From Bacteriovoracaceae bacterium (GTDB taxonomy: Bacteria > Bdellovibrionota > Bacteriovoracia > Bacteriovoracales > Bacteriovoracaceae), in assembly GCA_018649885.1 (NCBI GenBank), contig JABIHA010000127.1, positions 1 to 64,000 of the forward strand: a stretch of DNA of 64,000 nt. The letters are read 5' to 3'. A program made the translations under genes and the position numbers. The notes beneath the pieces were generated by a model. It had not been told where the DNA came from. It saw only the letters and a list, made by a program, of their open reading frames with translations, and made no database searches. Positions 1 to 64,000 of the stretch are shown one piece after another (within the stretch, counting starts at the first letter, position 1; the number at the start of each line of letters is the position of its first letter).

Positions 1-123
1 CATGAATGTGCTGCTATTTTAGATTGTATGAATATATTAAAACTGATTGATGAAAAAGATCATTTAGTTGGAAAAAAATTACTTTATGAAATTATCTGCA
101 TTTTAGTAAAACTTTGCCAGTAA
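1..123 (+). CDS. Four-helix-bundle protein (TIGR02436/23S rRNA IVP-like), 3' end only
   Basis: Frame 1 reads HECAAILDCMNILKLIDEKDHLVGKKLLYEIICILVKLCQ*, matching the family's ECAAILD...GK.LL..I..ML C-terminus; truncated by the window edge. Confidence 0.75.
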   Translation, partial: HECAAILDCMNILKLIDEKDHLVGKKLLYEIICILVKLCQ

Positions 124-265
124 TTCTCGGGCAAGGGCAAGGGCAAGTGACAACCGGGCAAGTCAACGTATAAGGTCCCCATATAAGAACATTCATTTCT
201 ATTTTAGATTTTTCCTTGAAAGTAGTACAATTCTTTTGCAGAGCTATCCATGTCAGACTAGATCA
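55..265 (+). repeat. Dispersed repeat copy 1: end of four-helix gene, GGGCAA-core arm (127-175) and flank
   Basis: Highly similar to ~9606-9812; three tandem GGGCAA here versus two in copy 2. Confidence 0.9.
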
Positions 266-290
266 AAGCCTGAATCATCGTTTTCTCAAA

Positions 291-2684
291 TTATTTGACG
301 ACGAAATTACAAATTTTACCTGGCACGAAAATCTCTTTTACAATATTTCCTTCAAGGTATTTTTTAATTTTTTCATCAGCTTTTACAATGGCAAAGAATT
401 CATCTTTTTGGATTTCTTTAGGAACTTCAAAAGTTCCCCTGGTTTTTCCATTCACTTGAACTGCCATGGTAATAAGATCTTCTTTAGTTAGCTCAGGATT
501 ATAGACAGGCCAGCTTTGTTTGGTGATGGATTCTTTCCCACCACAGATTTCCCAAATTTCCTCGGCTGCATGGGGAGAAAAAGGTGCAATCGTTGTGGCA
601 AATAGCTTTGCCGTCTCCATTGTGACTTTTCCTTTCTTATAGACCAGGTTTGTAAAAATCATCATTTGAGAAATGGCCGTATTAAATTTTAAGGCCTCAA
701 TATCTTCGCCTACTTTTTTGATAGTCTTGTGAAGCTCTTTTAAAACATCAGCATCCTCCTCTCCACTTTTGATGTGCTCAGGATTGCCAAAAAATTCAAA
801 AACTCTTCGCATAAAATTATAGACGCCTTTTACTCCTTGAATTTGCCAAGGCTTTGTTCTTTCAAGTGGCCCCATAAACATTTCGTATAATCTGAGGGTG
901 TCGGCTCCAAATTCTTCGATAACTCCATCGGGATTGACAACATTTCCTCTGGATTTACTCATCTTTTCACCGTCTTCACCGAGGATCATTCCTTGGTTTC
1001 GAAGTTTGTAAAAAGGCTCTTTGCAAGAGACATAACCAAGGTCAAATAAAACTTTGTGCCAAAATCTTGCATAAAGTAAGTGAAGAACAGCGTGCTCAGT
1101 TCCTCCGATATAAAGATCTACTGGCATCCAGTAATCAACAGACTCTTTTGAAAAAGGCTCTTTTTCATTGTGAGGATCGCAAAATCTTAAAAAGTACCAG
1201 CATGAACCAGCCCACTGAGGCATAGTATTGGTTTCTCTTCTGGCCTTTTTGCCAGTCTTGGTATCAGTCACATTTAGCCAATCATCAATTGTGGCAAGTG
1301 GTGACTCCCCGGTGCCCGAGGGTTCATATGATTCTACATTTGGAAGCTTAACTGGAAGCTCATCTACACCTAAGCATCGTACACTTCCATCTTCATATTT
1401 TAGAATTGGAAAGGGCTCTCCCCAATATCTTTGTCTCGAAAAGAGCCAGTCTCTGAGTTTGTAATTCACTTTGGGTGAGCCAAGATTTTTCTCAGAAAGC
1501 CAATCAATGGTTTTACTTATGGCAGCTTCTTTTCCAAGTCCATCTAAGAATCCTGAGTTAATGTGGGCGCCGTCACCTGTAAAGGCCTCAGTTTCAATAT
1601 CACCGCCCTCTAAAACTTGGGTGATTTTAAGATCGAACTTTTTAGCAAATTCGTAATCTCTTTGATCATGGGCAGGAACACTCATGATGGCCCCAGTTCC
1701 GTAGGAAATTAAAACATAGTCCGAGATCCAAACTGGTATTTTTTCACTATTTACTGGATTGATGGCATAGGCACCGGTAAAAATTCCGGACTTATCTTTA
1801 TTGAGATCCGTTCTTTCAAGATCAGATTTAAACTTAGCTTTATCTACATAACTTTTAACGGCCTGTTTTTGGTCATCAGTAGTAATTTGCTCAACTAGAG
1901 GATGTTCGGGGGCAATGACCATATAAGTGGCACCAAAAAGGGTGTCGGGCCTTGTGGTAAATACCTCAAGCTCATTTCCTTCAACCTGAAATTTAACTTG
2001 AGCACCAGTGGATCTTCCAATCCACTCTCTTTGCATTTGTTTTAGAGACTCTGGCCAGTCAAGCTCATCAAGGTCTTCAATAAGTCTATCAGCATATTCA
2101 GTTATTTTGAGAATCCACTGCTTCATGGGTCTTCGTTCAACTGGGTGTCCCCCAATTTCAGATTTACCACCTACGACTTCTTCGTTGGAGAGAACTGTTT
2201 TTAGCTCCGGACACCAATTAACTGCACTATTACTTTCATAGGCCAGGCCTTTCTCAAAGAGTTTGACAAATATCCACTGGGTCCACTTGTAGTAATCCAA
2301 GTGGCTGGTGGCCAATTCTCTATCCCAATCGTAGGCAAAACCAATACTTTTTAACTGGCGCTTAAAGGTTTGGATATTTGTTTGAGTGAGCTTATGTGGG
2401 TGAGTCCCCGTTTTAATGGCGTAGTTTTCAGCAGGAAGCCCAAATGAATCCCAACCCATAGGATGTAGCACATTAAAGCCATTCATTTTTTTAAATCTAG
2501 TGACAATATCTGTGGCGGTATAGCCTTCTGGGTGTCCTACGTGAAGACCCGATCCCGATGGATAGGGGAACATGTCGAGGGCATAGAACTTAGGCTTACT
2601 TCTATCGAGAGTTACTTTATTAGTCTTATTGTCGTCCCAGTAGTCTTGCCACTTTTTTTCGATCTTAGAGAAGTTGTAATCCAT
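291..2684 (-). CDS. leuS: Leucine--tRNA ligase
   Basis: HVGH and KMSKS motifs, CP1 editing domain (TTRPDT, GTG); likely start MDYNF at 2684 with GAGG RBS. Confidence 0.98.
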
Positions 2685-2796
2685 CTGAAGAAGCCTCTTT
2701 TTTTGGTATGCGTTATGGGTGAACTTAATGTTATCAAAACTTGTTGTGCTACGAAAGTAGGTAGTCGCATCCTGCATTGCGTGCGATAATAATCTT

Positions 2797-3738
2797 ATGA
2801 AAAGACTCTGTAAACTGCGACCCTTTGTAGTCTCAAAAATTTGGGGTGGATCAAAATTATCTGGTCTTAAGACCATCACTCAAACTGAGCCGCCCATTGG
2901 AGAAACTTGGGAGGTCAGCACACTTGAGGGAGGGTGCTCACTTTATGATAACGCCCCTCTAAGTGAATATTTTGAGGCCCACCAAATTTCACCGAGTGAT
3001 CTTCCTTATTTGGTTAAGTTTATCGATACCTCAGACAATTTGTCGGTGCAGGTTCATCCAAATGATCAATATGCAAAGTCTCATGAAAATTCTTCTGGTA
3101 AAGATGAGTGTTGGCTCGTTTTAGCTGCCGAGGAGGGCTGTGGGATTTACTTGGGCTTTAAGCCAGAAGTCTCAAAAGAGAGCTTTTTTGAAGCAGCGGC
3201 GAATGGTGAGGATGTGAGCCAGTTTTTGAATTTTTACCCGGCCTCACCAGGGGATTTCTTTTCAGTGCCTTCCGAAACAATTCATGCCATTGGCAAGGGA
3301 ATTACGCTGGTCGAAGTACAGCAAAGCAGTGGGATAACCTACAGAGTGTGGGACTGGAACCGGGTGGATGAATCTGGAAAATCAAGGGAGCTGCATTCAA
3401 AAAAAGCATTTGATGTATCAAACTTTGAAAGTCAGCACAATCTTCCAGAGAATTTTAAATATCAAAGAGATCTTTTTAATCAAAAAAATAAGACTTTAAT
3501 TGAACACAGCGATTTTAATGTAGTGGTGTTCAACTTTAATAGTGGTGAAACCTATCAGTTTAAAGTGGATGACAAAAGAATTAAGTCTTTGATCTCTCTT
3601 GGGGGAGAGTTTGAAGTATCCTATGGAGAAGAAGTCCAGGCGATAAATTCATATGAGTCCCTGATAGTGATACCAGACGAGAAAACAAATATTGAAATAA
3701 AAACTAATATAAAAGGGGCTCTTCTTTGGGTTTACTAG
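2797..3738 (+). CDS. manA: Mannose-6-phosphate isomerase, type I
   Basis: IWGG, GETWE, LSVQVHP, KDECW, IHAIG and EVQQSS.TYR motifs. Confidence 0.9.
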
Positions 3739-4520
3739 TGAAGGTTTTTCTTATTTCTATTTTTCTTATCTCTTGTACAAAAACAACGAATTTTGAAGAG
3801 CGCGACGGAGTAGGCATCTTGCTGGCACCAGAGTTTACTATTTTTGACGCCGACGAGATTTCTTGGAAAGTAGGTAACGGCTTTTCCAAGAAAGTAAGCA
3901 AGGGTGTTAAAATAGAGGCCAGACTTCCAGGCCTGGATAAAAGTGACGCTGAATTAATTTTCGAAAAATATAAGACCAATTCATGGGTATTAAAGGTTAG
4001 AAGAACCAAGGGAAATTTAGGAAGTGTTGATTTGAGCTACTTCTACGTTCCTTTTGTTAGCGAAAATAACAAGCGAAGAGTTTATCATAGCAATGAAGTG
4101 GCCTTTAATATTCTCTACGCCGCTTCTTATGCTTCAAGCCGATTTAATTCTCTGAGGTGTCCAGCTTTCCACCATAATTTAAGGATAGGGGATGTTGATG
4201 TTGTCCCAATCCCTTCAAGGAAAATTGATGAACTCCGCATTTCGACTAGTGCAATGTCTCAACTAAGTGCAGAGCCTAGAAGTTTTGGTCTAAGGGCCTA
4301 TGCTATTAATGGTGGGATGAAGATTGCTGGTGAATACAAAGTAGAGTTCGCCCTTTATAACTTTCATTCAAAATATCTGTACTCAAGCTGGTACTCATTT
4401 CCCTTTAAAGTGGTGGTGAGCTCTGAGCGCGGTGTGGCCCTCCCTGAATGTACAGGTGTGGAAGTGAAGGCAAACAAAAGAAGCAGCCCTTCAAAGAGGC
4501 TCCAGGATTTAAAGTGGTAA
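3726..4520 (+). CDS. Hypothetical lipoprotein
   Basis: 264 aa ORF with LISC lipobox, overlapping the manA end. Confidence 0.7.
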   Translation: MGLLVKVFLISIFLISCTKTTNFEERDGVGILLAPEFTIFDADEISWKVGNGFSKKVSKGVKIEARLPGLDKSDAELIFEKYKTNSWVLKVRRTKGNLGSVDLSYFYVPFVSENNKRRVYHSNEVAFNILYAASYASSRFNSLRCPAFHHNLRIGDVDVVPIPSRKIDELRISTSAMSQLSAEPRSFGLRAYAINGGMKIAGEYKVEFALYNFHSKYLYSSWYSFPFKVVVSSERGVALPECTGVEVKANKRSSPSKRLQDLKW

Positions 4521-4575
4521 TGCTTAGCAGCCTCTAAATTTCGCTTTTTGTTTTCACTTTGTTAGACTTTTTAGC

Positions 4576-6816
4576 ATGTACAGATTTTTATCTCTCTTAT
4601 TTCTTGCAGCTCTTAGCTTTTCTTGTCGATTTGATGATCCTCCACCTGCTTCGACAGGGCAGGGTCTCGCTGGTGGTGTGACTAGTATATCTTGCAAGGT
4701 GAACAAGAAAGCATTTGATGAATTTTATACTAAGCTTGTGACCAGTGATCTTGATTGTTTAGAACAAAACTTAAAAACCTATGCCACAGTCAACCAGTCT
4801 AGAGATATCAATATTATCGATGAAGATGAATTAACGAGTTTTCTGAGAACTTTTTTTCAAGATTCACAAAATCTTGAAAGGGGCGTGAAAGATCTTTTTA
4901 CTATAAGTCATTTATTATTCAATAATCCTAAAAATCAGATTCCTGTAATTCACCTAGATCAACTCTTTGGTTTTTTAAAAGAACTAAATATTAGAATTAT
5001 TCCTGTGTACCAGGCTTTTCAACTTATAGATAAGGACAATATTGCTGAAAGTATTTATAGGTCTAATAGATCGGCGATGGAGTCATCGCTTGCAGTATTC
5101 TCCTTATATATGACAGATTTTTTGAAGAGAAACTTCAAAGGGGACCGGGAATTTAATATTGATGATCTCCTCGATTTCGCAAAAAGTGAAAAAAGCAAAA
5201 AAATAGTTGAAGACATAAGGCACTTAGCATTCGTTAAAATTTTATTTCTTGGTGGTGAACAAGAGTCTATTAACCTGGAAGAGATTTTTAGGGCGATGGA
5301 CAAGCTTCCTAATATTTTAAAAGTTGGCTTTGATGTGCTAATGGCCTCTAGAGTTAGATTTGATGATGACCTTGGTGCGATCCCCATTCTTCAAACAGAT
5401 TTAAAAATACTTAGTAAGCTGATTTATCATGAAAGTGGAAATGAAAAATATTTTTTAACCAGCGATTTAGTCGTTGCCTCCCACCGATTTGAAGATGCTT
5501 TTCTAGATCTATCCAAATTTGAAGAATCAGTTTTTCAAATTAAAGAGTCGACGATTATTGGGGGAGGAAGAAAGTACTTCGATTATAAGAGCATCAAAAA
5601 AGTGCTATCACATGTTAAATATGGACTAGATCTTATCTCTGTTTATATCAAAATGTGGAACGCCAATGAGGCTAAACTTGTTTCAAAGCATATTGTCCAG
5701 TCTGCAGATCTCGTGGATGTTAAGATTACAGGCCCGCGCCTTTTAAAATTTCGATCGGATTTTAAAAGAATCATATCGGACTATAAGTATTACCGGGGAA
5801 ATAAAAAAGTCGCTCATTATGGAAAGTCATATGAAAGAAATCTTAAAGGGGTCATTGAATTAGGTGTATTTGAGTATGTTGTAAAAGAGTTTTTCCATGC
5901 CTTTAATAAATCAGGCAGTGATAAACAAATTACAAAAGGTGAGTTTGAAGGAATTATTATAAGATTTAAAGATTTTGTCACCGAAATGAAACTTTGGAGA
6001 AATCCTGTATTTAAGATGATAAACTCCAATTTTTTAATGGCAGAATACTTTAGGCATCAATCGGTTCAAGATGGTGTGGTGAATTTAAAAGAAGTTGTTG
6101 AAATAATTAATATGGAGCTGACGGCTTTTCATTTGGCCAAACAAGTTTTTCCAAAGATTCAAAAGCTCTGTATAGAAGATTCCAGCTGCACTTACGATGA
6201 TCACTTAGAAGCAGTGCCAACCCTTTTTGCTTATGAGAAATTTTTCGAAAATTATATAATACAATTCATGGGCAATTTCCCTGATGTTTATAATTTGTAT
6301 ATGAAGCTTGATAAGAAGAAGAAAGTCGTGTGGGCCAGGTCGATAGCCAAGTTCACAAGGCAATGTCCCTATGACTACGCCGATGGAGCCAACGAGATAC
6401 CCATTAGAGAAAAAGATATAATACTTATGATGGGTGGTCTTATGTCTATTGAGGAAGCCTTTTTATTCCTCGATAAGAGCCCTGCTGATGGGGTGCTAAC
6501 TTACCCCGAGATTGAAGTTGCCACGGGACGTTTTCACAACGCTATTAAAGATTTCTTAAAAAAACCAAATGCAAAACCAGGACTAACAAGATTGGCCTTA
6601 TATTATTTAATTCATTACAAGAAAGCTCCACCAAAGGGAAAATTACTCAAAACATTGCTGCAGTTTGGGAAAATTATTTTAAAAGATAAAACGAAATTTA
6701 GAGTTACCAGATTTGACTTAGCAGAGCTTGTCGCTAATTTTGCCCAACCTGAAGCCAAGCCTCATCCAGATTGCTATATTAAGAACCCTAAACCTGATTC
6801 ATGGTTAGTTCCCTAG
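4576..6816 (+). CDS. Large hypothetical lipoprotein
   Basis: 746 aa ORF with signal peptide and SFSC lipobox. Confidence 0.75.
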   Translation: MYRFLSLLFLAALSFSCRFDDPPPASTGQGLAGGVTSISCKVNKKAFDEFYTKLVTSDLDCLEQNLKTYATVNQSRDINIIDEDELTSFLRTFFQDSQNLERGVKDLFTISHLLFNNPKNQIPVIHLDQLFGFLKELNIRIIPVYQAFQLIDKDNIAESIYRSNRSAMESSLAVFSLYMTDFLKRNFKGDREFNIDDLLDFAKSEKSKKIVEDIRHLAFVKILFLGGEQESINLEEIFRAMDKLPNILKVGFDVLMASRVRFDDDLGAIPILQTDLKILSKLIYHESGNEKYFLTSDLVVASHRFEDAFLDLSKFEESVFQIKESTIIGGGRKYFDYKSIKKVLSHVKYGLDLISVYIKMWNANEAKLVSKHIVQSADLVDVKITGPRLLKFRSDFKRIISDYKYYRGNKKVAHYGKSYERNLKGVIELGVFEYVVKEFFHAFNKSGSDKQITKGEFEGIIIRFKDFVTEMKLWRNPVFKMINSNFLMAEYFRHQSVQDGVVNLKEVVEIINMELTAFHLAKQVFPKIQKLCIEDSSCTYDDHLEAVPTLFAYEKFFENYIIQFMGNFPDVYNLYMKLDKKKKVVWARSIAKFTRQCPYDYADGANEIPIREKDIILMMGGLMSIEEAFLFLDKSPADGVLTYPEIEVATGRFHNAIKDFLKKPNAKPGLTRLALYYLIHYKKAPPKGKLLKTLLQFGKIILKDKTKFRVTRFDLAELVANFAQPEAKPHPDCYIKNPKPDSWLVP

Positions 6817-6820
6817 AGTA

Positions 6821-7243
6821 CTATTTTAAGCGCGTGCATGTTAACGGGTAGGTTATTTGATGACCAGAGTGGTTCTTAATTGTAATACTGTCTTCGATTT
6901 CATTTAACTGGGTAAGACTTTTGATCATAATCTTATACTGATTACCTTGAAATTTGACCGTCTTTGTAAAACCACTTCCAAGTCTTTGTGACCTGATATG
7001 CGATAGCGATGAAAGAGATCTACTTGGATCAAATTGCTTTTCAGTAACGGCAAATTTTCCAAAATTCCACGAGGAAATAGATAGATTTCTCGAGTTTTTA
7101 GAAAACAGCTTCTCTAGATCAATTGTAAAAGACTTTATCCTGTTAGGAGTTTGGCATTGAATAGAGCCATTTTTAATGGCACCAAATGCCTGAAATCCAC
7201 AAGCTAGAATCCATGAAATAAGTAAGTACTTTAATTTGTTCAT
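6821..7243 (-). CDS. Hypothetical secreted protein
   Basis: Signal peptide, AAGG RBS, upstream sigma54-type promoter. Confidence 0.7.
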   Translation of the reverse strand: MNKLKYLLISWILACGFQAFGAIKNGSIQCQTPNRIKSFTIDLEKLFSKNSRNLSISSWNFGKFAVTEKQFDPSRSLSSLSHIRSQRLGSGFTKTVKFQGNQYKIMIKSLTQLNEIEDSITIKNHSGHQITYPLTCTRLK

Positions 7244-7291
7244 AATCACCTTCCTTGCCTTAATCGGCGCAGGTTTTCACACTCTCTTAAG

Positions 7292-7308
7292 AGCAATGGA
7301 GGTGCCAA
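7292..7308 (-). promoter_or_regulatory. Sigma54 -24/-12 promoter
   Basis: Minus strand reads TTGGCAC-CTCCA-TTGCT, the canonical consensus and spacing. Confidence 0.7.
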
Positions 7309-7705
7309 ACTTCAGCTTATAAATCCGGATAGTTAGTGTGGGTGGTGCCGGAAAAAAAGAAATGGCCGTCAAATCATTAGACGATTGTCCAATATTTTTG
7401 ATTTATATCACCCGCTTGCAGGTACTTGTTTATGGGGTCGATTTGCCTCGATCTACAGCTCGTTGTCTTTTATATATAACTTGGTTTAGAGGGCCTCTGA
7501 GAGCTGGTAGTGAACTATTTTCAAAACACTCCTGTTGATAGACCTCACGGCCAAACCTGTGTTTTTACTGATTTTCTGCCCCGAATGCAACGCTAAATAG
7601 CTGTAAAGTTTACATTTGCGTCCCGGGGGTGTTGTGTGCGGCGCGTTGTTCTGGTAGAAGGTCTTTACCAATTTGTATTTTTACTGAGAGAGATACATCA
7701 CACGA

Positions 7706-8602
7706 GTGAAGGGGAAATTTCCAATGATGCCACCAACAGTTCTTAGAGTACTAAGCAGTGAAAAATTAGAAACTCCAAATATTGCTCCCGATCAATCCAT
7801 TGGGAACTCCACGGGTGAATTTAGAAGAATCGAAGACAAGCACTTAGTTGATGCACCTCTTCTGGGTGAAGTTTTGACTGTTATCAGTCAATATATGGAT
7901 GCTTCATATCTAGATGACGACACCGACTATACTTTAATAGAATCGCTTTATTTTGATTCGGATAACCTAGATTTTTTCAGACACCATTTTATGGGTCTTG
8001 ATACTAGATATAAAATTCGCGCTAGAAGATACGCTCCCAATGGGAAATGGTCTGAAGGGCCAGTACTTTTAGAGCTTAAGAGAAAGAAAGATGGCGAATG
8101 CAAAAAAAGCCGTTTTATGCTTCCTAAAAAAGATTTTGAAGCACTACTCGAGGGAAAAACTCTGAATTTCACCAAAGAGATTTGTGAATTAAACGAATCA
8201 ATGGAAAGTGGAGCACTACTTAGAAGAGTAAATAAAATAAATGAGCTGATCCTTAAGTACGAGCTTAAGCCATCAGTAAGAGTAAGATATCACAGAAATG
8301 CTTTTGAAAGAGATGGCTTTAGAGCAACAGTTGACTCAAATATAGAAGTGAAAATTTTAAAAGATGTTGATACAGAGCTCGCAGCTGAATTAAAAGGTCT
8401 AGATATTTGGACTAAAGCTGAGAAAGTTTTAAGAAAATATCAGCATGGAAAAAAGTTTGTACTTGAATTAAAGCACCAAGGAACTATTCCTGCTTGGGCA
8501 AATGATCTTTTATTAAACGAGCTAGGAATTAAAAAAACAGGCTTCTCCAAATATTGTTGGGGACTGGCCAATGAAGTAAAAGAAAAAGCACGTCTTCAGT
8601 AG
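7706..8602 (+). CDS. VTC (polyphosphate polymerase)-domain protein
   Basis: R.E.K, SLYFDS, KIR.R.Y, LELK, R.T.D and FSKY motifs. Confidence 0.9.
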   Translation: MKGKFPMMPPTVLRVLSSEKLETPNIAPDQSIGNSTGEFRRIEDKHLVDAPLLGEVLTVISQYMDASYLDDDTDYTLIESLYFDSDNLDFFRHHFMGLDTRYKIRARRYAPNGKWSEGPVLLELKRKKDGECKKSRFMLPKKDFEALLEGKTLNFTKEICELNESMESGALLRRVNKINELILKYELKPSVRVRYHRNAFERDGFRATVDSNIEVKILKDVDTELAAELKGLDIWTKAEKVLRKYQHGKKFVLELKHQGTIPAWANDLLLNELGIKKTGFSKYCWGLANEVKEKARLQ

Positions 8603-8705
8603 AGAGATGGCGTTGCAATTATCATAGTAAGGTGATCATTTTGAGGGATTTGATCATTTTGAAGAGCGTTCATTTTAATACCGCTCAAAATCAGAGGAGA
8701 GAATT

Positions 8706-9323
8706 ATGCAAGATATGGGTAAAGAATACCTAGATATGCTATTTCAAGCAGGTCAAGGTCTAGGAATTGAATTATCATTTTTTGAATTTAACTTACTTCT
8801 TATGAACTCGTTAGTTCTAGGTTTAATACTTACATTTTTAACATATATGTTAAATGCTCCACTACTTCCAAGTGATCCCAGTAAGGCAAAAAAGAAAATA
8901 AAATTAAAGATGGATGCCTTTTTAGCATCAACGAATATTTTATTCTTATGTGTTGGTCTTACAGGTGTGATGGTTTTGGTTAATAATAACCTGGCAAGAG
9001 CACTTGCAATTGGTGCAACTCTCGGACTCGTTCGTTTTAGAGTAAGTCTAGGAACAAAGCTTATTGGCTCCAATATGCTCTTTGGTATTATTGCAGGTAT
9101 TGCTTGTGGCCTTGGAGAGTTAACAGTTGCTTGGTCAATTACAATTGTATACGTAATATTACAATCAGTTCTCTATGTTGTGATAAGAAGATACCAAGTA
9201 CAGGCAGAAGGTATTGATGCCCTAGAACTTCTATCTTCTTCTGATGATGATGATGAGCCAAAGCTGCCAAAGCATCCAAAGAAAAAGAAACACGTTCCTG
9301 TAGAGCAACCAATACTTCAGTAA
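8706..9323 (+). CDS. DUF4956-family membrane protein
   Basis: NNLARALAIGATLGLVRFR motif; usual partner of VTC genes. Confidence 0.85.
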   Translation: MQDMGKEYLDMLFQAGQGLGIELSFFEFNLLLMNSLVLGLILTFLTYMLNAPLLPSDPSKAKKKIKLKMDAFLASTNILFLCVGLTGVMVLVNNNLARALAIGATLGLVRFRVSLGTKLIGSNMLFGIIAGIACGLGELTVAWSITIVYVILQSVLYVVIRRYQVQAEGIDALELLSSSDDDDEPKLPKHPKKKKHVPVEQPILQ

Positions 9324-9340
9324 AACAAACATATATAAAT

Positions 9341-9372
9341 AAAAAGGCCAAACTAATGTTTGGCCTTTTTTT
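9341..9372. terminator. Intrinsic terminator
   Basis: AAAAAGGCCAAAC-taat-GTTTGGCCTTTTTTT. Confidence 0.85.
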
Positions 9373-9464
9373 ATAATTTGATTGTGAAAATTAGAATCGA
9401 ATCTAACATACAAGATGTTAAGTTTTGATCTAGTCGAATACTTTGAAGCTATGCCAAACCATTT

Positions 9465-9720
9465 CCTTATACGTTGACTTGCCCGACTGTCACTTGCCCT
9501 TGCCCGAAAAAAGGTACACCCCAAGTATTTAGGTAACAAATTGTCCCATGCAATTGGGTAACACAATCGATCATCCAAAAACTTCCAAAAGGAAGAGGAG
9601 AGTTTAAAGATCATTTGGTTGGAAAAAAAATACCTTATGAAATTATCTGTATTTTAGTAAAACTTTGCCAGTAATTCTCGGGCAAGGGCAAGTGACAATC
9701 GGGCAAGTCAACGTATAAGG
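9465..9720. mobile_element. MITE-like inverted-repeat element enclosing a four-helix-bundle gene remnant
   Basis: 43-bp arms at 9465-9507 and 9678-9720 with 42/43 complementarity; right arm shared with 127-175; mobility is inferred. Confidence 0.65.
9564..9674 (+). pseudogene. Internally deleted four-helix-bundle gene
   Basis: Reads QSIIQKLPKGRGEFKD-HLVGKKIPYEIICILVKLCQ*; the tail is nearly identical to 1-123 and the core helices are missing. Confidence 0.7.
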
Positions 9721-9866
9721 GCCCCATATAAGAACATTCATTTCTGTTTTAGATTTTTCCTTGGAAGAAGTCCAATTCTTGTATACGCTCGCCCATGCCA
9801 GACTAGGTCGGAGCTAAGTTGAAATAACAGTCAGTTCGAGTCTTAAACTGTTCAATTTAATATTGA

Positions 9867-10181
9867 TTAAAGAACAAAATATACTCTAGCTATCCAACAT
9901 GAATGATTTGATTTGTAACATTCGTCTGATTCAAAATCTTCACATGTAGATTTTAGAACTGTTAGTCCTTTGATATGTAATTCTCGTCCCATTTGAACGG
10001 TAGCATTTTCACATTCTTGTCTTGTATCAGCTCCATCACCATCTTCATCAAAAACGGTTTCTGCTGTGGGAGCATTTTTATAGGTATCAATGGTTGAATC
10101 ACTTCTAGACTGCTCTTGGGCCCCAGCAAGACTTGCTGTGAAGGCAGAGACAACAACTAGCGTGCGGATGGTTTTAAACAT
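9867..10181 (-). CDS. Hypothetical secreted Cys-containing protein
   Basis: GAGGAG RBS before MFKTIR; signal peptide; 4 Cys. Confidence 0.75.
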   Translation of the reverse strand: MFKTIRTLVVVSAFTASLAGAQEQSRSDSTIDTYKNAPTAETVFDEDGDGADTRQECENATVQMGRELHIKGLTVLKSTCEDFESDECYKSNHSCWIARVYFVL

Positions 10182-10298
10182 GGTCTTCTCCTCTAAAATT
10201 AATTTCCTAATCGGTATCAATGAGAAAACTGTCTGACAATGCACCGTGTAAAATATTCTAGTGGGTAAAATTGCCCCCCAGGAAGGAGGGCACCGAAC

Positions 10299-10787
10299 TT
10301 ATATTCTTTCTATGCTCATGCGTGATAGTCCTACATTGATGCCAAAGCCATTTACGGCTTCAAGGGTAAGGTTGAGTCCAAGGGAATTTTCATTTGAAAT
10401 GGCAGCGATTGTCGCCCCTGCCCCTGTCCCAAGAGAGCCAGTCATATTGACCACGGCGTAGTTACCAAGAAGAGAGTCAACACCATCAGAGACTGCAATA
10501 TTATAGCCTCCTCCCACCACTGAGTATCTTCCAAGAGCGATTCTGAGACCTAGAGGGCGGCCTCCAATTTTAATAAAAACATCACTCGTTTCCACGTCAC
10601 CTTCGAGGCTTACACAAGTGATTTCTCCCTTACCTTTTAAGGAAAAGCTGCCAAAAATAATCTGTGCGCCACGACCCTTGAGATTGAATTTTAATGCGCA
10701 ATTCCATAGGTCAGTGCTTGCGCTTGCCTGGCTTGAAATGCCCATACTAAATGCCAATAAAATAAGTCCTAATAATTTTGTTTTCAT
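10299..10787 (-). CDS. Hypothetical secreted beta-rich protein
   Basis: AGGAG RBS, signal peptide, Gly-rich beta strands. Confidence 0.8.
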   Translation of the reverse strand: MKTKLLGLILLAFSMGISSQASASTDLWNCALKFNLKGRGAQIIFGSFSLKGKGEITCVSLEGDVETSDVFIKIGGRPLGLRIALGRYSVVGGGYNIAVSDGVDSLLGNYAVVNMTGSLGTGAGATIAAISNENSLGLNLTLEAVNGFGINVGLSRMSIERI

Positions 10788-10867
10788 CTCTAAACTCCTT
10801 TATTTATAACAAATAAGATGATTTCTATGGCTCAAGTTAATGGGGATTGTTTGTGGATGTCTATGGG

Positions 10868-10918
10868 TTTCGGAACAAAGTGTCCCTAACTTACATGGCG
10901 GGACATTTTGTTCCGAAA
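10868..10918. promoter_or_regulatory. Paired palindromic operator candidates (CGGRAC-N5-GTYCC)
   Basis: 19-bp inverted arms with 1 mismatch and a 13-nt spacer; each arm is itself palindromic; lies between divergent genes. Confidence 0.65.
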
Positions 10919-10959
10919 AGTTTTGCCATGGCATGCTTTGGTAGTTTATAACTGGGTTC

Positions 10960-11736
10960 ATGGAAACCTTGAACCTAAAATCATGTAGGCAATTACTGGC
11001 AGATGAACTTTCTGACAGGAAGTCTAAAAATAGCTTCTATTCTCTTAGGGCCTTCGCAAGAGATTTAAAAATTGGGAGCACCTCACTTTCCGATGTTCTT
11101 GGTGGGAAGAGAAATCTTTCTAAGACTAATATTGAAAAAGTAAGTGAAAAACTAATGCTCTCACCTGAGCACAGGAAATTTTTAATAGGTGAGCTCTACA
11201 AAGGTGAACCTTCGAGTATCAGTACTGAGCAAGAAAGAAGAGATTTGCTGGAAGAGGATTCTTTTAAGCTTATTTCAAATTGGTATTATTTGGCGATTTT
11301 AAACTTGGCCAATATAAAAGGTAATAGCTCAAGTCCCGTGTGGATAGGTGAGAGGCTTGGGATTTCAACAATTGAGGCCAGTACTGCTATCGAGCGACTT
11401 TGCAGGCTAGGACTTTTGTCTATCAAAAATGACAAGTTAATAAGAACTGGAAGGCCCATAGTCACCACTCACGATATTCCTTCAGCGGCGATCAGGAAAG
11501 CTCAACATCAGCTGCTTGATATGGCCAAGATTTCGCTTGATAGTGATAGCGTTGAGCGTAGAGAGTTTGAATTTGAAGTGATGGCGATAAATCCCAAAAA
11601 AATAAATAAAGCTAAGAATCTTGTAAACGAGTTTCTAGATAAAATATCTGATTGTTTGGAGAAGGGACCAAGAAGTGAAGTGTACGCACTTGGTTTTCAA
11701 CTTTTTCCGCTTTCTAAAGAGGAGCAAGACCGATGA
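10960..11736 (+). CDS. TIGR02147/DUF4423 family putative DNA-binding protein
   Basis: N.FYSLRAFARDL HTH, W.YLAIL, LGIS..EA..A..RL..LGLL and VY.L..QLFPL motifs. Confidence 0.9.
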   Translation: METLNLKSCRQLLADELSDRKSKNSFYSLRAFARDLKIGSTSLSDVLGGKRNLSKTNIEKVSEKLMLSPEHRKFLIGELYKGEPSSISTEQERRDLLEEDSFKLISNWYYLAILNLANIKGNSSSPVWIGERLGISTIEASTAIERLCRLGLLSIKNDKLIRTGRPIVTTHDIPSAAIRKAQHQLLDMAKISLDSDSVERREFEFEVMAINPKKINKAKNLVNEFLDKISDCLEKGPRSEVYALGFQLFPLSKEEQDR

Positions 11737-12779
11737 GACTACTATTATATGTGCTGGTTGTACTACCAACAATGGCATTTTCAGGTGACAGGATTAGAAA
11801 TGGCGGAGGAATTGCTGAGCAAAATGTATTAACAGCTTATTGGAACTTAGACCAATATATCAAAATATGTACTCAAAACGAAAAAACATGTAAGACCACT
11901 GATAAAGAAAAAGCTCTTCTTGGAAAGATTCGAAAAAATCTAGAACTTGAATACAGTGCTAATAAAAATGAAGAGGGTGAAAAGAAAGAAACCCAAATTA
12001 TTTTTACCACTGCAAAGAAAGAAAAAGACGCTAGCTTTTTTACCATTGGTGGCGAAGTAAAAATTGCTAAAACGGGTGACTACGCAGCTGATCCGATTTA
12101 TTTTAATACTGATCTAATGTATTCCAAAAATGATGAGGGATTAGTAGAGCCAATAAGTATTTCAGACTCTCTAGCAATTTTAGTTCATGAGATGGGACAT
12201 CATCACGATGTTCTTGATCACACTTACCTGTCACTGGTAGGAGCGAAGGTATCGGCGATGCTTCAAAAAAGAATGGAAGAGGCCAGGCTTTTCCCCCATT
12301 CAGATGCTATTAAAGCGGTGGTTATTAATGAGAAAAATACTAAGTCCTTTCCTAGCTTTTTAATTTTTGTACAAGATCAGGTACTGGATATTTCAAAAGA
12401 AATCAAAGATGAGCTCAAGTGTTCAGGAGCGATTCCAAAAGAATTTAGTAGCAAAAGACCTCAAGGGGCCAATGTCTTTAACCTTTCTTGGGATATTAAA
12501 AATGTTAAAAAAATAAAAAAGAAGAAAATTCGTTTCACTCTTAAAGGTAATCTTGCCCTATTTTGCAAAAAAGATGCAGAAATAGATAAATACCAAAAAG
12601 AGCACAACCTTAGAGTTGAGTTTAAAGTTAGACTTGTCACAAAAAAAGACTCTAAGGGGGAGAAAATACGATCATGGGAATTGGTAGAGGACTCAATAGA
12701 TGTCGACCAAGTCTTTGATCCATGGTGGTTTATTATTCGAATCCCCAACTTGGGAAATCTATTTACTGGGCAGCTTTAA
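11733..12779 (+). CDS. Secreted hypothetical protein with HExxH motif
   Basis: Signal peptide, RNGGG, LVHEMGHH; 4-bp overlap with the TIGR02147 gene. Confidence 0.75.
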   Translation: MRLLLYVLVVLPTMAFSGDRIRNGGGIAEQNVLTAYWNLDQYIKICTQNEKTCKTTDKEKALLGKIRKNLELEYSANKNEEGEKKETQIIFTTAKKEKDASFFTIGGEVKIAKTGDYAADPIYFNTDLMYSKNDEGLVEPISISDSLAILVHEMGHHHDVLDHTYLSLVGAKVSAMLQKRMEEARLFPHSDAIKAVVINEKNTKSFPSFLIFVQDQVLDISKEIKDELKCSGAIPKEFSSKRPQGANVFNLSWDIKNVKKIKKKKIRFTLKGNLALFCKKDAEIDKYQKEHNLRVEFKVRLVTKKDSKGEKIRSWELVEDSIDVDQVFDPWWFIIRIPNLGNLFTGQL

Positions 12780-13974
12780 GAGACTTTATCGCCTTGTCGA
12801 TCCCACTGAGTGTGAGTGGGAACATTTCAAAAATATCATCAATTGCCTTAATTGTGGGATGCTCCCAGGAGACAGGGTCTTCAGGGTTTAGCCAAACAGT
12901 TTTTGGGAATTTAGATTTAAATTGTTGCCAGCGATCGATGGAAACTGGTGAAGTATTTGGTTTTTTTAACATCTGCAGTGTACTGTAGTAATGATAAGTC
13001 TCACCATTCATACTAAATAGTTCATAAGGGGCCATACAGGCATCGCCCACAATGACAACTCTCGTTTCCTTATTGTATTCATTGTACAATTTATCGAGTG
13101 TAACAGAATCACTATATCTAAGAGAGCTCCCCTTGTAGAGATGGTCGTAGAGAGTATTGTGAAAGTAGAAACTTTTGAATTTTTTGAAATGGTTAAGTTG
13201 ATGTGCTGCTGAAAAAAGTCTTCCCACTCTGAATGAGTAGGGATCCATTGAGCCACCAACATCCATAAGTAAAAGAACTTTTAGATTATTTTTCTTTTTT
13301 GATTCAAATACTAGATCAATGTCACCACCATTACGGCATGTTCTGGTGATAGTTTTATTTATATCAATTTGGGGTCGTCCAACTTTTTTTAAGTGACGCA
13401 AATTTTTAAGAGCGACTTTAATTTGTCTAACTTCTAAGACCATGTCGTGGCGATATGACTGAAAGTTTCTCTCTCCTGCGACAGCAATGGCAGAACGGCC
13501 CTTACCTGATCCTCCAATCCTAATCCCTTGGGGATTGAAACCACTATTTCCAAAAGGTGAGGTTCCTCCTGTCCCAATCCAGTGATTTCCTCCATCATGC
13601 CTTTCTTTTTGATCTTTTAATCTTTTTTCCAGCTCGCAGATAAGCTCCTCTGGAGGGATATTGAGGGCATCCTTAAGTCTCTGCTCATCCAATTCAAATT
13701 TCTTTGCGCTTTCAAGCCACTCATTAAGTAGAGATTTAAACTTTGAATCATCAGACATAATTTCACCAAATAAACTGGCAAAAACGATGTCGTAAGTATC
13801 AAAATGCTTTAAGTCTTTGACTAGAGTTGACCTGGCCATGTGATAAAAAGAGTCTGCTGAGACAGTTTCATTTGAGTCAGCATAGTGAGAGAGCACGTGT
13901 ATTAAATCCAGTAGCTCTGAGATTGAGACTGGAACTTTCTTTCGCTTAAGTTCTAAAAAGAAAGGTAGAAACAT
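12763..13974 (-). CDS. VWA-domain (CoxE-like) protein
   Basis: WIGTGGTSPFG, DVGGSM MIDAS and VGDA.M.PYE motifs. Confidence 0.9.
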   Translation of the reverse strand: MFLPFFLELKRKKVPVSISELLDLIHVLSHYADSNETVSADSFYHMARSTLVKDLKHFDTYDIVFASLFGEIMSDDSKFKSLLNEWLESAKKFELDEQRLKDALNIPPEELICELEKRLKDQKERHDGGNHWIGTGGTSPFGNSGFNPQGIRIGGSGKGRSAIAVAGERNFQSYRHDMVLEVRQIKVALKNLRHLKKVGRPQIDINKTITRTCRNGGDIDLVFESKKKNNLKVLLLMDVGGSMDPYSFRVGRLFSAAHQLNHFKKFKSFYFHNTLYDHLYKGSSLRYSDSVTLDKLYNEYNKETRVVIVGDACMAPYELFSMNGETYHYYSTLQMLKKPNTSPVSIDRWQQFKSKFPKTVWLNPEDPVSWEHPTIKAIDDIFEMFPLTLSGIDKAIKSLKAAQ

Positions 13975-14766
13975 TTATTTTTTTACCTTTCTTGCATCTT
14001 CTTCCGTTTTGAGAAGTGTTCCTAAAAAGGGAAGACTTGAGATATCGCTGACGCTGGCACCTTGGTGAATAAGAACATTAATCCAGTCAACCAACTCACT
14101 TGTAGATGGGCGTTTTTTCAAATCGATATTTCTAATTTCATAAAATTTACTAAGGCTTGTGTCGAGGAGCTTCTTATCGATTCCTGGGTAGTGGGCCTTG
14201 ATAATAGTCTCCATAAAATCAGAGGTAGGAAATTCTATGTAATGAAAGATGCATCTCCTTAGGAATGCATCCGGTAATTCTTTTTCACTATTTGAGGTAA
14301 TTATCGTGAGAGGTCTACTGCTGGCCTTAATCTTTTTCCCGGTCTCCATAATGACAAATTCCATCTGGTCTAGTTCAGCTAGTAAATCATTGGGAAACTC
14401 AATATCACCTTTATCAATTTCATCAATTAGAAGTACTGCTTTTTCTGAATTTAAAAAAGCTGCCCCCATGGGTTCAAAGCGAATATAGTTTTCAATATTG
14501 TGAACTCTCTCGTTTTTATCTAATTCAGCAAATCTAGAGTCGTTTAGTCGCGAAACGGCATCGTAGAAATAAAGTCCATCCCTAGCAATGGAAGTCGACT
14601 TAACAGACCATTCATAGAGGTCTAATTTTTTCTCTTCGGCGATGTGCTTTGCCAGTAGGGTTTTACCGGTCCCAGGCTCTCCTTTGAGCAGAAGTGGTCT
14701 TCCGGTAATTTCAGCTACTTTAATTGCTTCTCGTAGCGGCTCACTCAGTACGTAGGTAGTGCTCAT
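13975..14766 (-). CDS. MoxR-family AAA+ ATPase
   Basis: GEPGTGKT, LLIDEIDK and ELPDAFLRRC motifs. Confidence 0.93.
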   Translation of the reverse strand: MSTTYVLSEPLREAIKVAEITGRPLLLKGEPGTGKTLLAKHIAEEKKLDLYEWSVKSTSIARDGLYFYDAVSRLNDSRFAELDKNERVHNIENYIRFEPMGAAFLNSEKAVLLIDEIDKGDIEFPNDLLAELDQMEFVIMETGKKIKASSRPLTIITSNSEKELPDAFLRRCIFHYIEFPTSDFMETIIKAHYPGIDKKLLDTSLSKFYEIRNIDLKKRPSTSELVDWINVLIHQGASVSDISSLPFLGTLLKTEEDARKVKK

Positions 14767-14816
14767 TTGGACTCCATCATGCTAAAATTTCTGCTTTCAT
14801 ATTAAAGGAAATATAG

Positions 14817-16526
14817 ATGAAGATAAAGACACTAGTTATTATTCTGATGACCCTTTCATGCTCAAGACTACAAATTGTTGACCCACTAGCGGGGCATAAA
14901 AGACAGGAATACGAAGCATCTTCTGAAAACTATATGATTTCCACTCAAGGTGTTTACTCCTCAAAAGCTGGCAAGAAAATGTTCGAGCTTGGCGGCAATG
15001 CAGTTGATGCAGCTACTGCGATCTCCTTTGTTATTTCTGTGGAAAGGCCTCAGTCTACTGGTTTAGGCGGTGGCGGCTTTATGTTAATCAATATTCCGGG
15101 CTCTGGAGTCAAGGCCATAGACTTTAGAGAAAAAGCCCCACTTAAAGCTTATGAAAAGATGTATCTGGATAAAGATGGCAAAGAGATTCCAAGAATGTCT
15201 CTTGACGGTATCCATGCTGGAGGAGTTCCAGGACTTGTGGCCGGAGTTTTAGAGGCCCATAGCCGATATGGAAAATTACCTATTGAAAAGGTACTGGCCC
15301 CCGCCATTGAATTAGCGGAAAAAGGTTTTGATGTTTACCCTGAACTTGCTTTTGCTCTCAATCATAGAAAAAAAGTTCTCGCTAGGTTTCCTTCCAGCAA
15401 GGCGATATTTCTTCACTCAGATGGGACTCCATTAATAGTGGGTGAAAAGATTTTTCAAAAAGATTTAGCAAAGACTCTAAAGACTATTGTAAAAAAAGGA
15501 AAAAATGGTTTTTACCGAGGATGGGTGGCCAAGGCAATTGTTAAAGAGTCCAAAAAAAGGGGAGGCTTCATACGTTATGGCGATTTAAGAAGGTATAACG
15601 TCAAGTGGAGAGAGCCTGTTGTTGGTAAATATAAAGGACTAGATATTTATTCAATGTCACCTCCTAGCTCAGGTGGTGTGCATGTAGTACAAATCCTTAA
15701 TATTCTGGAAGGCCTTGAGCTAAAGAAGTTTGGTCCCCAAAGTCCTAAGTCTATTCATTACACAGCTTCAGCAATGCAGCTTGCCTTTGCCGATAGAGCA
15801 AAATACTTAGGAGATGCTGACTTTGTAAAAGTACCGGTAAAGGGACTTACCAGTAAGGCCTATGCAAAAGAGTTGAGGGCTCAAATTCAACCAAATACTG
15901 CCAAGAAAATGAAAGCAGTTGACCATGGAAATCCATTTCCTTATGAATCAAGTGAGACTACTCATTTTACAGTTATGGATAGGTACGGTTTTGTTGTGAG
16001 CTCAACTCAGACTATAAATGGCTTGATGGGATCTGGGTTGGTTATACCTGGAACGGGGATAGTCCTTAATAATGAAATGGATGATTTTGCTACTAAAGTA
16101 GGTGCTAAAAATTTATTTGGGGCCGTCGGTGGTGAGAAAAATTTAGTAGAGTCAGAGAAAAGGCCTCTCAGCTCTATGTCTCCGACAATTGTTTTAAATA
16201 AGGGAAAACCAGTGATTGCACTTGGCACCCCTTCTGGCACCAGAATCCTTACATGTGTGGCCCAAGTTCTTTTAAACTATCTCGAACATGAGCTTCCACT
16301 TTATGAATCTGTCGCAGCGACCAGGATTCATCATCAATGGTACCCAGACTCCATAAGGATAGGTCCTCCATATTTTAACGACAAATTGCTAAACAGGTTA
16401 AAAGGTATAGGTTATAAGATAAATAAATCTCCACTTCATTGCAGGATTCAAGCGATTTCGAATGAGGAGGGAAAATTACACGGGGTCTCTGATCCTAGGG
16501 GCGAAGGCTTAAGTATAGGAGGTTAA
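14817..16526 (+). CDS. ggt: Gamma-glutamyltransferase
   Basis: [19 protein letters not shown] nucleophile, [15 protein letters not shown]. Confidence 0.96.
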
Positions 16527-16527
16527 G

Positions 16528-17010
16528 ATGAGTTTATGTTACTGCGGGTCTAGCAAAGAATTTGAAAAATGTTGTTCTCCTTATATAAGTGGAGCTGAAA
16601 ATGCTCCAACTGCTGAGGCAACTATGCGGGCAAGATATTCTGCATTTGCCAGTGGATCTATTGATTTTGTTGAAAAAACTCATCACCCTAAAAGTGATGA
16701 TGAATTTGACCGCGAAGAAACTGAGAGTTGGGCCAAAAATTCTGACTGGCAAGGTTTAAAAATAATTGAAGTCAACCAAGGCAGTGCTACTGACACCAAA
16801 GGCACAGTTGAGTTTGTTGCATCTTATAGTAATAGTGGAGCAGCACTTGATCATCACGAGCTGGCCACTTTTGAAAAAATTGATGGCATGTGGTTTTTTG
16901 AGGATGGAAAAGTTTTTCATTCCCCACTTAAAAGAAGTGCTCCCAAATTGGGACGAAACGATCCATGTAGCTGTGGTAGCGGAAAGAAATTTAAACGGTG
17001 TTGTGGATAA
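16528..17010 (+). CDS. YchJ-family SEC-C motif protein
   Basis: N- and C-terminal SEC-C motifs, [14 protein letters not shown]. Confidence 0.92.
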
Positions 17011-17607
17011 ATGAAATCCTGGATTTTAATATTCTTATTGATATTTTCTTTTTCAACTTCCTCCTGGGCGATGGCCGTGGGAGAGAAGGCCTTTGACTTC
17101 AGTTTGAGCGGTAGTGGGGGCAAGAGCTATTCGCTTTCCCAGTTTCGTGGAAAAATTGTGGTTTTAGAGTGGTTCAATAAGGACTGTCCATTTGTAAAAA
17201 AACACTACACAACAGGAAATATGCAGCTTCTTCAAAAGGTATATAGAGAAAAGGGAGTTGTATGGCTTTCCATTGTTTCTTCAACTAGAGGCAAGCAGGG
17301 ATATTTATCTGAAGAGCAGGCATCAAGTGTTCATGTTGAAAGAGGCATGCACTCTCATGCAATTTTATTAGACAAGACTGGTGATATCGGCAGGGCCTAT
17401 GGCGCGAAAACGACTCCTCATATGTTTATTATTGGTAAGGACGGAAAATTGGCCTACAAAGGGGCCATTGACGACAAACCTTCAACTGATTCAGAAGACA
17501 TTAAAGGATCGAGAAATTTTGTTAAAGAATCCCTTGATCTTTTATTAAGACGAAAAAAACTTTTAATCTCTTCCACTAAGGCCTACGGCTGTTCTGTTAA
17601 ATACTAA
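17011..17607 (+). CDS. Thioredoxin/redoxin-family protein (secreted)
   Basis: LEWFNKDCPFVKKHY, YGAKTTPHMF, GAIDD and YGCSVKY motifs. Confidence 0.9.
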   Translation: MKSWILIFLLIFSFSTSSWAMAVGEKAFDFSLSGSGGKSYSLSQFRGKIVVLEWFNKDCPFVKKHYTTGNMQLLQKVYREKGVVWLSIVSSTRGKQGYLSEEQASSVHVERGMHSHAILLDKTGDIGRAYGAKTTPHMFIIGKDGKLAYKGAIDDKPSTDSEDIKGSRNFVKESLDLLLRRKKLLISSTKAYGCSVKY

Positions 17608-17614
17608 CACTACT

Positions 17615-17804
17615 CCCTTCTCCTTTTTATTGGGCTTGACAGTTGCCCTTGCCCTCCCTAGAAAAATTTCCTATTTCCTATTTCCTATTTCCTATTTCCA
17701 AATGGCCATCAATACAAGATTGTTTTTTTTAATTTGTGATCAAAAGGTATCTTGTCTTGGGAGGGCAAGGGCAACTGCCAACACCCAATAAAAAGATGAA
17801 GGGG
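17615..17804. repeat. Inverted-repeat element with GGGCAAGGGCAA core and internal (TTTCCTA)4 tandem
   Basis: Imperfect ~44-bp arms at 17615-17658 and 17759-17804; heptamer array at 17667-17700. Confidence 0.85.
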
Positions 17805-17840
17805 TGAATGAAAGCCTTATGCAAAATGGTTCTAGGCTTC

Positions 17841-18122
17841 CTACTTATTCTTCTTCTTCTTCTTCTTCTTCTTCTTCTTCTTTTGGAACTTGATAAACTT
17901 AGGATCGATTGAGAAACTCACAATTTGACCGTGATATATTTTGACTTGCTTGGGGAGTAAATCTCTTGGAATACTCATGACTTGGTCAAATTGATCTTTG
18001 ATTTGGACCGTCTTTTTATCAAAGTACTTATAGACAATCCCTGTGACAATCACACTATCCTGGGCCACAGAAGCGTAGCTAAGATTACTTAAAAGGGAAA
18101 TAAATAGTAATACTTTTTTCAC
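17841..18122 (-). CDS. Small secreted hypothetical protein with poly-Lys tail
   Basis: Signal peptide; 11 consecutive AAG codons. Confidence 0.7.
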   Translation of the reverse strand: MKKVLLFISLLSNLSYASVAQDSVIVTGIVYKYFDKKTVQIKDQFDQVMSIPRDLLPKQVKIYHGQIVSFSIDPKFIKFQKKKKKKKKKKKNK

Positions 18123-19258
18123 TATTCACCTATTGCCTGGGATGAGTTCGGGTCAATTTTTACACCTTTTGAGTTGCCTCCCCATTTCACTGGACTAGAG
18201 CGATACCCTCTCTCCCACCAACAGGCTTGGGATCCGCGTATGCAAGCGGCTTTACTGCAAGTGACTGGAGAGTCAGTGTAGAACTCATCATTGATATCTA
18301 AGCGGTGGGCAAGACCCACGCAGACACCTTCACAAGTTGAAGGTTTATTTACTGGTACTAAAAACATTGGTTTTCCATCAGGAGTCCAGCTCTCAGATAC
18401 TTTGTCGGAGATGCCAACTTCAATAGGCCTATAAAAAGAATTGTCTGTGGCACATGCTTTTGCAATTTGAGAAGGGCTCATATCAGGTGTCTCACATACA
18501 GAAAATTTACAAACTGACCTTCTTTGAAACCTCTGTCCAAAATAGTTATTGCAATAAGTAATTCCACTACACAATTTGCCACATTTTTTCGCATCATCTC
18601 TAAAAATTCTTGGAGGGACTTTCCATTTATCACAAGTGCTCAGCTTTGTTTCGCCAAGAGCATCATAGAGAATGTTGAATTGTTCAGTTATGGCACTATT
18701 TTCAAGTTGAATAAATTCTAAAGGATTTTTTAAAATGCCAACGTCTAAGTATTTCTTTATTGTTGGGTCGTCTAATCCATGGCTTATGGCAAGCATGTAA
18801 AGGTCTTTATAGGCAAAGTATATATTTGCTTTATTTTTCTCTACATCATCTTCCAGGTCAGTAAAATCGCCAAATGATATTTCACTATAATTTCCATTTG
18901 AAAAAGAGCTTTCAAAGCTTTCTTTCCCAATAGGACTTTTTCCACCATTTTGATATATCTTAGAATAAACAAGGGAGTCCCAGTGGTCGAAAAAGTAGTT
19001 TGAACTACTTAGCTCTACATATTGTTGGTAATTGTCACGATCAGTTGTTTCAATTTTTGCTATGACCAATTCGTTTTCAACAATTTGTGTGAAATAGTCA
19101 CTGGCCTGTTCTGAACTAGTTGCTAATTCTTCTTTTATACTGACACTGCTAATTGAATAAATCGACCCCTTCGTCTGCGCATAAGACAAAGTCGTAAAAA
19201 ATAGTGAAATAAATAAAGTAGTTAGCATCCAACTTCTAAATAAAATTGTAACCCCCAC
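18122..19258 (-). CDS. Secreted Cys-rich hypothetical protein
   Basis: 378 aa, signal peptide, repeated C.G.C motifs in the C-terminal half. Confidence 0.75.
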   Translation of the reverse strand: MGVTILFRSWMLTTLFISLFFTTLSYAQTKGSIYSISSVSIKEELATSSEQASDYFTQIVENELVIAKIETTDRDNYQQYVELSSSNYFFDHWDSLVYSKIYQNGGKSPIGKESFESSFSNGNYSEISFGDFTDLEDDVEKNKANIYFAYKDLYMLAISHGLDDPTIKKYLDVGILKNPLEFIQLENSAITEQFNILYDALGETKLSTCDKWKVPPRIFRDDAKKCGKLCSGITYCNNYFGQRFQRRSVCKFSVCETPDMSPSQIAKACATDNSFYRPIEVGISDKVSESWTPDGKPMFLVPVNKPSTCEGVCVGLAHRLDINDEFYTDSPVTCSKAACIRGSQACWWERGYRSSPVKWGGNSKGVKIDPNSSQAIGE

Positions 19259-19324
19259 GGTATTCTCGCTAATTACCTATTCGGAATGTGAGGGTTATTC
19301 TTTAGATTCAAGTACTTCTGTCAA

Positions 19325-20638
19325 TCATCTGACTTTTTTTCTCAGCGTCCTTTTCTTATTGTATGAGCTTTTCTTAGCTTTTTTCCTAGAGCACTGAGCT
19401 TTTCTACTCAAAAAAGTGATTTTTGCTGAGATCCTATTATTAGACTCATTTACTTCGGTAAATTTGCCGTCGCTATCCACTAAAATTTGAAAATTTCCTG
19501 TGATTTTTCGTGCACCATTTAGATTAATATCTTTTTCTGCGATAACCACTTTTGACGACCAATTTGCGGTACTAAATGGGGGATAGTTTCTTCTGAATTT
19601 ATCGATGACCAGAATGCCAGTCTCGGTTTTAATTTTCATCACAACTTTTAAACCCGGAGCATCCTTGAAGCTTTTATTAAACCAATTTGCATAGAACTTC
19701 GGAGCAACATTTTTGTGGCATTGTAGAAATTGTGCTGATGCTCTATCAAAGTAAAGCTCTTTTGGAGAGATATCTTTAAGCGGTTTAGTAACAAGTTTTT
19801 TCGTTTCTACACCATTTTTCTTTTTGATACCAAAATATCTAACCGCAGGTGAAGCCTCAAAATCCCAGAATTTTTTCTTTTTCACTCCGTACATTTTATA
19901 CAAAAAGGCGGCGTCAGTTGCCGAAAGAGAAGCAATCTTTCCCTGCATAATAGAAATAAGTGATTTGTCTTCTTTTTTCCAAGAAGGGGTGTGATTCATT
20001 CCGAAGCCGTGACCTATCTCGTGAAGTAGAAGGGCAACCTTTGGAAAGTCTTTACTATTTAAGTTAGTGTCATGTTTTCTGCAATGGGTGTTGAGTGCCA
20101 CTGAGAAAAACCTTGCTTTGGATTTAAAACATGTAACTTCCCAAGGCTTACACATGCCGTAGCCACCATGATCTTTATATTTACAAGAATTTGCAGACCA
20201 GCCATTAATTTTTTTCTCTTTATTATCGCTACATGAAGTTCCTCCGTCCCTGTGACATGGAAAAACTCCAGGGTCATTATTATCAATATAATCTAAGATA
20301 ACGTAGTCTCTGTCCCCTGGGCTTCTGTCATAGACTTCTTTTTTGCTTCTATGAGGAGCTTCCTCAACCGTTATATGAATTGGTGAAAAAGGTAGTGAGT
20401 TATACAGCTTTACAGTTTTATCCACCTCGGCCCTGGCAGCAGTTCCTGCAGGAAAATGGGTTTCTGAAACCTGAAGTGTAAATTTAGGATTCTTTAATTT
20501 ACGACTAAGAATTCGACTAAAGCTCTTTGGCGGATCCAAAATAGTAAGGCTCTTTCCCTCAAGTGTTAGTGAACTCGATACTTGTGGCCATATCGCCAAA
20601 ATGGCAATAATCAGGCACGTTGAATTTAGGTATTTCAT
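19325..20638 (-). CDS. Secreted metzincin-like zinc metalloprotease with CARDB-like C-terminal domain
   Basis: HEIGHGFGMNH, Met-turn SIM, VDSDG...E.NESNN. Confidence 0.8.
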   Translation of the reverse strand: MKYLNSTCLIIAILAIWPQVSSSLTLEGKSLTILDPPKSFSRILSRKLKNPKFTLQVSETHFPAGTAARAEVDKTVKLYNSLPFSPIHITVEEAPHRSKKEVYDRSPGDRDYVILDYIDNNDPGVFPCHRDGGTSCSDNKEKKINGWSANSCKYKDHGGYGMCKPWEVTCFKSKARFFSVALNTHCRKHDTNLNSKDFPKVALLLHEIGHGFGMNHTPSWKKEDKSLISIMQGKIASLSATDAAFLYKMYGVKKKKFWDFEASPAVRYFGIKKKNGVETKKLVTKPLKDISPKELYFDRASAQFLQCHKNVAPKFYANWFNKSFKDAPGLKVVMKIKTETGILVIDKFRRNYPPFSTANWSSKVVIAEKDINLNGARKITGNFQILVDSDGKFTEVNESNNRISAKITFLSRKAQCSRKKAKKSSYNKKRTLRKKVR

Positions 20639-20783
20639 AGTTTTTATCCTCTCCCGAGGAAAAATATATTGCATGTTGTCATGCTCTGGCCAGGGGTTTT
20701 AAAATTATTACAAACCCATAACTTCTTTAAATGATATAATGAAAGGAAATGTTTGATACGTAGCGTTGCTTCTGGGAGGTTTC

Positions 20784-21233
20784 ATGAGTGAGGATAGTAG
20801 TGGGCCTAAGAGGCTTTGGAAAAGAAAGGTTCTTCTTATCAATCCAAGATTTCAGCTCATTTTTTTATTGTATATACTCGTGTGTGCTGTCCTCATCATA
20901 GGGATTTTTTCAATTGGAAACTTACTTTTTTTTAAAGGATTTATGGATACGGGAATGTCCCTAGGCCTTGCAAAAGAGCCATCATTTTTTGAATTTGTAA
21001 GTGCCCAGAGGCAATCAATGAATACATTTTTATTATCACTCTCTCTTATGGTAACTGCCGTAATGGGTATAATAGGACTTTATATTTCACACAGGGTTGC
21101 AGGACCGCTTTATAGACTCAAAATCCATATGGACCAAATATCAGAAGGTGGAGAAAGAACAGGCGTGAAGTTTAGGAAGGGCGATTTTTTTACAGAACTC
21201 GCCAGTTCATTTAATAAAATGATTGAAAAATAA
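20784..21233 (+). CDS. Two-TM HAMP-domain protein
   Basis: SHRVAGPLYRL...FRKGDFF.ELA..FN.M. Confidence 0.85.
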   Translation: MSEDSSGPKRLWKRKVLLINPRFQLIFLLYILVCAVLIIGIFSIGNLLFFKGFMDTGMSLGLAKEPSFFEFVSAQRQSMNTFLLSLSLMVTAVMGIIGLYISHRVAGPLYRLKIHMDQISEGGERTGVKFRKGDFFTELASSFNKMIEK

Positions 21234-21243
21234 AAAGGGGCTT

Positions 21244-21774
21244 TTAAGCCCCCTCTCTTATGGATTTTCCCCTGAACGGGTGTGAAACTACATTTATAAT
21301 TTCCGGCGGAAAGTGCTCAATTACAAAAGACACAATATCTTTAATAGAAACTAGTGAGATAGGCTCGCCACTTTCATTAACTATAGGAATATGTCTAAAT
21401 CCACCTACATGCATATTGTGAAGTACATGCGCGATCATATCCGTTGCTTGAAGTGATACTGGGTCAGCTGTCATAATTTGTGATACAGGAGTCTTGCTCC
21501 AATTATCAATTTTAAGACAAGCTTTCATAAGAATATCTCTTTCAGTCACGATACCTGATAGCTTTCCATTTTTAATTATAATCAGGGATCCAAAGTGGTT
21601 TTCCTGCATTATTTTAATGGCCGCTTCAATAGTTGTGCTCTCTTCTACGGCCTTTACCGCAGGCATTCTAAGTTCTGATATGGGCTCTTTAAATGTTTGC
21701 ATATTGAGTGTTTGAGAATCTTCTTCTTCTCTTTCTTCCATAATTTTTAATTCATCATCGATCAAATCATCCAT
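21244..21774 (-). CDS. CBS-domain protein
   Basis: GIVTERD, IMT.DP, FRHIP motifs. Confidence 0.92.
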   Translation of the reverse strand: MDDLIDDELKIMEEREEEDSQTLNMQTFKEPISELRMPAVKAVEESTTIEAAIKIMQENHFGSLIIIKNGKLSGIVTERDILMKACLKIDNWSKTPVSQIMTADPVSLQATDMIAHVLHNMHVGGFRHIPIVNESGEPISLVSIKDIVSFVIEHFPPEIINVVSHPFRGKSIREGA

Positions 21775-21811
21775 GGCAGTGCTCCTTTAAAATATCAATG
21801 AATTATAGCAT

Positions 21812-22204
21812 CTATGCTGCTTGCTTTCTATACTCCATTCCCTCAAATATAGCATCTTCAAGTACATAGACAAGATCTTCACCAGCAAAGGGCTTTTCGA
21901 TAATATCAAATGCCCCAATTAATTTGGCTTTTTTGAGAGTGAATTCGTCCATAAAACCCGAGATAAACACTATGGGAATAGCGCCAAACTCTTGTTTTAC
22001 TTTTTTTGCAAATTCAAGGCCACATTCTCCGCCCACATGGATATCAACCACTACACAGTCAAATTGATATTTTTCGAAGAGCTTTAATGCCTTTTTGATA
22101 CTAGATGACAAAATGATATCAGCTTCAAGACCCGAGCACTGGGAATGTATAGCATTTAAAACATCTTGATCGTCATCGATAATTAGCAGGTTTCCAACTT
22201 CCAT
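21812..22204 (-). CDS. Single-domain response regulator
   Basis: IIDDD, VVDI, ISG and EKPF motifs. Confidence 0.9.
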   Translation of the reverse strand: MEVGNLLIIDDDQDVLNAIHSQCSGLEADIILSSSIKKALKLFEKYQFDCVVVDIHVGGECGLEFAKKVKQEFGAIPIVFISGFMDEFTLKKAKLIGAFDIIEKPFAGEDLVYVLEDAIFEGMEYRKQAA

Positions 22205-22472
22205 TTCATTTGCCCCCGGCGTTTAATTATAGGAGTAAATGTTAACATTCAAAATTTTTAGTACTAACAATCAATGAGATAGAGGGTTAATTAAATACTT
22301 AGCTGCTGTTAAGTGCCAACTAGACTTGGTAGTGAAATTTCCTTCATCACGTCCCTCATGAATAGTGCCGGTGGCACTATTCAACTTGGAAGCATGCTAT
22401 TAATCAATAAATTTTATTGTGGAGAGTTGAGGGACGCTTACTTTCAAATAGGCAGGAAAATGGATAAGAAAG

Positions 22473-22548
22473 TGGCGGTCCCACAGGGATTCGAACCCCG
22501 GGTTGATCTTTAGGAAAGATCCGTTTTATCCGATTAAACTACAGGACC
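22473..22548 (-). tRNA. tRNA-Arg(CCT)
   Basis: Cloverleaf with GATCT-TTCCTAA-AGATC anticodon arm, TTCGAAT T-loop and encoded CCA. Confidence 0.93.
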
Positions 22549-22695
22549 GTTTAAAAATAAAAAAACATGCGCTACATAATAAATCATTATACTAATGGGT
22601 TTGCACGCAAAGCCGCGCCTTTGGCTTGCTTCTCTCAAGGGGTTCCCCCATCATTAAAACTGCCCACAGGGCACTTTTAACGCTGGTGGTAACTC

Positions 22696-24174
22696 TCAAC
22701 CCTGAGGTTCAAAACCCTCAGGGATATTAGATATTTTTGTAACTACACGATGCATCCAAAGAAGACATATTGTAGATATGGCCAGCATGAACATCCAGCA
22801 GCTGGTCCAAAGCCCTGTCCACTCTAGTAGATAGCCAAAAATAATTGGGCAGAAAAATCCACCGAGGCCACCCAAGACTCCAACCATTCCACCTACAACT
22901 CCCACTTCATTGGGAAAGTAATCGGGGATATGTTTATAAACAGCTGCCTTACCGATACCCCATACACTTCCTAGGATGATTACTAAGATGGCAAAAACCC
23001 AAATATTGGCCTGAAAATAAATTCGCGTTACACCTTTGGCAAGAAGCTGCTTTTTCTCTACCTTTTCTCCAACTTTGACCATTGGCTCATGCCACATATC
23101 TTTTGAAGGAAAAATAAGAGTCTCATCACTGGGAGTTTCCAAGTTTTCACGTTTTAGCATTACCGGATAGCTAATTTCTCCCACCTTGATTTCTGTTTGA
23201 TTAATCTCTGAGACGACTCCACTATTTCTGGCCATTATACCTTTACCAGGTGAATAAATTTCCATCTTGGGAATGATTAAGAGAAAGCTAATTGCAACAG
23301 ATAGACCAAGCACCATGTACATAACTTTCCTAGGGCCCATAGTGTCTGACATCCATCCACCCAAGGCCCGAATAACCCCTGATGGAAAACTAAATAAAGC
23401 TGCTAAAATACCGGCCGTTACAAGTGGTAGAAAATAGACATTTACAAAATAGGGTACTAGCCACTGTGAGAAGGCGACAAAACATCCAAAAACTAAAAAG
23501 TAGTAGAGTCCAAATCGCCAAACTCGCATCTGCTTGAGAGGTGCCATCATAGAGATGAAATTTTTCTGTCTGATTTCAGGTCTTTTATTTTCTGAGAAAA
23601 CCACGAAGATGACTGCCATTATCACCAGACCAATGGCATAGTAAACTGGCAGAGATCTCCATCCTTCAATATTGCTGCCTTTATCTGTAAGGGCATTGAG
23701 GATGGACGGAGCGCATAGAGTTGTAAAAGCCGCACCTGCATTCCCAGCTCCAAAGATACCAAGAGCAGTTCCCTGGTTTTTCTTTGGATACCACAGGGCC
23801 GTAAAGGCAATCCCAATAGAAAAACTAGTACCACATAACCCAAAGCCAAAACTGCAAATTGCAAAACTCCAAAAACTGTCTGCGTATGAGAGTAAAAACA
23901 TGGGAATAGCACTTAAGAGAAGAAGTCCTGTAAAAATAGGCTTTCCACCAAAACGATCAGTTAGGACACCTGCTGGCAGTCTAAAAAGTGATCCGGTTAA
24001 AACGGGAATGCCGATCAACCATCCAATTTGAATGGGGCCCCAATCGTAGACCTGATTTGCCGAAAGAAAAGTAATTAGAACCCCATTTAACATCCAAGCC
24101 GCAAAACAGAATGTAAATGCTAAAGTGTTCAAAAAAAGTGCTTTATGGGATTTTCCCGTAGCCTTGATTTCCAT
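22696..24174 (-). CDS. narK: NarK/NasA-family nitrate/nitrite MFS transporter with inserted soluble domain
   Basis: G.ALG.FGAGNAG nitrate signature, FGCFVAF, R.LGG..SD, G.VG..GGLGGF. Confidence 0.88.
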   Translation of the reverse strand: MEIKATGKSHKALFLNTLAFTFCFAAWMLNGVLITFLSANQVYDWGPIQIGWLIGIPVLTGSLFRLPAGVLTDRFGGKPIFTGLLLLSAIPMFLLSYADSFWSFAICSFGFGLCGTSFSIGIAFTALWYPKKNQGTALGIFGAGNAGAAFTTLCAPSILNALTDKGSNIEGWRSLPVYYAIGLVIMAVIFVVFSENKRPEIRQKNFISMMAPLKQMRVWRFGLYYFLVFGCFVAFSQWLVPYFVNVYFLPLVTAGILAALFSFPSGVIRALGGWMSDTMGPRKVMYMVLGLSVAISFLLIIPKMEIYSPGKGIMARNSGVVSEINQTEIKVGEISYPVMLKRENLETPSDETLIFPSKDMWHEPMVKVGEKVEKKQLLAKGVTRIYFQANIWVFAILVIILGSVWGIGKAAVYKHIPDYFPNEVGVVGGMVGVLGGLGGFFCPIIFGYLLEWTGLWTSCWMFMLAISTICLLWMHRVVTKISNIPEGFEPQG

Positions 24175-24271
24175 TAAAACCCCAAAATAATCTAAATTTT
24201 TTTATAGATTAATATTATTGCTAATCGAGAGATTTTGCGATGATTAATTTAAAAAATAATTAGGTTGGTTG

Positions 24272-25330
24272 CTACTTAGAAATAGATCCAGCAGGTAACC
24301 GGTTTCCAAGTCTTTTTTTGCCGCGTTTTAAAGGGCGTTTTATGCCACTATTTTGGAATGAACCAAAGGAAGGTTGTCCACCGCTTTTAGTGCCGGCTTG
24401 GGTAATAGTTTGAGGTACGTAATCAGCACCAGAGAGATCGGCGCAGTTTCCATTTTTTTTGCAAGTGAGAACAAAGAAGTTTAAGCACTTGATTTTTTCG
24501 CTCTTATCTGCAATCTCTTCACCTTTGTACATACAAGTTCCCCCTGATGAAGAACTTCCAGCAAAGTTGGATCCATCTGATGAATCCACATTGTAGTCGA
24601 GCGCTAGCGTATCACTGATATTGGCCTTACACTTGGCCTCATCAAGTCTTCCAATAATTTTCCCATTCACTTCTTCTAGCCAGAAATCGCCATTTTTTCC
24701 ATGTTTCAGAGGGAGCAGATCCGCATATACCTCTTTACTTAGATTCATAAAATTTGCTCTGACAACTACATCATTTGCTTGGCCTGGGTTGACACACATG
24801 ATCTTAAGTTGTGGAGTCTCTTGTGTTCCCTCTATTGCTGATGCTGAGTAACCAAGAGGGCAGCCGCAACTATCGTTAAAAGTATTTCTGAACTTTAGAT
24901 ATTCGGCGTAACAACCACACCAGTCAGCTGGACCGAAAAGTCCTACTAAACTCATGCCTCCATCGGAGCCATTTTTTTCTTGGTGACACTGAATTGTATT
25001 GCCAGCGCTAGATTTTGCTATGTAAGTATATTGTCCTGGAGGGCACCCACAGAAATTTTTTGCTAGATATTTTTTGTCACTACTACTACCAGCTAGTTTA
25101 GCGCCAACTCCAAAGAGCATTTGGTCATAGAAAGCACACTGTGAAATTCCCTTTGCCTTGGCATCTCCACTAATTGAAGAAGATAGGCTCCCAGAGCCAC
25201 TTGCAAGAGAATTTGCATTGAATTCTGAACCAACTTGCATTGAAGATTCGAGCGCAAAATTACCTTGTGAATAGAGGATAGCAATTGCTATGGTCAATAT
25301 GTATTTGAACTTAGTTTTTCCCGTTTTCAT
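24272..25330 (-). CDS. Secreted Cys-rich hypothetical protein
   Basis: AGGAG RBS, signal peptide, repeated CGCP.G.Y-like motifs. Confidence 0.75.
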   Translation of the reverse strand: MKTGKTKFKYILTIAIAILYSQGNFALESSMQVGSEFNANSLASGSGSLSSSISGDAKAKGISQCAFYDQMLFGVGAKLAGSSSDKKYLAKNFCGCPPGQYTYIAKSSAGNTIQCHQEKNGSDGGMSLVGLFGPADWCGCYAEYLKFRNTFNDSCGCPLGYSASAIEGTQETPQLKIMCVNPGQANDVVVRANFMNLSKEVYADLLPLKHGKNGDFWLEEVNGKIIGRLDEAKCKANISDTLALDYNVDSSDGSNFAGSSSSGGTCMYKGEEIADKSEKIKCLNFFVLTCKKNGNCADLSGADYVPQTITQAGTKSGGQPSFGSFQNSGIKRPLKRGKKRLGNRLPAGSISK

Positions 25331-25524
25331 AACTATACTCCTGCCCAATATTTTAAAGCACATCTAGTAGGCCTATCGGCAAAAATTAGAATTTGAGTAA
25401 TTTAGATTGGTTAACTTTGTAAGTTTATAGGAAATAGCTACACAATTTGCCAAGTAATTGTGGAAGAGGGTCTTATCTAATAAAATTAAAGTAGATTCAC
25501 TTGAAAACTAAATAGGATTTATTG

Positions 25525-26238
25525 ATGGAGCTATTACCAAAACCTTTAAGAAATGATGAGGGATTTTCACTTATTCAAGTGATGATTGCAGCAGCTTTAA
25601 TGGGGGCTTTGGCACTTTATATGGCACGTATGCAAGAGAACAATATGAAAAATACCAAAGCCGCCCAAGTTCTCTCTGAAATCAATGCATTTCACAATAA
25701 AGTAAATTCTATTTTATCAAATAATGATTCGTGTAATGCAAACTTTAGAGGAGCACAAATTAGTGATGGCGATGAAGTTAGTGGCCTCAGCTTAATTGAT
25801 GGAGGAGCTCAGGCGGTAGCTGTGGGAACGCCTGTAAATAATTTGGTTGTTATAGATAGTATGGAGATTGACTCTGTACCAGATTCTTTTGATAGTGCTA
25901 CAGGCAGGCATCAACTCCGGCTTTCAATTAAGTACGATAAAGAAACTGGGAGCGGGACAAAGAGAACAACTGTTGGTTACCGTTATGTTGAGAAAACCTA
26001 TGACTTCTTTGTGATAAAGTGTGACTACGATACAAAAGAAGCAACGACTGCTGACTTCATGGGGATTAGTTTAAGTGATGCTTATTCAATTTGTCTTTCT
26101 AACTGTCAAAGTTGGACAGGGCAATCAGATTGCAATTGTAGAAAGGATAAGTTTTTTCACTTAGTTCCAGATGGGTGGGGGATGGTGTTAACTTATGACT
26201 GCGCTAGATCTCAAAAAATATATGAATGTGATAATTAA
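25525..26238 (+). CDS. Type IV pilin/pseudopilin-like protein
   Basis: Prepilin-like site G|FSLIQVMIAAAL; Cys-rich C-terminus. Confidence 0.8.
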   Translation: MELLPKPLRNDEGFSLIQVMIAAALMGALALYMARMQENNMKNTKAAQVLSEINAFHNKVNSILSNNDSCNANFRGAQISDGDEVSGLSLIDGGAQAVAVGTPVNNLVVIDSMEIDSVPDSFDSATGRHQLRLSIKYDKETGSGTKRTTVGYRYVEKTYDFFVIKCDYDTKEATTADFMGISLSDAYSICLSNCQSWTGQSDCNCRKDKFFHLVPDGWGMVLTYDCARSQKIYECDN

Positions 26239-26289
26239 AAGTGCCGTGAACAAAATATCTTTTTGCTCACGACATACCTTAGTTTTTTC

Positions 26290-27153
26290 TTAGGTACGTG
26301 AGAACCAGCAAAGAGGTCTTGTGCCTTCTTTGTAGCCATCATCTCTTGTGCATACACCATCACTTGATTTTTTATTACTTACATCCTCATCCTTATCTTT
26401 AGTACACAGGCTACCTGCAAAATAAGTGTCGAGTCTGCACTGAGCAGGTGGATGCTTGTCATTCATCGCTTTTGTAATACTTCTATCTGGCGTTGTGAAA
26501 TCAATGGCCTTTGAGCCTTTTTTAAGAGAATTAAGTAGTTTTGCTAGAGATAATCCCGCCATGGAAGTTCTCTTACAAAGTGCATTTTCTTCAGCAGTTT
26601 TGTAAACGGCGTTGCATTCTGCTTCAACTACTTTATCAACAGTTAGTTTGCTGACAAATCCTATATTGTCTCTTCCCTCAAGGTATTTTCTCATGCATTT
26701 AAGGTTACCCCAGTAATCAGCTTGTCCCTCATTAGACGCCCAACCTCTATTACCAATTTTTGGGTAGCCAGCCATGTGGTGTCCCATTTCATGGCAAACA
26801 ACTAGGGCGAATCCGTCTGGAGTAACAAGTGGATGTCTGGCCAAACCGCCATACATATTAACCATCCAAAAGCTGAGAAACTGCATAGCCGAAGCATTAA
26901 CAGTTCCACTCTTCCATTTATTATTCATATAAAGTTTTCCACCCAACTTTTTAATGATGGGTCTGTAAATTGCAGCTATATCACCAATAATTGTATTGAA
27001 CTCTTTTTGGGTCATATTGGGTTTGATTCCCTCTTGAACTGGGATATTTAAATCATTTTCTGGCATAAATCCTGTTTGACCAAACTGATCACATGCCACA
27101 CTAGAAAAGCTCACCAATAATTGAATTGCAATGAGTACACCGAAGACTTTCAC
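26290..27153 (-). CDS. Secreted gluzincin/M48-like zinc metalloprotease
   Basis: VNA.A, CHEMGHH, NEGQADY and HP..QCR motifs. Confidence 0.8.
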   Translation of the reverse strand: MKVFGVLIAIQLLVSFSSVACDQFGQTGFMPENDLNIPVQEGIKPNMTQKEFNTIIGDIAAIYRPIIKKLGGKLYMNNKWKSGTVNASAMQFLSFWMVNMYGGLARHPLVTPDGFALVVCHEMGHHMAGYPKIGNRGWASNEGQADYWGNLKCMRKYLEGRDNIGFVSKLTVDKVVEAECNAVYKTAEENALCKRTSMAGLSLAKLLNSLKKGSKAIDFTTPDRSITKAMNDKHPPAQCRLDTYFAGSLCTKDKDEDVSNKKSSDGVCTRDDGYKEGTRPLCWFSRT

Positions 27154-27263
27154 CTTTTACCTCCTTGTAAAAATAAGTATCAAAGCATTATCAGAGAAAG
27201 ATAGCGTATAGGAAAGTCCTGTAAGATAGTTTTAGTCGATAACATTGATCAACTTCAAATTAA

Positions 27264-27292
27264 TGTAACATTTTGATCGGTGATGACACTAA
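27264..27292 (+). promoter_or_regulatory. Putative ECF promoter, copy 1
   Basis: TGTAACA-ttttgatcggtgatg-ACACTAA. Confidence 0.65.
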
Positions 27293-27323
27293 CAAGACAG
27301 TTACAACTTATGGGAGAAAATTT

Positions 27324-28151
27324 GTGAATTCATTAAAAAGAATTTTTATTGTCGGGTATTTAATGTCTCAAATGGGCAGTGTGATTTATTCGATTTATAA
27401 GCTGATTACAGGAAGCTCAGTTAATAGTTTTGGGCCTCCACTGCTTTCAGCTATATCTATAACTTTGTTCATTGGAAGCTTAATGCTCTTTCAAAAGACG
27501 GCCAGAACCAGTAGGTACCTTTGGTATTTGTGGCCAACCACAATTTTGGGCTGCTTTCTTTCCTATTGGTATTCTAATGAAGCTCTACCCATGGGCTTAT
27601 CCAGCGTTTCTGTACTGGGATTAATCCTCTATGTGTTTTGGTATTCAAATCTTTCTAAAAACGAAGGAAGGTTAAAAATAGGCCAGGTAATCCCAAGCTT
27701 CGAGCTCAGGGATTTAAATTCAAATGTTATTCAATCCTCTACTTTTCTAGGCCACAAAAACCTATTTCTCTTTTTTAGAGGAAATTGGTGTCCTCTATGC
27801 ATGGCCCAAATAAAAGAAGTTCAGGCCCACTATCAAAAAATTATTGGCAGTGGTTGTCAGATAAATTTGATCTCTCCCCAGTCCCAATCCCACACTCAAA
27901 GTTTGGCCCATAAGCTACAGGTTGATTTTAAGTTTTACAGAGACGAAAGTAGCGTTGCAGCGATCGCTCTGGGTATTAAGGCTCCAAAAAGTCTACCACT
28001 GGGAATGGAGCTGCTTGGATTCGACTCTGATACGGTGCTGCCAACTATCATCGTTACAGACGATGCTGGTAAGGTTATCTACTTTGATGTGGCGGATAAC
28101 TATAGAGTGAGACCAGGGACAGAAGAGTTTTTGAAATTTTTGAATATTTAA
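27324..28151 (+). CDS. Membrane-anchored AhpC/TSA (peroxiredoxin-like) protein
   Basis: About 4 TM helices, then FFRGNWCPLC and DNYRVRP; GTG start after GGGAG. Confidence 0.85.
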   Translation: MNSLKRIFIVGYLMSQMGSVIYSIYKLITGSSVNSFGPPLLSAISITLFIGSLMLFQKTARTSRYLWYLWPTTILGCFLSYWYSNEALPMGLSSVSVLGLILYVFWYSNLSKNEGRLKIGQVIPSFELRDLNSNVIQSSTFLGHKNLFLFFRGNWCPLCMAQIKEVQAHYQKIIGSGCQINLISPQSQSHTQSLAHKLQVDFKFYRDESSVAAIALGIKAPKSLPLGMELLGFDSDTVLPTIIVTDDAGKVIYFDVADNYRVRPGTEEFLKFLNI

Positions 28152-28267
28152 ATTAGAGACTTTATCTCACAAATTCTTTCAATGTATCAGAGCATAATAG
28201 TTGCCTAGACTTCTGAGTCATCTGAGCTACAATTTCAAAAAAATTTTTCGACACAGGAATTTTGCTC

Positions 28268-29842
28268 ATGAAACAACTGCTCATTTTTTTATTTCTACTG
28301 CCTTGCGCCTTTGGTGCTGACCTCAAAGAAATTCTCTCCTTTGAACTTGGTACCACAATAAGTTGCGCACATTTAAATGAGAACGGAGCACACTCAATTG
28401 TTTGTGAGGGACTTTCTGTAGATAAATTTAAACTCCCAGCTAGTATGAATAATCCAGATATGTTCTCTGTTGGATTTAACCATCTCTGTGCAACCAAAGG
28501 TTCAAAACTTGTTTGTACAGGCCCTGGACTTAGTATTTCTAGGTCTGTTAGCTCTCCATCTCAGCTCAGCTCGGGCAAAGGTTTTGCTTGTCTTCAGGAG
28601 AGTGGAAACCTTGTATGTTTTGGTTCAAAAAAGAGCAGTCGTCTTAGCACTCCTAGCATAAGATCAGTGAAGAAGATTAGTCTTGCTGATTCCCATGGCT
28701 GTGCGCTCGACGAGTACGCGGCTGGTAAGAATAGAGTTGTATGCTGGGGAGATACAAGGTTCGGCAAAGTTGATGTGCCGGCGATGGTGAACCCTGTAGA
28801 TATATCAGTAGGTAGGGCGTTCAGCTGTGCCATTGATCAAGTATCAAAAGATATTAGAACTATTAGATGTTGGGGAAAGAATGACAAGGGCCAATCTTCT
28901 CCAGTTCTCGCCAACTACCCACTTTCACTAACAACTGGAAAAGAGCACGGCTGTGTAATTGATCAGAAAAATCACTGGGGTGAAACAAAAGTTCTTTGCT
29001 GGGGCTCTAACCAATATGGCCAATTAAACATCCCAGTTATTAAAGACAAAGATCCACTGCTTGTAAGATCAGCAAGCTATTATAACTGTATTTATTTTGA
29101 AGACCATGGCATCGAGTGCTTTGGTGGTGATGATTTTGGACAACTTGGAATTTCCAGTTGGCTCTTTGGTTTCACACCAAATGCAAAAATTCTTTCCAGA
29201 AAAATTAACACCAGAAAAGCAGGTGTTGCCTTATTTTATAACCCTTCCAATGTAGATGTGGTTAAGACAAAAGATGGCGAGGCCTATAATGCCAAAAACT
29301 ATATAGAGAAAAATACCAAAAGAAAGCTGACCACTTTTACAGATATGTCTGAAACAAAACTTAAAGGCGTACTTGCTACTAATGGAACACTAGTATTTCC
29401 AGAGTTTGAAAAAGGAAGTTTAACTTTAGGAAGTAATCAAACCAAGATGATACAAAAATGGCTGAAGGCAGGTAATAGCATTATTGTTATGGGCGGAAAT
29501 TATAATCTCAATTTTGCTAAAGTAGTGACAGGCTCTGGTGTCACAAAGACCTATCGTTCAGGCACTGTGAATTACGATGCTACAGCAGCAAAAAACACGC
29601 CCTTTCAAGGAAAAGCGAAGACTCTTCCCAATCCAAGTGATTCATCTAATCGTATGACCCTAGGGAGCTTACCGGCCACGGCTAAGGCCATATACAAGGA
29701 AGGAGTAAGTGCAGGGGTGGTTCTATTCAAAACTGGCAAAGGCCACGTGGTTTACCTTTGCTGGGATTGGTATAATGCAAAGCCTGTGGGGGCAATGGAC
29801 GGTGGTTGGCTTGACGTTTTCGGTGAAGCCCTACGACTTTAA
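28268..29842 (+). CDS. Secreted RCC1/BLIP-II-like repeat protein
   Basis: Repeated G..H.CA.....V.CWG.N..GQ units. Confidence 0.85.
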   Translation: MKQLLIFLFLLPCAFGADLKEILSFELGTTISCAHLNENGAHSIVCEGLSVDKFKLPASMNNPDMFSVGFNHLCATKGSKLVCTGPGLSISRSVSSPSQLSSGKGFACLQESGNLVCFGSKKSSRLSTPSIRSVKKISLADSHGCALDEYAAGKNRVVCWGDTRFGKVDVPAMVNPVDISVGRAFSCAIDQVSKDIRTIRCWGKNDKGQSSPVLANYPLSLTTGKEHGCVIDQKNHWGETKVLCWGSNQYGQLNIPVIKDKDPLLVRSASYYNCIYFEDHGIECFGGDDFGQLGISSWLFGFTPNAKILSRKINTRKAGVALFYNPSNVDVVKTKDGEAYNAKNYIEKNTKRKLTTFTDMSETKLKGVLATNGTLVFPEFEKGSLTLGSNQTKMIQKWLKAGNSIIVMGGNYNLNFAKVVTGSGVTKTYRSGTVNYDATAAKNTPFQGKAKTLPNPSDSSNRMTLGSLPATAKAIYKEGVSAGVVLFKTGKGHVVYLCWDWYNAKPVGAMDGGWLDVFGEALRL

Positions 29843-31663
29843 CATGCTTTCAAAGCGGTCGATGCTTTTTTCGACAGTTTTTAAACTACCCAGCCAAAAT
29901 GACGGCGCTTCAATATCTTCATTAAAATATTTTGTTATAAGAGATTCGGCACTCATAGTGCCAGTGTCTCTTAATATTTTTTTATAGAGACCCCGAAAAT
30001 CATCACCATATTTTTCTTTTTTATCATAAATGCCCAAGCTAAATAAATAACCAAATAGATAGGGGTAGTTGTAAAAAGAAATTGAAGAAAGAGAGAAGTG
30101 CATTTTGGTGGCCCAAAACATTGGGTCATATTCTGATAGAGTATTTTCATACCACAACTTCCAAGATTCATTCATCATGGTCTTTAACTCACTTGGATCA
30201 AGAGTCGCTGATTGTCTTGCTTCAACGAATCTCTTTTCAAACTCAAATCTGGCGGGGATATTAATTAACATTCTAGAAGCACTAACAGCGTCTTCCCAGC
30301 ACATTTCAAATTTCTCACTTTCATTTTGCCCGTGCGTGTACAGATAGTCTCTTACAAGTGTTTCAGCAAAGATTGACGCTGTTTCAGCTAAGGTCATGGA
30401 GTAGGCAATATGACTGAGTGGCATGTCTTTCATGATCCAGTTGTGATAGGCGTGTCCAAGCTCATGTGCCAGGATAACAACAGAAGTCATGGTCCCATTA
30501 AAAGTCATAAACACTCTAGGATTTCTAGTTGTATAAAACTTAGTACAGTAGGCACCTGGGTTTCTGTTTTCACTTGGCCGTGCATCTATCCAACCATTTT
30601 TGTGCATAAGTCTGGCAAATTCTCCCATTTCTGGATCAAACTCAGAAAAAGCACCCGCTATGATATCCATTGCCTCACCAAAGCCAAGAAGTGTGCTCTC
30701 GCTTTCATTACAAGGAGTAGGAGCAGATAGGTCCCATGGGCCTAGCTTTTCAAGCTGTAGTGTCTCTGCCATACCTTCCAAAGCACGCTGACCAATCCGT
30801 CTATTTTCATAAGTTGTAGTAAGCAGTGTATCTAGGGTCTTTCTAGTTATTCGAGATTGATGGCAAGACACATCTAAGTAGTGCAGATCTTTTTTATTAG
30901 ACCTTATAGTTCTATCATCACTCCTCCAACCATTGATATTATTTAAAATTGCAGCTGCACTACATTCGTGGACACTCCAGGACTGCTGAATGGATCTCCA
31001 GGCTTTTTCTCTAAGCGTTCGATTTCCCTCTGTCAGCATGCTAGCAGCTTGTGCGTAGCCCGTATCCTGACCATCGATAGAACACTTAAGACTTCCGGCC
31101 AAATCAGAGTACAATTTACCCCAGGCCTGAACCCCACTCTTTGAAAATGTAGAAATGAGAGATTCCTCTGTTGTACTCAAGAGGTGATCGCTCATTATTC
31201 TTTCTCTGTGAATCAGGAAATCTCTTTGTTTTATGGTTTCATTTTTTAGAAGAATACCGAGTTGGTCTTCTCCAATCCTACTGATAAATATATCGAATGC
31301 AGCTAAATTATTATTAAATTTGGAGTATAGCTCGGTAAGGCGGTCTCTTAGTTTCTTGGCACTACCATTTTGTGAGTTGGTGCTAAGAAGACATCTACTA
31401 AAAGTTGAAAGAGTACCTAAAATAGTATGGAATTCTTCTGCTTGAATATAAATTTGGCTAATTATGGGAGTGATCTCATCAATTTGTGAATTTTCTAGAT
31501 GACTAATATCCGCCAGAAGTGCATCCACTGGTTCCACTAATTTTCTTAGATCTTCATTTTTCTTCGAGAGTATCAGAAGGTCACTTTCAATCTTTGGGTC
31601 ATCTAGGTCCCTATAAATATTAGTGTTATTCCATTGGGGGCAATCAGTGATTTGTTCTTTCAT
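29831..31663 (-). CDS. pepF: M3 oligoendopeptidase F family
   Basis: GAYC, AHELGHAYH, AETAS.F.E and FYNYPYLFG motifs. Confidence 0.92.
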   Translation of the reverse strand: MKEQITDCPQWNNTNIYRDLDDPKIESDLLILSKKNEDLRKLVEPVDALLADISHLENSQIDEITPIISQIYIQAEEFHTILGTLSTFSRCLLSTNSQNGSAKKLRDRLTELYSKFNNNLAAFDIFISRIGEDQLGILLKNETIKQRDFLIHRERIMSDHLLSTTEESLISTFSKSGVQAWGKLYSDLAGSLKCSIDGQDTGYAQAASMLTEGNRTLREKAWRSIQQSWSVHECSAAAILNNINGWRSDDRTIRSNKKDLHYLDVSCHQSRITRKTLDTLLTTTYENRRIGQRALEGMAETLQLEKLGPWDLSAPTPCNESESTLLGFGEAMDIIAGAFSEFDPEMGEFARLMHKNGWIDARPSENRNPGAYCTKFYTTRNPRVFMTFNGTMTSVVILAHELGHAYHNWIMKDMPLSHIAYSMTLAETASIFAETLVRDYLYTHGQNESEKFEMCWEDAVSASRMLINIPARFEFEKRFVEARQSATLDPSELKTMMNESWKLWYENTLSEYDPMFWATKMHFSLSSISFYNYPYLFGYLFSLGIYDKKEKYGDDFRGLYKKILRDTGTMSAESLITKYFNEDIEAPSFWLGSLKTVEKSIDRFESMLKS

Positions 31664-31827
31664 GAGGGTTTCCAGTGTCTAATTGAATAGGGATTGTATC
31701 AATTTTTCCATTCATTGCCTAGCGATTGGTTCCTGAAGGGAACCATATGTGGGCAATTATTCGCTTTTTATTGCCATTGAGATCAATTAAGAATGTCTCA
31801 GTCAATTACTCAAAAAAGGGAGTTACC

Positions 31828-32535
31828 ATGTATAAGACAATTTTTTTATTTTTATTTGCTTGCAGCGCTTTTGCTGCAGATGCCCCTCCTACTCAGGAGC
31901 AGGTTACAAAATTACTAAGCAGCAATGCCAATGCTTTTTTAAAAGAGCATGTTCTAGATTTTACTAGTGGCAAAAAAGTTGTTTATAGAGCGGAGCTTCG
32001 ATTTAAATATGAAGATCAAAAGGTTGGAGAAAATCTCTATGAAAAATCTATGTATTTAACAGGAACTGTATTTGAAGAAAGAGGGGTCAAGGTATTTAGA
32101 TTTACAAATGAGCTTGGACGTGGTTTGAGTTTCTATAAAATTTCTCATAAGGATCAAATCATAGTTAACCTTAATTCAGTTGTTCCTGGCCCTTTGGGTA
32201 AGCTTTCACCTTACGGTGCATTTATAGAAACATCTGATATTGAAATTAAAAGACAAAGTGATGAAGACAGCTTTGATGAGGATATTTCTCAGCTATCGTT
32301 TAAGGATATTCCTTTTCAATTGCTTGTAGGTGATATTAACCATCCTGATCTAGGTAGGGATAAGGGGCTTGTAAGTTTGTCCATATTTCGAATTGCGCCT
32401 GATGAGTTAAATTATGAAAGTATTAGGGCGGTAAACAGCCATTTAGTTTCAATGCACTTAAAAAAGAGAACCCATTTATCAAAGGGGAAAAAGACAATAG
32501 GCTGTCGAGGTTATTTAATATGCACTACCTTATAA
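31828..32535 (+). CDS. Hypothetical secreted protein
   Basis: GGGAG RBS before MYKTI; signal peptide. Confidence 0.7.
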   Translation: MYKTIFLFLFACSAFAADAPPTQEQVTKLLSSNANAFLKEHVLDFTSGKKVVYRAELRFKYEDQKVGENLYEKSMYLTGTVFEERGVKVFRFTNELGRGLSFYKISHKDQIIVNLNSVVPGPLGKLSPYGAFIETSDIEIKRQSDEDSFDEDISQLSFKDIPFQLLVGDINHPDLGRDKGLVSLSIFRIAPDELNYESIRAVNSHLVSMHLKKRTHLSKGKKTIGCRGYLICTTL

Positions 32536-32862
32536 ATAAGCCACAGGATATTTTGGTAGGCGAGAGCTATTTTAGCGATGAAAGTTGTACTCCTCACATT
32601 TCAGCAGTTGTCAGGTGCTATGCTAAAGCCTCTTTCCATTTCGAACTTCCTTTTGGATTTCTATCAAAATCGAGGGCCACACTTGGGGGAATGACTAAAT
32701 TTGAAATTAGTAAAAAAATTAAATGCCTTGGCTGGTAATTGCCCAAATTGTAATTTTTTCATGGTTCATAGTCCGCAAATTGTTCACAGCATTCAATATC
32801 TCCTTTGATCTGGAGAGTTCCTATAATAAAGATAAGTAACATCAAATTAAAAAGGACCAATT

Positions 32863-33249
32863 ATGCGGATTTTGTTTACTACCATGATATTTCTATTTTC
32901 TACTTCGATTTTCGCCCAAGACAGTCGTGAGTGCATAATAGATGACATCGTAGGAGTGGATGCATTGGCCCAATATCTTGAAGATGGCGTTTGTCCTACA
33001 GGCAGTGAGGAGTCTTATCTGGCCTTTTGTGATGCTATAGACTGTGTTCACTTAAGGAATTTAGAAAGCGAAACACCGGAGCACTCAGTTTCACCTGCTC
33101 ATGTGGCCATTGATGTTGAAGTTGATCCCAGTGTCACTATTGTAAAAGGAAAATCAGTAAAACCAGTAAAACAAATGACTCAATTTGAAAAAGATCTAGA
33201 GTTATTAAAGAAGGCCTACCCAAATCATTGGGTCTCAATGGGGCCTTAA
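32863..33249 (+). CDS. Hypothetical secreted protein
   Basis: AAGGA RBS, signal peptide, 4 Cys. Confidence 0.7.
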   Translation: MRILFTTMIFLFSTSIFAQDSRECIIDDIVGVDALAQYLEDGVCPTGSEESYLAFCDAIDCVHLRNLESETPEHSVSPAHVAIDVEVDPSVTIVKGKSVKPVKQMTQFEKDLELLKKAYPNHWVSMGP

Positions 33250-33457
33250 AGAGTTTAATTAGCGCTCAGTTTGTAAAAAAATCGTAGAAATTCAATGTAT
33301 CCATTTGATAATACAGCCACCTGTTAAAAAATAGACAGGGCCGGAAAAGTTACACTTTCCCTGTTTCCGAAAATCGTCCGCCTGTACCATAGTTCATAAG
33401 AAAACTATTTAAAAATTGGTAAATAAAAATGATTTGTGTCAAATCGAGGAGATTAAA

Positions 33458-35563
33458 ATGAAACAATCAATTGGACCGTTTATCGCACTAAGCTTGATAT
33501 TATCAGGTGGGTTAAGTGCTGCTGAACAAAAGAAAGCAGACATTATTCTTAAAGAGTCTAGAACTTTTAAGATGGTAACCCCACTAGTCTTAGCTCATAA
33601 AGAAGATCTATTAGAAGAAGAAAGAAATCCATGGATAACAGTTTTTGAAGGCTCTGATAAATATGAGGCTAAAGTAATTACTCCAGTAAATAGCGCTGAG
33701 GTTACCTGTACAATTAAAGGTGGCAAAGCGGGAGATTCAATTTCTGAAACTCAGCAAAGTTTTTCACCTATTGCTGGTGAAATAGTGCAATGTAGACAGC
33801 CAATAACATCAAAAAAACTTTATACTGACTTGGTTGTAAGTTATGAGTTGAAAAAAGTTTCAGCTAAAAGTGAAGATGTTGATCAAGAACTTCATAGTGT
33901 AGGCACTGTTGTAAAGGAAGAGATTGAAAAAGATCAGCTTTCTTCAATGGCAGTTCTGTTAATGGAAGCCTCAAAATTTAACCCAATTGCTGATTTTTCT
34001 AGAGAATGGAAAGTTCACAATAAAGATGTGGAAATCGTTACATTGAAAGAAGGCGAAATTCTAATTTATAGAGGTGCCGAAGGTCAATGGACAAAAAAGA
34101 CACCTAGAATTCACAAATATAGTCAAAGAGAAGGTGCGCTTAAGCCTTTCACAAAAGGATTTTTAAAAGATATCTTTTCAAGTGATAAAGTCACTTTCGG
34201 TCCAGATGGTGATAGCAATAGATTAGCAAGAAGAAAGCAATCAAGACTTCCTTTTCCTGAAGCTAATCCATATAGTGTTGCTTGTGGTCAGTATGATTAC
34301 TACTCAGTATATAAAGGGCTAGCATTTACAGGTGCTAATACTCAAATTCAAATTCATCAAAACTCTGAGCTTAAGCATGTATGTGCAGTAAATGATAATG
34401 CTCGCGCTCTTAAGCTAAACGAAGAAGAAAATGGCTTTACAATAAAAGGTTATCTTTTCAAAAAATCTGATCTTAAAGATAGAATTGATGCCATGGTAGC
34501 AGACCTAGAAGCAAGTAGAGAAATGCTCGAAAGAGAAATGAATGAAGATAACAGATCTGAAGTGACTGGTATTATTAGCTCACTTCTGGCAGCGAATGGC
34601 AGAATGTTTAAAAAAGTAGAACAATCTGTTTTTGACATATCAATGGAACAAGTCGCAGTTGCGGTTGCAGGTAGAGACGAAGCTGCCGCCGGTAGAGTTG
34701 CTGCTGCTGAAGAAGCTGCTGAACAAAGAAGAGTAGAGCTTGAAGCAGAAGCAGCACAAGCACTGGAAGAAACAAAAAGAAAAGAAGCTGAAGCTGCTCT
34801 TGAGATGGCAGAAATGAAGCGTCGAATTCACAGACTTGAAGCAAACAGGTATTTCCCTGAAAGTGAAACTATCACTGGAACTTACAAGACAATGAAAGTG
34901 ACTCTTGTACCTCAAAATATTGATGGTAAAGTTGGTTATCAACTTGTAAGTGAGAGGCTTTTTGATTCTCCCAATAGTGATGGTGAAATTTCAGTAGAGT
35001 TTAAGTTTTTACCAGCTGAGCATATTTTTAATACTCAAATTGATTTCAGCGATGATGTTGAGAGTCGTGAATTCAGCATCTGCCCTGCATGGCTTGATGA
35101 GGGATTTAGTAACAATATCTTAGGTAAGATTACAGAACTTTCAATTAAGGAAGATGGCTCAGGTGTAGTTTCAGTATTGAAATCACATATTCGACCATAC
35201 GAAACATACAAATGTACTTCAGCAAAAAATAACTTTTCTATTGGTAAGTCAACTAGAAGAGAAAGCTATGAATTTTGCTATGTAGGAGCTGTTTCTGAAG
35301 AAGGTACAGAGCTTGTAGTAACACCAGATTTGATTAGAGCTGTATACGATTCGGATAATACAGCTGTTAACTACACAAAAACTGTAATGGCCGATTCTAG
35401 TGAAGAGCCACATGGTTTTTTCACGATGGAGCCACTTACTTATACTGTGTCTGAAGGTCAACAACATGTTACTGGTCAACCCTACTGTGTTAGTGCTGAC
35501 AACATCGTCGAGTTTGATCCATCACTGTTGGTTCAACCAAACCTTGATAGAATTGAAGAATAA
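33458..35563 (+). CDS. Large secreted hypothetical protein with central coiled coil
   Basis: GAGGAG RBS, signal peptide, Ala/Glu-rich helical segment. Confidence 0.8.
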   Translation: MKQSIGPFIALSLILSGGLSAAEQKKADIILKESRTFKMVTPLVLAHKEDLLEEERNPWITVFEGSDKYEAKVITPVNSAEVTCTIKGGKAGDSISETQQSFSPIAGEIVQCRQPITSKKLYTDLVVSYELKKVSAKSEDVDQELHSVGTVVKEEIEKDQLSSMAVLLMEASKFNPIADFSREWKVHNKDVEIVTLKEGEILIYRGAEGQWTKKTPRIHKYSQREGALKPFTKGFLKDIFSSDKVTFGPDGDSNRLARRKQSRLPFPEANPYSVACGQYDYYSVYKGLAFTGANTQIQIHQNSELKHVCAVNDNARALKLNEEENGFTIKGYLFKKSDLKDRIDAMVADLEASREMLEREMNEDNRSEVTGIISSLLAANGRMFKKVEQSVFDISMEQVAVAVAGRDEAAAGRVAAAEEAAEQRRVELEAEAAQALEETKRKEAEAALEMAEMKRRIHRLEANRYFPESETITGTYKTMKVTLVPQNIDGKVGYQLVSERLFDSPNSDGEISVEFKFLPAEHIFNTQIDFSDDVESREFSICPAWLDEGFSNNILGKITELSIKEDGSGVVSVLKSHIRPYETYKCTSAKNNFSIGKSTRRESYEFCYVGAVSEEGTELVVTPDLIRAVYDSDNTAVNYTKTVMADSSEEPHGFFTMEPLTYTVSEGQQHVTGQPYCVSADNIVEFDPSLLVQPNLDRIEE

Positions 35564-35581
35564 AAAAACAAAAATAGTTGT

Positions 35582-35612
35582 AAGGGGCCTTTTTCCAGGG
35601 CCCTTTTTTTTT
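35582..35612 (+). terminator. Intrinsic terminator
   Basis: AAGGGGCCT...AGGGCCCTT hairpin followed by a T-run. Confidence 0.8.
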
Positions 35613-35890
35613 AGAAAATTTAATTTATCAAAATGAGGCTTCAGATTTCCTGATGGAAGTCATTGGATTTTGGCTAAAATAACAAAGCATTATTTATTTA
35701 CTAAAATTAAAACATACTAAGTCCAATATTTTCTCAATGATTTCAGGAACTAAAAAAAATAAATACAATTCATTTATAATTTGAAGTAGATTTCAGTTTT
35801 AATAATCATTATTTCAATCAATACAATACGCACCAAGTCCCCTAAATATTTAGTTTATCAAATGGAAATTTTTATCCGAATAGAGTAGAT

Positions 35891-37754
35891 ATGGAAAACT
35901 TTGAACTTGAATTAAAAGAAGACTTTCTTATTGAGGCCCTTGAGCTTATGGCAGAAGCCGAAGCTTCTTTTTTGCGTCTTGAATCTGATAGGGCTAACCT
36001 AAGCCTTTTAGATGAAATCTTTCGATTAGCACATAATCTAAAGGGAACATCAAAAGCCGTTGGGTTTGAGCAGTTGGCAGATATCACGCACGTAGCTGAG
36101 AATGTCTTAACTAAATTAAAAAATAGAGAGCTACAAGTCACAGATGGTACAATTTCTGTGTTACTAGAATTCAAAGATAAAGTCAGTGAAATTATCGAAG
36201 GGCTAAAAGGTAACTTCGATGCAACTTTTGTTGTCGATTCTACTATTGAGCGTCTGGAACTTGCCTCAAAAGCTGGAAACAAAGAATTGAATCCAATTTG
36301 TGAAAGCAGTCCTATCTTAAATAATGAGCCCGCAGTTAGCGAAGTCGCCCTTGAGTCTCTTAGAGAATATGGCCTAGTCGATGAAGCAGCTATGAAGGAA
36401 TTGGAGAGTTGTAGATCCGAAAAAAAATGATGTTGCTCCACAGGTCACACAACAATCTGTATCAAATGAAATTAATGTTACAGATTCTCAAGCTCCACCA
36501 TCGGAGCCTCCATCAGGTAATACCAAAAAACCTCAGAGAAGCATAAGGGATGATGAGAGTATAAGGGTTAAATTATCGAGAATCGATGAGCTTAATAATA
36601 TTGTTGGAGAGCTGGTTATATTGCAAACAGTGCTAGGTCAAAGAAGGTTTACTCACATTCAAGATGATCTTACGAATAAATCCATTGCACAAATGTCAAA
36701 ACTATTCAAAGAAGTTCAAGAGCTTTCGATGTCTCTCAGAATGCTCCCGATAAAAAATAGTTTCCAAAAGATGGAACGAATTATTCGTGATTGCTCTAAA
36801 TTGCTTGGGAAAAAAGTAAAGCTTCACCTTGTTGGTGAAGAAACAGAGGTTGATAAAACAGTTTTAGAGCACATAGCTGACCCTCTGGTTCATATAGTTA
36901 GAAATGCAGTTGACCATGGTCTTGAAGAGACAGAACAAAGAGTTGAAGCAGGCAAGGATCAAACTGGTAATGTGGAAATGATGGCCTTTCACGAGGGCAA
37001 TAACCTTGTCATACAGATTACTGATGACGGTAAGGGAATTGATCCCGAAGTGATAAAAAACAAGGCCATTGAAAAAGGGATAATTCAAAATGCTTCAACA
37101 ATGACTGATGGTGAAATAATTCAGCTCATTTTTCACCCTGGATTTTCCACCAAAGACGAAGTTACGGACTTATCGGGAAGAGGCGTTGGAATGGATGTCG
37201 TAAAAACTAATATTGAAAATCTTGGAGGTGAGGTTAAACTTGCAAGCAAGCTTGGAGAGGGGTCCTCGCTCAAAATTATCCTTCCTCTGACACTTGCAAT
37301 AATAGATGGAATGGTAATTCGTTCAGGCCTTCAGCAATTTGTCCTGCCGCTTGGACAAGTATTTGAGCTAATTAGATTAGAATATGATGATATAAATAAT
37401 ATTCCCGGAGTGGGACAACTATTTAATATAAGAGGTGAAGTGATGCCTCTTTTCACAATAAATGGTAAATTAGGCCAAAAAATAAATTCTCAAAACCAAT
37501 CTGAAATCGTAATTATCATAAGGGGACTTCGACATGCTTTTGGAGTTTCTGTAGATGATGTAATTGGCCAGCAACAAATTGTAATTAAAAAGTTGGGTGA
37601 GGACATCCGAGGCCTCAAGGGGATTATGGGATCAGCAATAATGGGTGATGGTAAACCATCATTTATCCTAGATCTATATGAGTTATTTAAAGATGATTTA
37701 CAAAGTAATAAATCTTATTCAAAGCTTTTGAACGCGAACGAATCCGCAGCATAA
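35891..37754 (+). pseudogene. cheA: Chemotaxis histidine kinase CheA, frameshifted (one extra base near the A8 run at 36420-36427)
   Basis: Hpt domain (FRLAHNLKG) in one frame; SIRVKLSRIDELNNIVGELV, HATPase and CheW domains in the +1 frame. Confidence 0.9.
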
Positions 37755-37768
37755 AACGGGAATGAATA

Positions 37769-38245
37769 ATGGAAGAAAATCTAAAGACTGAAGAATTGAA
37801 TCGCTACCTGGAGTTTGATCTTGGGAATCAAAGTTATGCAGTTCACTTACTTTCGGTGAAAGAAGTGATTACTGTTCCTGATACAACCCCTCTTCCCAAT
37901 GGCCCTGATTATTTTGTTGGGATTATGAACCTTAGAGGTCAAATTATCTCGGTTGTAGATCTTCGTAAAAAACTAAGGATTGAGTCAAAAACTTTAGGAC
38001 TAGAAGAGGCTGTCGTTATTGTAGACTTGCAAGGTGTTAGTATTGGACTAATTGTTGATTCTATAAATAAGGTGTTGAATTTTTCAATTTCTGACATTAC
38101 AGAGGTTCCAGAAGTTCAATCACAAGTTAATGCCAAGTACATTCAGGGTGTTTATAGAGGTGAAGGAAAACTATCTGTTTTACTAGACCTAGAAAATGTT
38201 TTGAATATAAATGAAATTAAAAGCTACCAAAAAGAAGTCGCTTAA
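37769..38245 (+). CDS. cheW: Chemotaxis adaptor CheW
   Basis: [16 protein letters not shown]. Confidence 0.95.
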
Positions 38246-38256
38246 GAGAGGGGATA

Positions 38257-40623
38257 ATGAGAAGTTTAGGTTTGAAAGGAAAGCTAATTCTTGCTTTTTT
38301 ATTTGCAGGTCTAGTGCCAATGATTTGTGTGGGAGTTTTTAGCTTTAAGAAGAGCTCGGAATCTCTTGAGAAAGAAGCGGTGGGAAAACTTGTTGCAGTT
38401 AGGGATGTTAAGGGTGGTGCCGTAAAAAGGTATTTTGAGGCAATTGGTGATAGAGCTGTAACCTTCGCGCACACTGTATCTATTGTCGATGCAATGAAGG
38501 GGTTTTCAAAAGGATTTAAAGACTTTGGTACAAATAATAGTTTTGCAGCGGAAGATATAAGACTGCAAAAAGTAAAGCTTAGACAATTTTATCAAAATGA
38601 ATTTGGGAAGAAATATGAAAAAGAAAATGGAAAACCTATTGATGTTTTCTCCCTTTTAAACCAACTTTCAGATTCAGAAGTAGCCTTGCAGTACGCATAT
38701 ATCGCCAACAATCCCAACCCTCTTGGGTCAAAAGAAGTTCTCGATTTTGCTGCTGATGAATCTGAATATTCGAAACTTCACAAAACTTATCACCCTAGTA
38801 TCAGAGAATATCTTCAGAAATTTGGATACTATGATATTTTTCTAGTAGATATAGATTCAGGTAATATTGTCTACTCTGTTTATAAAGAATTGGATTTTGG
38901 AACTTCCCTTCTAAGTGGGCCGTATAGTAATACAAATTTTGCTGAAGCTTTTAAAAAAGCTCGTGGTATAAGTGATAAGAAATCAACGGTCTTAGTTGAT
39001 TATAAAAAATATACCCCAAGTTTTGAGGCACCTGCTTCCTTTATTGCCGCCCCAATTTGGGATGGCAGTAAAAAGATTGGTGTGGCGATGTTTCAAATGC
39101 CAATTAATCGTCTTAACCTGATCATGGGAGAAAGGTCAGGGATGGGAAATACTGGAGAAACTATAATTGTTGGGCAAGATACTCTAATGCGTTCTGACTC
39201 ATTTTTAAAACCCAAAACCCATAGTGTACTTGCATCTTTTAAAAATCAAAAAGAAGGTAGTATTAAGAATCATTCTGTAAAAGAAGCACTTAATGGAGTG
39301 ACAAATCATTTTATAGAAAGTGATTACATGGGGAAGAAATCTATAATGGCATTTACTCCAATAAGTATTTTGGGCCAACTAAACTGGGCCTTAGTTGCTA
39401 AGATTCATACTGAAGAAGCATTTAGCGCAGCAGAGTCTCTTAAAAGTCTATTATTTATTCTATTCGGTGGGACGGTAGTAGGTATTATGATTTTAGCATT
39501 ATTCTTATCTTCCTCTATTTCAAAAGATGTAACTAGAAATATTAGAGTTGTTGCTGAAAAATTAATCAAAGGTGCAGATCTAATTTTAAGTTCAAGTAAT
39601 ACTGTTTCAAAGAATAGCACTGAATTAAGTGAGGCCGCTACAGAGCAAGCAGCAAGCCTTCAAGAAACAGTTTCATCTATTGATGAGATAAGCAGCATGG
39701 TTCAAAAAAATGCTGAATCAGCAAGTAGCTCAAGTCAGGTTTCAGATAAATCATACGAAGCTGCTGAAAGAGGAAAGAAAACAGTAGAGTCGATGATTTC
39801 CTCAATAAATGATATAGCAGATTCAAATAATGAAATTATGGAAGAAATGAAAGAAAGTAATGAAGAAATTTCAAAAATTGTTACTGTTATTTCAGAAATT
39901 GGAAATAAAACAAAAGTAATTAATGATATTGTGTTTCAAACAAAGCTTCTGTCTTTCAATGCTTCAGTGGAAGCCGCCAGAGCAGGGGAGCATGGTAGAG
40001 GTTTTGCAGTTGTAGCTGAAGAAGTGGGAAATCTAGCAGCAATGTCTGGAAAAGCTGCCTTAGAAATTACAGAAATGCTCGATAAATCAATTAAACAAGT
40101 AACTGATATAGTGACCTCAACAAAATCTAAGGTAGAAGGACTTGTCTCTACAGGTAGAACGAAGGTTGAGATGGGAATAAAAACTGCCAACGAGTGTGGA
40201 GACTCTCTTGATGATATTTTGTGTAATGTTGGATCTGTTAATGAAATGGTTAAAGAGATTGCTTCAGCTTCGGCAGAACAAAGTACTGGCGTTAAGCAAG
40301 TAACCAAAGCAATGCAACAACTAGATGAGACAACACATCAAAACTCTTCAGTCGCTCAGCAATCATCTGAGATGGCAGGACAGCTGAAAGCACAAGCAGA
40401 TAGTCTGGGTAGTGCTATTGAAGAACTTATGGCCATTGTTGGCGCTGGTGGTGAAAAGGTTGTAGTAAAAGAAAAAAGTACAAAAAAAGAACAAAGAGAA
40501 AATGTAGTAGATTTCAAAAAGAGCAAACATAAAGAAGTTTTGGCACTCGGTGGGGAAGTAAAAGTCTCAGGTTTGGATACTTCAATTCCTTCAGAAGATG
40601 ATCCTAGATTTGAAGACCTCTAA
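38257..40623 (+). CDS. Methyl-accepting chemotaxis protein
   Basis: Two TM helices, Cache-type periplasmic domain, [30 protein letters not shown]. Confidence 0.96.
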
Positions 40624-40640
40624 CAAGTTGATTTTTTGAA

Positions 40641-42509
40641 ATGGCAGATGCTTTAAAAAATGTAAAAGATTCTGGATTTGATGGTTTAGTCATCTATATT
40701 TCCAAAATTATTGCTACTGAAAGTGGCAATATACTAGGTGAGAACCAAAGAGAAATGGTTAAAAGTCGACTCCGAAAGCGACTTATCGATATTGGTGGGC
40801 TGAATGTAGCAGAATATTACCATCACTTAGAATCAAATAAAGAAAGAGAAATTTCTTTTTTAGTTTCAACACTTACAACACATCACACTTTTTTCTTCAG
40901 AGAATTCATCCATTTTGAGTATATTGTAAAGAATTTAGATGAAATTGTTGAGAGGGTGAAAAAGCGTGGTGGAAAAGTCATTAAAATCTACTGCGCAGCT
41001 TGCAGTAGAGGGCAGGAGGTTTATTCTCTTGCCATGCTTTTTTATAAGCACCTTAGCGATTCCTATCCTGGCATGAGCTTCAATATCATAGGTACAGATA
41101 TAGACCCTGAATGTGTTGAATATTCAAAAAATGGTGTGTACCCATTTAGTGATGTAAAAAAAGTTCCCCAAGTATATCTTGCTAACCACTGGCAAAGAGG
41201 TTCTGGAAGCATTTCACATTACGCAAAAGTCAAAAAGGAGCTTAAAGAGCATTGTTCCTTTGAAGTTCTTAACTTGCTAACAATGGATAGTTTCTTAAAC
41301 CAAAAGTTTGATATAGTCTTTTGCCGAAATGTTTTTATATATTTTGATATTCCAACAATTGAAAAAGTTTGTAAAAATTTCGAAAAGATTATCAGCCCTG
41401 GTGGACTGCTATTTACGGGGGTGAGCGAATCGCTTAAGTCAATGAAAATAGATGTAAGTGCGGTGGGGGCTTGTATTTATCAATACGGGGTACCTTGCAA
41501 GGTTACCTCTGAACCTATTGAAAAGGCCAAAGTTGCGATCAAACCAAAAGTTGAAGTGGTAGTAGAAGGGCCAAAACCAATACGTGTTCTTTGTGTTGAT
41601 GATAGTTCTAGTATATTAAAACTTCTTACGAGAATATTTGAAAGTGATCCTGGTTTTGAAGTCGTAGGTACCGCAAAAGATGGAATTGAAGCACATGAGT
41701 TTTTAAAAAATCACAGCATTGATGTGATGACTCTTGATATTCATATGCCAAATATGAATGGGGTCGAATATTTGGAGAAGTACTTTGGTACAAATCATCC
41801 CAAGGTAATCATTGTTTCAAGCGCAAGTCGTGAAGATTCAAGATATGCACAGAAGGCGATTGAGTTTGGAGCGAGTGATTTTGTAGAAAAACCAGCTCTA
41901 AATAATTTAATGGAACGCGCTGATGAAATTAAAGTGAAGATGAAAACACTTCTTGCTAGTGATCTTAAAGGTGGTAAGTCTGAACTTGATGTTAAATTTG
42001 CCAATAAATTCACCATCGAAAATACAGATTCTAAGGGCAGAGTCTTTTTCCTGAATTTTTCTGATTCTGAGAAGATAAAAAAGATATTGGGTGAGATTGA
42101 GGTTAAAGCGACACCAACATTTTTATTATTTGAGGGTAATTTAGAATTCCTAGAAAATATTAAAGAGGAACTTTGTTGCTCAAATAGTAAACTTAATTAT
42201 GAATTTGTTTCAGGAGAAACAAAGTTTCTTGAAAATACTGTTTATATTTGCGACCTAGCTAAAGATGGAGACAAAGTTTTTGACTTCCTCAATACCTCTG
42301 AGCGTGTGAGTATAGGAGTTTTGGGAGAATGTTCCACAAAAGTTGTTCATCTCGTTTTAGAAATGGGCAGTCACTGTCAAATTTTAATTGAAGATAGAGT
42401 AGGGCAAAACATTGTTCTAAAAGACACGATTTCTGATGTATTCCCTACAACAAGCTTTGAGCATGTAGGAACGGAATTTTTGTCTAAAAAGAAGGAATAT
42501 GGGGCTTAA
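40641..42509 (+). CDS. cheR: CheR methyltransferase fused to a receiver domain and a C-terminal extension
   Basis: TTH.TFFFRE, ACSRGQEVYS, FCRNVFIYF; then VLCVDDS...LDIHMP...EKP. Confidence 0.9.
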   Translation: MADALKNVKDSGFDGLVIYISKIIATESGNILGENQREMVKSRLRKRLIDIGGLNVAEYYHHLESNKEREISFLVSTLTTHHTFFFREFIHFEYIVKNLDEIVERVKKRGGKVIKIYCAACSRGQEVYSLAMLFYKHLSDSYPGMSFNIIGTDIDPECVEYSKNGVYPFSDVKKVPQVYLANHWQRGSGSISHYAKVKKELKEHCSFEVLNLLTMDSFLNQKFDIVFCRNVFIYFDIPTIEKVCKNFEKIISPGGLLFTGVSESLKSMKIDVSAVGACIYQYGVPCKVTSEPIEKAKVAIKPKVEVVVEGPKPIRVLCVDDSSSILKLLTRIFESDPGFEVVGTAKDGIEAHEFLKNHSIDVMTLDIHMPNMNGVEYLEKYFGTNHPKVIIVSSASREDSRYAQKAIEFGASDFVEKPALNNLMERADEIKVKMKTLLASDLKGGKSELDVKFANKFTIENTDSKGRVFFLNFSDSEKIKKILGEIEVKATPTFLLFEGNLEFLENIKEELCCSNSKLNYEFVSGETKFLENTVYICDLAKDGDKVFDFLNTSERVSIGVLGECSTKVVHLVLEMGSHCQILIEDRVGQNIVLKDTISDVFPTTSFEHVGTEFLSKKKEYGA

Positions 42510-43872
42510 GAGATTAAATTCAAATGGGCATGGTGCGGTCTCTATCAAAATTTGTGACCAGCAAGCTCTATTTTTAATTTCGTTTACTAATGGAAGTAGT
42601 GAATGTATTTTTCTCGATGGGCAAGACGTGGCTGGGTTTGATTTTTTTAATAATTCAGAGATAAAATCTACTAAATTTGTCGGACCAAAGGATCTTTACG
42701 ATTATTTTGTTAACCAAAATCCCTTTACTGTTAATTTTTTAAAAAAAATATTTACCAGCTCAGACTTGGAACTGTGGTACTACCCCGAAACTGGAAAAGT
42801 CAGAATACCAAAAAATAGTACTCAATCAACTGAGACAATAAAGAAGAAAGTTCTTGTCGTCGATGACAGCAAAACTATTCAAAAACTACTTTGCCGAATA
42901 ATTAATTCTAGTAGCAAGCTTGAGGTGTGTGGTGCCTGCGGTTCTCCATCTGAGGCAAAGAAATTCATTGAAAGTTTAAAACCTGATTTAATAACGCTTG
43001 ATGTATATATGCCCGAAATGAATGGGGTCGATTTTTTAAAATCATACCTAAAGGATCAAGCTATACCTGTTGTTATGATTAGCTCCTTAAGTATAAATGA
43101 GGGCCCTCTTATTATGGAGGCACTATTAAATGGAGCTACTACTTATATTCAAAAGCCATCAATGGATGAAATTGACCAAGCAGCTGGTGTGATTTTAGAG
43201 GAATTAGAAAATATAAAACTCTGTGATGGAAAAATAGATAAGAGCCTTGTTATCAGCAGAGGACATTTTAGTAGCCTCGATGGATTAATTGTCATTGGCT
43301 CTTCCACTGGCGGTACACAGGCTTTGCAAAGTATTTTTACTAGCCTTCCACGAGAGATTCCTCCAATTATTGTAGTTCAACATATTCCGGCTGTTTTTTC
43401 AAAGGCACTTGCAGATAGGCTTAACTCACTTTGCAAGTTCACAATAAAAGAGGCTCAAGATGGAGATATTGTCGAGCCAAATCATGTTTATATTGCAGCT
43501 GGTGGTCGACAAATGAAACTGAATAAAAAATCTAAACGACTTATAATAGAGTTGAATGATGATGCACCAGTTAACAAGTTCAAACCTTCTGTCGACTATT
43601 TTTTTAATACGGTGTCTTCACTTGCTATTGAAAATTTAACAGGAGTTATTTTAACTGGCATGGGAAAAGATGGTGCTAAAGGGCTTCTTAATTTAAAAAA
43701 TTCTGGGGCTGTTACTTTTGCTCAAGACGAAAAAAGCTGTGTTGTTTTTGGTATGCCTTCTGCAGCCATTTCCTTAGGCGCTGTAGAGCACATTGCCTCT
43801 TTATCAGAACTGCCAGATAAGCTGATGACCGTTTTCAATCAACGTATTAACAAGGCCAACAAAGCCAGCTAG
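42499..43872 (+). CDS. cheB: CheB methylesterase with N-terminal extension
   Basis: REC domain, GSSTGG, VQHIP, LTGMGKDG. Confidence 0.93.
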   Translation: MGLKRLNSNGHGAVSIKICDQQALFLISFTNGSSECIFLDGQDVAGFDFFNNSEIKSTKFVGPKDLYDYFVNQNPFTVNFLKKIFTSSDLELWYYPETGKVRIPKNSTQSTETIKKKVLVVDDSKTIQKLLCRIINSSSKLEVCGACGSPSEAKKFIESLKPDLITLDVYMPEMNGVDFLKSYLKDQAIPVVMISSLSINEGPLIMEALLNGATTYIQKPSMDEIDQAAGVILEELENIKLCDGKIDKSLVISRGHFSSLDGLIVIGSSTGGTQALQSIFTSLPREIPPIIVVQHIPAVFSKALADRLNSLCKFTIKEAQDGDIVEPNHVYIAAGGRQMKLNKKSKRLIIELNDDAPVNKFKPSVDYFFNTVSSLAIENLTGVILTGMGKDGAKGLLNLKNSGAVTFAQDEKSCVVFGMPSAAISLGAVEHIASLSELPDKLMTVFNQRINKANKAS

Positions 43873-44107
43873 TGGAACTTCCCAAATCTTTCGTATCTGT
43901 AATTTCATGGCTTTAAAAATGTGAGCAGCATCAGTGTTTTTGCAATTTTTACACCTAGGGCCTCACCCCAAAACGTTTAATTTCGGTGAGTTAGATGGTT
44001 TTTTTGTAGCTTTCAAATTGCGAGTAGATTCAAATCCAAAATTAGACGATTATTGTGTTGCACTCTTTTGGGTTCAGGAGAAGCTTTTACTATGTGAGGA
44101 TATTTTT

Positions 44108-44692
44108 ATGAGTCTAGCGGTAGCATTGATTTTAGGAGCACTTCTGTGGACATTTGCAGAATACAATATTCACCGATTTGCGGGACATGAATGGCAGCGT
44201 AGATCTCAAAAAATTTATACATTTGTAAATATTTTTCGAAGTGAGCATGCAAAACATCATTTTAAGAAAGAATATTTTGCTTCAAATTTTGAAAAGGCAA
44301 AAGCAGCACTCGCTGCAGGCTCATTGATTTTTACATTGGGAGTACTATTTGTTTCGGCTCAACTAGCACTCGCGTTTACCGTTGGGTTTATACTAATGTA
44401 CTTATATTATGAATTTTTCCACCGACTTTGCCATGTGGCACCACCTAAGTCATGGTATGGAAAAATTTTAAGAAAGCACCATTTCTATCATCACTTCGCA
44501 GAAGAGGATATGAACCATGGTGTGACCACAAGGTTTTGGGACTTATTATACGGTACTTACGTAAAAACAAACGTAGTTCCAATAAATAAAAAATATACTA
44601 TGGGTTGGTTAGTTGAAGATGAAAGTGATGATTTAGTAAGAAGTGAGTATGTCAGCGATTACAAAATTGTTTTAAGTACAAAATATACTTAG
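44108..44692 (+). CDS. Sterol desaturase/fatty acid hydroxylase family protein
   Basis: His boxes H...H, H..HH, H...H, HH..HH. Confidence 0.9.
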   Translation: MSLAVALILGALLWTFAEYNIHRFAGHEWQRRSQKIYTFVNIFRSEHAKHHFKKEYFASNFEKAKAALAAGSLIFTLGVLFVSAQLALAFTVGFILMYLYYEFFHRLCHVAPPKSWYGKILRKHHFYHHFAEEDMNHGVTTRFWDLLYGTYVKTNVVPINKKYTMGWLVEDESDDLVRSEYVSDYKIVLSTKYT

Positions 44693-44695
44693 ATA

Positions 44696-45307
44696 TCATC
44701 CTTTTTTTAAAAAGCTGTAGATCATTGTGGTTAAATCTGAGGCAATCCCATCCGCATAACTTGTCTTGTCGTTATAGGTGATTCCAAATTTTAAACCTTT
44801 AATGGCATAGTGAAATGTGAATATAAATCTCTCCAGGTCTACATTTTCTCTAATTTGATCATGGTATTTATTTAAAAACTCAAGTAAGTGTTTTTTTACA
44901 ATTCCATCATGTTTAAGTGTGAAGGCGATACTTTTTAGAGTCATTGTGGATAGAATGATTTCTTTATTTAGCTTTGGCTTTTGTACATAACTACCAAATA
45001 TCAATTCTAATATTTCAGATATAGCTTCTTGTAGTGAATGGCTATCAGGCCCGATTTCATCTAATTTTGCTACAACTTCATCAACATCACTTTTAAATAT
45101 TTTTTCAACTACAACTGATAGAATTGCATTTTTGTTTGGAAAGTATTGGTAGAGAGAGCCAATGCTGACTCCTGCTTTTTCCACAATCTTATTTGTGGTG
45201 ATTTTCCCCAGGCCCTTCTCTGTTAAAAGCATTTTTGTGGCCGTAAGAATGGAATTTACAGTCATTTGTGATCTAGATTGTCGGGCTTTTTTTCTTGGTT
45301 TTTCCAT
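44696..45307 (-). CDS. TetR/AcrR family regulator
   Basis: AGVSIGSLYQYFPNK HTH. Confidence 0.95.
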   Translation of the reverse strand: MEKPRKKARQSRSQMTVNSILTATKMLLTEKGLGKITTNKIVEKAGVSIGSLYQYFPNKNAILSVVVEKIFKSDVDEVVAKLDEIGPDSHSLQEAISEILELIFGSYVQKPKLNKEIILSTMTLKSIAFTLKHDGIVKKHLLEFLNKYHDQIRENVDLERFIFTFHYAIKGLKFGITYNDKTSYADGIASDLTTMIYSFLKKG

Positions 45308-45324
45308 AATTTAATTTTAGTGAT

Positions 45325-46401
45325 TTAAATATTAACTTGGCCACCTTTGGGTATATCTAACGTTTGAGTTGGAAAAGCAAAAGCTAGTCCTCTATCATTA
45401 AACCTGGCTAATATCTCGAGATTTATATCTGTTTGGATTTGAAATATATCTTCACCCTTTTTAATATAATAAATAAGCAGAATACCTAAGGAGAAATCAC
45501 CCCAACTATTAAAAGATATTTTAATATCTTCTTCAGTATCTTTATTTTTTGAAATGATATCTTTTAATATGTCCATCGCTTCTTTCATTGAGTTTGAATT
45601 AGTATCATAGGTTAAACCAAGATTAATGATCACCTTTCTTGAAGGCTCCCAAGAGACATTTTCAACAATTCCACCAGCAAATTGTGCGTTTGGAATTGTA
45701 ACGATTCTGCCTTCAAGAGTCTTAATTCTTGTACTTCTTAATCCAATTTCCACTACAGTGCCATCTATATCAGAGATTTTTATGCGATCACCGATGCGAA
45801 AGGGTTTATCTACAAATACTGTCACTCCTCCAAAAAAATTTGAAACAGTATCCTTGGCGGCCATTGCAAAAGCTAACCCTCCAAGCTCCATTCCCGCAAT
45901 CAGAGCTCCAACATCAAATCCTGCATTATTCAAGGCCACAACGATGCCCAGAATCCAGATTCCTAAGTTTACAGTTTTTTTCACTACAGGGAGTAGGTGG
46001 TCGTCAAAATCATTATTTGTTTTCTCAGCTAAAGGAACCAAAAAAACATCAATAAATTTATCCATCGTCCTCACAACAAACCATGTGGCCATAAAAGTGA
46101 GAAATCCAAAAAAGACTCGGTCAATAAAAGTTTCTAAAACTTCAGGAAGCTTTAGTCTGGTTAGACCGATGTGAATTCCCCAGGCCACAATTGAGAAAAC
46201 AAAGGGCTCGTCTAGCATATCGAGGAGAATATCATCAACTTTTGTTCTGGTTTTTGCAGTGAAATTTTGCAGTATCCTTTTAATAAACCAAAAAATGGCC
46301 TTGCCCAATATCAAAGAAAGGACAACAATTCCTATACTCATTCCCCAGTCAGAAATAGTATTTTGATAAAATAATTTAGCGAAAAATTCTTTCATATCCA
46401 T
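45325..46401 (-). CDS. MscS-family mechanosensitive channel
   Basis: AAKDTVSNFFGG, PFRIGD.I, IGLRST and FAFPT motifs. Confidence 0.93.
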   Translation of the reverse strand: MDMKEFFAKLFYQNTISDWGMSIGIVVLSLILGKAIFWFIKRILQNFTAKTRTKVDDILLDMLDEPFVFSIVAWGIHIGLTRLKLPEVLETFIDRVFFGFLTFMATWFVVRTMDKFIDVFLVPLAEKTNNDFDDHLLPVVKKTVNLGIWILGIVVALNNAGFDVGALIAGMELGGLAFAMAAKDTVSNFFGGVTVFVDKPFRIGDRIKISDIDGTVVEIGLRSTRIKTLEGRIVTIPNAQFAGGIVENVSWEPSRKVIINLGLTYDTNSNSMKEAMDILKDIISKNKDTEEDIKISFNSWGDFSLGILLIYYIKKGEDIFQIQTDINLEILARFNDRGLAFAFPTQTLDIPKGGQVNI

Positions 46402-46628
46402 ATCATCAATTTAATGAGGGAGTTATATCGTTCCCATTGTAGTGTTCTGTTGTTTAATTTAAATGCATTATATAATTATCGGCTTTAATAGTCTAAACCT
46501 GTGATCTTTATGAGCCATTTTGGAAAGATTATTGACAGTTTTGGTCCACTACCCTAAGTAGCTCAATCAATTTTTCCTTAAAATAGTAAAAGAATCAGTA
46601 TACCATAAAAGAAAATAGGAGAATTAAT

Positions 46629-47159
46629 ATGAAGTTTGTTTGTATCGTAGTTTTATTTGCATCATTTAGTGTTTTCTCGAGTGAACTAATTTTAAAACAA
46701 AATGGAAAAATTATTAATAAAATTGATATTGTTTCAATCAAATCTGGGCAGTTTAGTAGTAATGGAAAATTTATTGGAAGTCTTGATAAAACTCTTTTCA
46801 ATGCATGGAGAGGATACGAAAGAACCTACAGGGGATATTCTTTCTATGAACTATTAGATGTTATTTATGGAGAAAATTGGAGAAAGGCCAAAACTATTTC
46901 GTTTTATGCACTAGATGGATATAAGCAAGTGGCCAACATTTCTAAAATGATTAGATCATCACATGGAAAACCTGGTTATTTGTCCTATACTGAAACTGGC
47001 AAGAAAGGTTTTTCAAAATTTAAAAGAAAGAACAAAATCGTTGATCCTGGACCACTATATCTTGTTTGGAGCAATTTTTCTGAGAGTGACAAAGCATCAC
47101 ATGGCGATACTCTTAAGTGGCCTTATCAGCTTAAGACTATTGAAATAAAAACTGAGTAA
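46629..47159 (+). CDS. Secreted hypothetical protein (possibly molybdopterin-oxidoreductase-like fold)
   Basis: Signal peptide, A.DGY, GP.YLVW and WPYQL motifs. Confidence 0.6.
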   Translation: MKFVCIVVLFASFSVFSSELILKQNGKIINKIDIVSIKSGQFSSNGKFIGSLDKTLFNAWRGYERTYRGYSFYELLDVIYGENWRKAKTISFYALDGYKQVANISKMIRSSHGKPGYLSYTETGKKGFSKFKRKNKIVDPGPLYLVWSNFSESDKASHGDTLKWPYQLKTIEIKTE

Positions 47160-47174
47160 CAACAGGGATAAATA

Positions 47175-48035
47175 ATGCCAATGAATGATTTACAACATGG
47201 AATTGACGCTTTAATGCCACCACAGATGGCAGAAAAAGCAGAGGCTTTGGGAGTTAAAAAAGCTCATCTAGCTTGGGACAAGGTTTTTGCACTGTCGATA
47301 CTCGCAGGTGCCTTTATTTCTCTTGGAGCTGTTTTTGCGACGACTGTTACAGCTGGAGGTGCAGGAGTTATCCCCTTTGGTATTTTAAAACTATTGGCCG
47401 GATTCGTCTTCTGCCTTGGACTTGTTCTGGTTGTTGTTGCAGGAGCTGAGCTTTTTACTGGAAATAATTTAATCGTTTTGGCCTGGGCCAATGGAAAAAT
47501 AACATTTTTGCAGGTTTTAAAAAACTGGGTGATCGTGTACATCGGTAACTTTGTTGGATGCATACTTACTGCCATTGGAATTTTTCTTTCTGGGCAATAT
47601 AAATTTGGACAAGGAATTGTTGGTGTTAATATTTTGAAAATAGCAAATGTAAAAACAAGCTTGGATTTTGTAGAAGCTTTTATGCTTGGAGTATTTTGTA
47701 ATGCACTGGTTTGCCTTGCTGTTTGGCTAACGCTTAGTGCGAGAAGTACTACGGATAGAATTCTTGCAGTGATATTTCCTATTACTGCATTTGTGGCTGC
47801 AGGTTTTGAGCATAGTATTGCTAATATGTACTTTATTGGCATTGGGCTTTTGGTTAAGTTTTATGCTGGAGCTAAGTTTTGGGCCATGACTCAGTTAGCG
47901 GGTGATTCATTTGAGAGTTTGAATATGGTGAATTTCTTTTTGGTGAATTTGGTTCCGGTTACGCTTGGGAATATTGTGGGGGGGTCTGTTATGGTTGGGT
48001 TGATTTATTGGGTGATTTATATTCGTAAGTCGTAA
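47175..48035 (+). CDS. focA: Formate/nitrite transporter FocA
   Basis: GAELFTGN, CNALVCLAVW, FEHSIANM, TLGNIVGG. Confidence 0.92.
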   Translation: MPMNDLQHGIDALMPPQMAEKAEALGVKKAHLAWDKVFALSILAGAFISLGAVFATTVTAGGAGVIPFGILKLLAGFVFCLGLVLVVVAGAELFTGNNLIVLAWANGKITFLQVLKNWVIVYIGNFVGCILTAIGIFLSGQYKFGQGIVGVNILKIANVKTSLDFVEAFMLGVFCNALVCLAVWLTLSARSTTDRILAVIFPITAFVAAGFEHSIANMYFIGIGLLVKFYAGAKFWAMTQLAGDSFESLNMVNFFLVNLVPVTLGNIVGGSVMVGLIYWVIYIRKS

Positions 48036-48112
48036 TGATAGCAATCTACCAAAAATCACCCCAACCCCACCTCCTCAGTCACAAAAACTCGAACCTTTCA
48101 TATTGTGTATAG

Positions 48113-48520
48113 TTAATTCGATGCTTGGTTCATCGTTTGCATGCAATTTCCATGGTAACCCTGCATTTGATCCATCATATCCATCATCATGTCATGCATT
48201 TGTCCCATATTTTCATTGCTCATCATACCCATACCCTTATCTTGTACCATTACTTTTTCGTCCATCATGGCCATGCCTTTTCCACCCATCATGGAGCTCA
48301 TCAGCTTCATTTGGCTTTGCATATTTTTCATGTGTCTTTCCATCAGTTGTTGTTTCTTTTTTGGATTTTTAGTTTTAGATATTTGATCCATCATTTTATG
48401 CATTTGATCCATCTTTATTTGCATTTTAGACATATCCATATTATCTGGCTTATTTTTTGCAAAAGAAAGGATAGTGGTCATCGAAATTACAATCAGTAAT
48501 ACAAGTGTTAGTTTTGACAT
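48113..48520 (-). CDS. Secreted Met-rich protein (putative Cu/Ag binder)
   Basis: GGAGG RBS, signal peptide, 33 Met in 135 aa. Confidence 0.8.
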   Translation of the reverse strand: MSKLTLVLLIVISMTTILSFAKNKPDNMDMSKMQIKMDQMHKMMDQISKTKNPKKKQQLMERHMKNMQSQMKLMSSMMGGKGMAMMDEKVMVQDKGMGMMSNENMGQMHDMMMDMMDQMQGYHGNCMQTMNQASN

Positions 48521-48710
48521 AATGTATTCCTCCGTTTAAATGTTTGAAAATCCCATCGGGGAGCTTTTGTCCTCTTTATCATATATTCAGAAATATTTTT
48601 TAAATAAATGGAGTTAATTCTACTTAAGAAACTGACATGGTTTTGCGATACCATTAAATTTGACCAGTGTTTGTTTATATAATGATATACAATAGTTTAT
48701 AAAAGGAGCG

Positions 48711-49169
48711 ATGGTGAAATATTCTATGAGTGATTGGCTTGAATATAGCAAAAATTTAATAATAATAAGTACCACTGCTCTATTATTTCATTTAGCATGG
48801 GAGTATCTACAGTGTGGTCCCTTTTTTATCCATATAAACCTTGTACCTACTCACTTTGATATGCTGATAACATCACTTGGAGATGTTGTAATAACTATGA
48901 TTGCTTATTTTACGATTAGTTGGTTAAGTAAAAGTTTTCATTGGATTACTAAAGCTTGGGATCGATGGCATTGGTATGTGATGATTTCTATGGCATTAAT
49001 AATCAGTTTTTCTATAGAGTTATTTGCAATCCGTACTAATAGGTGGGCATATACTGAAATTACACCTCTAGCATTTGGACAAATCTCGCTATTACCTGTT
49101 GCTCAGTTGCTAATTCTCTTTCCTGTTACATTTTATTTTTCAAAAAAAATCATTCAAAAATATAGCTAA
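48711..49169 (+). CDS. Hypothetical 4-TM membrane protein
   Basis: AGGAG RBS; WE..Q, GD, E......RW.Y...P motifs. Confidence 0.75.
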   Translation: MVKYSMSDWLEYSKNLIIISTTALLFHLAWEYLQCGPFFIHINLVPTHFDMLITSLGDVVITMIAYFTISWLSKSFHWITKAWDRWHWYVMISMALIISFSIELFAIRTNRWAYTEITPLAFGQISLLPVAQLLILFPVTFYFSKKIIQKYS

Positions 49170-49193
49170 CTTGGATAGCTAGTTTCAAAATTA

Positions 49194-49812
49194 TTATCTT
49201 GTCTGCTTTCTAGCAATGCCTTTGTACATGAAAATAATTTTAGGAGACTTTTCTAGTTGGAATTTTTTAAGTTTTTCTAATTTAAAGCCTGTATTACGCA
49301 GCTCTTTTTCTATATCGATAGTTAATTGGCATCCAGCTCCAACAATCTTTTGAAAGGGGTTCAGCATTCTTTGTAAGCGAGCGACTGAATTATTACTGCT
49401 TAATCCATGATCCAAAAAAAAAATGGCCATCTTGCTTTAGGACTCTCTTAATCTCACTGAGAGCTTTTGAAAGCTCAGGAATACTACATAATGTAATTGT
49501 ACTAACTACAGTATCGAATTGTTCGTTCTCATAAGGTAGATTTTCAGCGCCAGTTTGTTCGAAATGAACCTTGATTTTTTGTTTTTCTAATTTCTTGTTT
49601 AACTGTTTAAGCATTCCAGGGCTTGGGTCAATGGCCCATAATTCGTTTATATTGTCTGGGTAAAATTCAAGATTTTTACCTGTGCCAATTCCAATTTCTA
49701 GGATTTTCCCCGACGCAGATTTGAGGACTTTTTTTCTGTAATTATCAAAAACTCCAGTGCCTAGGATAAAGTCGTAAAGTTTGGGGAAAATGATTTCGGA
49801 GTATAGTTTCAT
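49194..49812 (-). pseudogene. Class I SAM methyltransferase frameshifted in a T10 run
   Basis: LEIGIGTG...EIKRVLKQDG in one frame and LDHG...GCQL in another; A10 at 49414-49423. Confidence 0.85.
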
Positions 49813-50008
49813 GGTGATTGGATTGTAGCTTAGAAATTGTGGAATTGCATTTGGGGTCGAGTACTGGGGCGCTGGGTTTTGGTGAACCGAGTTTGAGCGG
49901 TATTGTTGGGGGCTTTGTTCTTGGGGTTATAAAGTGTCACCCATCTCCCCGAATTCTACATACGGGCCAAGGAAACTAGCTCAATATGCTGGTGTGATTA
50001 ATTAAATA

Positions 50009-50085
50009 TGGTCGGACAGACTGGATTCGAACCAGCGACCACTACTCCCCCAGAGTAGTACGCTACCAGACTGCGCTACTGTCCG
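50009..50085 (-). tRNA. tRNA-Pro(GGG)
   Basis: CGGACAG acceptor stem, CTACT-CTGGGGG-AGTAG anticodon arm, TTCGAAT loop, encoded CCA. Confidence 0.96.
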
Positions 50086-50159
50086 ACTGAATTTTTGAGG
50101 GACCGCCATAGTACCCGCCGCCCAATTTTCAGTCAATGATTGTTCTGCTAAAAGAGGGT

Positions 50160-50759
50160 ATGAATGAATTGAAAATAAGAGATTTTGACAATACTTTGGT
50201 GGCCCCAGCAAGAAACGAGGCGCCTAACTTACCAGAAGGTGGAATTGATCTTGAAATTGGCTGTGGTGTTGGGCTCCATCCCCTACAGTATTGTGCAAAG
50301 CATCCTGAAAGATTTCTGATCGCCATTGAGAGAACAAGTGAGCGCTTTTCGAAATTTGAAAGAAGAATAGGTACTCACAATACTCCAGAAAACTTGCTCG
50401 CCATAAGAGATGATGCCATATCATATATTACTCACAATCTTCCACTTAACAGTGTTAATCGCGTTTTTCTCCTCTACCCTAACCCTTACCCAAAAACTAG
50501 ACACCTAAACAAAAGGTGGCATGCTATGCCCTTTATGAGGCAACTTAAAAGTGTACTGAGAAGTGGGGGAGAAATCGTTTTGGCCACTAATGAAAAGTTC
50601 TATGCTGATGAGGCCAAAAAATATATGTGTTCGTACTGGGGGTTTGAGTTAGTGGAAGATGTGGAGCTTGCTTTTGACTTCCTTGGAAGAACTCATTTTG
50701 AGAGAAAGTACCTGGAGAGAAAGCAAAGTTGTTACAACTTGATTTTTAGGAAGCTATAA
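50160..50759 (+). CDS. TrmB-like tRNA (guanine-N7) methyltransferase
   Basis: LEIGCG.G, YPNPYPK.RH and THFERKY motifs. Confidence 0.8.
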   Translation: MNELKIRDFDNTLVAPARNEAPNLPEGGIDLEIGCGVGLHPLQYCAKHPERFLIAIERTSERFSKFERRIGTHNTPENLLAIRDDAISYITHNLPLNSVNRVFLLYPNPYPKTRHLNKRWHAMPFMRQLKSVLRSGGEIVLATNEKFYADEAKKYMCSYWGFELVEDVELAFDFLGRTHFERKYLERKQSCYNLIFRKL

Positions 50760-51887
50760 AATTGTATTGTGCTGGAGAAGTTTTAAAAGATTGTCTTTTT
50801 CTTCTTTTGAAAGTGATTTTACATAATTTCCCAGCAGTGATTTGAGAGAATCTTGACTCTTTGTTTTAGGAACCACAATCCATGACCAGATATTCATAAA
50901 TGACTGTTCCATCTCTCCTGGTGTATCTTGGAATTGGTCTTGTATCTCACTACCTTGATCAATTAGATCCCAAAGAGTAGTTGTCACTCTACCTGAAACG
51001 CTTTCTCCTTCATGCCAATCACTTCCACTGTGCTCCCAGCCGAAAGTACTGCCATCAAATAAATATGTGGTGCTTGATTGACTTATGCCTAGAGAGAAAA
51101 ATCTAGCGGTTCCATTAATGTATGCACACTTAGGTGACCAAACAAGGTGGATGGGGTGATTAATTTTGCAAGACTCGTATATCCCCGCATTATCTAGCAG
51201 TGCAAATGCATAGTAGTAGTTGATAATGTCTTTGGCCTTAATGTAGCTATGTGGAACAAACACTTGTTTAGTAATACTGTCGTAGCCAATTCTTTTTGTG
51301 AGACCTGGATACCAAGTGACATTGATTCCACCAAAAGCTCCATGGTTTTTGAGCCCTACTACTTTTGAATTCTTTAATCTATTTCCAATTTCAACTAGAT
51401 CAGAGGTTAGCCACCAAGCTTCTACTAAAGGAGAGAAATCTAGGATGAAGGACTTAAAGAAATCTGATTCTACCAAGAGGTTTTCATTTCCTTTTTTAAT
51501 TTCATGCCATCCTATGCTGTAGGCGTATGGGGACCTATTTCCGGAGAGGTCTGCCTTACCCACAACCTGGTAATGTTGAAGGCCTGTGCTTGGAAAATAC
51601 ATCACTGATTTGGAAAGGATCTCGATGGTGATCAAGGATTTACTCGCCATAAAACGATCGTCTAGTGATAAATAAAAGAAGCCGCTTTTATCTGTGATAC
51701 CTGTAGCGAGAGTGTGGCCAACTTTATTTTTTGCCATGACGACCATTTGTCCCATGGGTTGCCAGGTGTAATTTCTTGAAGGTCCGATAACTTCGCGAGG
51801 AATAATAAGAAAACGCCCGCTTACCGAAGTCGCGCAGTGAGCAAATGTAGAAGCAAATACTAGAACTAAAATAAATGCATACTTCAA
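50754..51887 (-). CDS. Hypothetical secreted protein
   Basis: 377 aa ORF with signal peptide. Confidence 0.7.
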   Translation of the reverse strand: MKYAFILVLVFASTFAHCATSVSGRFLIIPREVIGPSRNYTWQPMGQMVVMAKNKVGHTLATGITDKSGFFYLSLDDRFMASKSLITIEILSKSVMYFPSTGLQHYQVVGKADLSGNRSPYAYSIGWHEIKKGNENLLVESDFFKSFILDFSPLVEAWWLTSDLVEIGNRLKNSKVVGLKNHGAFGGINVTWYPGLTKRIGYDSITKQVFVPHSYIKAKDIINYYYAFALLDNAGIYESCKINHPIHLVWSPKCAYINGTARFFSLGISQSSTTYLFDGSTFGWEHSGSDWHEGESVSGRVTTTLWDLIDQGSEIQDQFQDTPGEMEQSFMNIWSWIVVPKTKSQDSLKSLLGNYVKSLSKEEKDNLLKLLQHNTIL

Positions 51888-52070
51888 AAAAAAGACCCCC
51901 GATTTGGATTCCGAACATACCTTGCCAGTGGGTCAATGTCATCCAAAAAGGAATCATGTTTTACTCTATGTGGTTGAAAATAGGGACGAAAAATACCTGA
52001 CGAAAACACTAAGGTTTATTCGGTAAGCGTCCGAAAGGCCTTGTGAACAATTTGTATTGAGGAGTGTGTT

Positions 52071-52499
52071 ATAAAAATTAGTGATGAGCTCAAAGATTTA
52101 CTTCCCTGTGCAATGCCAAAGTTGGCCTTGAAGACGGCCAGGTTAGCTCAGCTGTGTAGCTCACTTAGAAAAGATGGCTACCGCATCGAGCTGTTCCACG
52201 ACTTTAAGCATGAAGTTCATTCTTTCAAGGAGCTTGGTAGTCTTTTTGGCATTGAGTTTGTGACAAATATTACTCACTACCTCGAAGATTACACTCAATT
52301 TATGATGACTCTACCTATGCCCTCAAAAGATCATCAATATCATCTTGAAGGCTATATTGAGCTACTTCTGGACTATGTTGCACAGATCGCTATTGGAATT
52401 GATTTCGACACAGGTATTTGGGTCACTGAGTTTCACCAGCACTTAGTCAAAGAAAATATGTTGCGCGAAAATAGAGAAGTTGCTAGTTGTAGTAAATAA
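52071..52499 (+). CDS. Hpt-like helical protein
   Basis: FKHEVHSFKELGSLFG resembles the Hpt H-box; GAGGAG RBS points to ATA at 52071, first ATG is at 52113. Confidence 0.55.
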   Translation: MKISDELKDLLPCAMPKLALKTARLAQLCSSLRKDGYRIELFHDFKHEVHSFKELGSLFGIEFVTNITHYLEDYTQFMMTLPMPSKDHQYHLEGYIELLLDYVAQIAIGIDFDTGIWVTEFHQHLVKENMLRENREVASCSK

Positions 52500-52520
52500 A
52501 TCTCTATCCTTTGAGCGCTG

Positions 52521-53216
52521 ATGAAAAAAAAAGTCGCAATCGCAATATTTGTAAAAACCCCCAAATTTTCATCTTGTAAAAGTCGCTTGGCCAAAACAAT
52601 TGGCACTAGTGCTGCCGTTAAGTTTCATTTATTCTCCTCAAATATTGTGGGAGAAACAGTATCTAGTGTGACTCAGGCCCAAGGGTTTTGGTCAATCGCT
52701 GAGCTTGAAGCAATGGATGGCGAATACTGGGGTGGTGGATTAAAAAAAATCCATCAAGGAAAAGGATCTTTAGGGGAGAGACTGGATAGAGTTTACCAAA
52801 CTCTGTCACAAGACTTCGAAAAAGTGATCTTCCTTGGAGCTGATTGTCCACAAGTTGAAAAATCTCAAATCGATCATGCCTTAAAAAAACTTGAAAAAGC
52901 TGATTTTGTATTTGGTCCTTCAGAAGATGGAGGTTTTTATCTATTTGGTGGAGCCGCGCCCATCTCTAGAGAAATTTGGAATGAAACTCGCTACAGCGAA
53001 AGTGACACCTTAGCTCAAATTTCCAGAAGCTTAAAATCCATTGGTAGTGTTGAGATTATTGAAAGTCTATTTGATGTAGATCATTTTGATGAATTTAAAA
53101 AATTAGGCACTGCTCTAGGAAGCTTTCAAAACTTGACTCCAAAAAAGAAAGAGTTACTTAATTTTATTGATCACTTAGTTGAAGAGCAGGAAGCTCCTCC
53201 AAGTACACAAAACTGA
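52521..53216 (+). CDS. TIGR04282/DUF2064 family glycosyltransferase (arsenosugar-associated)
   Basis: KSRLA, QG.G.LG.RL, GADCP, GPSEDGGFYL and DVD motifs. Confidence 0.9.
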   Translation: MKKKVAIAIFVKTPKFSSCKSRLAKTIGTSAAVKFHLFSSNIVGETVSSVTQAQGFWSIAELEAMDGEYWGGGLKKIHQGKGSLGERLDRVYQTLSQDFEKVIFLGADCPQVEKSQIDHALKKLEKADFVFGPSEDGGFYLFGGAAPISREIWNETRYSESDTLAQISRSLKSIGSVEIIESLFDVDHFDEFKKLGTALGSFQNLTPKKKELLNFIDHLVEEQEAPPSTQN

Positions 53217-54097
53217 GCGCAAAACTTGTGGGCCAGATGTACTCTTGATAGAGACTCTTTAAGTGAATATCCCATCTCAAATTTGGGGTCATATGCTAGG
53301 AGTGTACAAGGCATAACCACTATTCGTGATTCTCCCTTTTTCTTAATGACCATCCTCTGTGTTGCACACATCTGATCTTCTGGTCTTTTACCGAGTATAC
53401 TCCAGCAACCAGTACTTATTTCAGGGACATTTTTTTGTAGATCCATCTCGGGGAAGATCACCAACTTTTTCTCGATATCAATACTTATACCATGAGAATT
53501 TAATAATCTTTGGTAGCTGCATTTTGCATCAGTACTAGTTTCTTCTTTGAGAGATCTTCCAGCAATTGAAATATTAAATCGGCTCACAAATAACCACTCA
53601 ACCATCTTTAGACACGAATCAAATGTGCCTTGCCCTCTTTCCTTCTCATGCAGTTCTTTTGTATGGTGATCAAGTGATATCCTGATATGCAATTTGTCAC
53701 TATAGCGTACTAACAAACTTAAAAGAGCAATTTTGTGCCTTTCTAAAACTCTGTGAGCATTGGTCAGCACTAGTACTTCGAATCCACGGGATAGAATTTC
53801 TTCTAAAATTTCTATGATTTGTGGATTCAAAAATGGTTCACCGCCGGTTAAACCTATTAAATTTGTGGTCATCTGATTTTCTTTGATTTCGTCAAGAAAA
53901 GGTGTGATATCTTTTGTTTCAATGAAAGACAGCCTGTCATTGCTAGGAGAGGATTCAATATAACAGTTCTTGCAGCTAAGGTTGCATTTTGTGCCAGTAT
54001 TAAACCAAAGAGTTTTTAGTAGCTGAAAATCAACAAAGGCCCTTTGTTTCCCACATACTGTGGACTCTGGGTTTTTAAAGTAGAGGTTAGTATCCAT
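53171..54097 (-). CDS. Radical SAM protein (ArsS-like paralog)
   Basis: CNLSCKNC, TGGEPF, C-terminal Cys cluster; likely start MDTNL at 54097. Confidence 0.88.
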   Translation of the reverse strand: MDTNLYFKNPESTVCGKQRAFVDFQLLKTLWFNTGTKCNLSCKNCYIESSPSNDRLSFIETKDITPFLDEIKENQMTTNLIGLTGGEPFLNPQIIEILEEILSRGFEVLVLTNAHRVLERHKIALLSLLVRYSDKLHIRISLDHHTKELHEKERGQGTFDSCLKMVEWLFVSRFNISIAGRSLKEETSTDAKCSYQRLLNSHGISIDIEKKLVIFPEMDLQKNVPEISTGCWSILGKRPEDQMCATQRMVIKKKGESRIVVMPCTLLAYDPKFEMGYSLKESLSRVHLAHKFCAQFCVLGGASCSSTK

Positions 54098-54854
54098 TAA
54101 GATTCCAATCATAGTCCATGTAATCAATTCTAGTCGATTTATTCTTTATGAGTTGTTGCTCAGAAATATCTTGGGTAAAGTAAGTTGCTAGAAAATTTGG
54201 GACACTACCAAACTTTTTCTTAAAGTCACCTTTGTACCATTTAAAAATTTTACTCAAATTAAGTGTCTGCTTTTTTAAGTTCCAGCGATTTTTTTTCCTA
54301 TCAGTAATAAAAGAAAAAGTGGCCTTTTCAAGTTGAGAATTTAAAGAGGTTGGGTAGAAGGCTTCAGGGTATAGGTTTGGGCAACCAATAGACGCGCAGT
54401 TCACTGCAAAGTGAATCCTGGGTTCATTGAAGTTTTTTCTAATCATGTCGTGCTCAATACCATCGAGACTTCTTTCTTCTTCAAGGAGAATGAAAAATTT
54501 CTTTTTCCAAGGACTGGTAAAAAGTGAGCCCAGCTTTTTAATTGATTCTAATGGGAAATTATCTACTATGAGTTTTACGGTGAAGGCATTGTAAGCATTG
54601 ATCAGAAATGCCAGCTTTTCATTTTTTGAAAATGCATTGTATTCTTTTTTACTTACAGCAGTTAAGCTACCCAGGTATTTAACCAAAAGATTTTTTTCTT
54701 TTTTTACTCCACGGTAATTTACCAAGTTTTGCTTACCATTTTTTCTCATATTCTTTTTGAGAATCATTGACCACTCTCTATGCGAGTGATCGAAGGCGTA
54801 AGAATTCGATAGGACAAAAAATGCGCAAATTGTGAATAGTGATTTTAGCAACAT
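54087..54854 (-). CDS. DUF547 domain protein (secreted)
   Basis: LAFLINAYNA, EPRIHFAVNCASIGCP, LSKIFKWY, YDW.LN. Confidence 0.93.
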   Translation of the reverse strand: MLLKSLFTICAFFVLSNSYAFDHSHREWSMILKKNMRKNGKQNLVNYRGVKKEKNLLVKYLGSLTAVSKKEYNAFSKNEKLAFLINAYNAFTVKLIVDNFPLESIKKLGSLFTSPWKKKFFILLEEERSLDGIEHDMIRKNFNEPRIHFAVNCASIGCPNLYPEAFYPTSLNSQLEKATFSFITDRKKNRWNLKKQTLNLSKIFKWYKGDFKKKFGSVPNFLATYFTQDISEQQLIKNKSTRIDYMDYDWNLNGY

Positions 54855-55900
54855 GATCCCTCCGTAGAGTTTTTGCCACTAACCCCTTCAAATGGTGATG
54901 AACTACCACAGCCAGGAAAAATGCCATAATGGTCGTCAAAGGTTCCATAAAAATCGAAATGTTTTTCAAAACGAGTATTTTTTAACATCAAAAATGTATT
55001 TCCACAGACTTTCTCCAACTTTGCTTTTTCAAAGTTGTGATGGCCATCTAAATCAAATGATGTGGGTTGTTCTGAAATTGTTCCTTTATAGGCCACACTC
55101 TGTCCATAATCTTCACAGTCATCCTCAAGTCCATCAACTTTAAATAGTCTGTAGGTTAGGGAGTAAAATTCTGTTCCCTCTAGTTTTTCTTTGATCGAAT
55201 CATTTTCAATGGTAATTGGTTTTTTGCTAACACAACGAGCATCACGAAAGCCCACGGCCTTTGCAATCTTCAAAAAATCATTCCAGTAAAGAGCTCCACT
55301 AAGACATTCTCCGTAGAGAACTGGATCAGCTTGCAATTCGGCTGATATTCTTCTGCTGGCGTAAACATCTGAGAAATAGAATTCGCCACCAGACTTTAAT
55401 TTGTTGAAACAATCTCTTAGAACTTTTTCTTTATTTTTACATAAGTTAATCACGCAGTTTGAAATGATTAAATCAAAGTAATCATTTTTAAGGGGAGTTT
55501 CTTCCATTTCATCAATATTGCCTTTGATAAAACTAATATTGGGTTTTTGGTAAGAAAATTTCTCCGTGTGATAATCTACATACTTATTTGCAACGAGAAG
55601 TTGCTCATCTGTCATATCAAGACCTACAACTTCACCACTTTCACCCACGAGTTTTGAGGTGATATAAGCATCTCTGCCACTTCCAGATCCAAGATCGAGA
55701 ACTTTAAGGCCTGCTAGCTCACTGGGAATGGCAAGACCACAGCCGTAATACTTTCTATGAACTTCATCATGGACTAAGGACATTGCCTCTTTGATAAAAT
55801 TTGGCGGCGGCTCTAATGTGCAGCACGCGTTTGTTTTTAAATCATCAGACTCTTTTAATTCTTTTCCGTAGTACTCTTGAACTTCTTGGTGGATGTCCAT
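54845..55900 (-). CDS. arsM: Arsenite methyltransferase
   Basis: LKTNACC, YYGCG, LDLGSGSGRD, SNCVINL, GECLSGA and terminal CC. Confidence 0.9.
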   Translation of the reverse strand: MDIHQEVQEYYGKELKESDDLKTNACCTLEPPPNFIKEAMSLVHDEVHRKYYGCGLAIPSELAGLKVLDLGSGSGRDAYITSKLVGESGEVVGLDMTDEQLLVANKYVDYHTEKFSYQKPNISFIKGNIDEMEETPLKNDYFDLIISNCVINLCKNKEKVLRDCFNKLKSGGEFYFSDVYASRRISAELQADPVLYGECLSGALYWNDFLKIAKAVGFRDARCVSKKPITIENDSIKEKLEGTEFYSLTYRLFKVDGLEDDCEDYGQSVAYKGTISEQPTSFDLDGHHNFEKAKLEKVCGNTFLMLKNTRFEKHFDFYGTFDDHYGIFPGCGSSSPFEGVSGKNSTEGSCC

Positions 55901-58035
55901 ACTTTTTCACCTCGCACATAGCTATGAAATTTTTCTATAAATCTTAAAAGTTTTTCTGGTTTTCTATTTTGCTTATAAACTCCGGCCAGGTATTTATTTG
56001 CCTCGCTCATTGTTGGGTAGGGATGAATAGTTCCCAGTATTTTATTTAACCCCAATCCATGCTTCATAGCAAAGGTAAATTCGCTTAAAAGCTCTCCAGC
56101 ATTGTATCCAACTATGGTGGCACCTAAAATTCTATCACTTCCTGTCTTGGTGATTACCTTCACAAATCCTGCTGCTTCACCTTCACAAATGGCCCTATCC
56201 AAATCATCTATGCCATATTTTGTGACTTCATATGAAAGTCCTTGCTCTTTAGCTGCTCTCTCATTCACTCCCACAGTTGCAACCTCTGGATCGAGATAGG
56301 TGCACCAAGGAATTGTTTGATAGTCCACCTTGAATTTCTTCACTGCACCAAAGAGTGCATTAACAGATGTGTACCAAGCTTGATGGGCCGCTACGTGAGT
56401 TAGCTGATAGGGCCCTGTTACATCTCCGCAGGCGTATATATTGGGATAGTTTGTCTGTAGATACTCATTGGCCTCTATAGTGCCATTTCTTCTTAGTTCA
56501 ACCCCTAGCTCTTCAAGGCCAAATCCTTTGGTGTTTGCCTTTCTTCCAACTGCCACTAGCACCTTATCAAATTCGATGATGACTTCACCGATAGCACTAG
56601 AGCAAGTAAGCCGGTTACCCTTAAACTTAATGGCCTTGTGAGTTGTGAGAATATTGACTCCTTCTTTTTCGAGCTTATTTTTGACAAATTCACTGACTTC
56701 CTCATCTTCTCTAGCTAAAAGCAAGGGCGCCATTTCTACAACGCTAACACTTGAGCCCAGTCTATTAAATGTTTGTGCCATTTCTAGACCTATTGGTCCT
56801 CCTCCTAGAACAATAAGTCTTTTGGGAAGCTCTTCTAATTTCCAAAGATTTTCAGATGTTAATACATCTGCTTTTTCAATCCCTGGAATTGGGGGGACAA
56901 ATGGTGAGGCACCCGTTGCAACGACAATATTTTTTGTTTTAATAATTTGGCCGTTAACTTCGACTTCCCAAGGAGATATAATTTTGGCCTCTCCAGAGAA
57001 ACATTCAACTCCCAGAGATGAATACCTTTCCACAGAGTCATGGGGTTCAATTTTTTCTATAACCTTTTGAACTCGATTCATTACATTTTTAAAGTCGAAT
57101 TCTATTTCAGTACTTGTTAATCCCAGCTCATTTGCCTTTTTGGCCATATGAAGAATTTTTGCTGATTTAATAATTGCCTTTGAGGGGACACATCCCGTGT
57201 TGAGGCAATCACCTCCCATTTTATCTTTTTCAATTAAGGCGACTCTAGCTTTAACAGCGGCTCCAATATAAGATGTCACAAGTCCAGCTGCTCCTCCTCC
57301 GATGGCCACAATATTGTAGTCAAACACCTCGGGCTTTTTGAACTTTTTGTAAACAGAGTTTGCTTTAAATTTATCTACAATCTTTTTTGAGATAATTGGA
57401 ATTAGGCCAAGTACGGTGAATGAGAGAAGGATTGAAGGAGATAGTATGCCTGAGATCGATTTTAATTTTGAGAGCTGAAGTCCTGCATTAACATAGGCCA
57501 TAGTCCCTAGAATCATCCCTATTTGGCTGACGAAAAAATAAGTGTGAGTTTTAATTTTGGTAAGGCCCATTACAAGGTTAACTAAAAAGAAAGGGAAAAG
57601 AGGAACCAGCCTTAAAGAGAAGAGGTAGAATGCTCCCTCTTTTTCAATTCCCTTATTAATTGAGTTGATCTTGCTGGCAAATTTCTTTTCAACAAAATCT
57701 CTTAAAACTAACCTTGCCACCAAAAAAGCCAGCGTTGCTCCTATGGTACTGGCAAAGGAAACAATGATTGTCCCAGTAACAAATCCAAATATCGCACCAC
57801 CAACCAAGGTAAGAACAGTCGCGCCTGGAAGTGATAGTGCGGTAGAGACAATATAAATGAGAGCATAACTGCCAATAGTTAATATTTGATTTTGAGCATA
57901 AAAAGATCTGATGGAATCTAAATTTTGTTGGAAGTAATCCAGACTTAGATATGATTGAAGATTAAAAATCTTTACTACGGCTAGTAAAATTAAAATTAAT
58001 AAAATTATCAAAATTTTTGTTTGCTTCTTTTTCAT
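55855..58035 (-). CDS. TVP38/DedA (SNARE-associated) membrane domain fused to a pyridine nucleotide-disulfide oxidoreductase
   Basis: LRLVPLFPFF in the N-terminal TM domain; GGGAAG, GGDCLNTGCVPSK, HPYPTMSE; no MerA C-terminal CC. Confidence 0.92.
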   Translation of the reverse strand: MKKKQTKILIILLILILLAVVKIFNLQSYLSLDYFQQNLDSIRSFYAQNQILTIGSYALIYIVSTALSLPGATVLTLVGGAIFGFVTGTIIVSFASTIGATLAFLVARLVLRDFVEKKFASKINSINKGIEKEGAFYLFSLRLVPLFPFFLVNLVMGLTKIKTHTYFFVSQIGMILGTMAYVNAGLQLSKLKSISGILSPSILLSFTVLGLIPIISKKIVDKFKANSVYKKFKKPEVFDYNIVAIGGGAAGLVTSYIGAAVKARVALIEKDKMGGDCLNTGCVPSKAIIKSAKILHMAKKANELGLTSTEIEFDFKNVMNRVQKVIEKIEPHDSVERYSSLGVECFSGEAKIISPWEVEVNGQIIKTKNIVVATGASPFVPPIPGIEKADVLTSENLWKLEELPKRLIVLGGGPIGLEMAQTFNRLGSSVSVVEMAPLLLAREDEEVSEFVKNKLEKEGVNILTTHKAIKFKGNRLTCSSAIGEVIIEFDKVLVAVGRKANTKGFGLEELGVELRRNGTIEANEYLQTNYPNIYACGDVTGPYQLTHVAAHQAWYTSVNALFGAVKKFKVDYQTIPWCTYLDPEVATVGVNERAAKEQGLSYEVTKYGIDDLDRAICEGEAAGFVKVITKTGSDRILGATIVGYNAGELLSEFTFAMKHGLGLNKILGTIHPYPTMSEANKYLAGVYKQNRKPEKLLRFIEKFHSYVRGEKVWTSTKKFKSTTEKN

Positions 58036-58078
58036 ACTCGCCTATATATTTATTTCAGGTTCATCCCGGTTACCTTTG

Positions 58079-58107
58079 TTAGTGTGCCGAGATGGTATAT
58101 TGTTACA
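58079..58107 (-). promoter_or_regulatory. Putative ECF promoter, copy 2 (arsM operon)
   Basis: Minus strand reads TGTAACA-atataccatctcggc-ACACTAA. Confidence 0.7.
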
Positions 58108-58143
58108 CAAGATTATTTATTAAAAGGTGCAAGCATTAAAGTA

Positions 58144-58716
58144 GTGGACCCCGAATTTACCCAGAAGTTGAAAAATGGAGATAAAGACGCCATGTCTAAA
58201 ATCGTCCATGACTACTCGTCCCATCTATTCAAAGCAGCTCTGGGTCTAGGTTTTGATGAAAATGAGTCCAAAGAGTTGACTCAAAAAACCATGGTTAAAT
58301 TCGTGGAAGTGGTCCATAAATTTGAGGGTAGGTCTCATATTCGGACCTTTTTATTCGGCATTTTCTATAATCACGTTCATGAGGCGAGAAGATCCTTCAA
58401 AAAGGCCCAAAGCCATGACCCTATTGATGAAGTGGCGGAGTCGATGTTCGATGAGCGTGGCAATTGGCAAAAAGATGCCAGGGTAAGTTCCCCAGAAAAG
58501 TTTTTAGAAGCCTGTCAAACTATGGATATCATTGAATTATGCTTAGATAAGTTACCCATAAGACAGAAGATGGCCTTCACACTAAAATTTGTTGATTCCG
58601 CCGAAACGAGTGAAATATGTAACTTATTGACGGTTTCTGACACTAACCTAAGACAGCTGCTTTTTAGAGCAAAGAGTAGGCTGAGACTCTGTGTTGAGTC
58701 TCACATGAATAAATAA
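58144..58716 (+). CDS. ECF RNA polymerase sigma factor
   Basis: FEGRS..RT.L.GI region 2, FDERG.W, EIC..L.VS..N...LLFRA..RLR.C region 4; start uncertain. Confidence 0.92.
   Translation: MDPEFTQKLKNGDKDAMSKIVHDYSSHLFKAALGLGFDENESKELTQKTMVKFVEVVHKFEGRSHIRTFLFGIFYNHVHEARRSFKKAQSHDPIDEVAESMFDERGNWQKDARVSSPEKFLEACQTMDIIELCLDKLPIRQKMAFTLKFVDSAETSEICNLLTVSDTNLRQLLFRAKSRLRLCVESHMNK
58618..58646 (+). promoter_or_regulatory. Putative ECF promoter, copy 3 (inside the sigma gene, facing the anti-sigma)
   Basis: TGTAACT-tattgacggtttctg-ACACTAA. Confidence 0.5.
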
Positions 58717-58726
58717 GGACGCGAGA

Positions 58727-58972
58727 ATGTTAAGTTGCAAAGAACTTTACGAACATTTGGCCAGTGGCAAAGAGCTTACTAGGATCCAAAAGCTTCAGTA
58801 TCCTATGCACCTTTTTATGTGTCACAACTGCAAAAAAATTGCCTCTCAATTTAAAACCATAAATTCTAGCTTTAAAAAAGTCGTGACCAAGAGAATGGAA
58901 AAGGCAAGTGAAGATAAAATTAGCGAGCTGGAAAAAAGCGTTTGGGAAGAAGTAGAGCGTAAAATTTCTTAA
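58727..58972 (+). CDS. Soluble zinc-finger (zf-HC2/ZAS) anti-sigma factor
   Basis: SCKE...HLFMCHNC (HxxxCxxC), directly after the sigma gene. Confidence 0.88.
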   Translation: MLSCKELYEHLASGKELTRIQKLQYPMHLFMCHNCKKIASQFKTINSSFKKVVTKRMEKASEDKISELEKSVWEEVERKIS

Positions 58973-60236
58973 AGTAAACTTCGAAGTAATTAAACAAAAT
59001 TGGAAAATACCACATGTGGACTAAAACCTCTGCAAGTCGGTTGTACTGGTAATATCCATAAGGGGTATAAGACAGGCAGCTAAAAAAGGCGTAGGCCATG
59101 GCCCACTTATTTTTTGTATATAGTGAAAATAGTAAAAACCAAATTGTGTACCAGGGATTGAATACAGGTGAGAAAAATATCATGGAGCTGTGAAGGATCA
59201 CTCCTGCTTCAAAAAAGGCACCTTTTTGCAGAGGCCTTGTCATCACTTTTAAATGCACAAGAGTCACGACCATTAAAAATGCTGCAAATGTAATCTGCCT
59301 CGCCAGTGGAATTTCTAGTTCAAGTAGATTAACTAAAAGTGAGTAAAATCCGGGAATCCATACCCAGTCCTTACTAAAACTGAGTACACCACTAAGTAAA
59401 TTCAAATCAGTGATGTGGAACCAAAAAAATAGTCCAAGAGATAGGGGAATAAAAGCTGAAGCTAATATGCTCCTAACTTTGTTAATAGGTGTGGTTTTAT
59501 TTGTAATAAAAAAAATAGGGAGAGTCACCACGCCAATGAGTTTGCTCCAAAAGCTCATGAAATAAAGTCCATAGGTTAATAGCGTTCGTTTCCCATCTTT
59601 TTCCTTCAGCGCAAAAAGAGGTAATAGAAAAACTGCTGCAAAAAGATCTATATGAACAGCTTGAATATATTCTTTTTGTAAAAGAGGAAAAAATACACAT
59701 AAGTAAAGAGCAGGCGTATTTCTTTTTGTGAAAAACCTAAATACTAAAGCAATCAGAAGTGCATTGAGGAGCATTAAACCCCGGAAAGCAAATTCGAAGG
59801 GGAGCTTGGCCACCAGGCTAAACCACAGTATTCCCAGCGGAGGATAAATCGTCGTGAGGTTGGAAAACCCAATACGATTTTTAGCCGCGTATTCGATATG
59901 TGACAGGGCCGCGTGGTCTGGGGATAGAAGGTAGGGGCTGAGGCCACTGGCCATAACTTTCCCCTCCCATATATAGCGGTAATGATCATTTTCAAAAATT
60001 GGTGAGTGAGAACACATTACCATTACCACACCGATGAAAAAGGCCACAGGTGAGAGTTCAAAATTAGTGGAGTGTTTTTTTAAAAGCACTAAGCACAAGG
60101 CCAGAAATCCAAAATTGTATAAGATGTAATAGATACCACCAAAGTACTCCGGTCCCGGAGATTTTAGTGCGTAGGAAACTACTGCTAGGAAAAGTGCATT
60201 AAGTATCCAAAGAAAATTGATCTTATTTTTTGTCAT
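58920..60236 (-). CDS. Polytopic GT-C-type (DUF2029/GT87-like) glycosyltransferase
   Basis: D.YRY.WEG, TIYPP, H.D, K and PWY motifs; many TM helices. Confidence 0.82.
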   Translation of the reverse strand: MTKNKINFLWILNALFLAVVSYALKSPGPEYFGGIYYILYNFGFLALCLVLLKKHSTNFELSPVAFFIGVVMVMCSHSPIFENDHYRYIWEGKVMASGLSPYLLSPDHAALSHIEYAAKNRIGFSNLTTIYPPLGILWFSLVAKLPFEFAFRGLMLLNALLIALVFRFFTKRNTPALYLCVFFPLLQKEYIQAVHIDLFAAVFLLPLFALKEKDGKRTLLTYGLYFMSFWSKLIGVVTLPIFFITNKTTPINKVRSILASAFIPLSLGLFFWFHITDLNLLSGVLSFSKDWVWIPGFYSLLVNLLELEIPLARQITFAAFLMVVTLVHLKVMTRPLQKGAFFEAGVILHSSMIFFSPVFNPWYTIWFLLFSLYTKNKWAMAYAFFSCLSYTPYGYYQYNRLAEVLVHMWYFPILFNYFEVYFKKFYALLLPKRFFPAR

Positions 60237-60241
60237 ATCCA

Positions 60242-60270
60242 TTAGTGTGAAATATATGTAAATTGTGACA
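60242..60270 (-). promoter_or_regulatory. Putative ECF promoter, copy 4 (GT-C gene)
   Basis: Minus strand reads TGTCACA-atttacatatatttc-ACACTAA. Confidence 0.7.
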
Positions 60271-60305
60271 CTTTTTCAAACGAGGTCGTAATTAGTAAAA
60301 AAGAT

Positions 60306-61016
60306 GTGATTGTCATTATCCCCGCCTTGAATGAAGAAGATTCTATCGGCTTGGTTTTACAAGAGATTCCCATGAAAAGGGTCAAACAAGTTATTGTTGT
60401 TAATAATGACTCAAGTGATCAAACAGCTTGTGTTGCAACCAAGCATGGCGCTCATGTGGTTCATGAACCAATTCGTGGCTACGGTAAGTGTTGCCTGACA
60501 GGAATCGCTGAGGCCAGAAAAGATCCAGCTGACATAGTGGTTTTTTTAGATGGAGATTACTCTGATCACCCAGAGGAGATGGACCAACTCCTTTCTAAGC
60601 TTGATAGCGGATACGACTTTGTCATAGGAAGTAGAATGCTTGGAAAAGCAAAGCCGGGGGCGCTTCTTCCTCAGGCCCGGTTTGGAAACTGGCTGGCCAC
60701 AACACTTACTAAATGGTTTTTTGGAGGAGTTGCCTTCTCTGACCTGGGACCATTCAGGGCCATTAAGTGGAGCTCGCTTGAGAGAATAAAAATGTGCGAT
60801 GAAGACTTTGGTTGGACTATGGAGATGCAAGTTAAGGCCATAAGCTTTGGGCTTAAATACACAGAAGTCAGCGTCAGTTATCGAAAGCGCGTAGGAGTTT
60901 CTAAAATTACCGGAACAGTCTGCGGAACTATCAAGGCCGGTTACAAAATTCTCTATACTATTTTTAAGTACCGCATTCTTAGTTGGATTAAATCAAGCTC
61001 ATTTTCTTCAAAATAA
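60306..61016 (+). CDS. GT2 (DPM1-like) glycosyltransferase
   Basis: IIPALNEE, FLDGDYSD, DLGPFRAI and GVSKI motifs. Confidence 0.93.
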   Translation: MIVIIPALNEEDSIGLVLQEIPMKRVKQVIVVNNDSSDQTACVATKHGAHVVHEPIRGYGKCCLTGIAEARKDPADIVVFLDGDYSDHPEEMDQLLSKLDSGYDFVIGSRMLGKAKPGALLPQARFGNWLATTLTKWFFGGVAFSDLGPFRAIKWSSLERIKMCDEDFGWTMEMQVKAISFGLKYTEVSVSYRKRVGVSKITGTVCGTIKAGYKILYTIFKYRILSWIKSSSFSSK

Positions 61017-61062
61017 CAAATACATAGAGTAGCTTACAGGGGAAGTGTCCCGATCTCTTTCT

Positions 61063-61148
61063 CGGGACGCTTTGTCCCCAAGGCTATTGCCATCCTCAAA
61101 TTCATTGACTAAAACTAAGTCAACTAGAAAACGGAACGTAGTGTCCCG
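61063..61148. promoter_or_regulatory. Two CGGRAC-N5-GTYCC palindromes flanking a TTGACT-N7-AGTCAA palindrome
   Basis: CGGGAC-gcttt-GTCCCC (61063-61079), CGGAAC-gtagt-GTCCCG (61132-61148), and 61105-61123. Confidence 0.55.
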
Positions 61149-61165
61149 ACAACTTTGGAGAAGAT

Positions 61166-61756
61166 ATGAAATACTTGGTTTTAACATTTGTAATGGTTGC
61201 ATCTCTTATGGGAAGAGAGGCCCACGCCCTAACAGTAAGTGTTGCCCCGCTTAAAGCAAAAGCAGAAGTTTCAGCATTTGGCCTAACAATTAAAGCAAAC
61301 GGTGAAGCGGCAGTTGTGCTAGCTGGCAAGATGGCACAAGAGGCTGCGGAGATTGCAGGAATGACTATTAATACAGCAAAGGATGTAATTGTTCTCACAG
61401 GCAGTGAAGTTGATGAGTTCTTAAGAAATGCAGCAGGTGTTGGTTACGATGTTTCTAAGAGAGTATGGCTTGAAACTAAAGAAGTAGGAGAGTTTGCTCT
61501 TAATGTGGTGAGATCAGCTTACGAGTACCACAAGCTTGCAGTTAACTTTACTTACAAACAATCAAAAAAAGTTATTAAGAAACTTGGAAAAGGATTGAAA
61601 AAAATCAGCAAAAAAGGAGTTTATTTTATCTCTAGAACTGGCGAGCGAACTTTAAAAACTGGAGAGGAAGTTCTTCTAACAGTTGTTTCAACTCCGGTTT
61701 ACTTAGCTTGCTTGATTACTTATCCAATATTCAACTTTTGTGATCTTGATCTTTAA
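61166..61756 (+). CDS. Hypothetical secreted helical protein
   Basis: GGAG RBS, signal peptide, followed by a terminator. Confidence 0.75.
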   Translation: MKYLVLTFVMVASLMGREAHALTVSVAPLKAKAEVSAFGLTIKANGEAAVVLAGKMAQEAAEIAGMTINTAKDVIVLTGSEVDEFLRNAAGVGYDVSKRVWLETKEVGEFALNVVRSAYEYHKLAVNFTYKQSKKVIKKLGKGLKKISKKGVYFISRTGERTLKTGEEVLLTVVSTPVYLACLITYPIFNFCDLDL

Positions 61757-61776
61757 AATTTAATAAACAAAAAATG

Positions 61777-61806
61777 AAAAGGGAGCTAGCTGGCTCCCTT
61801 TTTTTT
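61777..61806. terminator. Bidirectional intrinsic terminator
   Basis: AAAAGGGAGC...GCTCCCTTTTTTTT between convergent genes. Confidence 0.85.
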
Positions 61807-61808
61807 AT

Positions 61809-62729
61809 TTAAAGTTTAAAATTGGTATTTAAGATTTGATTGCTCCAAGAAATCCTTTTTTGATCATTTATAGAGTAACCATACAGTGAATCACCTATCA
61901 GAGTGTATATGGCTTTTTGTTCAACTCTTTTTTCGAAGTCTTTATCAACATGTCCAGAATAATTTTCCACTACCATATGATAAAATTTACGATTAGATGC
62001 CCATATACAAGCAAAGTCTGCTGCTGGATCTCCAATGGCCATATCTGTCCAGTCGATAATTCCGGTGATCTTATTTTCTGCTCCCCCACAAATAATATGT
62101 TCAACACCTAAATCATTGTGAGTGAGAACCTTTTTTCCAAGAAAAGGTGTAATGCCCTTGTACTTTTCAAAGAGTATATTGAATTTATTCCATACACTTA
62201 TTGGAATCATACCTTTCATTTCTTCAAGATTTTTTTTTGTCTCATCTCTAAAGTCTTTTGTAACTTCACTTCTTTCTTCAAAAATAGAGAGGTTTTCAAT
62301 TTTTTTCAATGTATTCAAACTGTGCAAGGTCGTTAAAAAATCTCCCATGGTTTTTGCGTTAGCGATTGTTGCATATTGACTGGGAGGTATCTCGATAATG
62401 GGAGCACCTTCAATTTTTTTATAACCACCGATTGTATTGGGGAAGACCTTCGAGGAATGAGAAATAAATGAATAATCTGGGGATAAAATGGGAAGCGAGT
62501 CGCTTAAAAGCTTCATCACCTCTAGTTCTTTGTTGAATAAGGAGTTGTATTTGTCTCGTCTAGGAAAACGAAAGATAAATTCAGCGTTGATTTCAAAACA
62601 ATTAAAATCCCATCCACTACCAAGAAATTTTATAGATGATACTAAAAGTTCGGGAAAAGCTTCAGCCAGAATAAGTTTCGCCTTCGCACAATCCAAAGAA
62701 TATTGATCTTCCCACTGCTTTGGGTCCAT
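61809..62729 (-). CDS. Aminoglycoside phosphotransferase (APH)-family kinase
   Basis: GSGWD, FRFPR, HNDL...HI, GIIDW.D..IGDPA.D. Confidence 0.88.
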   Translation of the reverse strand: MDPKQWEDQYSLDCAKAKLILAEAFPELLVSSIKFLGSGWDFNCFEINAEFIFRFPRRDKYNSLFNKELEVMKLLSDSLPILSPDYSFISHSSKVFPNTIGGYKKIEGAPIIEIPPSQYATIANAKTMGDFLTTLHSLNTLKKIENLSIFEERSEVTKDFRDETKKNLEEMKGMIPISVWNKFNILFEKYKGITPFLGKKVLTHNDLGVEHIICGGAENKITGIIDWTDMAIGDPAADFACIWASNRKFYHMVVENYSGHVDKDFEKRVEQKAIYTLIGDSLYGYSINDQKRISWSNQILNTNFKL

Positions 62730-62737
62730 GGTATGCC

Positions 62738-63307
62738 TTACTCAATTCCCAGGAGTTTTTTTATTTCTGAGTCTGGTTTAATTTCACCAACCCGGTATTC
62801 AAGCATCTTTTTTCTCAATTGGTTGGGGTAATAACTAAGATGTATAAGAGTGCCAAATATATCTGATATTTCCATAGAGGTAATAACAAAGCCCGCTTTT
62901 AGCTTGGCTATAATAATAGGATTATTGGTAGGAGTGTGACGACTAAAAATTTCTTGAAAACCAAGGTCTTCGATTCTCGTCATCATCTCTTTTAAGAGTT
63001 TAGAATATAATCCTTTTCTTCTGTGCTTTGGTAAAATTGCAGAGTTGCACATATAAAAACGAATATTTGATTCTTGATATCCCCAGCTCCATCCAACAAA
63101 CTCATCACCACGATAAATTCCTAGGTTAATTCTTATAGGTTCACCAAGGTTGGACTTAAGCGAATTGGATTTTGCGAGCTCTTCTTCTGATAATGCATTT
63201 CTCAAACTAAAAATTTGGGACTCATCCTCAAATATTCTTTTGCCATGAGGAACCCAAAGTTCACCAAACTCTCGAGTCGAAATTTCTCTGATTTGATATT
63301 CACTCAT
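62738..63307 (-). CDS. GNAT-family acetyltransferase
   Basis: HRRKGLY motif; N...I..KLKAGF. Confidence 0.85.
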   Translation of the reverse strand: MSEYQIREISTREFGELWVPHGKRIFEDESQIFSLRNALSEEELAKSNSLKSNLGEPIRINLGIYRGDEFVGWSWGYQESNIRFYMCNSAILPKHRRKGLYSKLLKEMMTRIEDLGFQEIFSRHTPTNNPIIIAKLKAGFVITSMEISDIFGTLIHLSYYPNQLRKKMLEYRVGEIKPDSEIKKLLGIE

Positions 63308-63310
63308 AAT

Positions 63311-63535
63311 CTACTCTTTTTTTGCTTTCTTTTCAGCCCGCTTTACATTTTCAAGAAGCTCTTTACATGCAGGTTCATCCATTTCAAAAAGAGGATGACT
63401 CTTTGGCAGGTCTTTACTTGATGAATGGGCCTCCATGGCACTTAACCTATTTTTAATAGTAATTCGCAATTTTCTTAACTCTTTTTGATTCCAACTAGCG
63501 AGATCTGAAATGTCTTTAAGAGATATGTTGGCCAT
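63311..63535 (-). CDS. Small hypothetical protein
   Basis: AAGGA RBS before MANIS; co-oriented with the GNAT gene. Confidence 0.7.
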   Translation of the reverse strand: MANISLKDISDLASWNQKELRKLRITIKNRLSAMEAHSSSKDLPKSHPLFEMDEPACKELLENVKRAEKKAKKE

Positions 63536-63704
63536 ATTAGTTCCTTTAATTTGTAAAAACAATGCACTGGATAAGTCGGATTCTAGTCAATTGAATAGAA
63601 GCAGGCAAGGGGAGTGGAAAGAATTTAAATTGATAATATGAGTAGGCCCAACCTTTTGTTTTTTAAGAGAAAACTCGCTATGTAGATTTAATATACCTGC
63701 TAAA

Positions 63705-64000
63705 ATGTATGAAAATGCTAAGCCGTACATGGATCGGGCCCTAAGTGGTGAAACTGTTCACTTTGAGATTGAGGCAAAAGACAAACTTTCCCTTAATCTG
63801 CAAGATGTTACCTACAGGGCTATCCCTTCAACAGGCGGAGCTGAGATCACAGTAGTAACTTTAAATCACTATATTAATAACACGCTAACTATTCTTCACA
63901 ATAAGATAATGCATGCTCAAAAAACAGCTGTTCTAGAAGCTGTACAAAATGATTTGAAGGCCATGGATCAATCCATGAGAAAGGTGGTCAGTATTTTACA
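63705..64000 (+). CDS. Partial PAS-like/HisKA-like ORF (runs off the window, possibly degenerate)
   Basis: MYENAKPYMDRALSGETVHFE...VVTLNHYINNTLTIL. Confidence 0.45.
   Translation, partial: MYENAKPYMDRALSGETVHFEIEAKDKLSLNLQDVTYRAIPSTGGAEITVVTLNHYINNTLTILHNKIMHAQKTAVLEAVQNDLKAMDQSMRKVVSIL

Follow-up and report, generated by a model that had tools for sequence, protein, structure and literature searches.

The sequence TGTMAC-N17-CACTAA, which can also be written TGTMACW-N15-ACACTAA, probably serves (at a probability of about 0.8, judged from sequence) as the promoter element of the ECF sigma factor encoded at 58144 in the window, the 64,000-nucleotide stretch of Bacteriovoracaceae DNA analysed here, and the copy at 58618-58646 would drive the anti-sigma gene as negative feedback. 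This intragenic copy is the most conserved and the most interesting member of the regulon. The sequences show directly where the sites lie and how they are spaced, that silent positions of the intragenic copy are conserved, that the motif covaries with residue 170 of the sigma factor, and how the site has been lost or relocated.

Sites in the window and the genome

All four copies given in the original prediction were found at their positions and on their strands (Table 1). None of 100 dinucleotide shuffles of the window reached four copies (mean 0.01), a figure that flatters the motif because the pattern was derived from the same four sites. The 5.45-Mb genome contains six matches at spacer 15, none at 12-14 and 16-18 and one at 19, and a genome-wide scan with a weight matrix trained on the same six genomic sites returned six sites of at least 21 bits at spacer 15 and none at nine other spacers. 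Outside the window, a copy on contig C72 precedes an AhpD-like gene. The other, on contig C21, points in antisense orientation into the end of a DUF374 gene; no open reading frame follows it, which leaves one of the six genomic copies with no gene to drive.

The two conserved blocks at fixed spacing ahead of gene starts are consistent with the proposed bipartite ECF-type promoter. Each copy does face a gene start, at 31 nt from the probable GTG of the AhpC-like gene, 44 nt from the oxidoreductase ATG, 81 nt from the ZAS ATG and 6 nt from the GT-C-like ATG, but the copy taken for a plain anti-sigma-facing site is not intergenic: it is dual-coded, lying within the sigma coding sequence at codons 159-168, in the helix-turn-helix. 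The proposal that the sigma factor at 58144 reads these copies as an ECF regulon gained support from flank enrichment (the exact motif occurs in the flanks of 110 sigma homologues 26 times at this spacing versus 0-3 at seven other spacings), from the redox regulon and from covariation between the -31 base and the Arg171-equivalent residue. In relatives, the motif marks thiol- and methionine-repair genes (trxA, msrA, msrB, AhpC/AhpD, bufferin and arsM-like genes). The window falls short of an arsenosugar cluster, with NF038099 at 81.6 of 400 bits and TIGR04167 at 69.6 of 300 bits; TIGR04282 is the only arsenosugar model to pass its cut-off.

The GT-C label was weakened to GT-C-like, as the protein has no Pfam match and a weak match to MptB (E 4e-4). 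No such site turned up in 24 relatives, and neither the GT-C nor the GT2 site was seen in the 11 of them that have the same divergent layout; a conserved shared-palindrome design at this position was therefore rejected. The divergent TGTGACA-N15-TCGTAAT match is present, but better fits a second ECF sigma factor encoded on contig C29. ECF16 (Bradyrhizobium EcfF/OsrA), as described in PMC3420878, resembles the window system in its -35 (tGTAAC) and Msr-rich oxidative regulon and differs in its -10 (CGAA/CGTA) and membrane anti-sigma; its pattern suits the C29 factor and the site facing GT2 rather than the CACTAA sites.

Table 1. Predicted genes and motif copies in the window
Feature	Position	Strand	Remarks
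Predicted sigma-dependent promoter of AhpC-like membrane protein gene	27264..27292	+	motif copy
Membrane protein with AhpC/TSA domain	27324..28151	+	GTG start inferred from GGAGA ribosome site; ORF open from 27273
TIGR04282 arsenosugar-type glycosyltransferase	52521..53216	+	136 bits, cut-off 134; convergent with operon; no motif seen
Radical SAM protein	53171..54127	-	last gene of predicted operon; ArsS model far under cut-off
DUF547 protein	54087..54854	-	predicted operon
ArsM-like methyltransferase	54845..55900	-	under cut-offs of all ArsM models
VTT/DedA domain fused to pyridine nucleotide-disulphide oxidoreductase	55855..58035	-	first gene of divergent operon
Predicted promoter of divergent operon	58079..58107	-	points away from sigma gene
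ECF sigma factor, ECF293/TIGR02943-related	58144..58716	+	start codon inferred from homologues
Intragenic motif copy, predicted anti-sigma promoter	58618..58646	+	predicted +1 near 58650-58653
Soluble ZAS protein, 81 aa, predicted anti-sigma	58727..58972	+	Cys4, His28, Cys32, Cys35
Multi-pass membrane protein, GT-C-like by weak similarity	58920..60236	-	overlaps ZAS 3' end by 53 nt
Predicted promoter of GT-C-like gene	60242..60270	-	6 nt ahead of ATG, near-leaderless
TGTGAC-N17-CGTAA facing GT2 gene	60264..60291	+	-35 bases common with GT-C site
GT2 glycosyltransferase	60306..61016	+	faced by the TGTGAC-N17-CGTAA site

The sigma factor (190 aa) comprises regions 2 and 4 only, and matches PF08281 and TIGR02937 above their cut-offs and PF04542 below it (21.4 bits, cut-off 24). 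TIGR02943 is its best family match, at 90.3 bits short of the 162.2 cut-off, and the extended sigma2-sigma4 linker corresponds in the alignment to the FD..G.W linker found in TIGR02943-type proteins. The three sigma4 cysteines (Cys133, Cys159, Cys183) occur together in 90/110 homologues, and a soluble zinc-finger anti-sigma is encoded at +1 in 100 of 108 homologous loci. The ZAS protein of the window carries Cys4-x23-His28-x3-Cys32-x2-Cys35, in agreement with the form Cys/His-x23-26-HxxxCxxC given in PMC7907618; it matches NF052368 under the cut-off (E 1.7e-6), and the sigma-ZAS layout is like that of Neisseria NMB2145 described in PMC2893595.

Quick trees, on which both clade placement and event counts are based, put the window's clade on its own 99% branch, beside another 99% branch that holds the Bacteroidota-type and proteobacterial members, with the fork left open; identity with the proteobacterial members is 27-32%. 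The latter come from plasmid records and comprise ten loci (9/40 listed rows and 1/6 from another listing). A metagenome scan yielded one near-identical copy of the locus (L018), which is not independent and was merged with the window's gene, as well as 27 distant sigma factors, of which six were used as outgroups. In 301 genomes around G261, neither a TIGR02943 search nor its control gave a match, so that this search carries no information. A scan for sigma-70-type promoters around the sigma gene gave counts at chance level. The supplement of PMC7826278, which holds the text on group ECF293 (the old ECF13), describes its promoter motif as not conserved.

The intragenic site, its neighbour and residue 170

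The -35 of the intragenic copy is formed by codons Cys159-Asn160 (TGT AAC) and the -10 by codons Asp166-Thr167-Asn168 (GAC ACT AAC). The exact motif is present in 65 of 110 distinct homologues, compared with a mean of 3.3 and a maximum of 10 in 2000 synonymous recodings. Among homologues with a GC content above 50%, Cys159 is TGT in 26/27 (21/60 for other cysteines) and Thr167 is ACT in 20/28 (25/218 for other threonines), and codon 166 ends in C in 90/110 homologues where about 34 would be expected. The seven most deviant of the 192 codon columns are 166, 167, 169, 159, 170, 160 and 161, and the silent constraint covers both hexamers as well as bases near the predicted +1. The motif is found at the sigma locus in several phyla, and in the Bacteroidota-type sister group the same codons spell the published Neisseria sigmaE motif. 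That motif is not enriched outside the sigma gene in a genome-wide count of five genomes (2 sites versus 3 for the control). A conserved RNA fold in the intragenic copy was rejected as weak (mean folding z -0.41; z<-2 in 8/85 windows).

The site is kept in 83/100 sigma genes with an adjacent ZAS gene versus 0/8 without one. In all eight genomes of the latter kind, the motif precedes a ZAS-like gene elsewhere (8/10 such genes, the other two having no site), and these cases amount to one or two evolutionary events. Seventeen of the 100 ZAS-adjacent genes have no intragenic site; an upstream operon site accompanies 7/16 of the ZAS-adjacent genes that lost it versus 9/75. For nine or ten of the 17 no upstream site was found either, three of these showing only two mismatches to the motif. 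Positive autoregulation was rejected, as the motif faces the sigma gene in 2/107 loci, not above control spacings; it points away from the sigma gene, the orientation seen in the window, in 30/107. Since the sigma gene is rarely faced by its own motif, the loop is probably one of pure negative feedback, as with PrshA of Corynebacterium.

Arg170 of the sigma factor aligns with Arg171 of E. coli RpoE, known from PMC1540707 and PMC7776599 as the reader of the -31 base, and would recognise the guanine paired with -31 C as that residue does. In 85 motif-bearing sigma genes, Arg170 is accompanied by -31 C in 25/27 cases and Gly170 by another base in 57/58. With Asn160 held fixed, the codon is AAC in 21/23 Arg170 genes versus 1/25 Gly170 genes, the AAC share among their other Asn codons being 0.33 and 0.40, and residue 170 has the highest mutual information with the -31 base. 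The same holds for intergenic flank sites (-31 C in 9/10 Arg loci and 0/15 Gly loci). Counted over whole genomes, TGTMAC sites other than those in the sigma gene average 2.93 per genome in 27 Arg genomes, 0.45 in 29 Gly genomes and about 0.7 in 178 genomes without a sigma match; K-type sites show a small difference (1.63 for Arg versus 2.24 for Gly, p 0.10). Kin are not independent: of the seven changes of the Arg/Gly state on the tree, only three pairs have good branch support, and each of these agrees or ties (sign test p 0.25).

Known systems and competing readings

By analogy with Neisseria sigmaE/MseR, Haemophilus RpoE2/HrsE and Corynebacterium SigH/RshA, we infer ZAS action, redox release and regulon transcription. 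The ZAS protein would keep the sigma factor inactive, like MseR and HrsE, until thiol oxidation released its zinc and set the sigma factor free. The holoenzyme would then transcribe redox-repair genes (AhpC-like, AhpD-like, the oxidoreductase-arsM-DUF547-rSAM operon and GT-C-like) and, from inside the sigma gene, an mRNA for the anti-sigma only, starting ~75 nt ahead of the ZAS start. With no site facing the sigma gene, the inhibitor would rise and the sigma factor would not; such an inhibitor-only rise would end the response quickly, as a built-in off switch.

The closest wiring is that of C. glutamicum sigH-rshA, where, according to PMC3489674, a ZAS anti-sigma gene directly follows the sigma gene, PrshA is a promoter of the sigma factor's own type within the sigma coding region, sigH is expressed from housekeeping-type promoters (which we count as a likeness), and the regulon responds to thiol stress, with PrshA proposed as a fast shut-down. 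PrshA starts 62-66 nt before the anti-sigma gene, versus the ~75 nt predicted here. SigH differs in belonging to another ECF group with the motif TGGAA..GTT, and that paper presents PrshA as a trait setting C. glutamicum apart from S. coelicolor and M. tuberculosis. PrshA has been tested experimentally, and the available part of PMC3489674 reports no silent-site conservation, covariation or relocation; the window site is predicted from sequence. Neisseria sigmaE/MseR (PMC2893595) and Haemophilus RpoE2/HrsE (PMC7907618), both ECF293, are described as sharing the long sigma2-sigma4 linker, three sigma4 cysteines and, encoded at +1, a ZAS that is small and soluble and has the N-terminal Cys4, as well as the msrA/msrB targets seen in the window's relatives. 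The N. gonorrhoeae operon site, TGTCAG-N17-GTCTAA, is identical in geometry to the window motif and differs in its -10 (GTCTAA versus CACTAA). A further likeness is that RpoE2 is reported to barely autoregulate (PMC7907618). Unlike the wiring predicted for the window, sigma and anti-sigma are expressed from an operon promoter in Neisseria (PMC2893595), and none of ten proteobacterial sigma genes, Neisseria included, contains the full intragenic site. E. coli rpoE-rseABC, in the account of PMC8595263, likewise has a sigma-dependent promoter in the sigma gene driving the anti-sigma gene, rseA P3, which lies more than 230 nt before rseA and therefore outside the helix-turn-helix codons; it differs in its membrane anti-sigma and in the positive autoregulation of rpoE.

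The intergenic sites could be sigma promoters while the intragenic copy acts as a roadblock or decoy lowering sigma mRNA, or as a source of small RNA. The copy does lie in the path of sigma transcription, where interference would be physically possible, and the ZAS gene of the window overlaps a convergent motif-driven gene. A roadblock would survive departure of the ZAS gene, yet the site is gone from all eight such sigma genes and the relocated ZAS gene has the motif ahead of it; constraint on both hexamers and near the predicted +1 also argues against it, as does PrshA, which at nearly equal distance yields an anti-sigma-only mRNA (PMC3489674). We regard this reading as improbable.

We give less credence still to the possibility that another factor, either the C29 ECF or a transcription factor, reads the sites. 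The genome encodes seven sigma region-4 matches, the C29 ECF has an Arg at the 171 position and TGTCAC-N17-CGTAA in its flanks, which shares the -35 and the spacing of the window motif, and genomes without a match to this sigma still average ~0.7-0.9 sites, with as many as 4 in some. Against this, the -10 halves differ (CGTAA versus CACTAA), the -31 base varies with residue 170 of this very sigma factor, whether inside the sigma gene, at flanking sites or across the genome, and the motif recurs at its locus across phyla. Least credible of all is that the intragenic copy is a by-product of conserved C-x7-T-N residues, codon bias or RNA structure. The residues are indeed conserved (C159 and N168 at least 90%), the four codons together have a probability of ~1.7% under genome codon use for this one gene, which is small but not negligible post hoc, and a few windows do fold strongly. 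However, codon choice at the other conserved Cys and Thr positions of these genes follows GC content, the mean folding z is -0.41, genes that have the same residues and lack a ZAS neighbour lose these codons, and the codon-column, recoding and sister-group results (different codons spelling a different, published promoter) already bring the by-product reading close to refutation.

A promoter probably written in the domain that reads it

Retaining the reading of the intragenic copy as an anti-sigma promoter, we consider a wider joint interpretation somewhat favoured. Across a wide ECF293-like lineage, the target promoter of the sigma factor would be spelled by codons for the same helix-turn-helix that recognises it. 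Specificity could then shift only through matched changes in one 40-bp stretch, in the reading residue and in a base 30 nt upstream, and the promoter would restrict the amino acids of the domain, with Thr-Asn accompanying CACTAA and Ser-Asn accompanying GTCTAA. One evolutionary rule, that the sigma factor drives its own inhibitor, may be served by three interchangeable wirings: an intragenic site, a site before a relocated anti-sigma gene, or a site before an operon containing both. The motif of these non-autoregulated sigma factors, reported as not conserved, would be readable from their own genes; ECF motif prediction has so far leaned on upstream autoregulatory promoters, as PMC7776599 describes.

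Reading the motif from the sigma coding sequence provides testable promoters and a redox regulon for the predatory Bacteriovoracaceae, and offers the same gain for Acidobacteriota, Elusimicrobiota and the Bacteroidota-type group. A feedback so far known from individual species would become a conserved design, with controls supplied by nature. It would also offer a compact example of coevolution between protein and DNA within a single gene, for which silent mutations provide a clean test. Finally, the uncharacterised oxidoreductase-arsM-DUF547-rSAM genes are placed under predicted oxidative-stress control.

The motif in the window and the genome

The four copies of TGTMACW-N15-ACACTAA that the original prediction placed in the window are all present, a number never reached in 100 shuffles. 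Since the pattern was derived from those same four sites, we applied independent controls. Across the genome (5.45 Mb, 38% GC) there are six matches at spacer 15, none at spacers 12–14 and 16–18, and one at 19; in hexamer form the motif reads TGTMAC-N17-CACTAA. One extra copy lies upstream of an AhpD-like gene on contig C72. The other, a perfect copy on C21, points in antisense orientation into a DUF374 gene at its 3′ end; it has no ORF downstream and could reflect an antisense RNA or chance. A TGTCAC-N17-CACTTA sequence is duplicated on C13 and C109, pointing away from a gene starting MTDHAWY, presumably an acyl-CoA ligase, with no ORF immediately downstream of the copies.

Coordinates of the features discussed
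Feature	Sequence	Position	Strand
ECF sigma factor gene	window	58144-58716	+
Anti-sigma-like (ZAS) gene	window	58727-58972	+
Motif copy	window	27264-27292	+
Motif copy	window	58079-58107	-
Motif copy, intragenic	window	58618-58646	+
Motif copy, GT-C-like gene	window	60242-60270	-
Weaker match, GT2 gene	window	60264-60291	+
ZAS/GT-C-like gene overlap	window	58920-58972
APH-family phosphotransferase gene	window	61809-62729	-
Antisense motif copy	C21 (L001:5583-5611)	121582-121610	-
TGTCAC-N17-CACTTA	C13	1181-1209
TGTCAC-N17-CACTTA	C109	74287-74315
Second ECF	C29 (L185:1138-2198)	33827 onward

The sigma factor is an ECF whose top family is TIGR02943 (score 90 bits; cut-off 162) and whose closest named homologues come from Halobacteriovorax and Bacteriovorax. 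The 81-residue protein encoded 3′ of it carries Cys4 and HxxxCxxC. The long linker, three σ4 cysteines and soluble ZAS match the ECF293 entry in the PMC7826278 supplement, which calls promoter motifs 'not conserved', but our tree puts the sigma factor, a candidate ECF293 member, on its own branch; 'CACTA' has no match in the portion of that supplement covered. Genes for a VTT-flavoprotein fusion, an ArsM-like methyltransferase, a DUF547 protein and a radical SAM protein make up the divergent operon, with scores below cut-off for the ArsM and ArsS models. The convergent GT-C-like gene and the ZAS gene share 53 nt, and both are predicted targets of the same sigma factor. Against every named model for aminoglycoside or macrolide phosphotransferases, the nearby APH-family protein scores far below cut-off.

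The weaker match reported to face the GT2 gene exists, as TGTGAC-N17-CGTAA, but fits the motif of the second ECF on C29 and not CACTAA. That ECF has TGTCAC-N17-CGTAA on either side, a membrane-type partner gene and a divergent gene for a haem-binding protein; its motif, with seven genomic matches at N17 and 0–4 at other spacers, resembles the ECF16 motif given in PMC3420878. Because the two ECFs have the −35 half in common, cross-talk is possible. The divergent GT-C and GT2 sites overlap in one 7-bp −35 stretch and, judged from sequence, would have two different ECFs as readers. Neither was found in relatives, 11 of which share this gene arrangement, and at best the two sites are therefore local gains.

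The intragenic copy and the predicted anti-sigma gene

The copy said to face the anti-sigma gene is indeed there, although its position within the sigma gene had been overlooked. Its −35 element corresponds to codons Cys159-Asn160 and its −10 element to the end of Asp166 plus Thr167-Asn168, and the site therefore spans DNA encoding the helix-turn-helix. We gathered 144 homologous loci, 110 once identical ones were merged, covering Bdellovibrionota, Acidobacteriota, Elusimicrobiota, Nitrospirota, Nitrospinota and others by record labels, some contigs being apparently misbinned. Two loci labelled Sulfitobacter (L109) and Chitinophagales (L161) group with Halobacteriovorax and Elusimicrobiota in the sigma tree, probably through misbinning or transfer.

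An exact TGT[AC]A[CGT]-N17-CACTAA occupies the same codons in 65 of the 110 homologues, whereas 2000 recodings with matched codon use averaged 3.3 and never exceeded 10. At loci above 50% GC, Cys159 is TGT in 26/27 (other Cys codons, 21/60) and Thr167 is ACT in 20/28 (comparison Thr codons, 25/218). Codon 166 ends in C in 90/110 whatever the amino acid (~34 expected), and the seven most deviant third positions among 192 all fall within codons 159–170. RNA folding does not account for this silent-site constraint (mean z −0.41; z < −2 in 8/85).

Where a ZAS gene adjoins the sigma gene, the site is kept in 83 of 100 cases; none of the eight sigma genes lacking such a neighbour has it, and two further loci were too short to score. 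All eight genomes of the latter kind (G013, G062, G139-G142, G148, G149) have a distant ZAS-like gene with TGTMAC-N17-CACT[ACT]A just upstream (8 of 10 ZAS-like matches). They form one or two clades and thus amount to one or two natural experiments; as they retain 2–7 TGTMAC sites each, sigma specificity was kept and the codons lost. Second ZAS-like genes in G062 and G013 (L241, L242), which do not carry the motif, lie where several sister-genus genomes hold their motif-bearing ZAS gene. A co-directional operon-head site, mostly at bufA-DUF692, accompanies 7/16 ZAS-adjacent genes without the intragenic site versus 9/75 with it (nine truncated loci excluded). At 107 loci, sites point toward the sigma gene in two and away in 30.

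Covariation of sigma residue 170 with the motif

In alignment, residue 170 corresponds to Arg171 of E. coli RpoE, which is described as bonding the G opposite −31 C (PMC1540707) and as a position whose mutation sets −31 specificity (PMC7776599). Among 85 genes carrying the intragenic site with at most one mismatch, −31 is C in 25/27 of those with Arg170, and it is T or G in 57/58 of those with Gly170. Where Asn160 is fixed and the choice is silent, AAC is used in 21/23 Arg genes and AAT in 24/25 Gly genes; other Asn codons differ in no such way. Gene flanks hold 26 exact matches at the motif's spacing (two within bufferin coding sequence) and 0–3 at each of seven other spacings, and intergenic −31 C occurs at 9/10 Arg loci and 0/15 Gly loci, one His locus apart.

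Beyond the sigma gene itself, the mean number of TGTMAC sites per genome is 2.93 in 27 Arg genomes, 0.45 in 29 Gly genomes and ~0.7 in 178 without a sigma match; TGTAAK sites average 1.63, 2.24 and 0.9, the Arg–Gly difference being non-significant. The counts cover 238 genomes, from which G000 (the window's own), two His genomes and one carrying both types were set aside, and the rank tests ignore kinship. When the motif region is kept out of the tree, the residue changes seven times, and only three pairs sit on well-supported branches, none in the wrong direction (p 0.25). A second covariation, in the 110 homologues, links −35 TGTC exclusively to Gln at the RpoE Ser172 position (4/13 Gln, 0/72 Val).

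The attribution of the motif to the sigma factor at 58144 is supported, the −31 base tracking residue 170 in the gene and in its flanks. TGTMAC-N17-CACTAA is very likely its promoter (probability about 0.9) and, given that it reads the motif, the intragenic copy is quite probably that of the anti-sigma gene.

Regulon, reach and precedents

Ten relatives yielded 51 exact sites: seven intragenic, ~14 antisense within genes, a few sense within other genes, the rest upstream of genes; the antisense and other sense sites are likely chance. Scanning 24 downstream proteins returned thioredoxin, MsrA (5), MsrB (5), AhpC, a thioredoxin-reductase-like flavoprotein, the VTT fusion, ArsM-like, radical SAM, DUF547, ferredoxin-like, DUF3179 and DUF4442 proteins; four, including BufA2 bufferin and two ZAS proteins, had no Pfam match. 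The predicted regulon is one of thiol and methionine repair, like those of Neisseria sigmaE and Haemophilus RpoE2.

G262's phylum (Bacteroidota by record label) has TIGR02943 matches in 26 of 201 genomes. In the 26 loci besides that of G262 itself, the same codons form an exact TGTAAK-N16-CGTCTAA in nine and close variants (TGTAAG..CGTCAAA, TGTCAG..CTACTAA) in ~11 more; five lack the site, including all three without adjacent ZAS. Codons 160 and 166 are again most deviant, here with G, and the motif equals the Neisseria consensus given in PMC2893595, GTMAGBWTT-N12-13-CGTCTAAH. Flank copies number six at the motif spacing, three at the next and none at five others; no enrichment was seen elsewhere in five genomes. 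All six WQ genes in this group (L248-L274) have TGTCAG, matching the link between Gln and −35 TGTC. In one Bacteroidota-type gene (L260) the intragenic site is gone, and a copy placed 111 nt upstream faces the gene itself. None of ten proteobacterial genes has the full intragenic site, and the trait is therefore wide, not universal; N. gonorrhoeae has the exact site 2.66 kb upstream, heading its operon. For a related ECF on a Sinorhizobium meliloti plasmid (NZ_CP141213.1, L247), a motif-like site immediately follows the stop codon, ahead of the ZAS gene, and takes the place of an intragenic one.

In the simplest model, active sigma factor would yield more inhibitor and no additional sigma factor; redox release of ZAS may apply by analogy with published systems. 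Our literature search found no paper on the motif, the clade or silent-site conservation of such a promoter, and the ECF Hub logos or PMC7776599 datasets may contain the motif. Both C. glutamicum sigH (PMC3489674) and E. coli rpoE (PMC8595263) are reported to contain an internal promoter for the anti-sigma gene, so the mechanism is already known in kind; the present case offers unusually good natural controls for it.

Follow-up and report, generated by a model that had tools for sequence, protein, structure and literature searches.

Arsenosugar genes are recognised through ArsS. In the available portions of PMC13598754 and PMC8552651, ArsS is described as the enzyme that synthesizes dimethylarsinoyl-adenosine (DDMAA), and the latter source describes the ArsL/ArsM cluster for arsinothricin, in which an ArsM is combined with a radical SAM enzyme that forms a C-As bond. 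No enzymes for the steps after DDMAA were found named in those parts of the literature that were searched. Among regulators, the ECF16 redox-stress sigma factors SigF, EcfF and BcrS are reported, in the sections consulted, to use a -35 element TGTAAC with a 16-17 nt spacer and to control redox-repair targets such as Msr (PMC8315932, PMC3420878).

The locus described here, from a marine and possibly predatory bacterium, lies in a window of 64,000 nucleotides, the whole stretch of DNA that was analysed. Its closest named homologues are from Bacteriovoracaceae. Contigs from four other marine runs (at most three studies) match, with no differing letters or joints listed; none covers the whole stretch. 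All nine cassette genes at 52521..61016 are real and intact, with ends overlapping by 10-53 nt, and the ORFs confirm the gene places, tight packing and overlapping ends reported by an earlier sequence-only reading. The features are as follows.

52521..53216, plus strand: TIGR04282/DUF2064 CofC-like transferase (TIGR04282 136.3 bits, cut-off 134; Pfam CofC 23.4, cut-off 22); a separate unit, convergent with the radical SAM gene
53171..54097, minus strand: radical SAM enzyme of 308 aa, from an unnamed family replacing ArsS (profile scores, distribution, fusions)
54087..54854, minus strand: DUF547 protein, probably exported (PF04784, 86 bits)
54845..55900, minus strand: ArsM, long AS3MT-type arsenite methyltransferase (E 1.9e-96 to 5evj; Cys 26/27, 54, 149, 199)
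55855..58035, minus strand: fusion of a VTT/DedA membrane domain and a flavin disulfide reductase (VTT, Pyr_redox_2 and dimerisation domains; CLNTGC)
58079..58107, minus strand: predicted ECF promoter TGTAAC-N17-CACTAA of the VTT-arsM-DUF547-radical SAM operon (motif scan)
58144..58716, plus strand: ECF sigma factor (TIGR02937 passed; start inferred from homologues)
58618..58646, plus strand: predicted ECF promoter lying within the sigma gene and ahead of the anti-sigma gene (motif scan)
58727..58972, plus strand: soluble zinc-finger (HxxxCxxC) anti-sigma candidate of 81 aa (C-x23-HxxxCxxC motif; adjacent homologues)
58920..60242, minus strand: GT-C-fold membrane glycosyltransferase (homologue families, structure model, invariant D84 R87 Y88)
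60242..60270, minus strand: predicted ECF promoter TGTCAC-N17-CACTAA at the GT-C start (motif scan)
60306..61016, plus strand: soluble GT2 of the polyprenyl-phosphate-sugar synthase type (profile search)
27264..28151, plus strand: predicted distant regulon member, an ECF promoter (27264-27292) with an AhpC/TSA (CxxC) membrane protein (motif scan)

The sequence-only reading likened the radical SAM enzyme to ArsS. The match fails: the protein scores 69.6 bits on the ArsS model TIGR04167 (cut-off 300), the best E-value on that model among 31 members of its family is 4.5e-22, and a profile search found no canonical ArsS over the cut-off elsewhere in its own genome. Judged by its profile scores and distribution, the enzyme is not ArsS; it belongs to a separate, unnamed family that occupies the slot of ArsS, and its kinship to ArsS is distant. 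Its best NCBIfam match is the Rv1681 family (NF049973), at 80 bits against 70 for ArsS. No close solved structures were found, the ESM Atlas returned solely 'putative radical SAM' clusters for this query, and a literature search found no paper on the family. The CxxxCxxC motif at 38/42/45 is accompanied by invariant C-terminal cysteines 231, 244, 264, 293, 297 and 304, and fold matches are of the SPASM/twitch type. In a global HH alignment with ArsS, the MC, H-C and terminal SC motifs line up, but the C-terminal domains alone reach an E-value of only 0.04. In trees the family adjoins ArsS with support of 94/84, which lies under the tool's star threshold; these trees have long branches and 11-17 outgroups, leave out Rv1681-family sequences, and one of them was built on a subsample and without six long-branch outgroups. 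Fusions in other bacteria join the radical SAM enzyme to ArsM in both orders (radical SAM-ArsM, also a RefSeq protein of Deferribacter thermophilus, and ArsM-radical SAM) and to TIGR04282 (TIGR04282-radical SAM, twice); the ArsM fusions belong to a sister subclade, not to the window enzyme's own. Loci of canonical ArsS share their neighbour types with those of the family and of its sister subclade, and one ArsS locus carries the same sigma, anti-sigma and DUF547 genes. A scan of genome contigs with a single protein query gave only three loci.

The two enzymes exclude each other. In genomes of the bacterium's own family, the radical SAM enzyme occurs in 18/37 and ArsS in 3/37, with both in none. 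The class sample of 251 genomes holds 79 with the radical SAM family and two with ArsS, never together; in the phylum sample, also of 251, the counts are 25 and 103 and the overlap is 0 against 10.3 expected. Exclusion in general partly tracks lineage; the samples overlap and include kin that are not independent. TIGR04282 is present in 77/79 and 25/25 of the radical SAM carriers in the class and phylum samples, and exactly one of radical SAM and ArsS is found in 126/133 genomes with TIGR04282. TIGR04282 adjoins the radical SAM gene in 0/17 own-family loci, DUF547 lies within 6 kb of it in 8/17, and 18/34 metagenomic loci whose flanks reach 6 kb or more have no cassette partner nearby. No second methyltransferase standing in for ArsM was found among the conserved neighbours of TIGR04282 in 20 hand-picked regions, taken from the 77 class-sample genomes that have TIGR04282 as well as the radical SAM gene.

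The arsenosugar-type gene set otherwise stands, and its ArsM is a four-cysteine AS3MT-type enzyme. It combines a SAM-binding domain with cysteines spaced 28/95/50 (28/102/50 in CmArsM), matches solved enzymes at E 1e-83 to 1e-96, and keeps all four cysteines that correspond to CmArsM 44/72/174/224, of which at least three mark an ArsM in the consulted part of PMC5552862. The profile checks proposed in the sequence-only reading came out divided: TIGR04282 passed, marginally, while TIGR04167, TIGR04283 and the NCBIfam ArsM cut-offs did not (PRK11873 160 against 263; NF038099, AsSugarArsM, 82 against 400). The window GT2 reaches only 40.4 bits on TIGR04283 (cut-off 182). A passing TIGR04283 member sits on another contig (C72), apart from the cassette; in the neighbour survey, two TIGR04283-like genes near the radical SAM enzyme (132 and 124 bits) fell below the threshold. 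As claimed, the window lacks ArsR, ArsC and Acr3, none of which is among its 61 ORFs scanned by profiles. MTAP, arsD-arsA and an ArsC-like gene are located elsewhere in the genome, and a genome-wide search for ArsR with short motifs, a weak test, gave no convincing match. The DUF547 protein is probably exported, judging by eye from a hydrophobic stretch at its N-terminus. The VTT-flavoprotein scores 394.8 bits as MerA (cut-off 454). A C-terminal Cys-Cys pair is a feature of MerA; the fusion has no such pair and is thus not MerA.

The GT-C protein has a multi-helix membrane fold with an acidic motif in the first external loop. Its only HMM match is weak (MptB, E 4e-4), and its homologues carry PF26314/PF09594. 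The structure model (pLDDT 92) gives ALG3 as best Foldseek match (E 3.5e-3, probability 1.0), with none under E 1e-3; further matches are GPI mannosyltransferase I, ALG6 and PimE. Sigma, GT2 and GT-C genes are present beside ArsM and the radical SAM gene in relatives, a synteny whose absence had been set beforehand as a test against the earlier reading. GT-C/GT2 and sigma are nonetheless optional partners, found in 8/17 (GT-C) and 6/17 (sigma) relatives.

The sigma factor passes TIGR02937 and scores 91 on TIGR02943 (cut-off 162); translation likely starts at GTG 58144, not TTG 58021. The anti-sigma candidate scores 27.8 on NF052368 (cut-off 50). The motif TGTMAC-N17-CACTAA precedes the operon, the GT-C gene, the anti-sigma gene, a peroxiredoxin-like gene and an AhpD-like gene, with four occurrences in the window against 0.02 expected; the motif scan saw none upstream of TIGR04282, and a sigma-70 promoter scan stayed at chance level (18 against 23 expected). 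The predicted activator of the operon is a sigma factor of thiol or oxidative stress. The motif is present in 6/6 sigma-positive and 0/11 sigma-negative carrier loci, some of which also served to define it, and was not found upstream of the cassette of one genome (G003) or the ArsS locus of another (G011). The intragenic promoter ahead of the anti-sigma gene recurs at the same position in the sigma genes of 6/10 relatives. Because the motif tracks sigma across relatives, a regulon responding to thiol stress is more probable than a switch devoted to the cassette. The cassette's own ECF/ZAS switch, as first proposed, is not supported: AhpC/TSA and AhpD-like genes are among the predicted targets, and 3/10 sigma-bearing relatives lack both radical SAM enzymes.

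A variant arsenosugar-precursor (DDMAA) pathway explains the locus best, at a probability of roughly 0.58, given the gene identities, the exclusion of ArsS, the co-occurrence with TIGR04282, the fusions and the promoter motif that follows sigma. The scarcity of ArsM among alphaproteobacterial carriers and the distance from ArsS weigh against it. The following steps are proposed. (i) ArsM is predicted to convert As(III) to dimethylarsenite. (ii) The radical SAM enzyme would likely join a 5'-deoxyadenosyl radical to dimethylarsenite, yielding DDMAA. (iii) The VTT-flavoprotein may hold arsenic or the ArsM thiols reduced at the membrane. (iv) MTAP, encoded elsewhere, would remove adenine. (v) The CofC-like TIGR04282 protein and the distant TIGR04283 protein could activate the arsenoribose and then attach it to an acceptor. 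(vi) As an optional addition, GT2 and GT-C would make a lipid-phosphate sugar and transfer it outside the cytoplasm. Under thiol or oxidative stress, possibly from As(III), the zinc anti-sigma would free sigma and turn on the operon and the peroxiredoxin-like and AhpD-like genes.

It is unlikely, though the distribution of ArsM invites the idea, that the radical SAM enzyme and TIGR04282/TIGR04283 use another heteroatom substrate (a P, S or Se analogue) to make a 5'-substituted riboside, or form some other arsenic product, with ArsM as a facultative feeder. With the query used, long ArsM was found in 5/79 alphaproteobacterial carriers and went undetected in 74/79, and it is missing from 4/17 own-family carriers. 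On a Roseomonas plasmid the locus includes an importer of the PhnDE type, a metallophosphoesterase and another radical SAM gene, and none of the annotated genes across 15 kb is an ArsM; metallophosphoesterase fusions of the radical SAM enzyme also exist. Identity to ArsS is only about 24-28%, and either enzyme occurs in 128/251 genomes of the phylum sample, a large share if the trait were a niche form of detoxification. Canonical ArsS, however, is also found without ArsM (G019, G045), and the missing ArsM could therefore reflect import of methylated arsenic. All five long ArsMs of the class sample sit in radical SAM carriers, and the ArsM fusions in both orders point the same way. In the own family, all 15 holders of long ArsM carry radical SAM or ArsS, and long ArsM occurs in 0/16 genomes that lack both.

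That the cassette is a single pathway, induced by As(III), in which GT2 and GT-C attach the arsenosugar to a glycoconjugate of the membrane or cell surface, appears quite improbable. GT-C occurs in 8/17 carriers and 0/19 other own-family genomes, GT-C/GT2 also adjoin the cassette in the more distant loci L099 and L225, and an ECF motif stands at the GT-C start. Yet with the query used GT-C was not detected in 9/17 carriers, its promoter motif was not seen in three sigma-bearing relatives, GT2 is divergently transcribed without a motif, nothing links donor or acceptor to arsenic, and the other sigma targets are generic redox genes. A further reading is a stress-gene island in which ArsM alone detoxifies arsenic and the remaining genes are co-regulated bystanders: the sigma gene of relatives adjoins MsrA, YaaA, YceI and DUF692-type genes, and no Acr3 was found in the 92%-complete genome, so that methylation might serve resistance. 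This account leaves the ArsS exclusion, the TIGR04282 co-occurrence and the fusions unexplained, and is very improbable.

If the radical SAM family does the job of ArsS, it supplies the enzyme so far missing from 77/100 TIGR04282-bearing genomes of the class sample, and marine heterotrophs become candidates for turning methylated arsenic into arsenosugars. Since the enzyme likely yields the same precursor, arsenosugar makers may far outnumber those that gene labels show. The co-occurring MTAP, CofC-like TIGR04282 and TIGR04283 proteins offer a testable order of post-DDMAA steps, and the promoter motif a direct handle on the inducer of such clusters. A wider proposal is unlikely as a whole: that about a third of sampled Alphaproteobacteria, and half of the bacteriovoracid-like family, owe an organoarsenic pathway to a second, unlabelled lineage of DDMAA synthases. 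Fed mostly by scavenged methylarsenic rather than ArsM, this pathway would run via MTAP, TIGR04282 and TIGR04283. Some marine lineages would end it with an arsenic-bearing glycoconjugate of the membrane or surface, made by GT-C and controlled by a new ECF redox regulon.

The window sigma shares the -35 TGTAAC, the spacer and redox-repair targets with ECF16 but was rejected as a member: its -10 is CACTAA, not CGAA, and its partner is a soluble zinc-finger protein, not the six-helix NrsF/DUF1109 membrane anti-sigma. Polyprenyl-phosphate-sugar GT2 plus GT-C systems (ALG3, GPI mannosyltransferase I, MptA/B, GT87) resemble the window pair in GT-C fold and in having a GT2 of the DPM type; here the pair is linked to an arsenic cassette. 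Over the radical SAM core, no NCBIfam model scores higher than the Rv1681 family (80-105 bits), but this lies far under its cut-off of 380 and leaves the C-terminus unmatched. In contrast to the arsinothricin cluster, the ArsM scores 112 on the arsinothricin model (cut-off 500), its partners are sugar transferases, and no ArsL-type model is among the 25 best matches listed. Closest is the Synechocystis ArsM-ArsS pathway, in which an ArsM likewise accompanies a radical SAM enzyme of about 310 aa with a Cys-rich tail, partnered by TIGR04282, TIGR04283, DUF547, VTT-reductase and MTAP. The locus differs from it in a tail of HxxCxxxCx6C rather than HCxxCx7C on a radical SAM enzyme that fails TIGR04167 and is about 25% identical to ArsS, in a long AS3MT-type ArsM, in an unlinked TIGR04283, and in the addition of GT2/GT-C and the ECF pair.

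The tightly packed arsenosugar-type gene set that the sequence-only reading placed in the window is borne out: all nine genes between 52521 and 61016 are intact on ORF inspection, and those of the minus-strand run overlap. The genes are laid out as follows.

TIGR04282: + strand, first gene of the cassette
VTT-flavoprotein, arsM (54845..55900), DUF547, radical SAM (53171..54097): - strand, overlapping run in that order
ECF sigma gene and 81-aa HxxxCxxC protein (candidate anti-sigma): divergent from that run
GT-C (-) and GT2 (+): back to back, beyond the 81-aa protein

GC content resembles that of the remainder of the window, and the nearest named homologues are from Bacteriovoracaceae. At least 20 sequencing runs contain the stretch; eight, all marine metagenomes and two of them possibly the source data of the assembly, hold at least half of its words. 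Contigs from four other runs, each covering only part of the stretch, show no differing letters and no joints. Immediately 5' of TIGR04282 lies a 128-aa ORF (52113-52499, +) with a weak Hpt match and no homologue found in relatives' loci. An APH-like phosphotransferase gene (61809-62729, -), 0.8 kb from GT2, scores far under every resistance-gene cut-off. Elsewhere in the window are a formate/nitrite channel, a Met-rich exported protein (48113-48520) and a possibly truncated 139-aa methyltransferase ORF (together 46629-49812), and, among the unannotated ORFs, a VTC-domain protein (7706-8599, +).

ArsS is known to adenosylate dimethylarsenite to dimethylarsinoyl-adenosine (DDMAA) as the partner of ArsM in Synechocystis, according to the available parts of PMC13598754, PMC8552651 and bioRxiv 2022.09.23.509062. 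The ArsM assignment holds: against arsenite methyltransferases of known structure the window protein has E values of 1e-83 to 1e-96, and it retains the four cysteines that serve as the ArsM criterion in the portion seen of PMC5552862. The radical SAM is not ArsS: it scores 69.6 against the NCBIfam ArsS model (TIGR04167; cut-off 300). It falls under the cut-off of every NCBIfam model among the matches listed, the best being Rv1681 (80 versus 380), and no canonical ArsS was found in the bacterium's genome. It belongs instead to a large family of at least 8000 homologues (every scored candidate matched), the best 120 being 55-62% identical. The predicted structure (pLDDT 90) has distant matches to SPASM/twitch-type radical SAMs. 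Six C-terminal cysteines are invariant across 31 family sequences. Several of these line up with ArsS motifs when the profiles are aligned globally; the tail by itself does not match ArsS significantly (E 0.04). In a sister subclade (approx. 33% identity) the tail motif has a form midway between those of the new family and ArsS. Loci of this subclade (L223-L228, L204) keep the cassette partners, complete VTT-reductase fusions among them. In trees, family and subclade adjoin ArsS. A quick tree supports this with SH-aLRT 96, and a careful one, built after six long outgroups were dropped, with 94/84; this kinship is suggestive only, because outgroups are few and no Rv1681 sequence is included.

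Among 36 relatives in the bacterium's own family, 17 carry the new radical SAM, three others ArsS and none both, counts that are not significant on their own; all 15 family genomes with a long ArsM carry one or the other. Two samples of 251 genomes, from the class and the phylum of one alphaproteobacterial carrier, were drawn evenly over groups. The class sample has the new radical SAM in 79 genomes, ArsS in two others and TIGR04282 in 100, including 77 of the 79 carriers. In the phylum sample the new radical SAM occurs in 25 genomes and ArsS in 103, with none shared (10.3 expected); 126 of 133 TIGR04282 genomes carry exactly one of the two enzymes, and 116 genomes lack all three. The two samples overlap in part, and related genomes do not count as independent, so the p-values are too strong. 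By this pattern the new radical SAM evidently occupies the slot of ArsS.

Within 6 kb of the new radical SAM, own-family loci encode ArsM (9/17), DUF547 (8/17), GT-C (6/17), GT2 (5/17) and sigma (3/17). The same partner types lie near the sister subclade (7/7 loci) and ArsS (8/9). Metagenomic loci of the new radical SAM show them less often, in 16 of the 34 that have sufficient flank. One canonical ArsS locus bears the same sigma, anti-sigma and DUF547 as the cassette. Eleven long proteins were chosen out of the top 150 cluster representatives. The radical SAM is fused to ArsM in two of them (one per order, both in the sister subclade), to TIGR04282 in two and to a metallophosphoesterase in two; one of the two ArsM fusions is also present in RefSeq, in Deferribacter thermophilus. 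Single proteins combining a TIGR04283-like GT2 with a TIGR04282-like DUF2064 adjoin canonical ArsS at L230:9665-11008 and L229:11213-12694.

Carriers without ArsM count against a simple reading. Long ArsM was detected in just five of 79 class-sample carriers and is absent from four of 17 own-family carriers, and also from two ArsS genomes. A Roseomonas plasmid locus (L239:4031-14906) encodes TIGR04282, DUF547, a second radical SAM, the new radical SAM, a phosphonate-type (PhnDE-type) ABC importer and VTT/FAD genes; the annotated genes across 15 kb include no ArsM. These cases fit uptake of methylated arsenic, or another substrate. The second radical SAM there is TrsS/Tes-like, with a similar one at L121:8532-9959; a metallophosphoesterase gene also adjoins the new radical SAM. 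On the genomic evidence, the cluster is real and resembles an ArsM-ArsS cassette in every genomic test applied, yet its radical SAM is not an ArsS member. We put the probability that it synthesizes DDMAA at roughly 0.58. No paper on the new family was found in a literature search that covered few subscription journals. MTAP, over cut-off on another contig (C57), adjoins the new radical SAM in 8/34 metagenomic loci and ArsS in 3/9; its role could be to strip the adenine off DDMAA, or just to salvage by-products.

Because the window TIGR04282 protein matches CofC guanylyltransferase, we infer a role in sugar-phosphate activation. The membrane protein is assigned to GT-C from homologue annotation and predicted fold, and is found in 8/17 carriers versus 0/19 other own-family genomes. 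GT2 was rejected as TIGR04283, a member of which exceeds the cut-off on contig C72 instead. A fatty-acid hydroxylase-family gene adjoins TIGR04283/04282 in four of 20 class regions (L187, L189, L199, L200:5300-6148), and another lies at window 43934-44689. According to bioRxiv 2023.01.04.522824, no fusion type is commoner in the COG0398 subfamily than that of DedA with a reductase; members of this subfamily are believed to flip phospholipids, not undecaprenyl phosphate. A surface glycoconjugate and As(III) sensing are speculative. The absence of ordinary arsenic resistance genes stands for the window and fails genome-wide: arsD and arsA exceed their cut-offs and an ArsC-like gene reaches 152 (cut-off 174) on other contigs, while Acr3 was not found in the genome.

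L251:5901-6320: ArsC-like reductase
L252:188-2759: MerR-like-arsD-arsA trio, on a 7.8-kb contig

The motif TGT(A/C)AC-N17-CACTAA is common to upstream regions, with four copies in the window (0.02 expected) and seven in the genome (1.2 expected), two of the seven without a clear target. The supposed ECF/ZAS switch is probably not the cassette's own: the predicted promoter precedes the VTT-arsM-DUF547-radical SAM operon, GT-C (at its start) and the anti-sigma gene (from inside the sigma gene, as in 6/10 relatives), but also an AhpC/TSA gene and an AhpD-like gene on C72. The latter (C72:13771-14305, -) encodes an AhpD/CMD-type protein (CPYC) immediately behind the motif. Since the motif overlaps the first ATG here and at GT-C, both transcripts are possibly leaderless. 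Sigma homologues occur in 10/36 relatives (six carriers, one ArsS genome, three with neither enzyme), next to genes including MsrA, YaaA, YceI and a DUF692-type gene. A looser pattern marks 6/6 loci of sigma-positive carriers (five upstream of the cassette) versus 0/11 sigma-negative loci, three of these shorter than 10 kb; it was fitted on several of these loci, the independent matches being genomes G013 and G003 and the sigma-flanking loci, and genome G011 is an exception. The search, with the same scope, found no paper on this promoter. Compared with redox-responsive ECF16 factors, as described in the available parts of PMC8315932 and PMC3420878, the predicted motif is alike at -35 and unlike at -10, and the anti-sigma type also differs.
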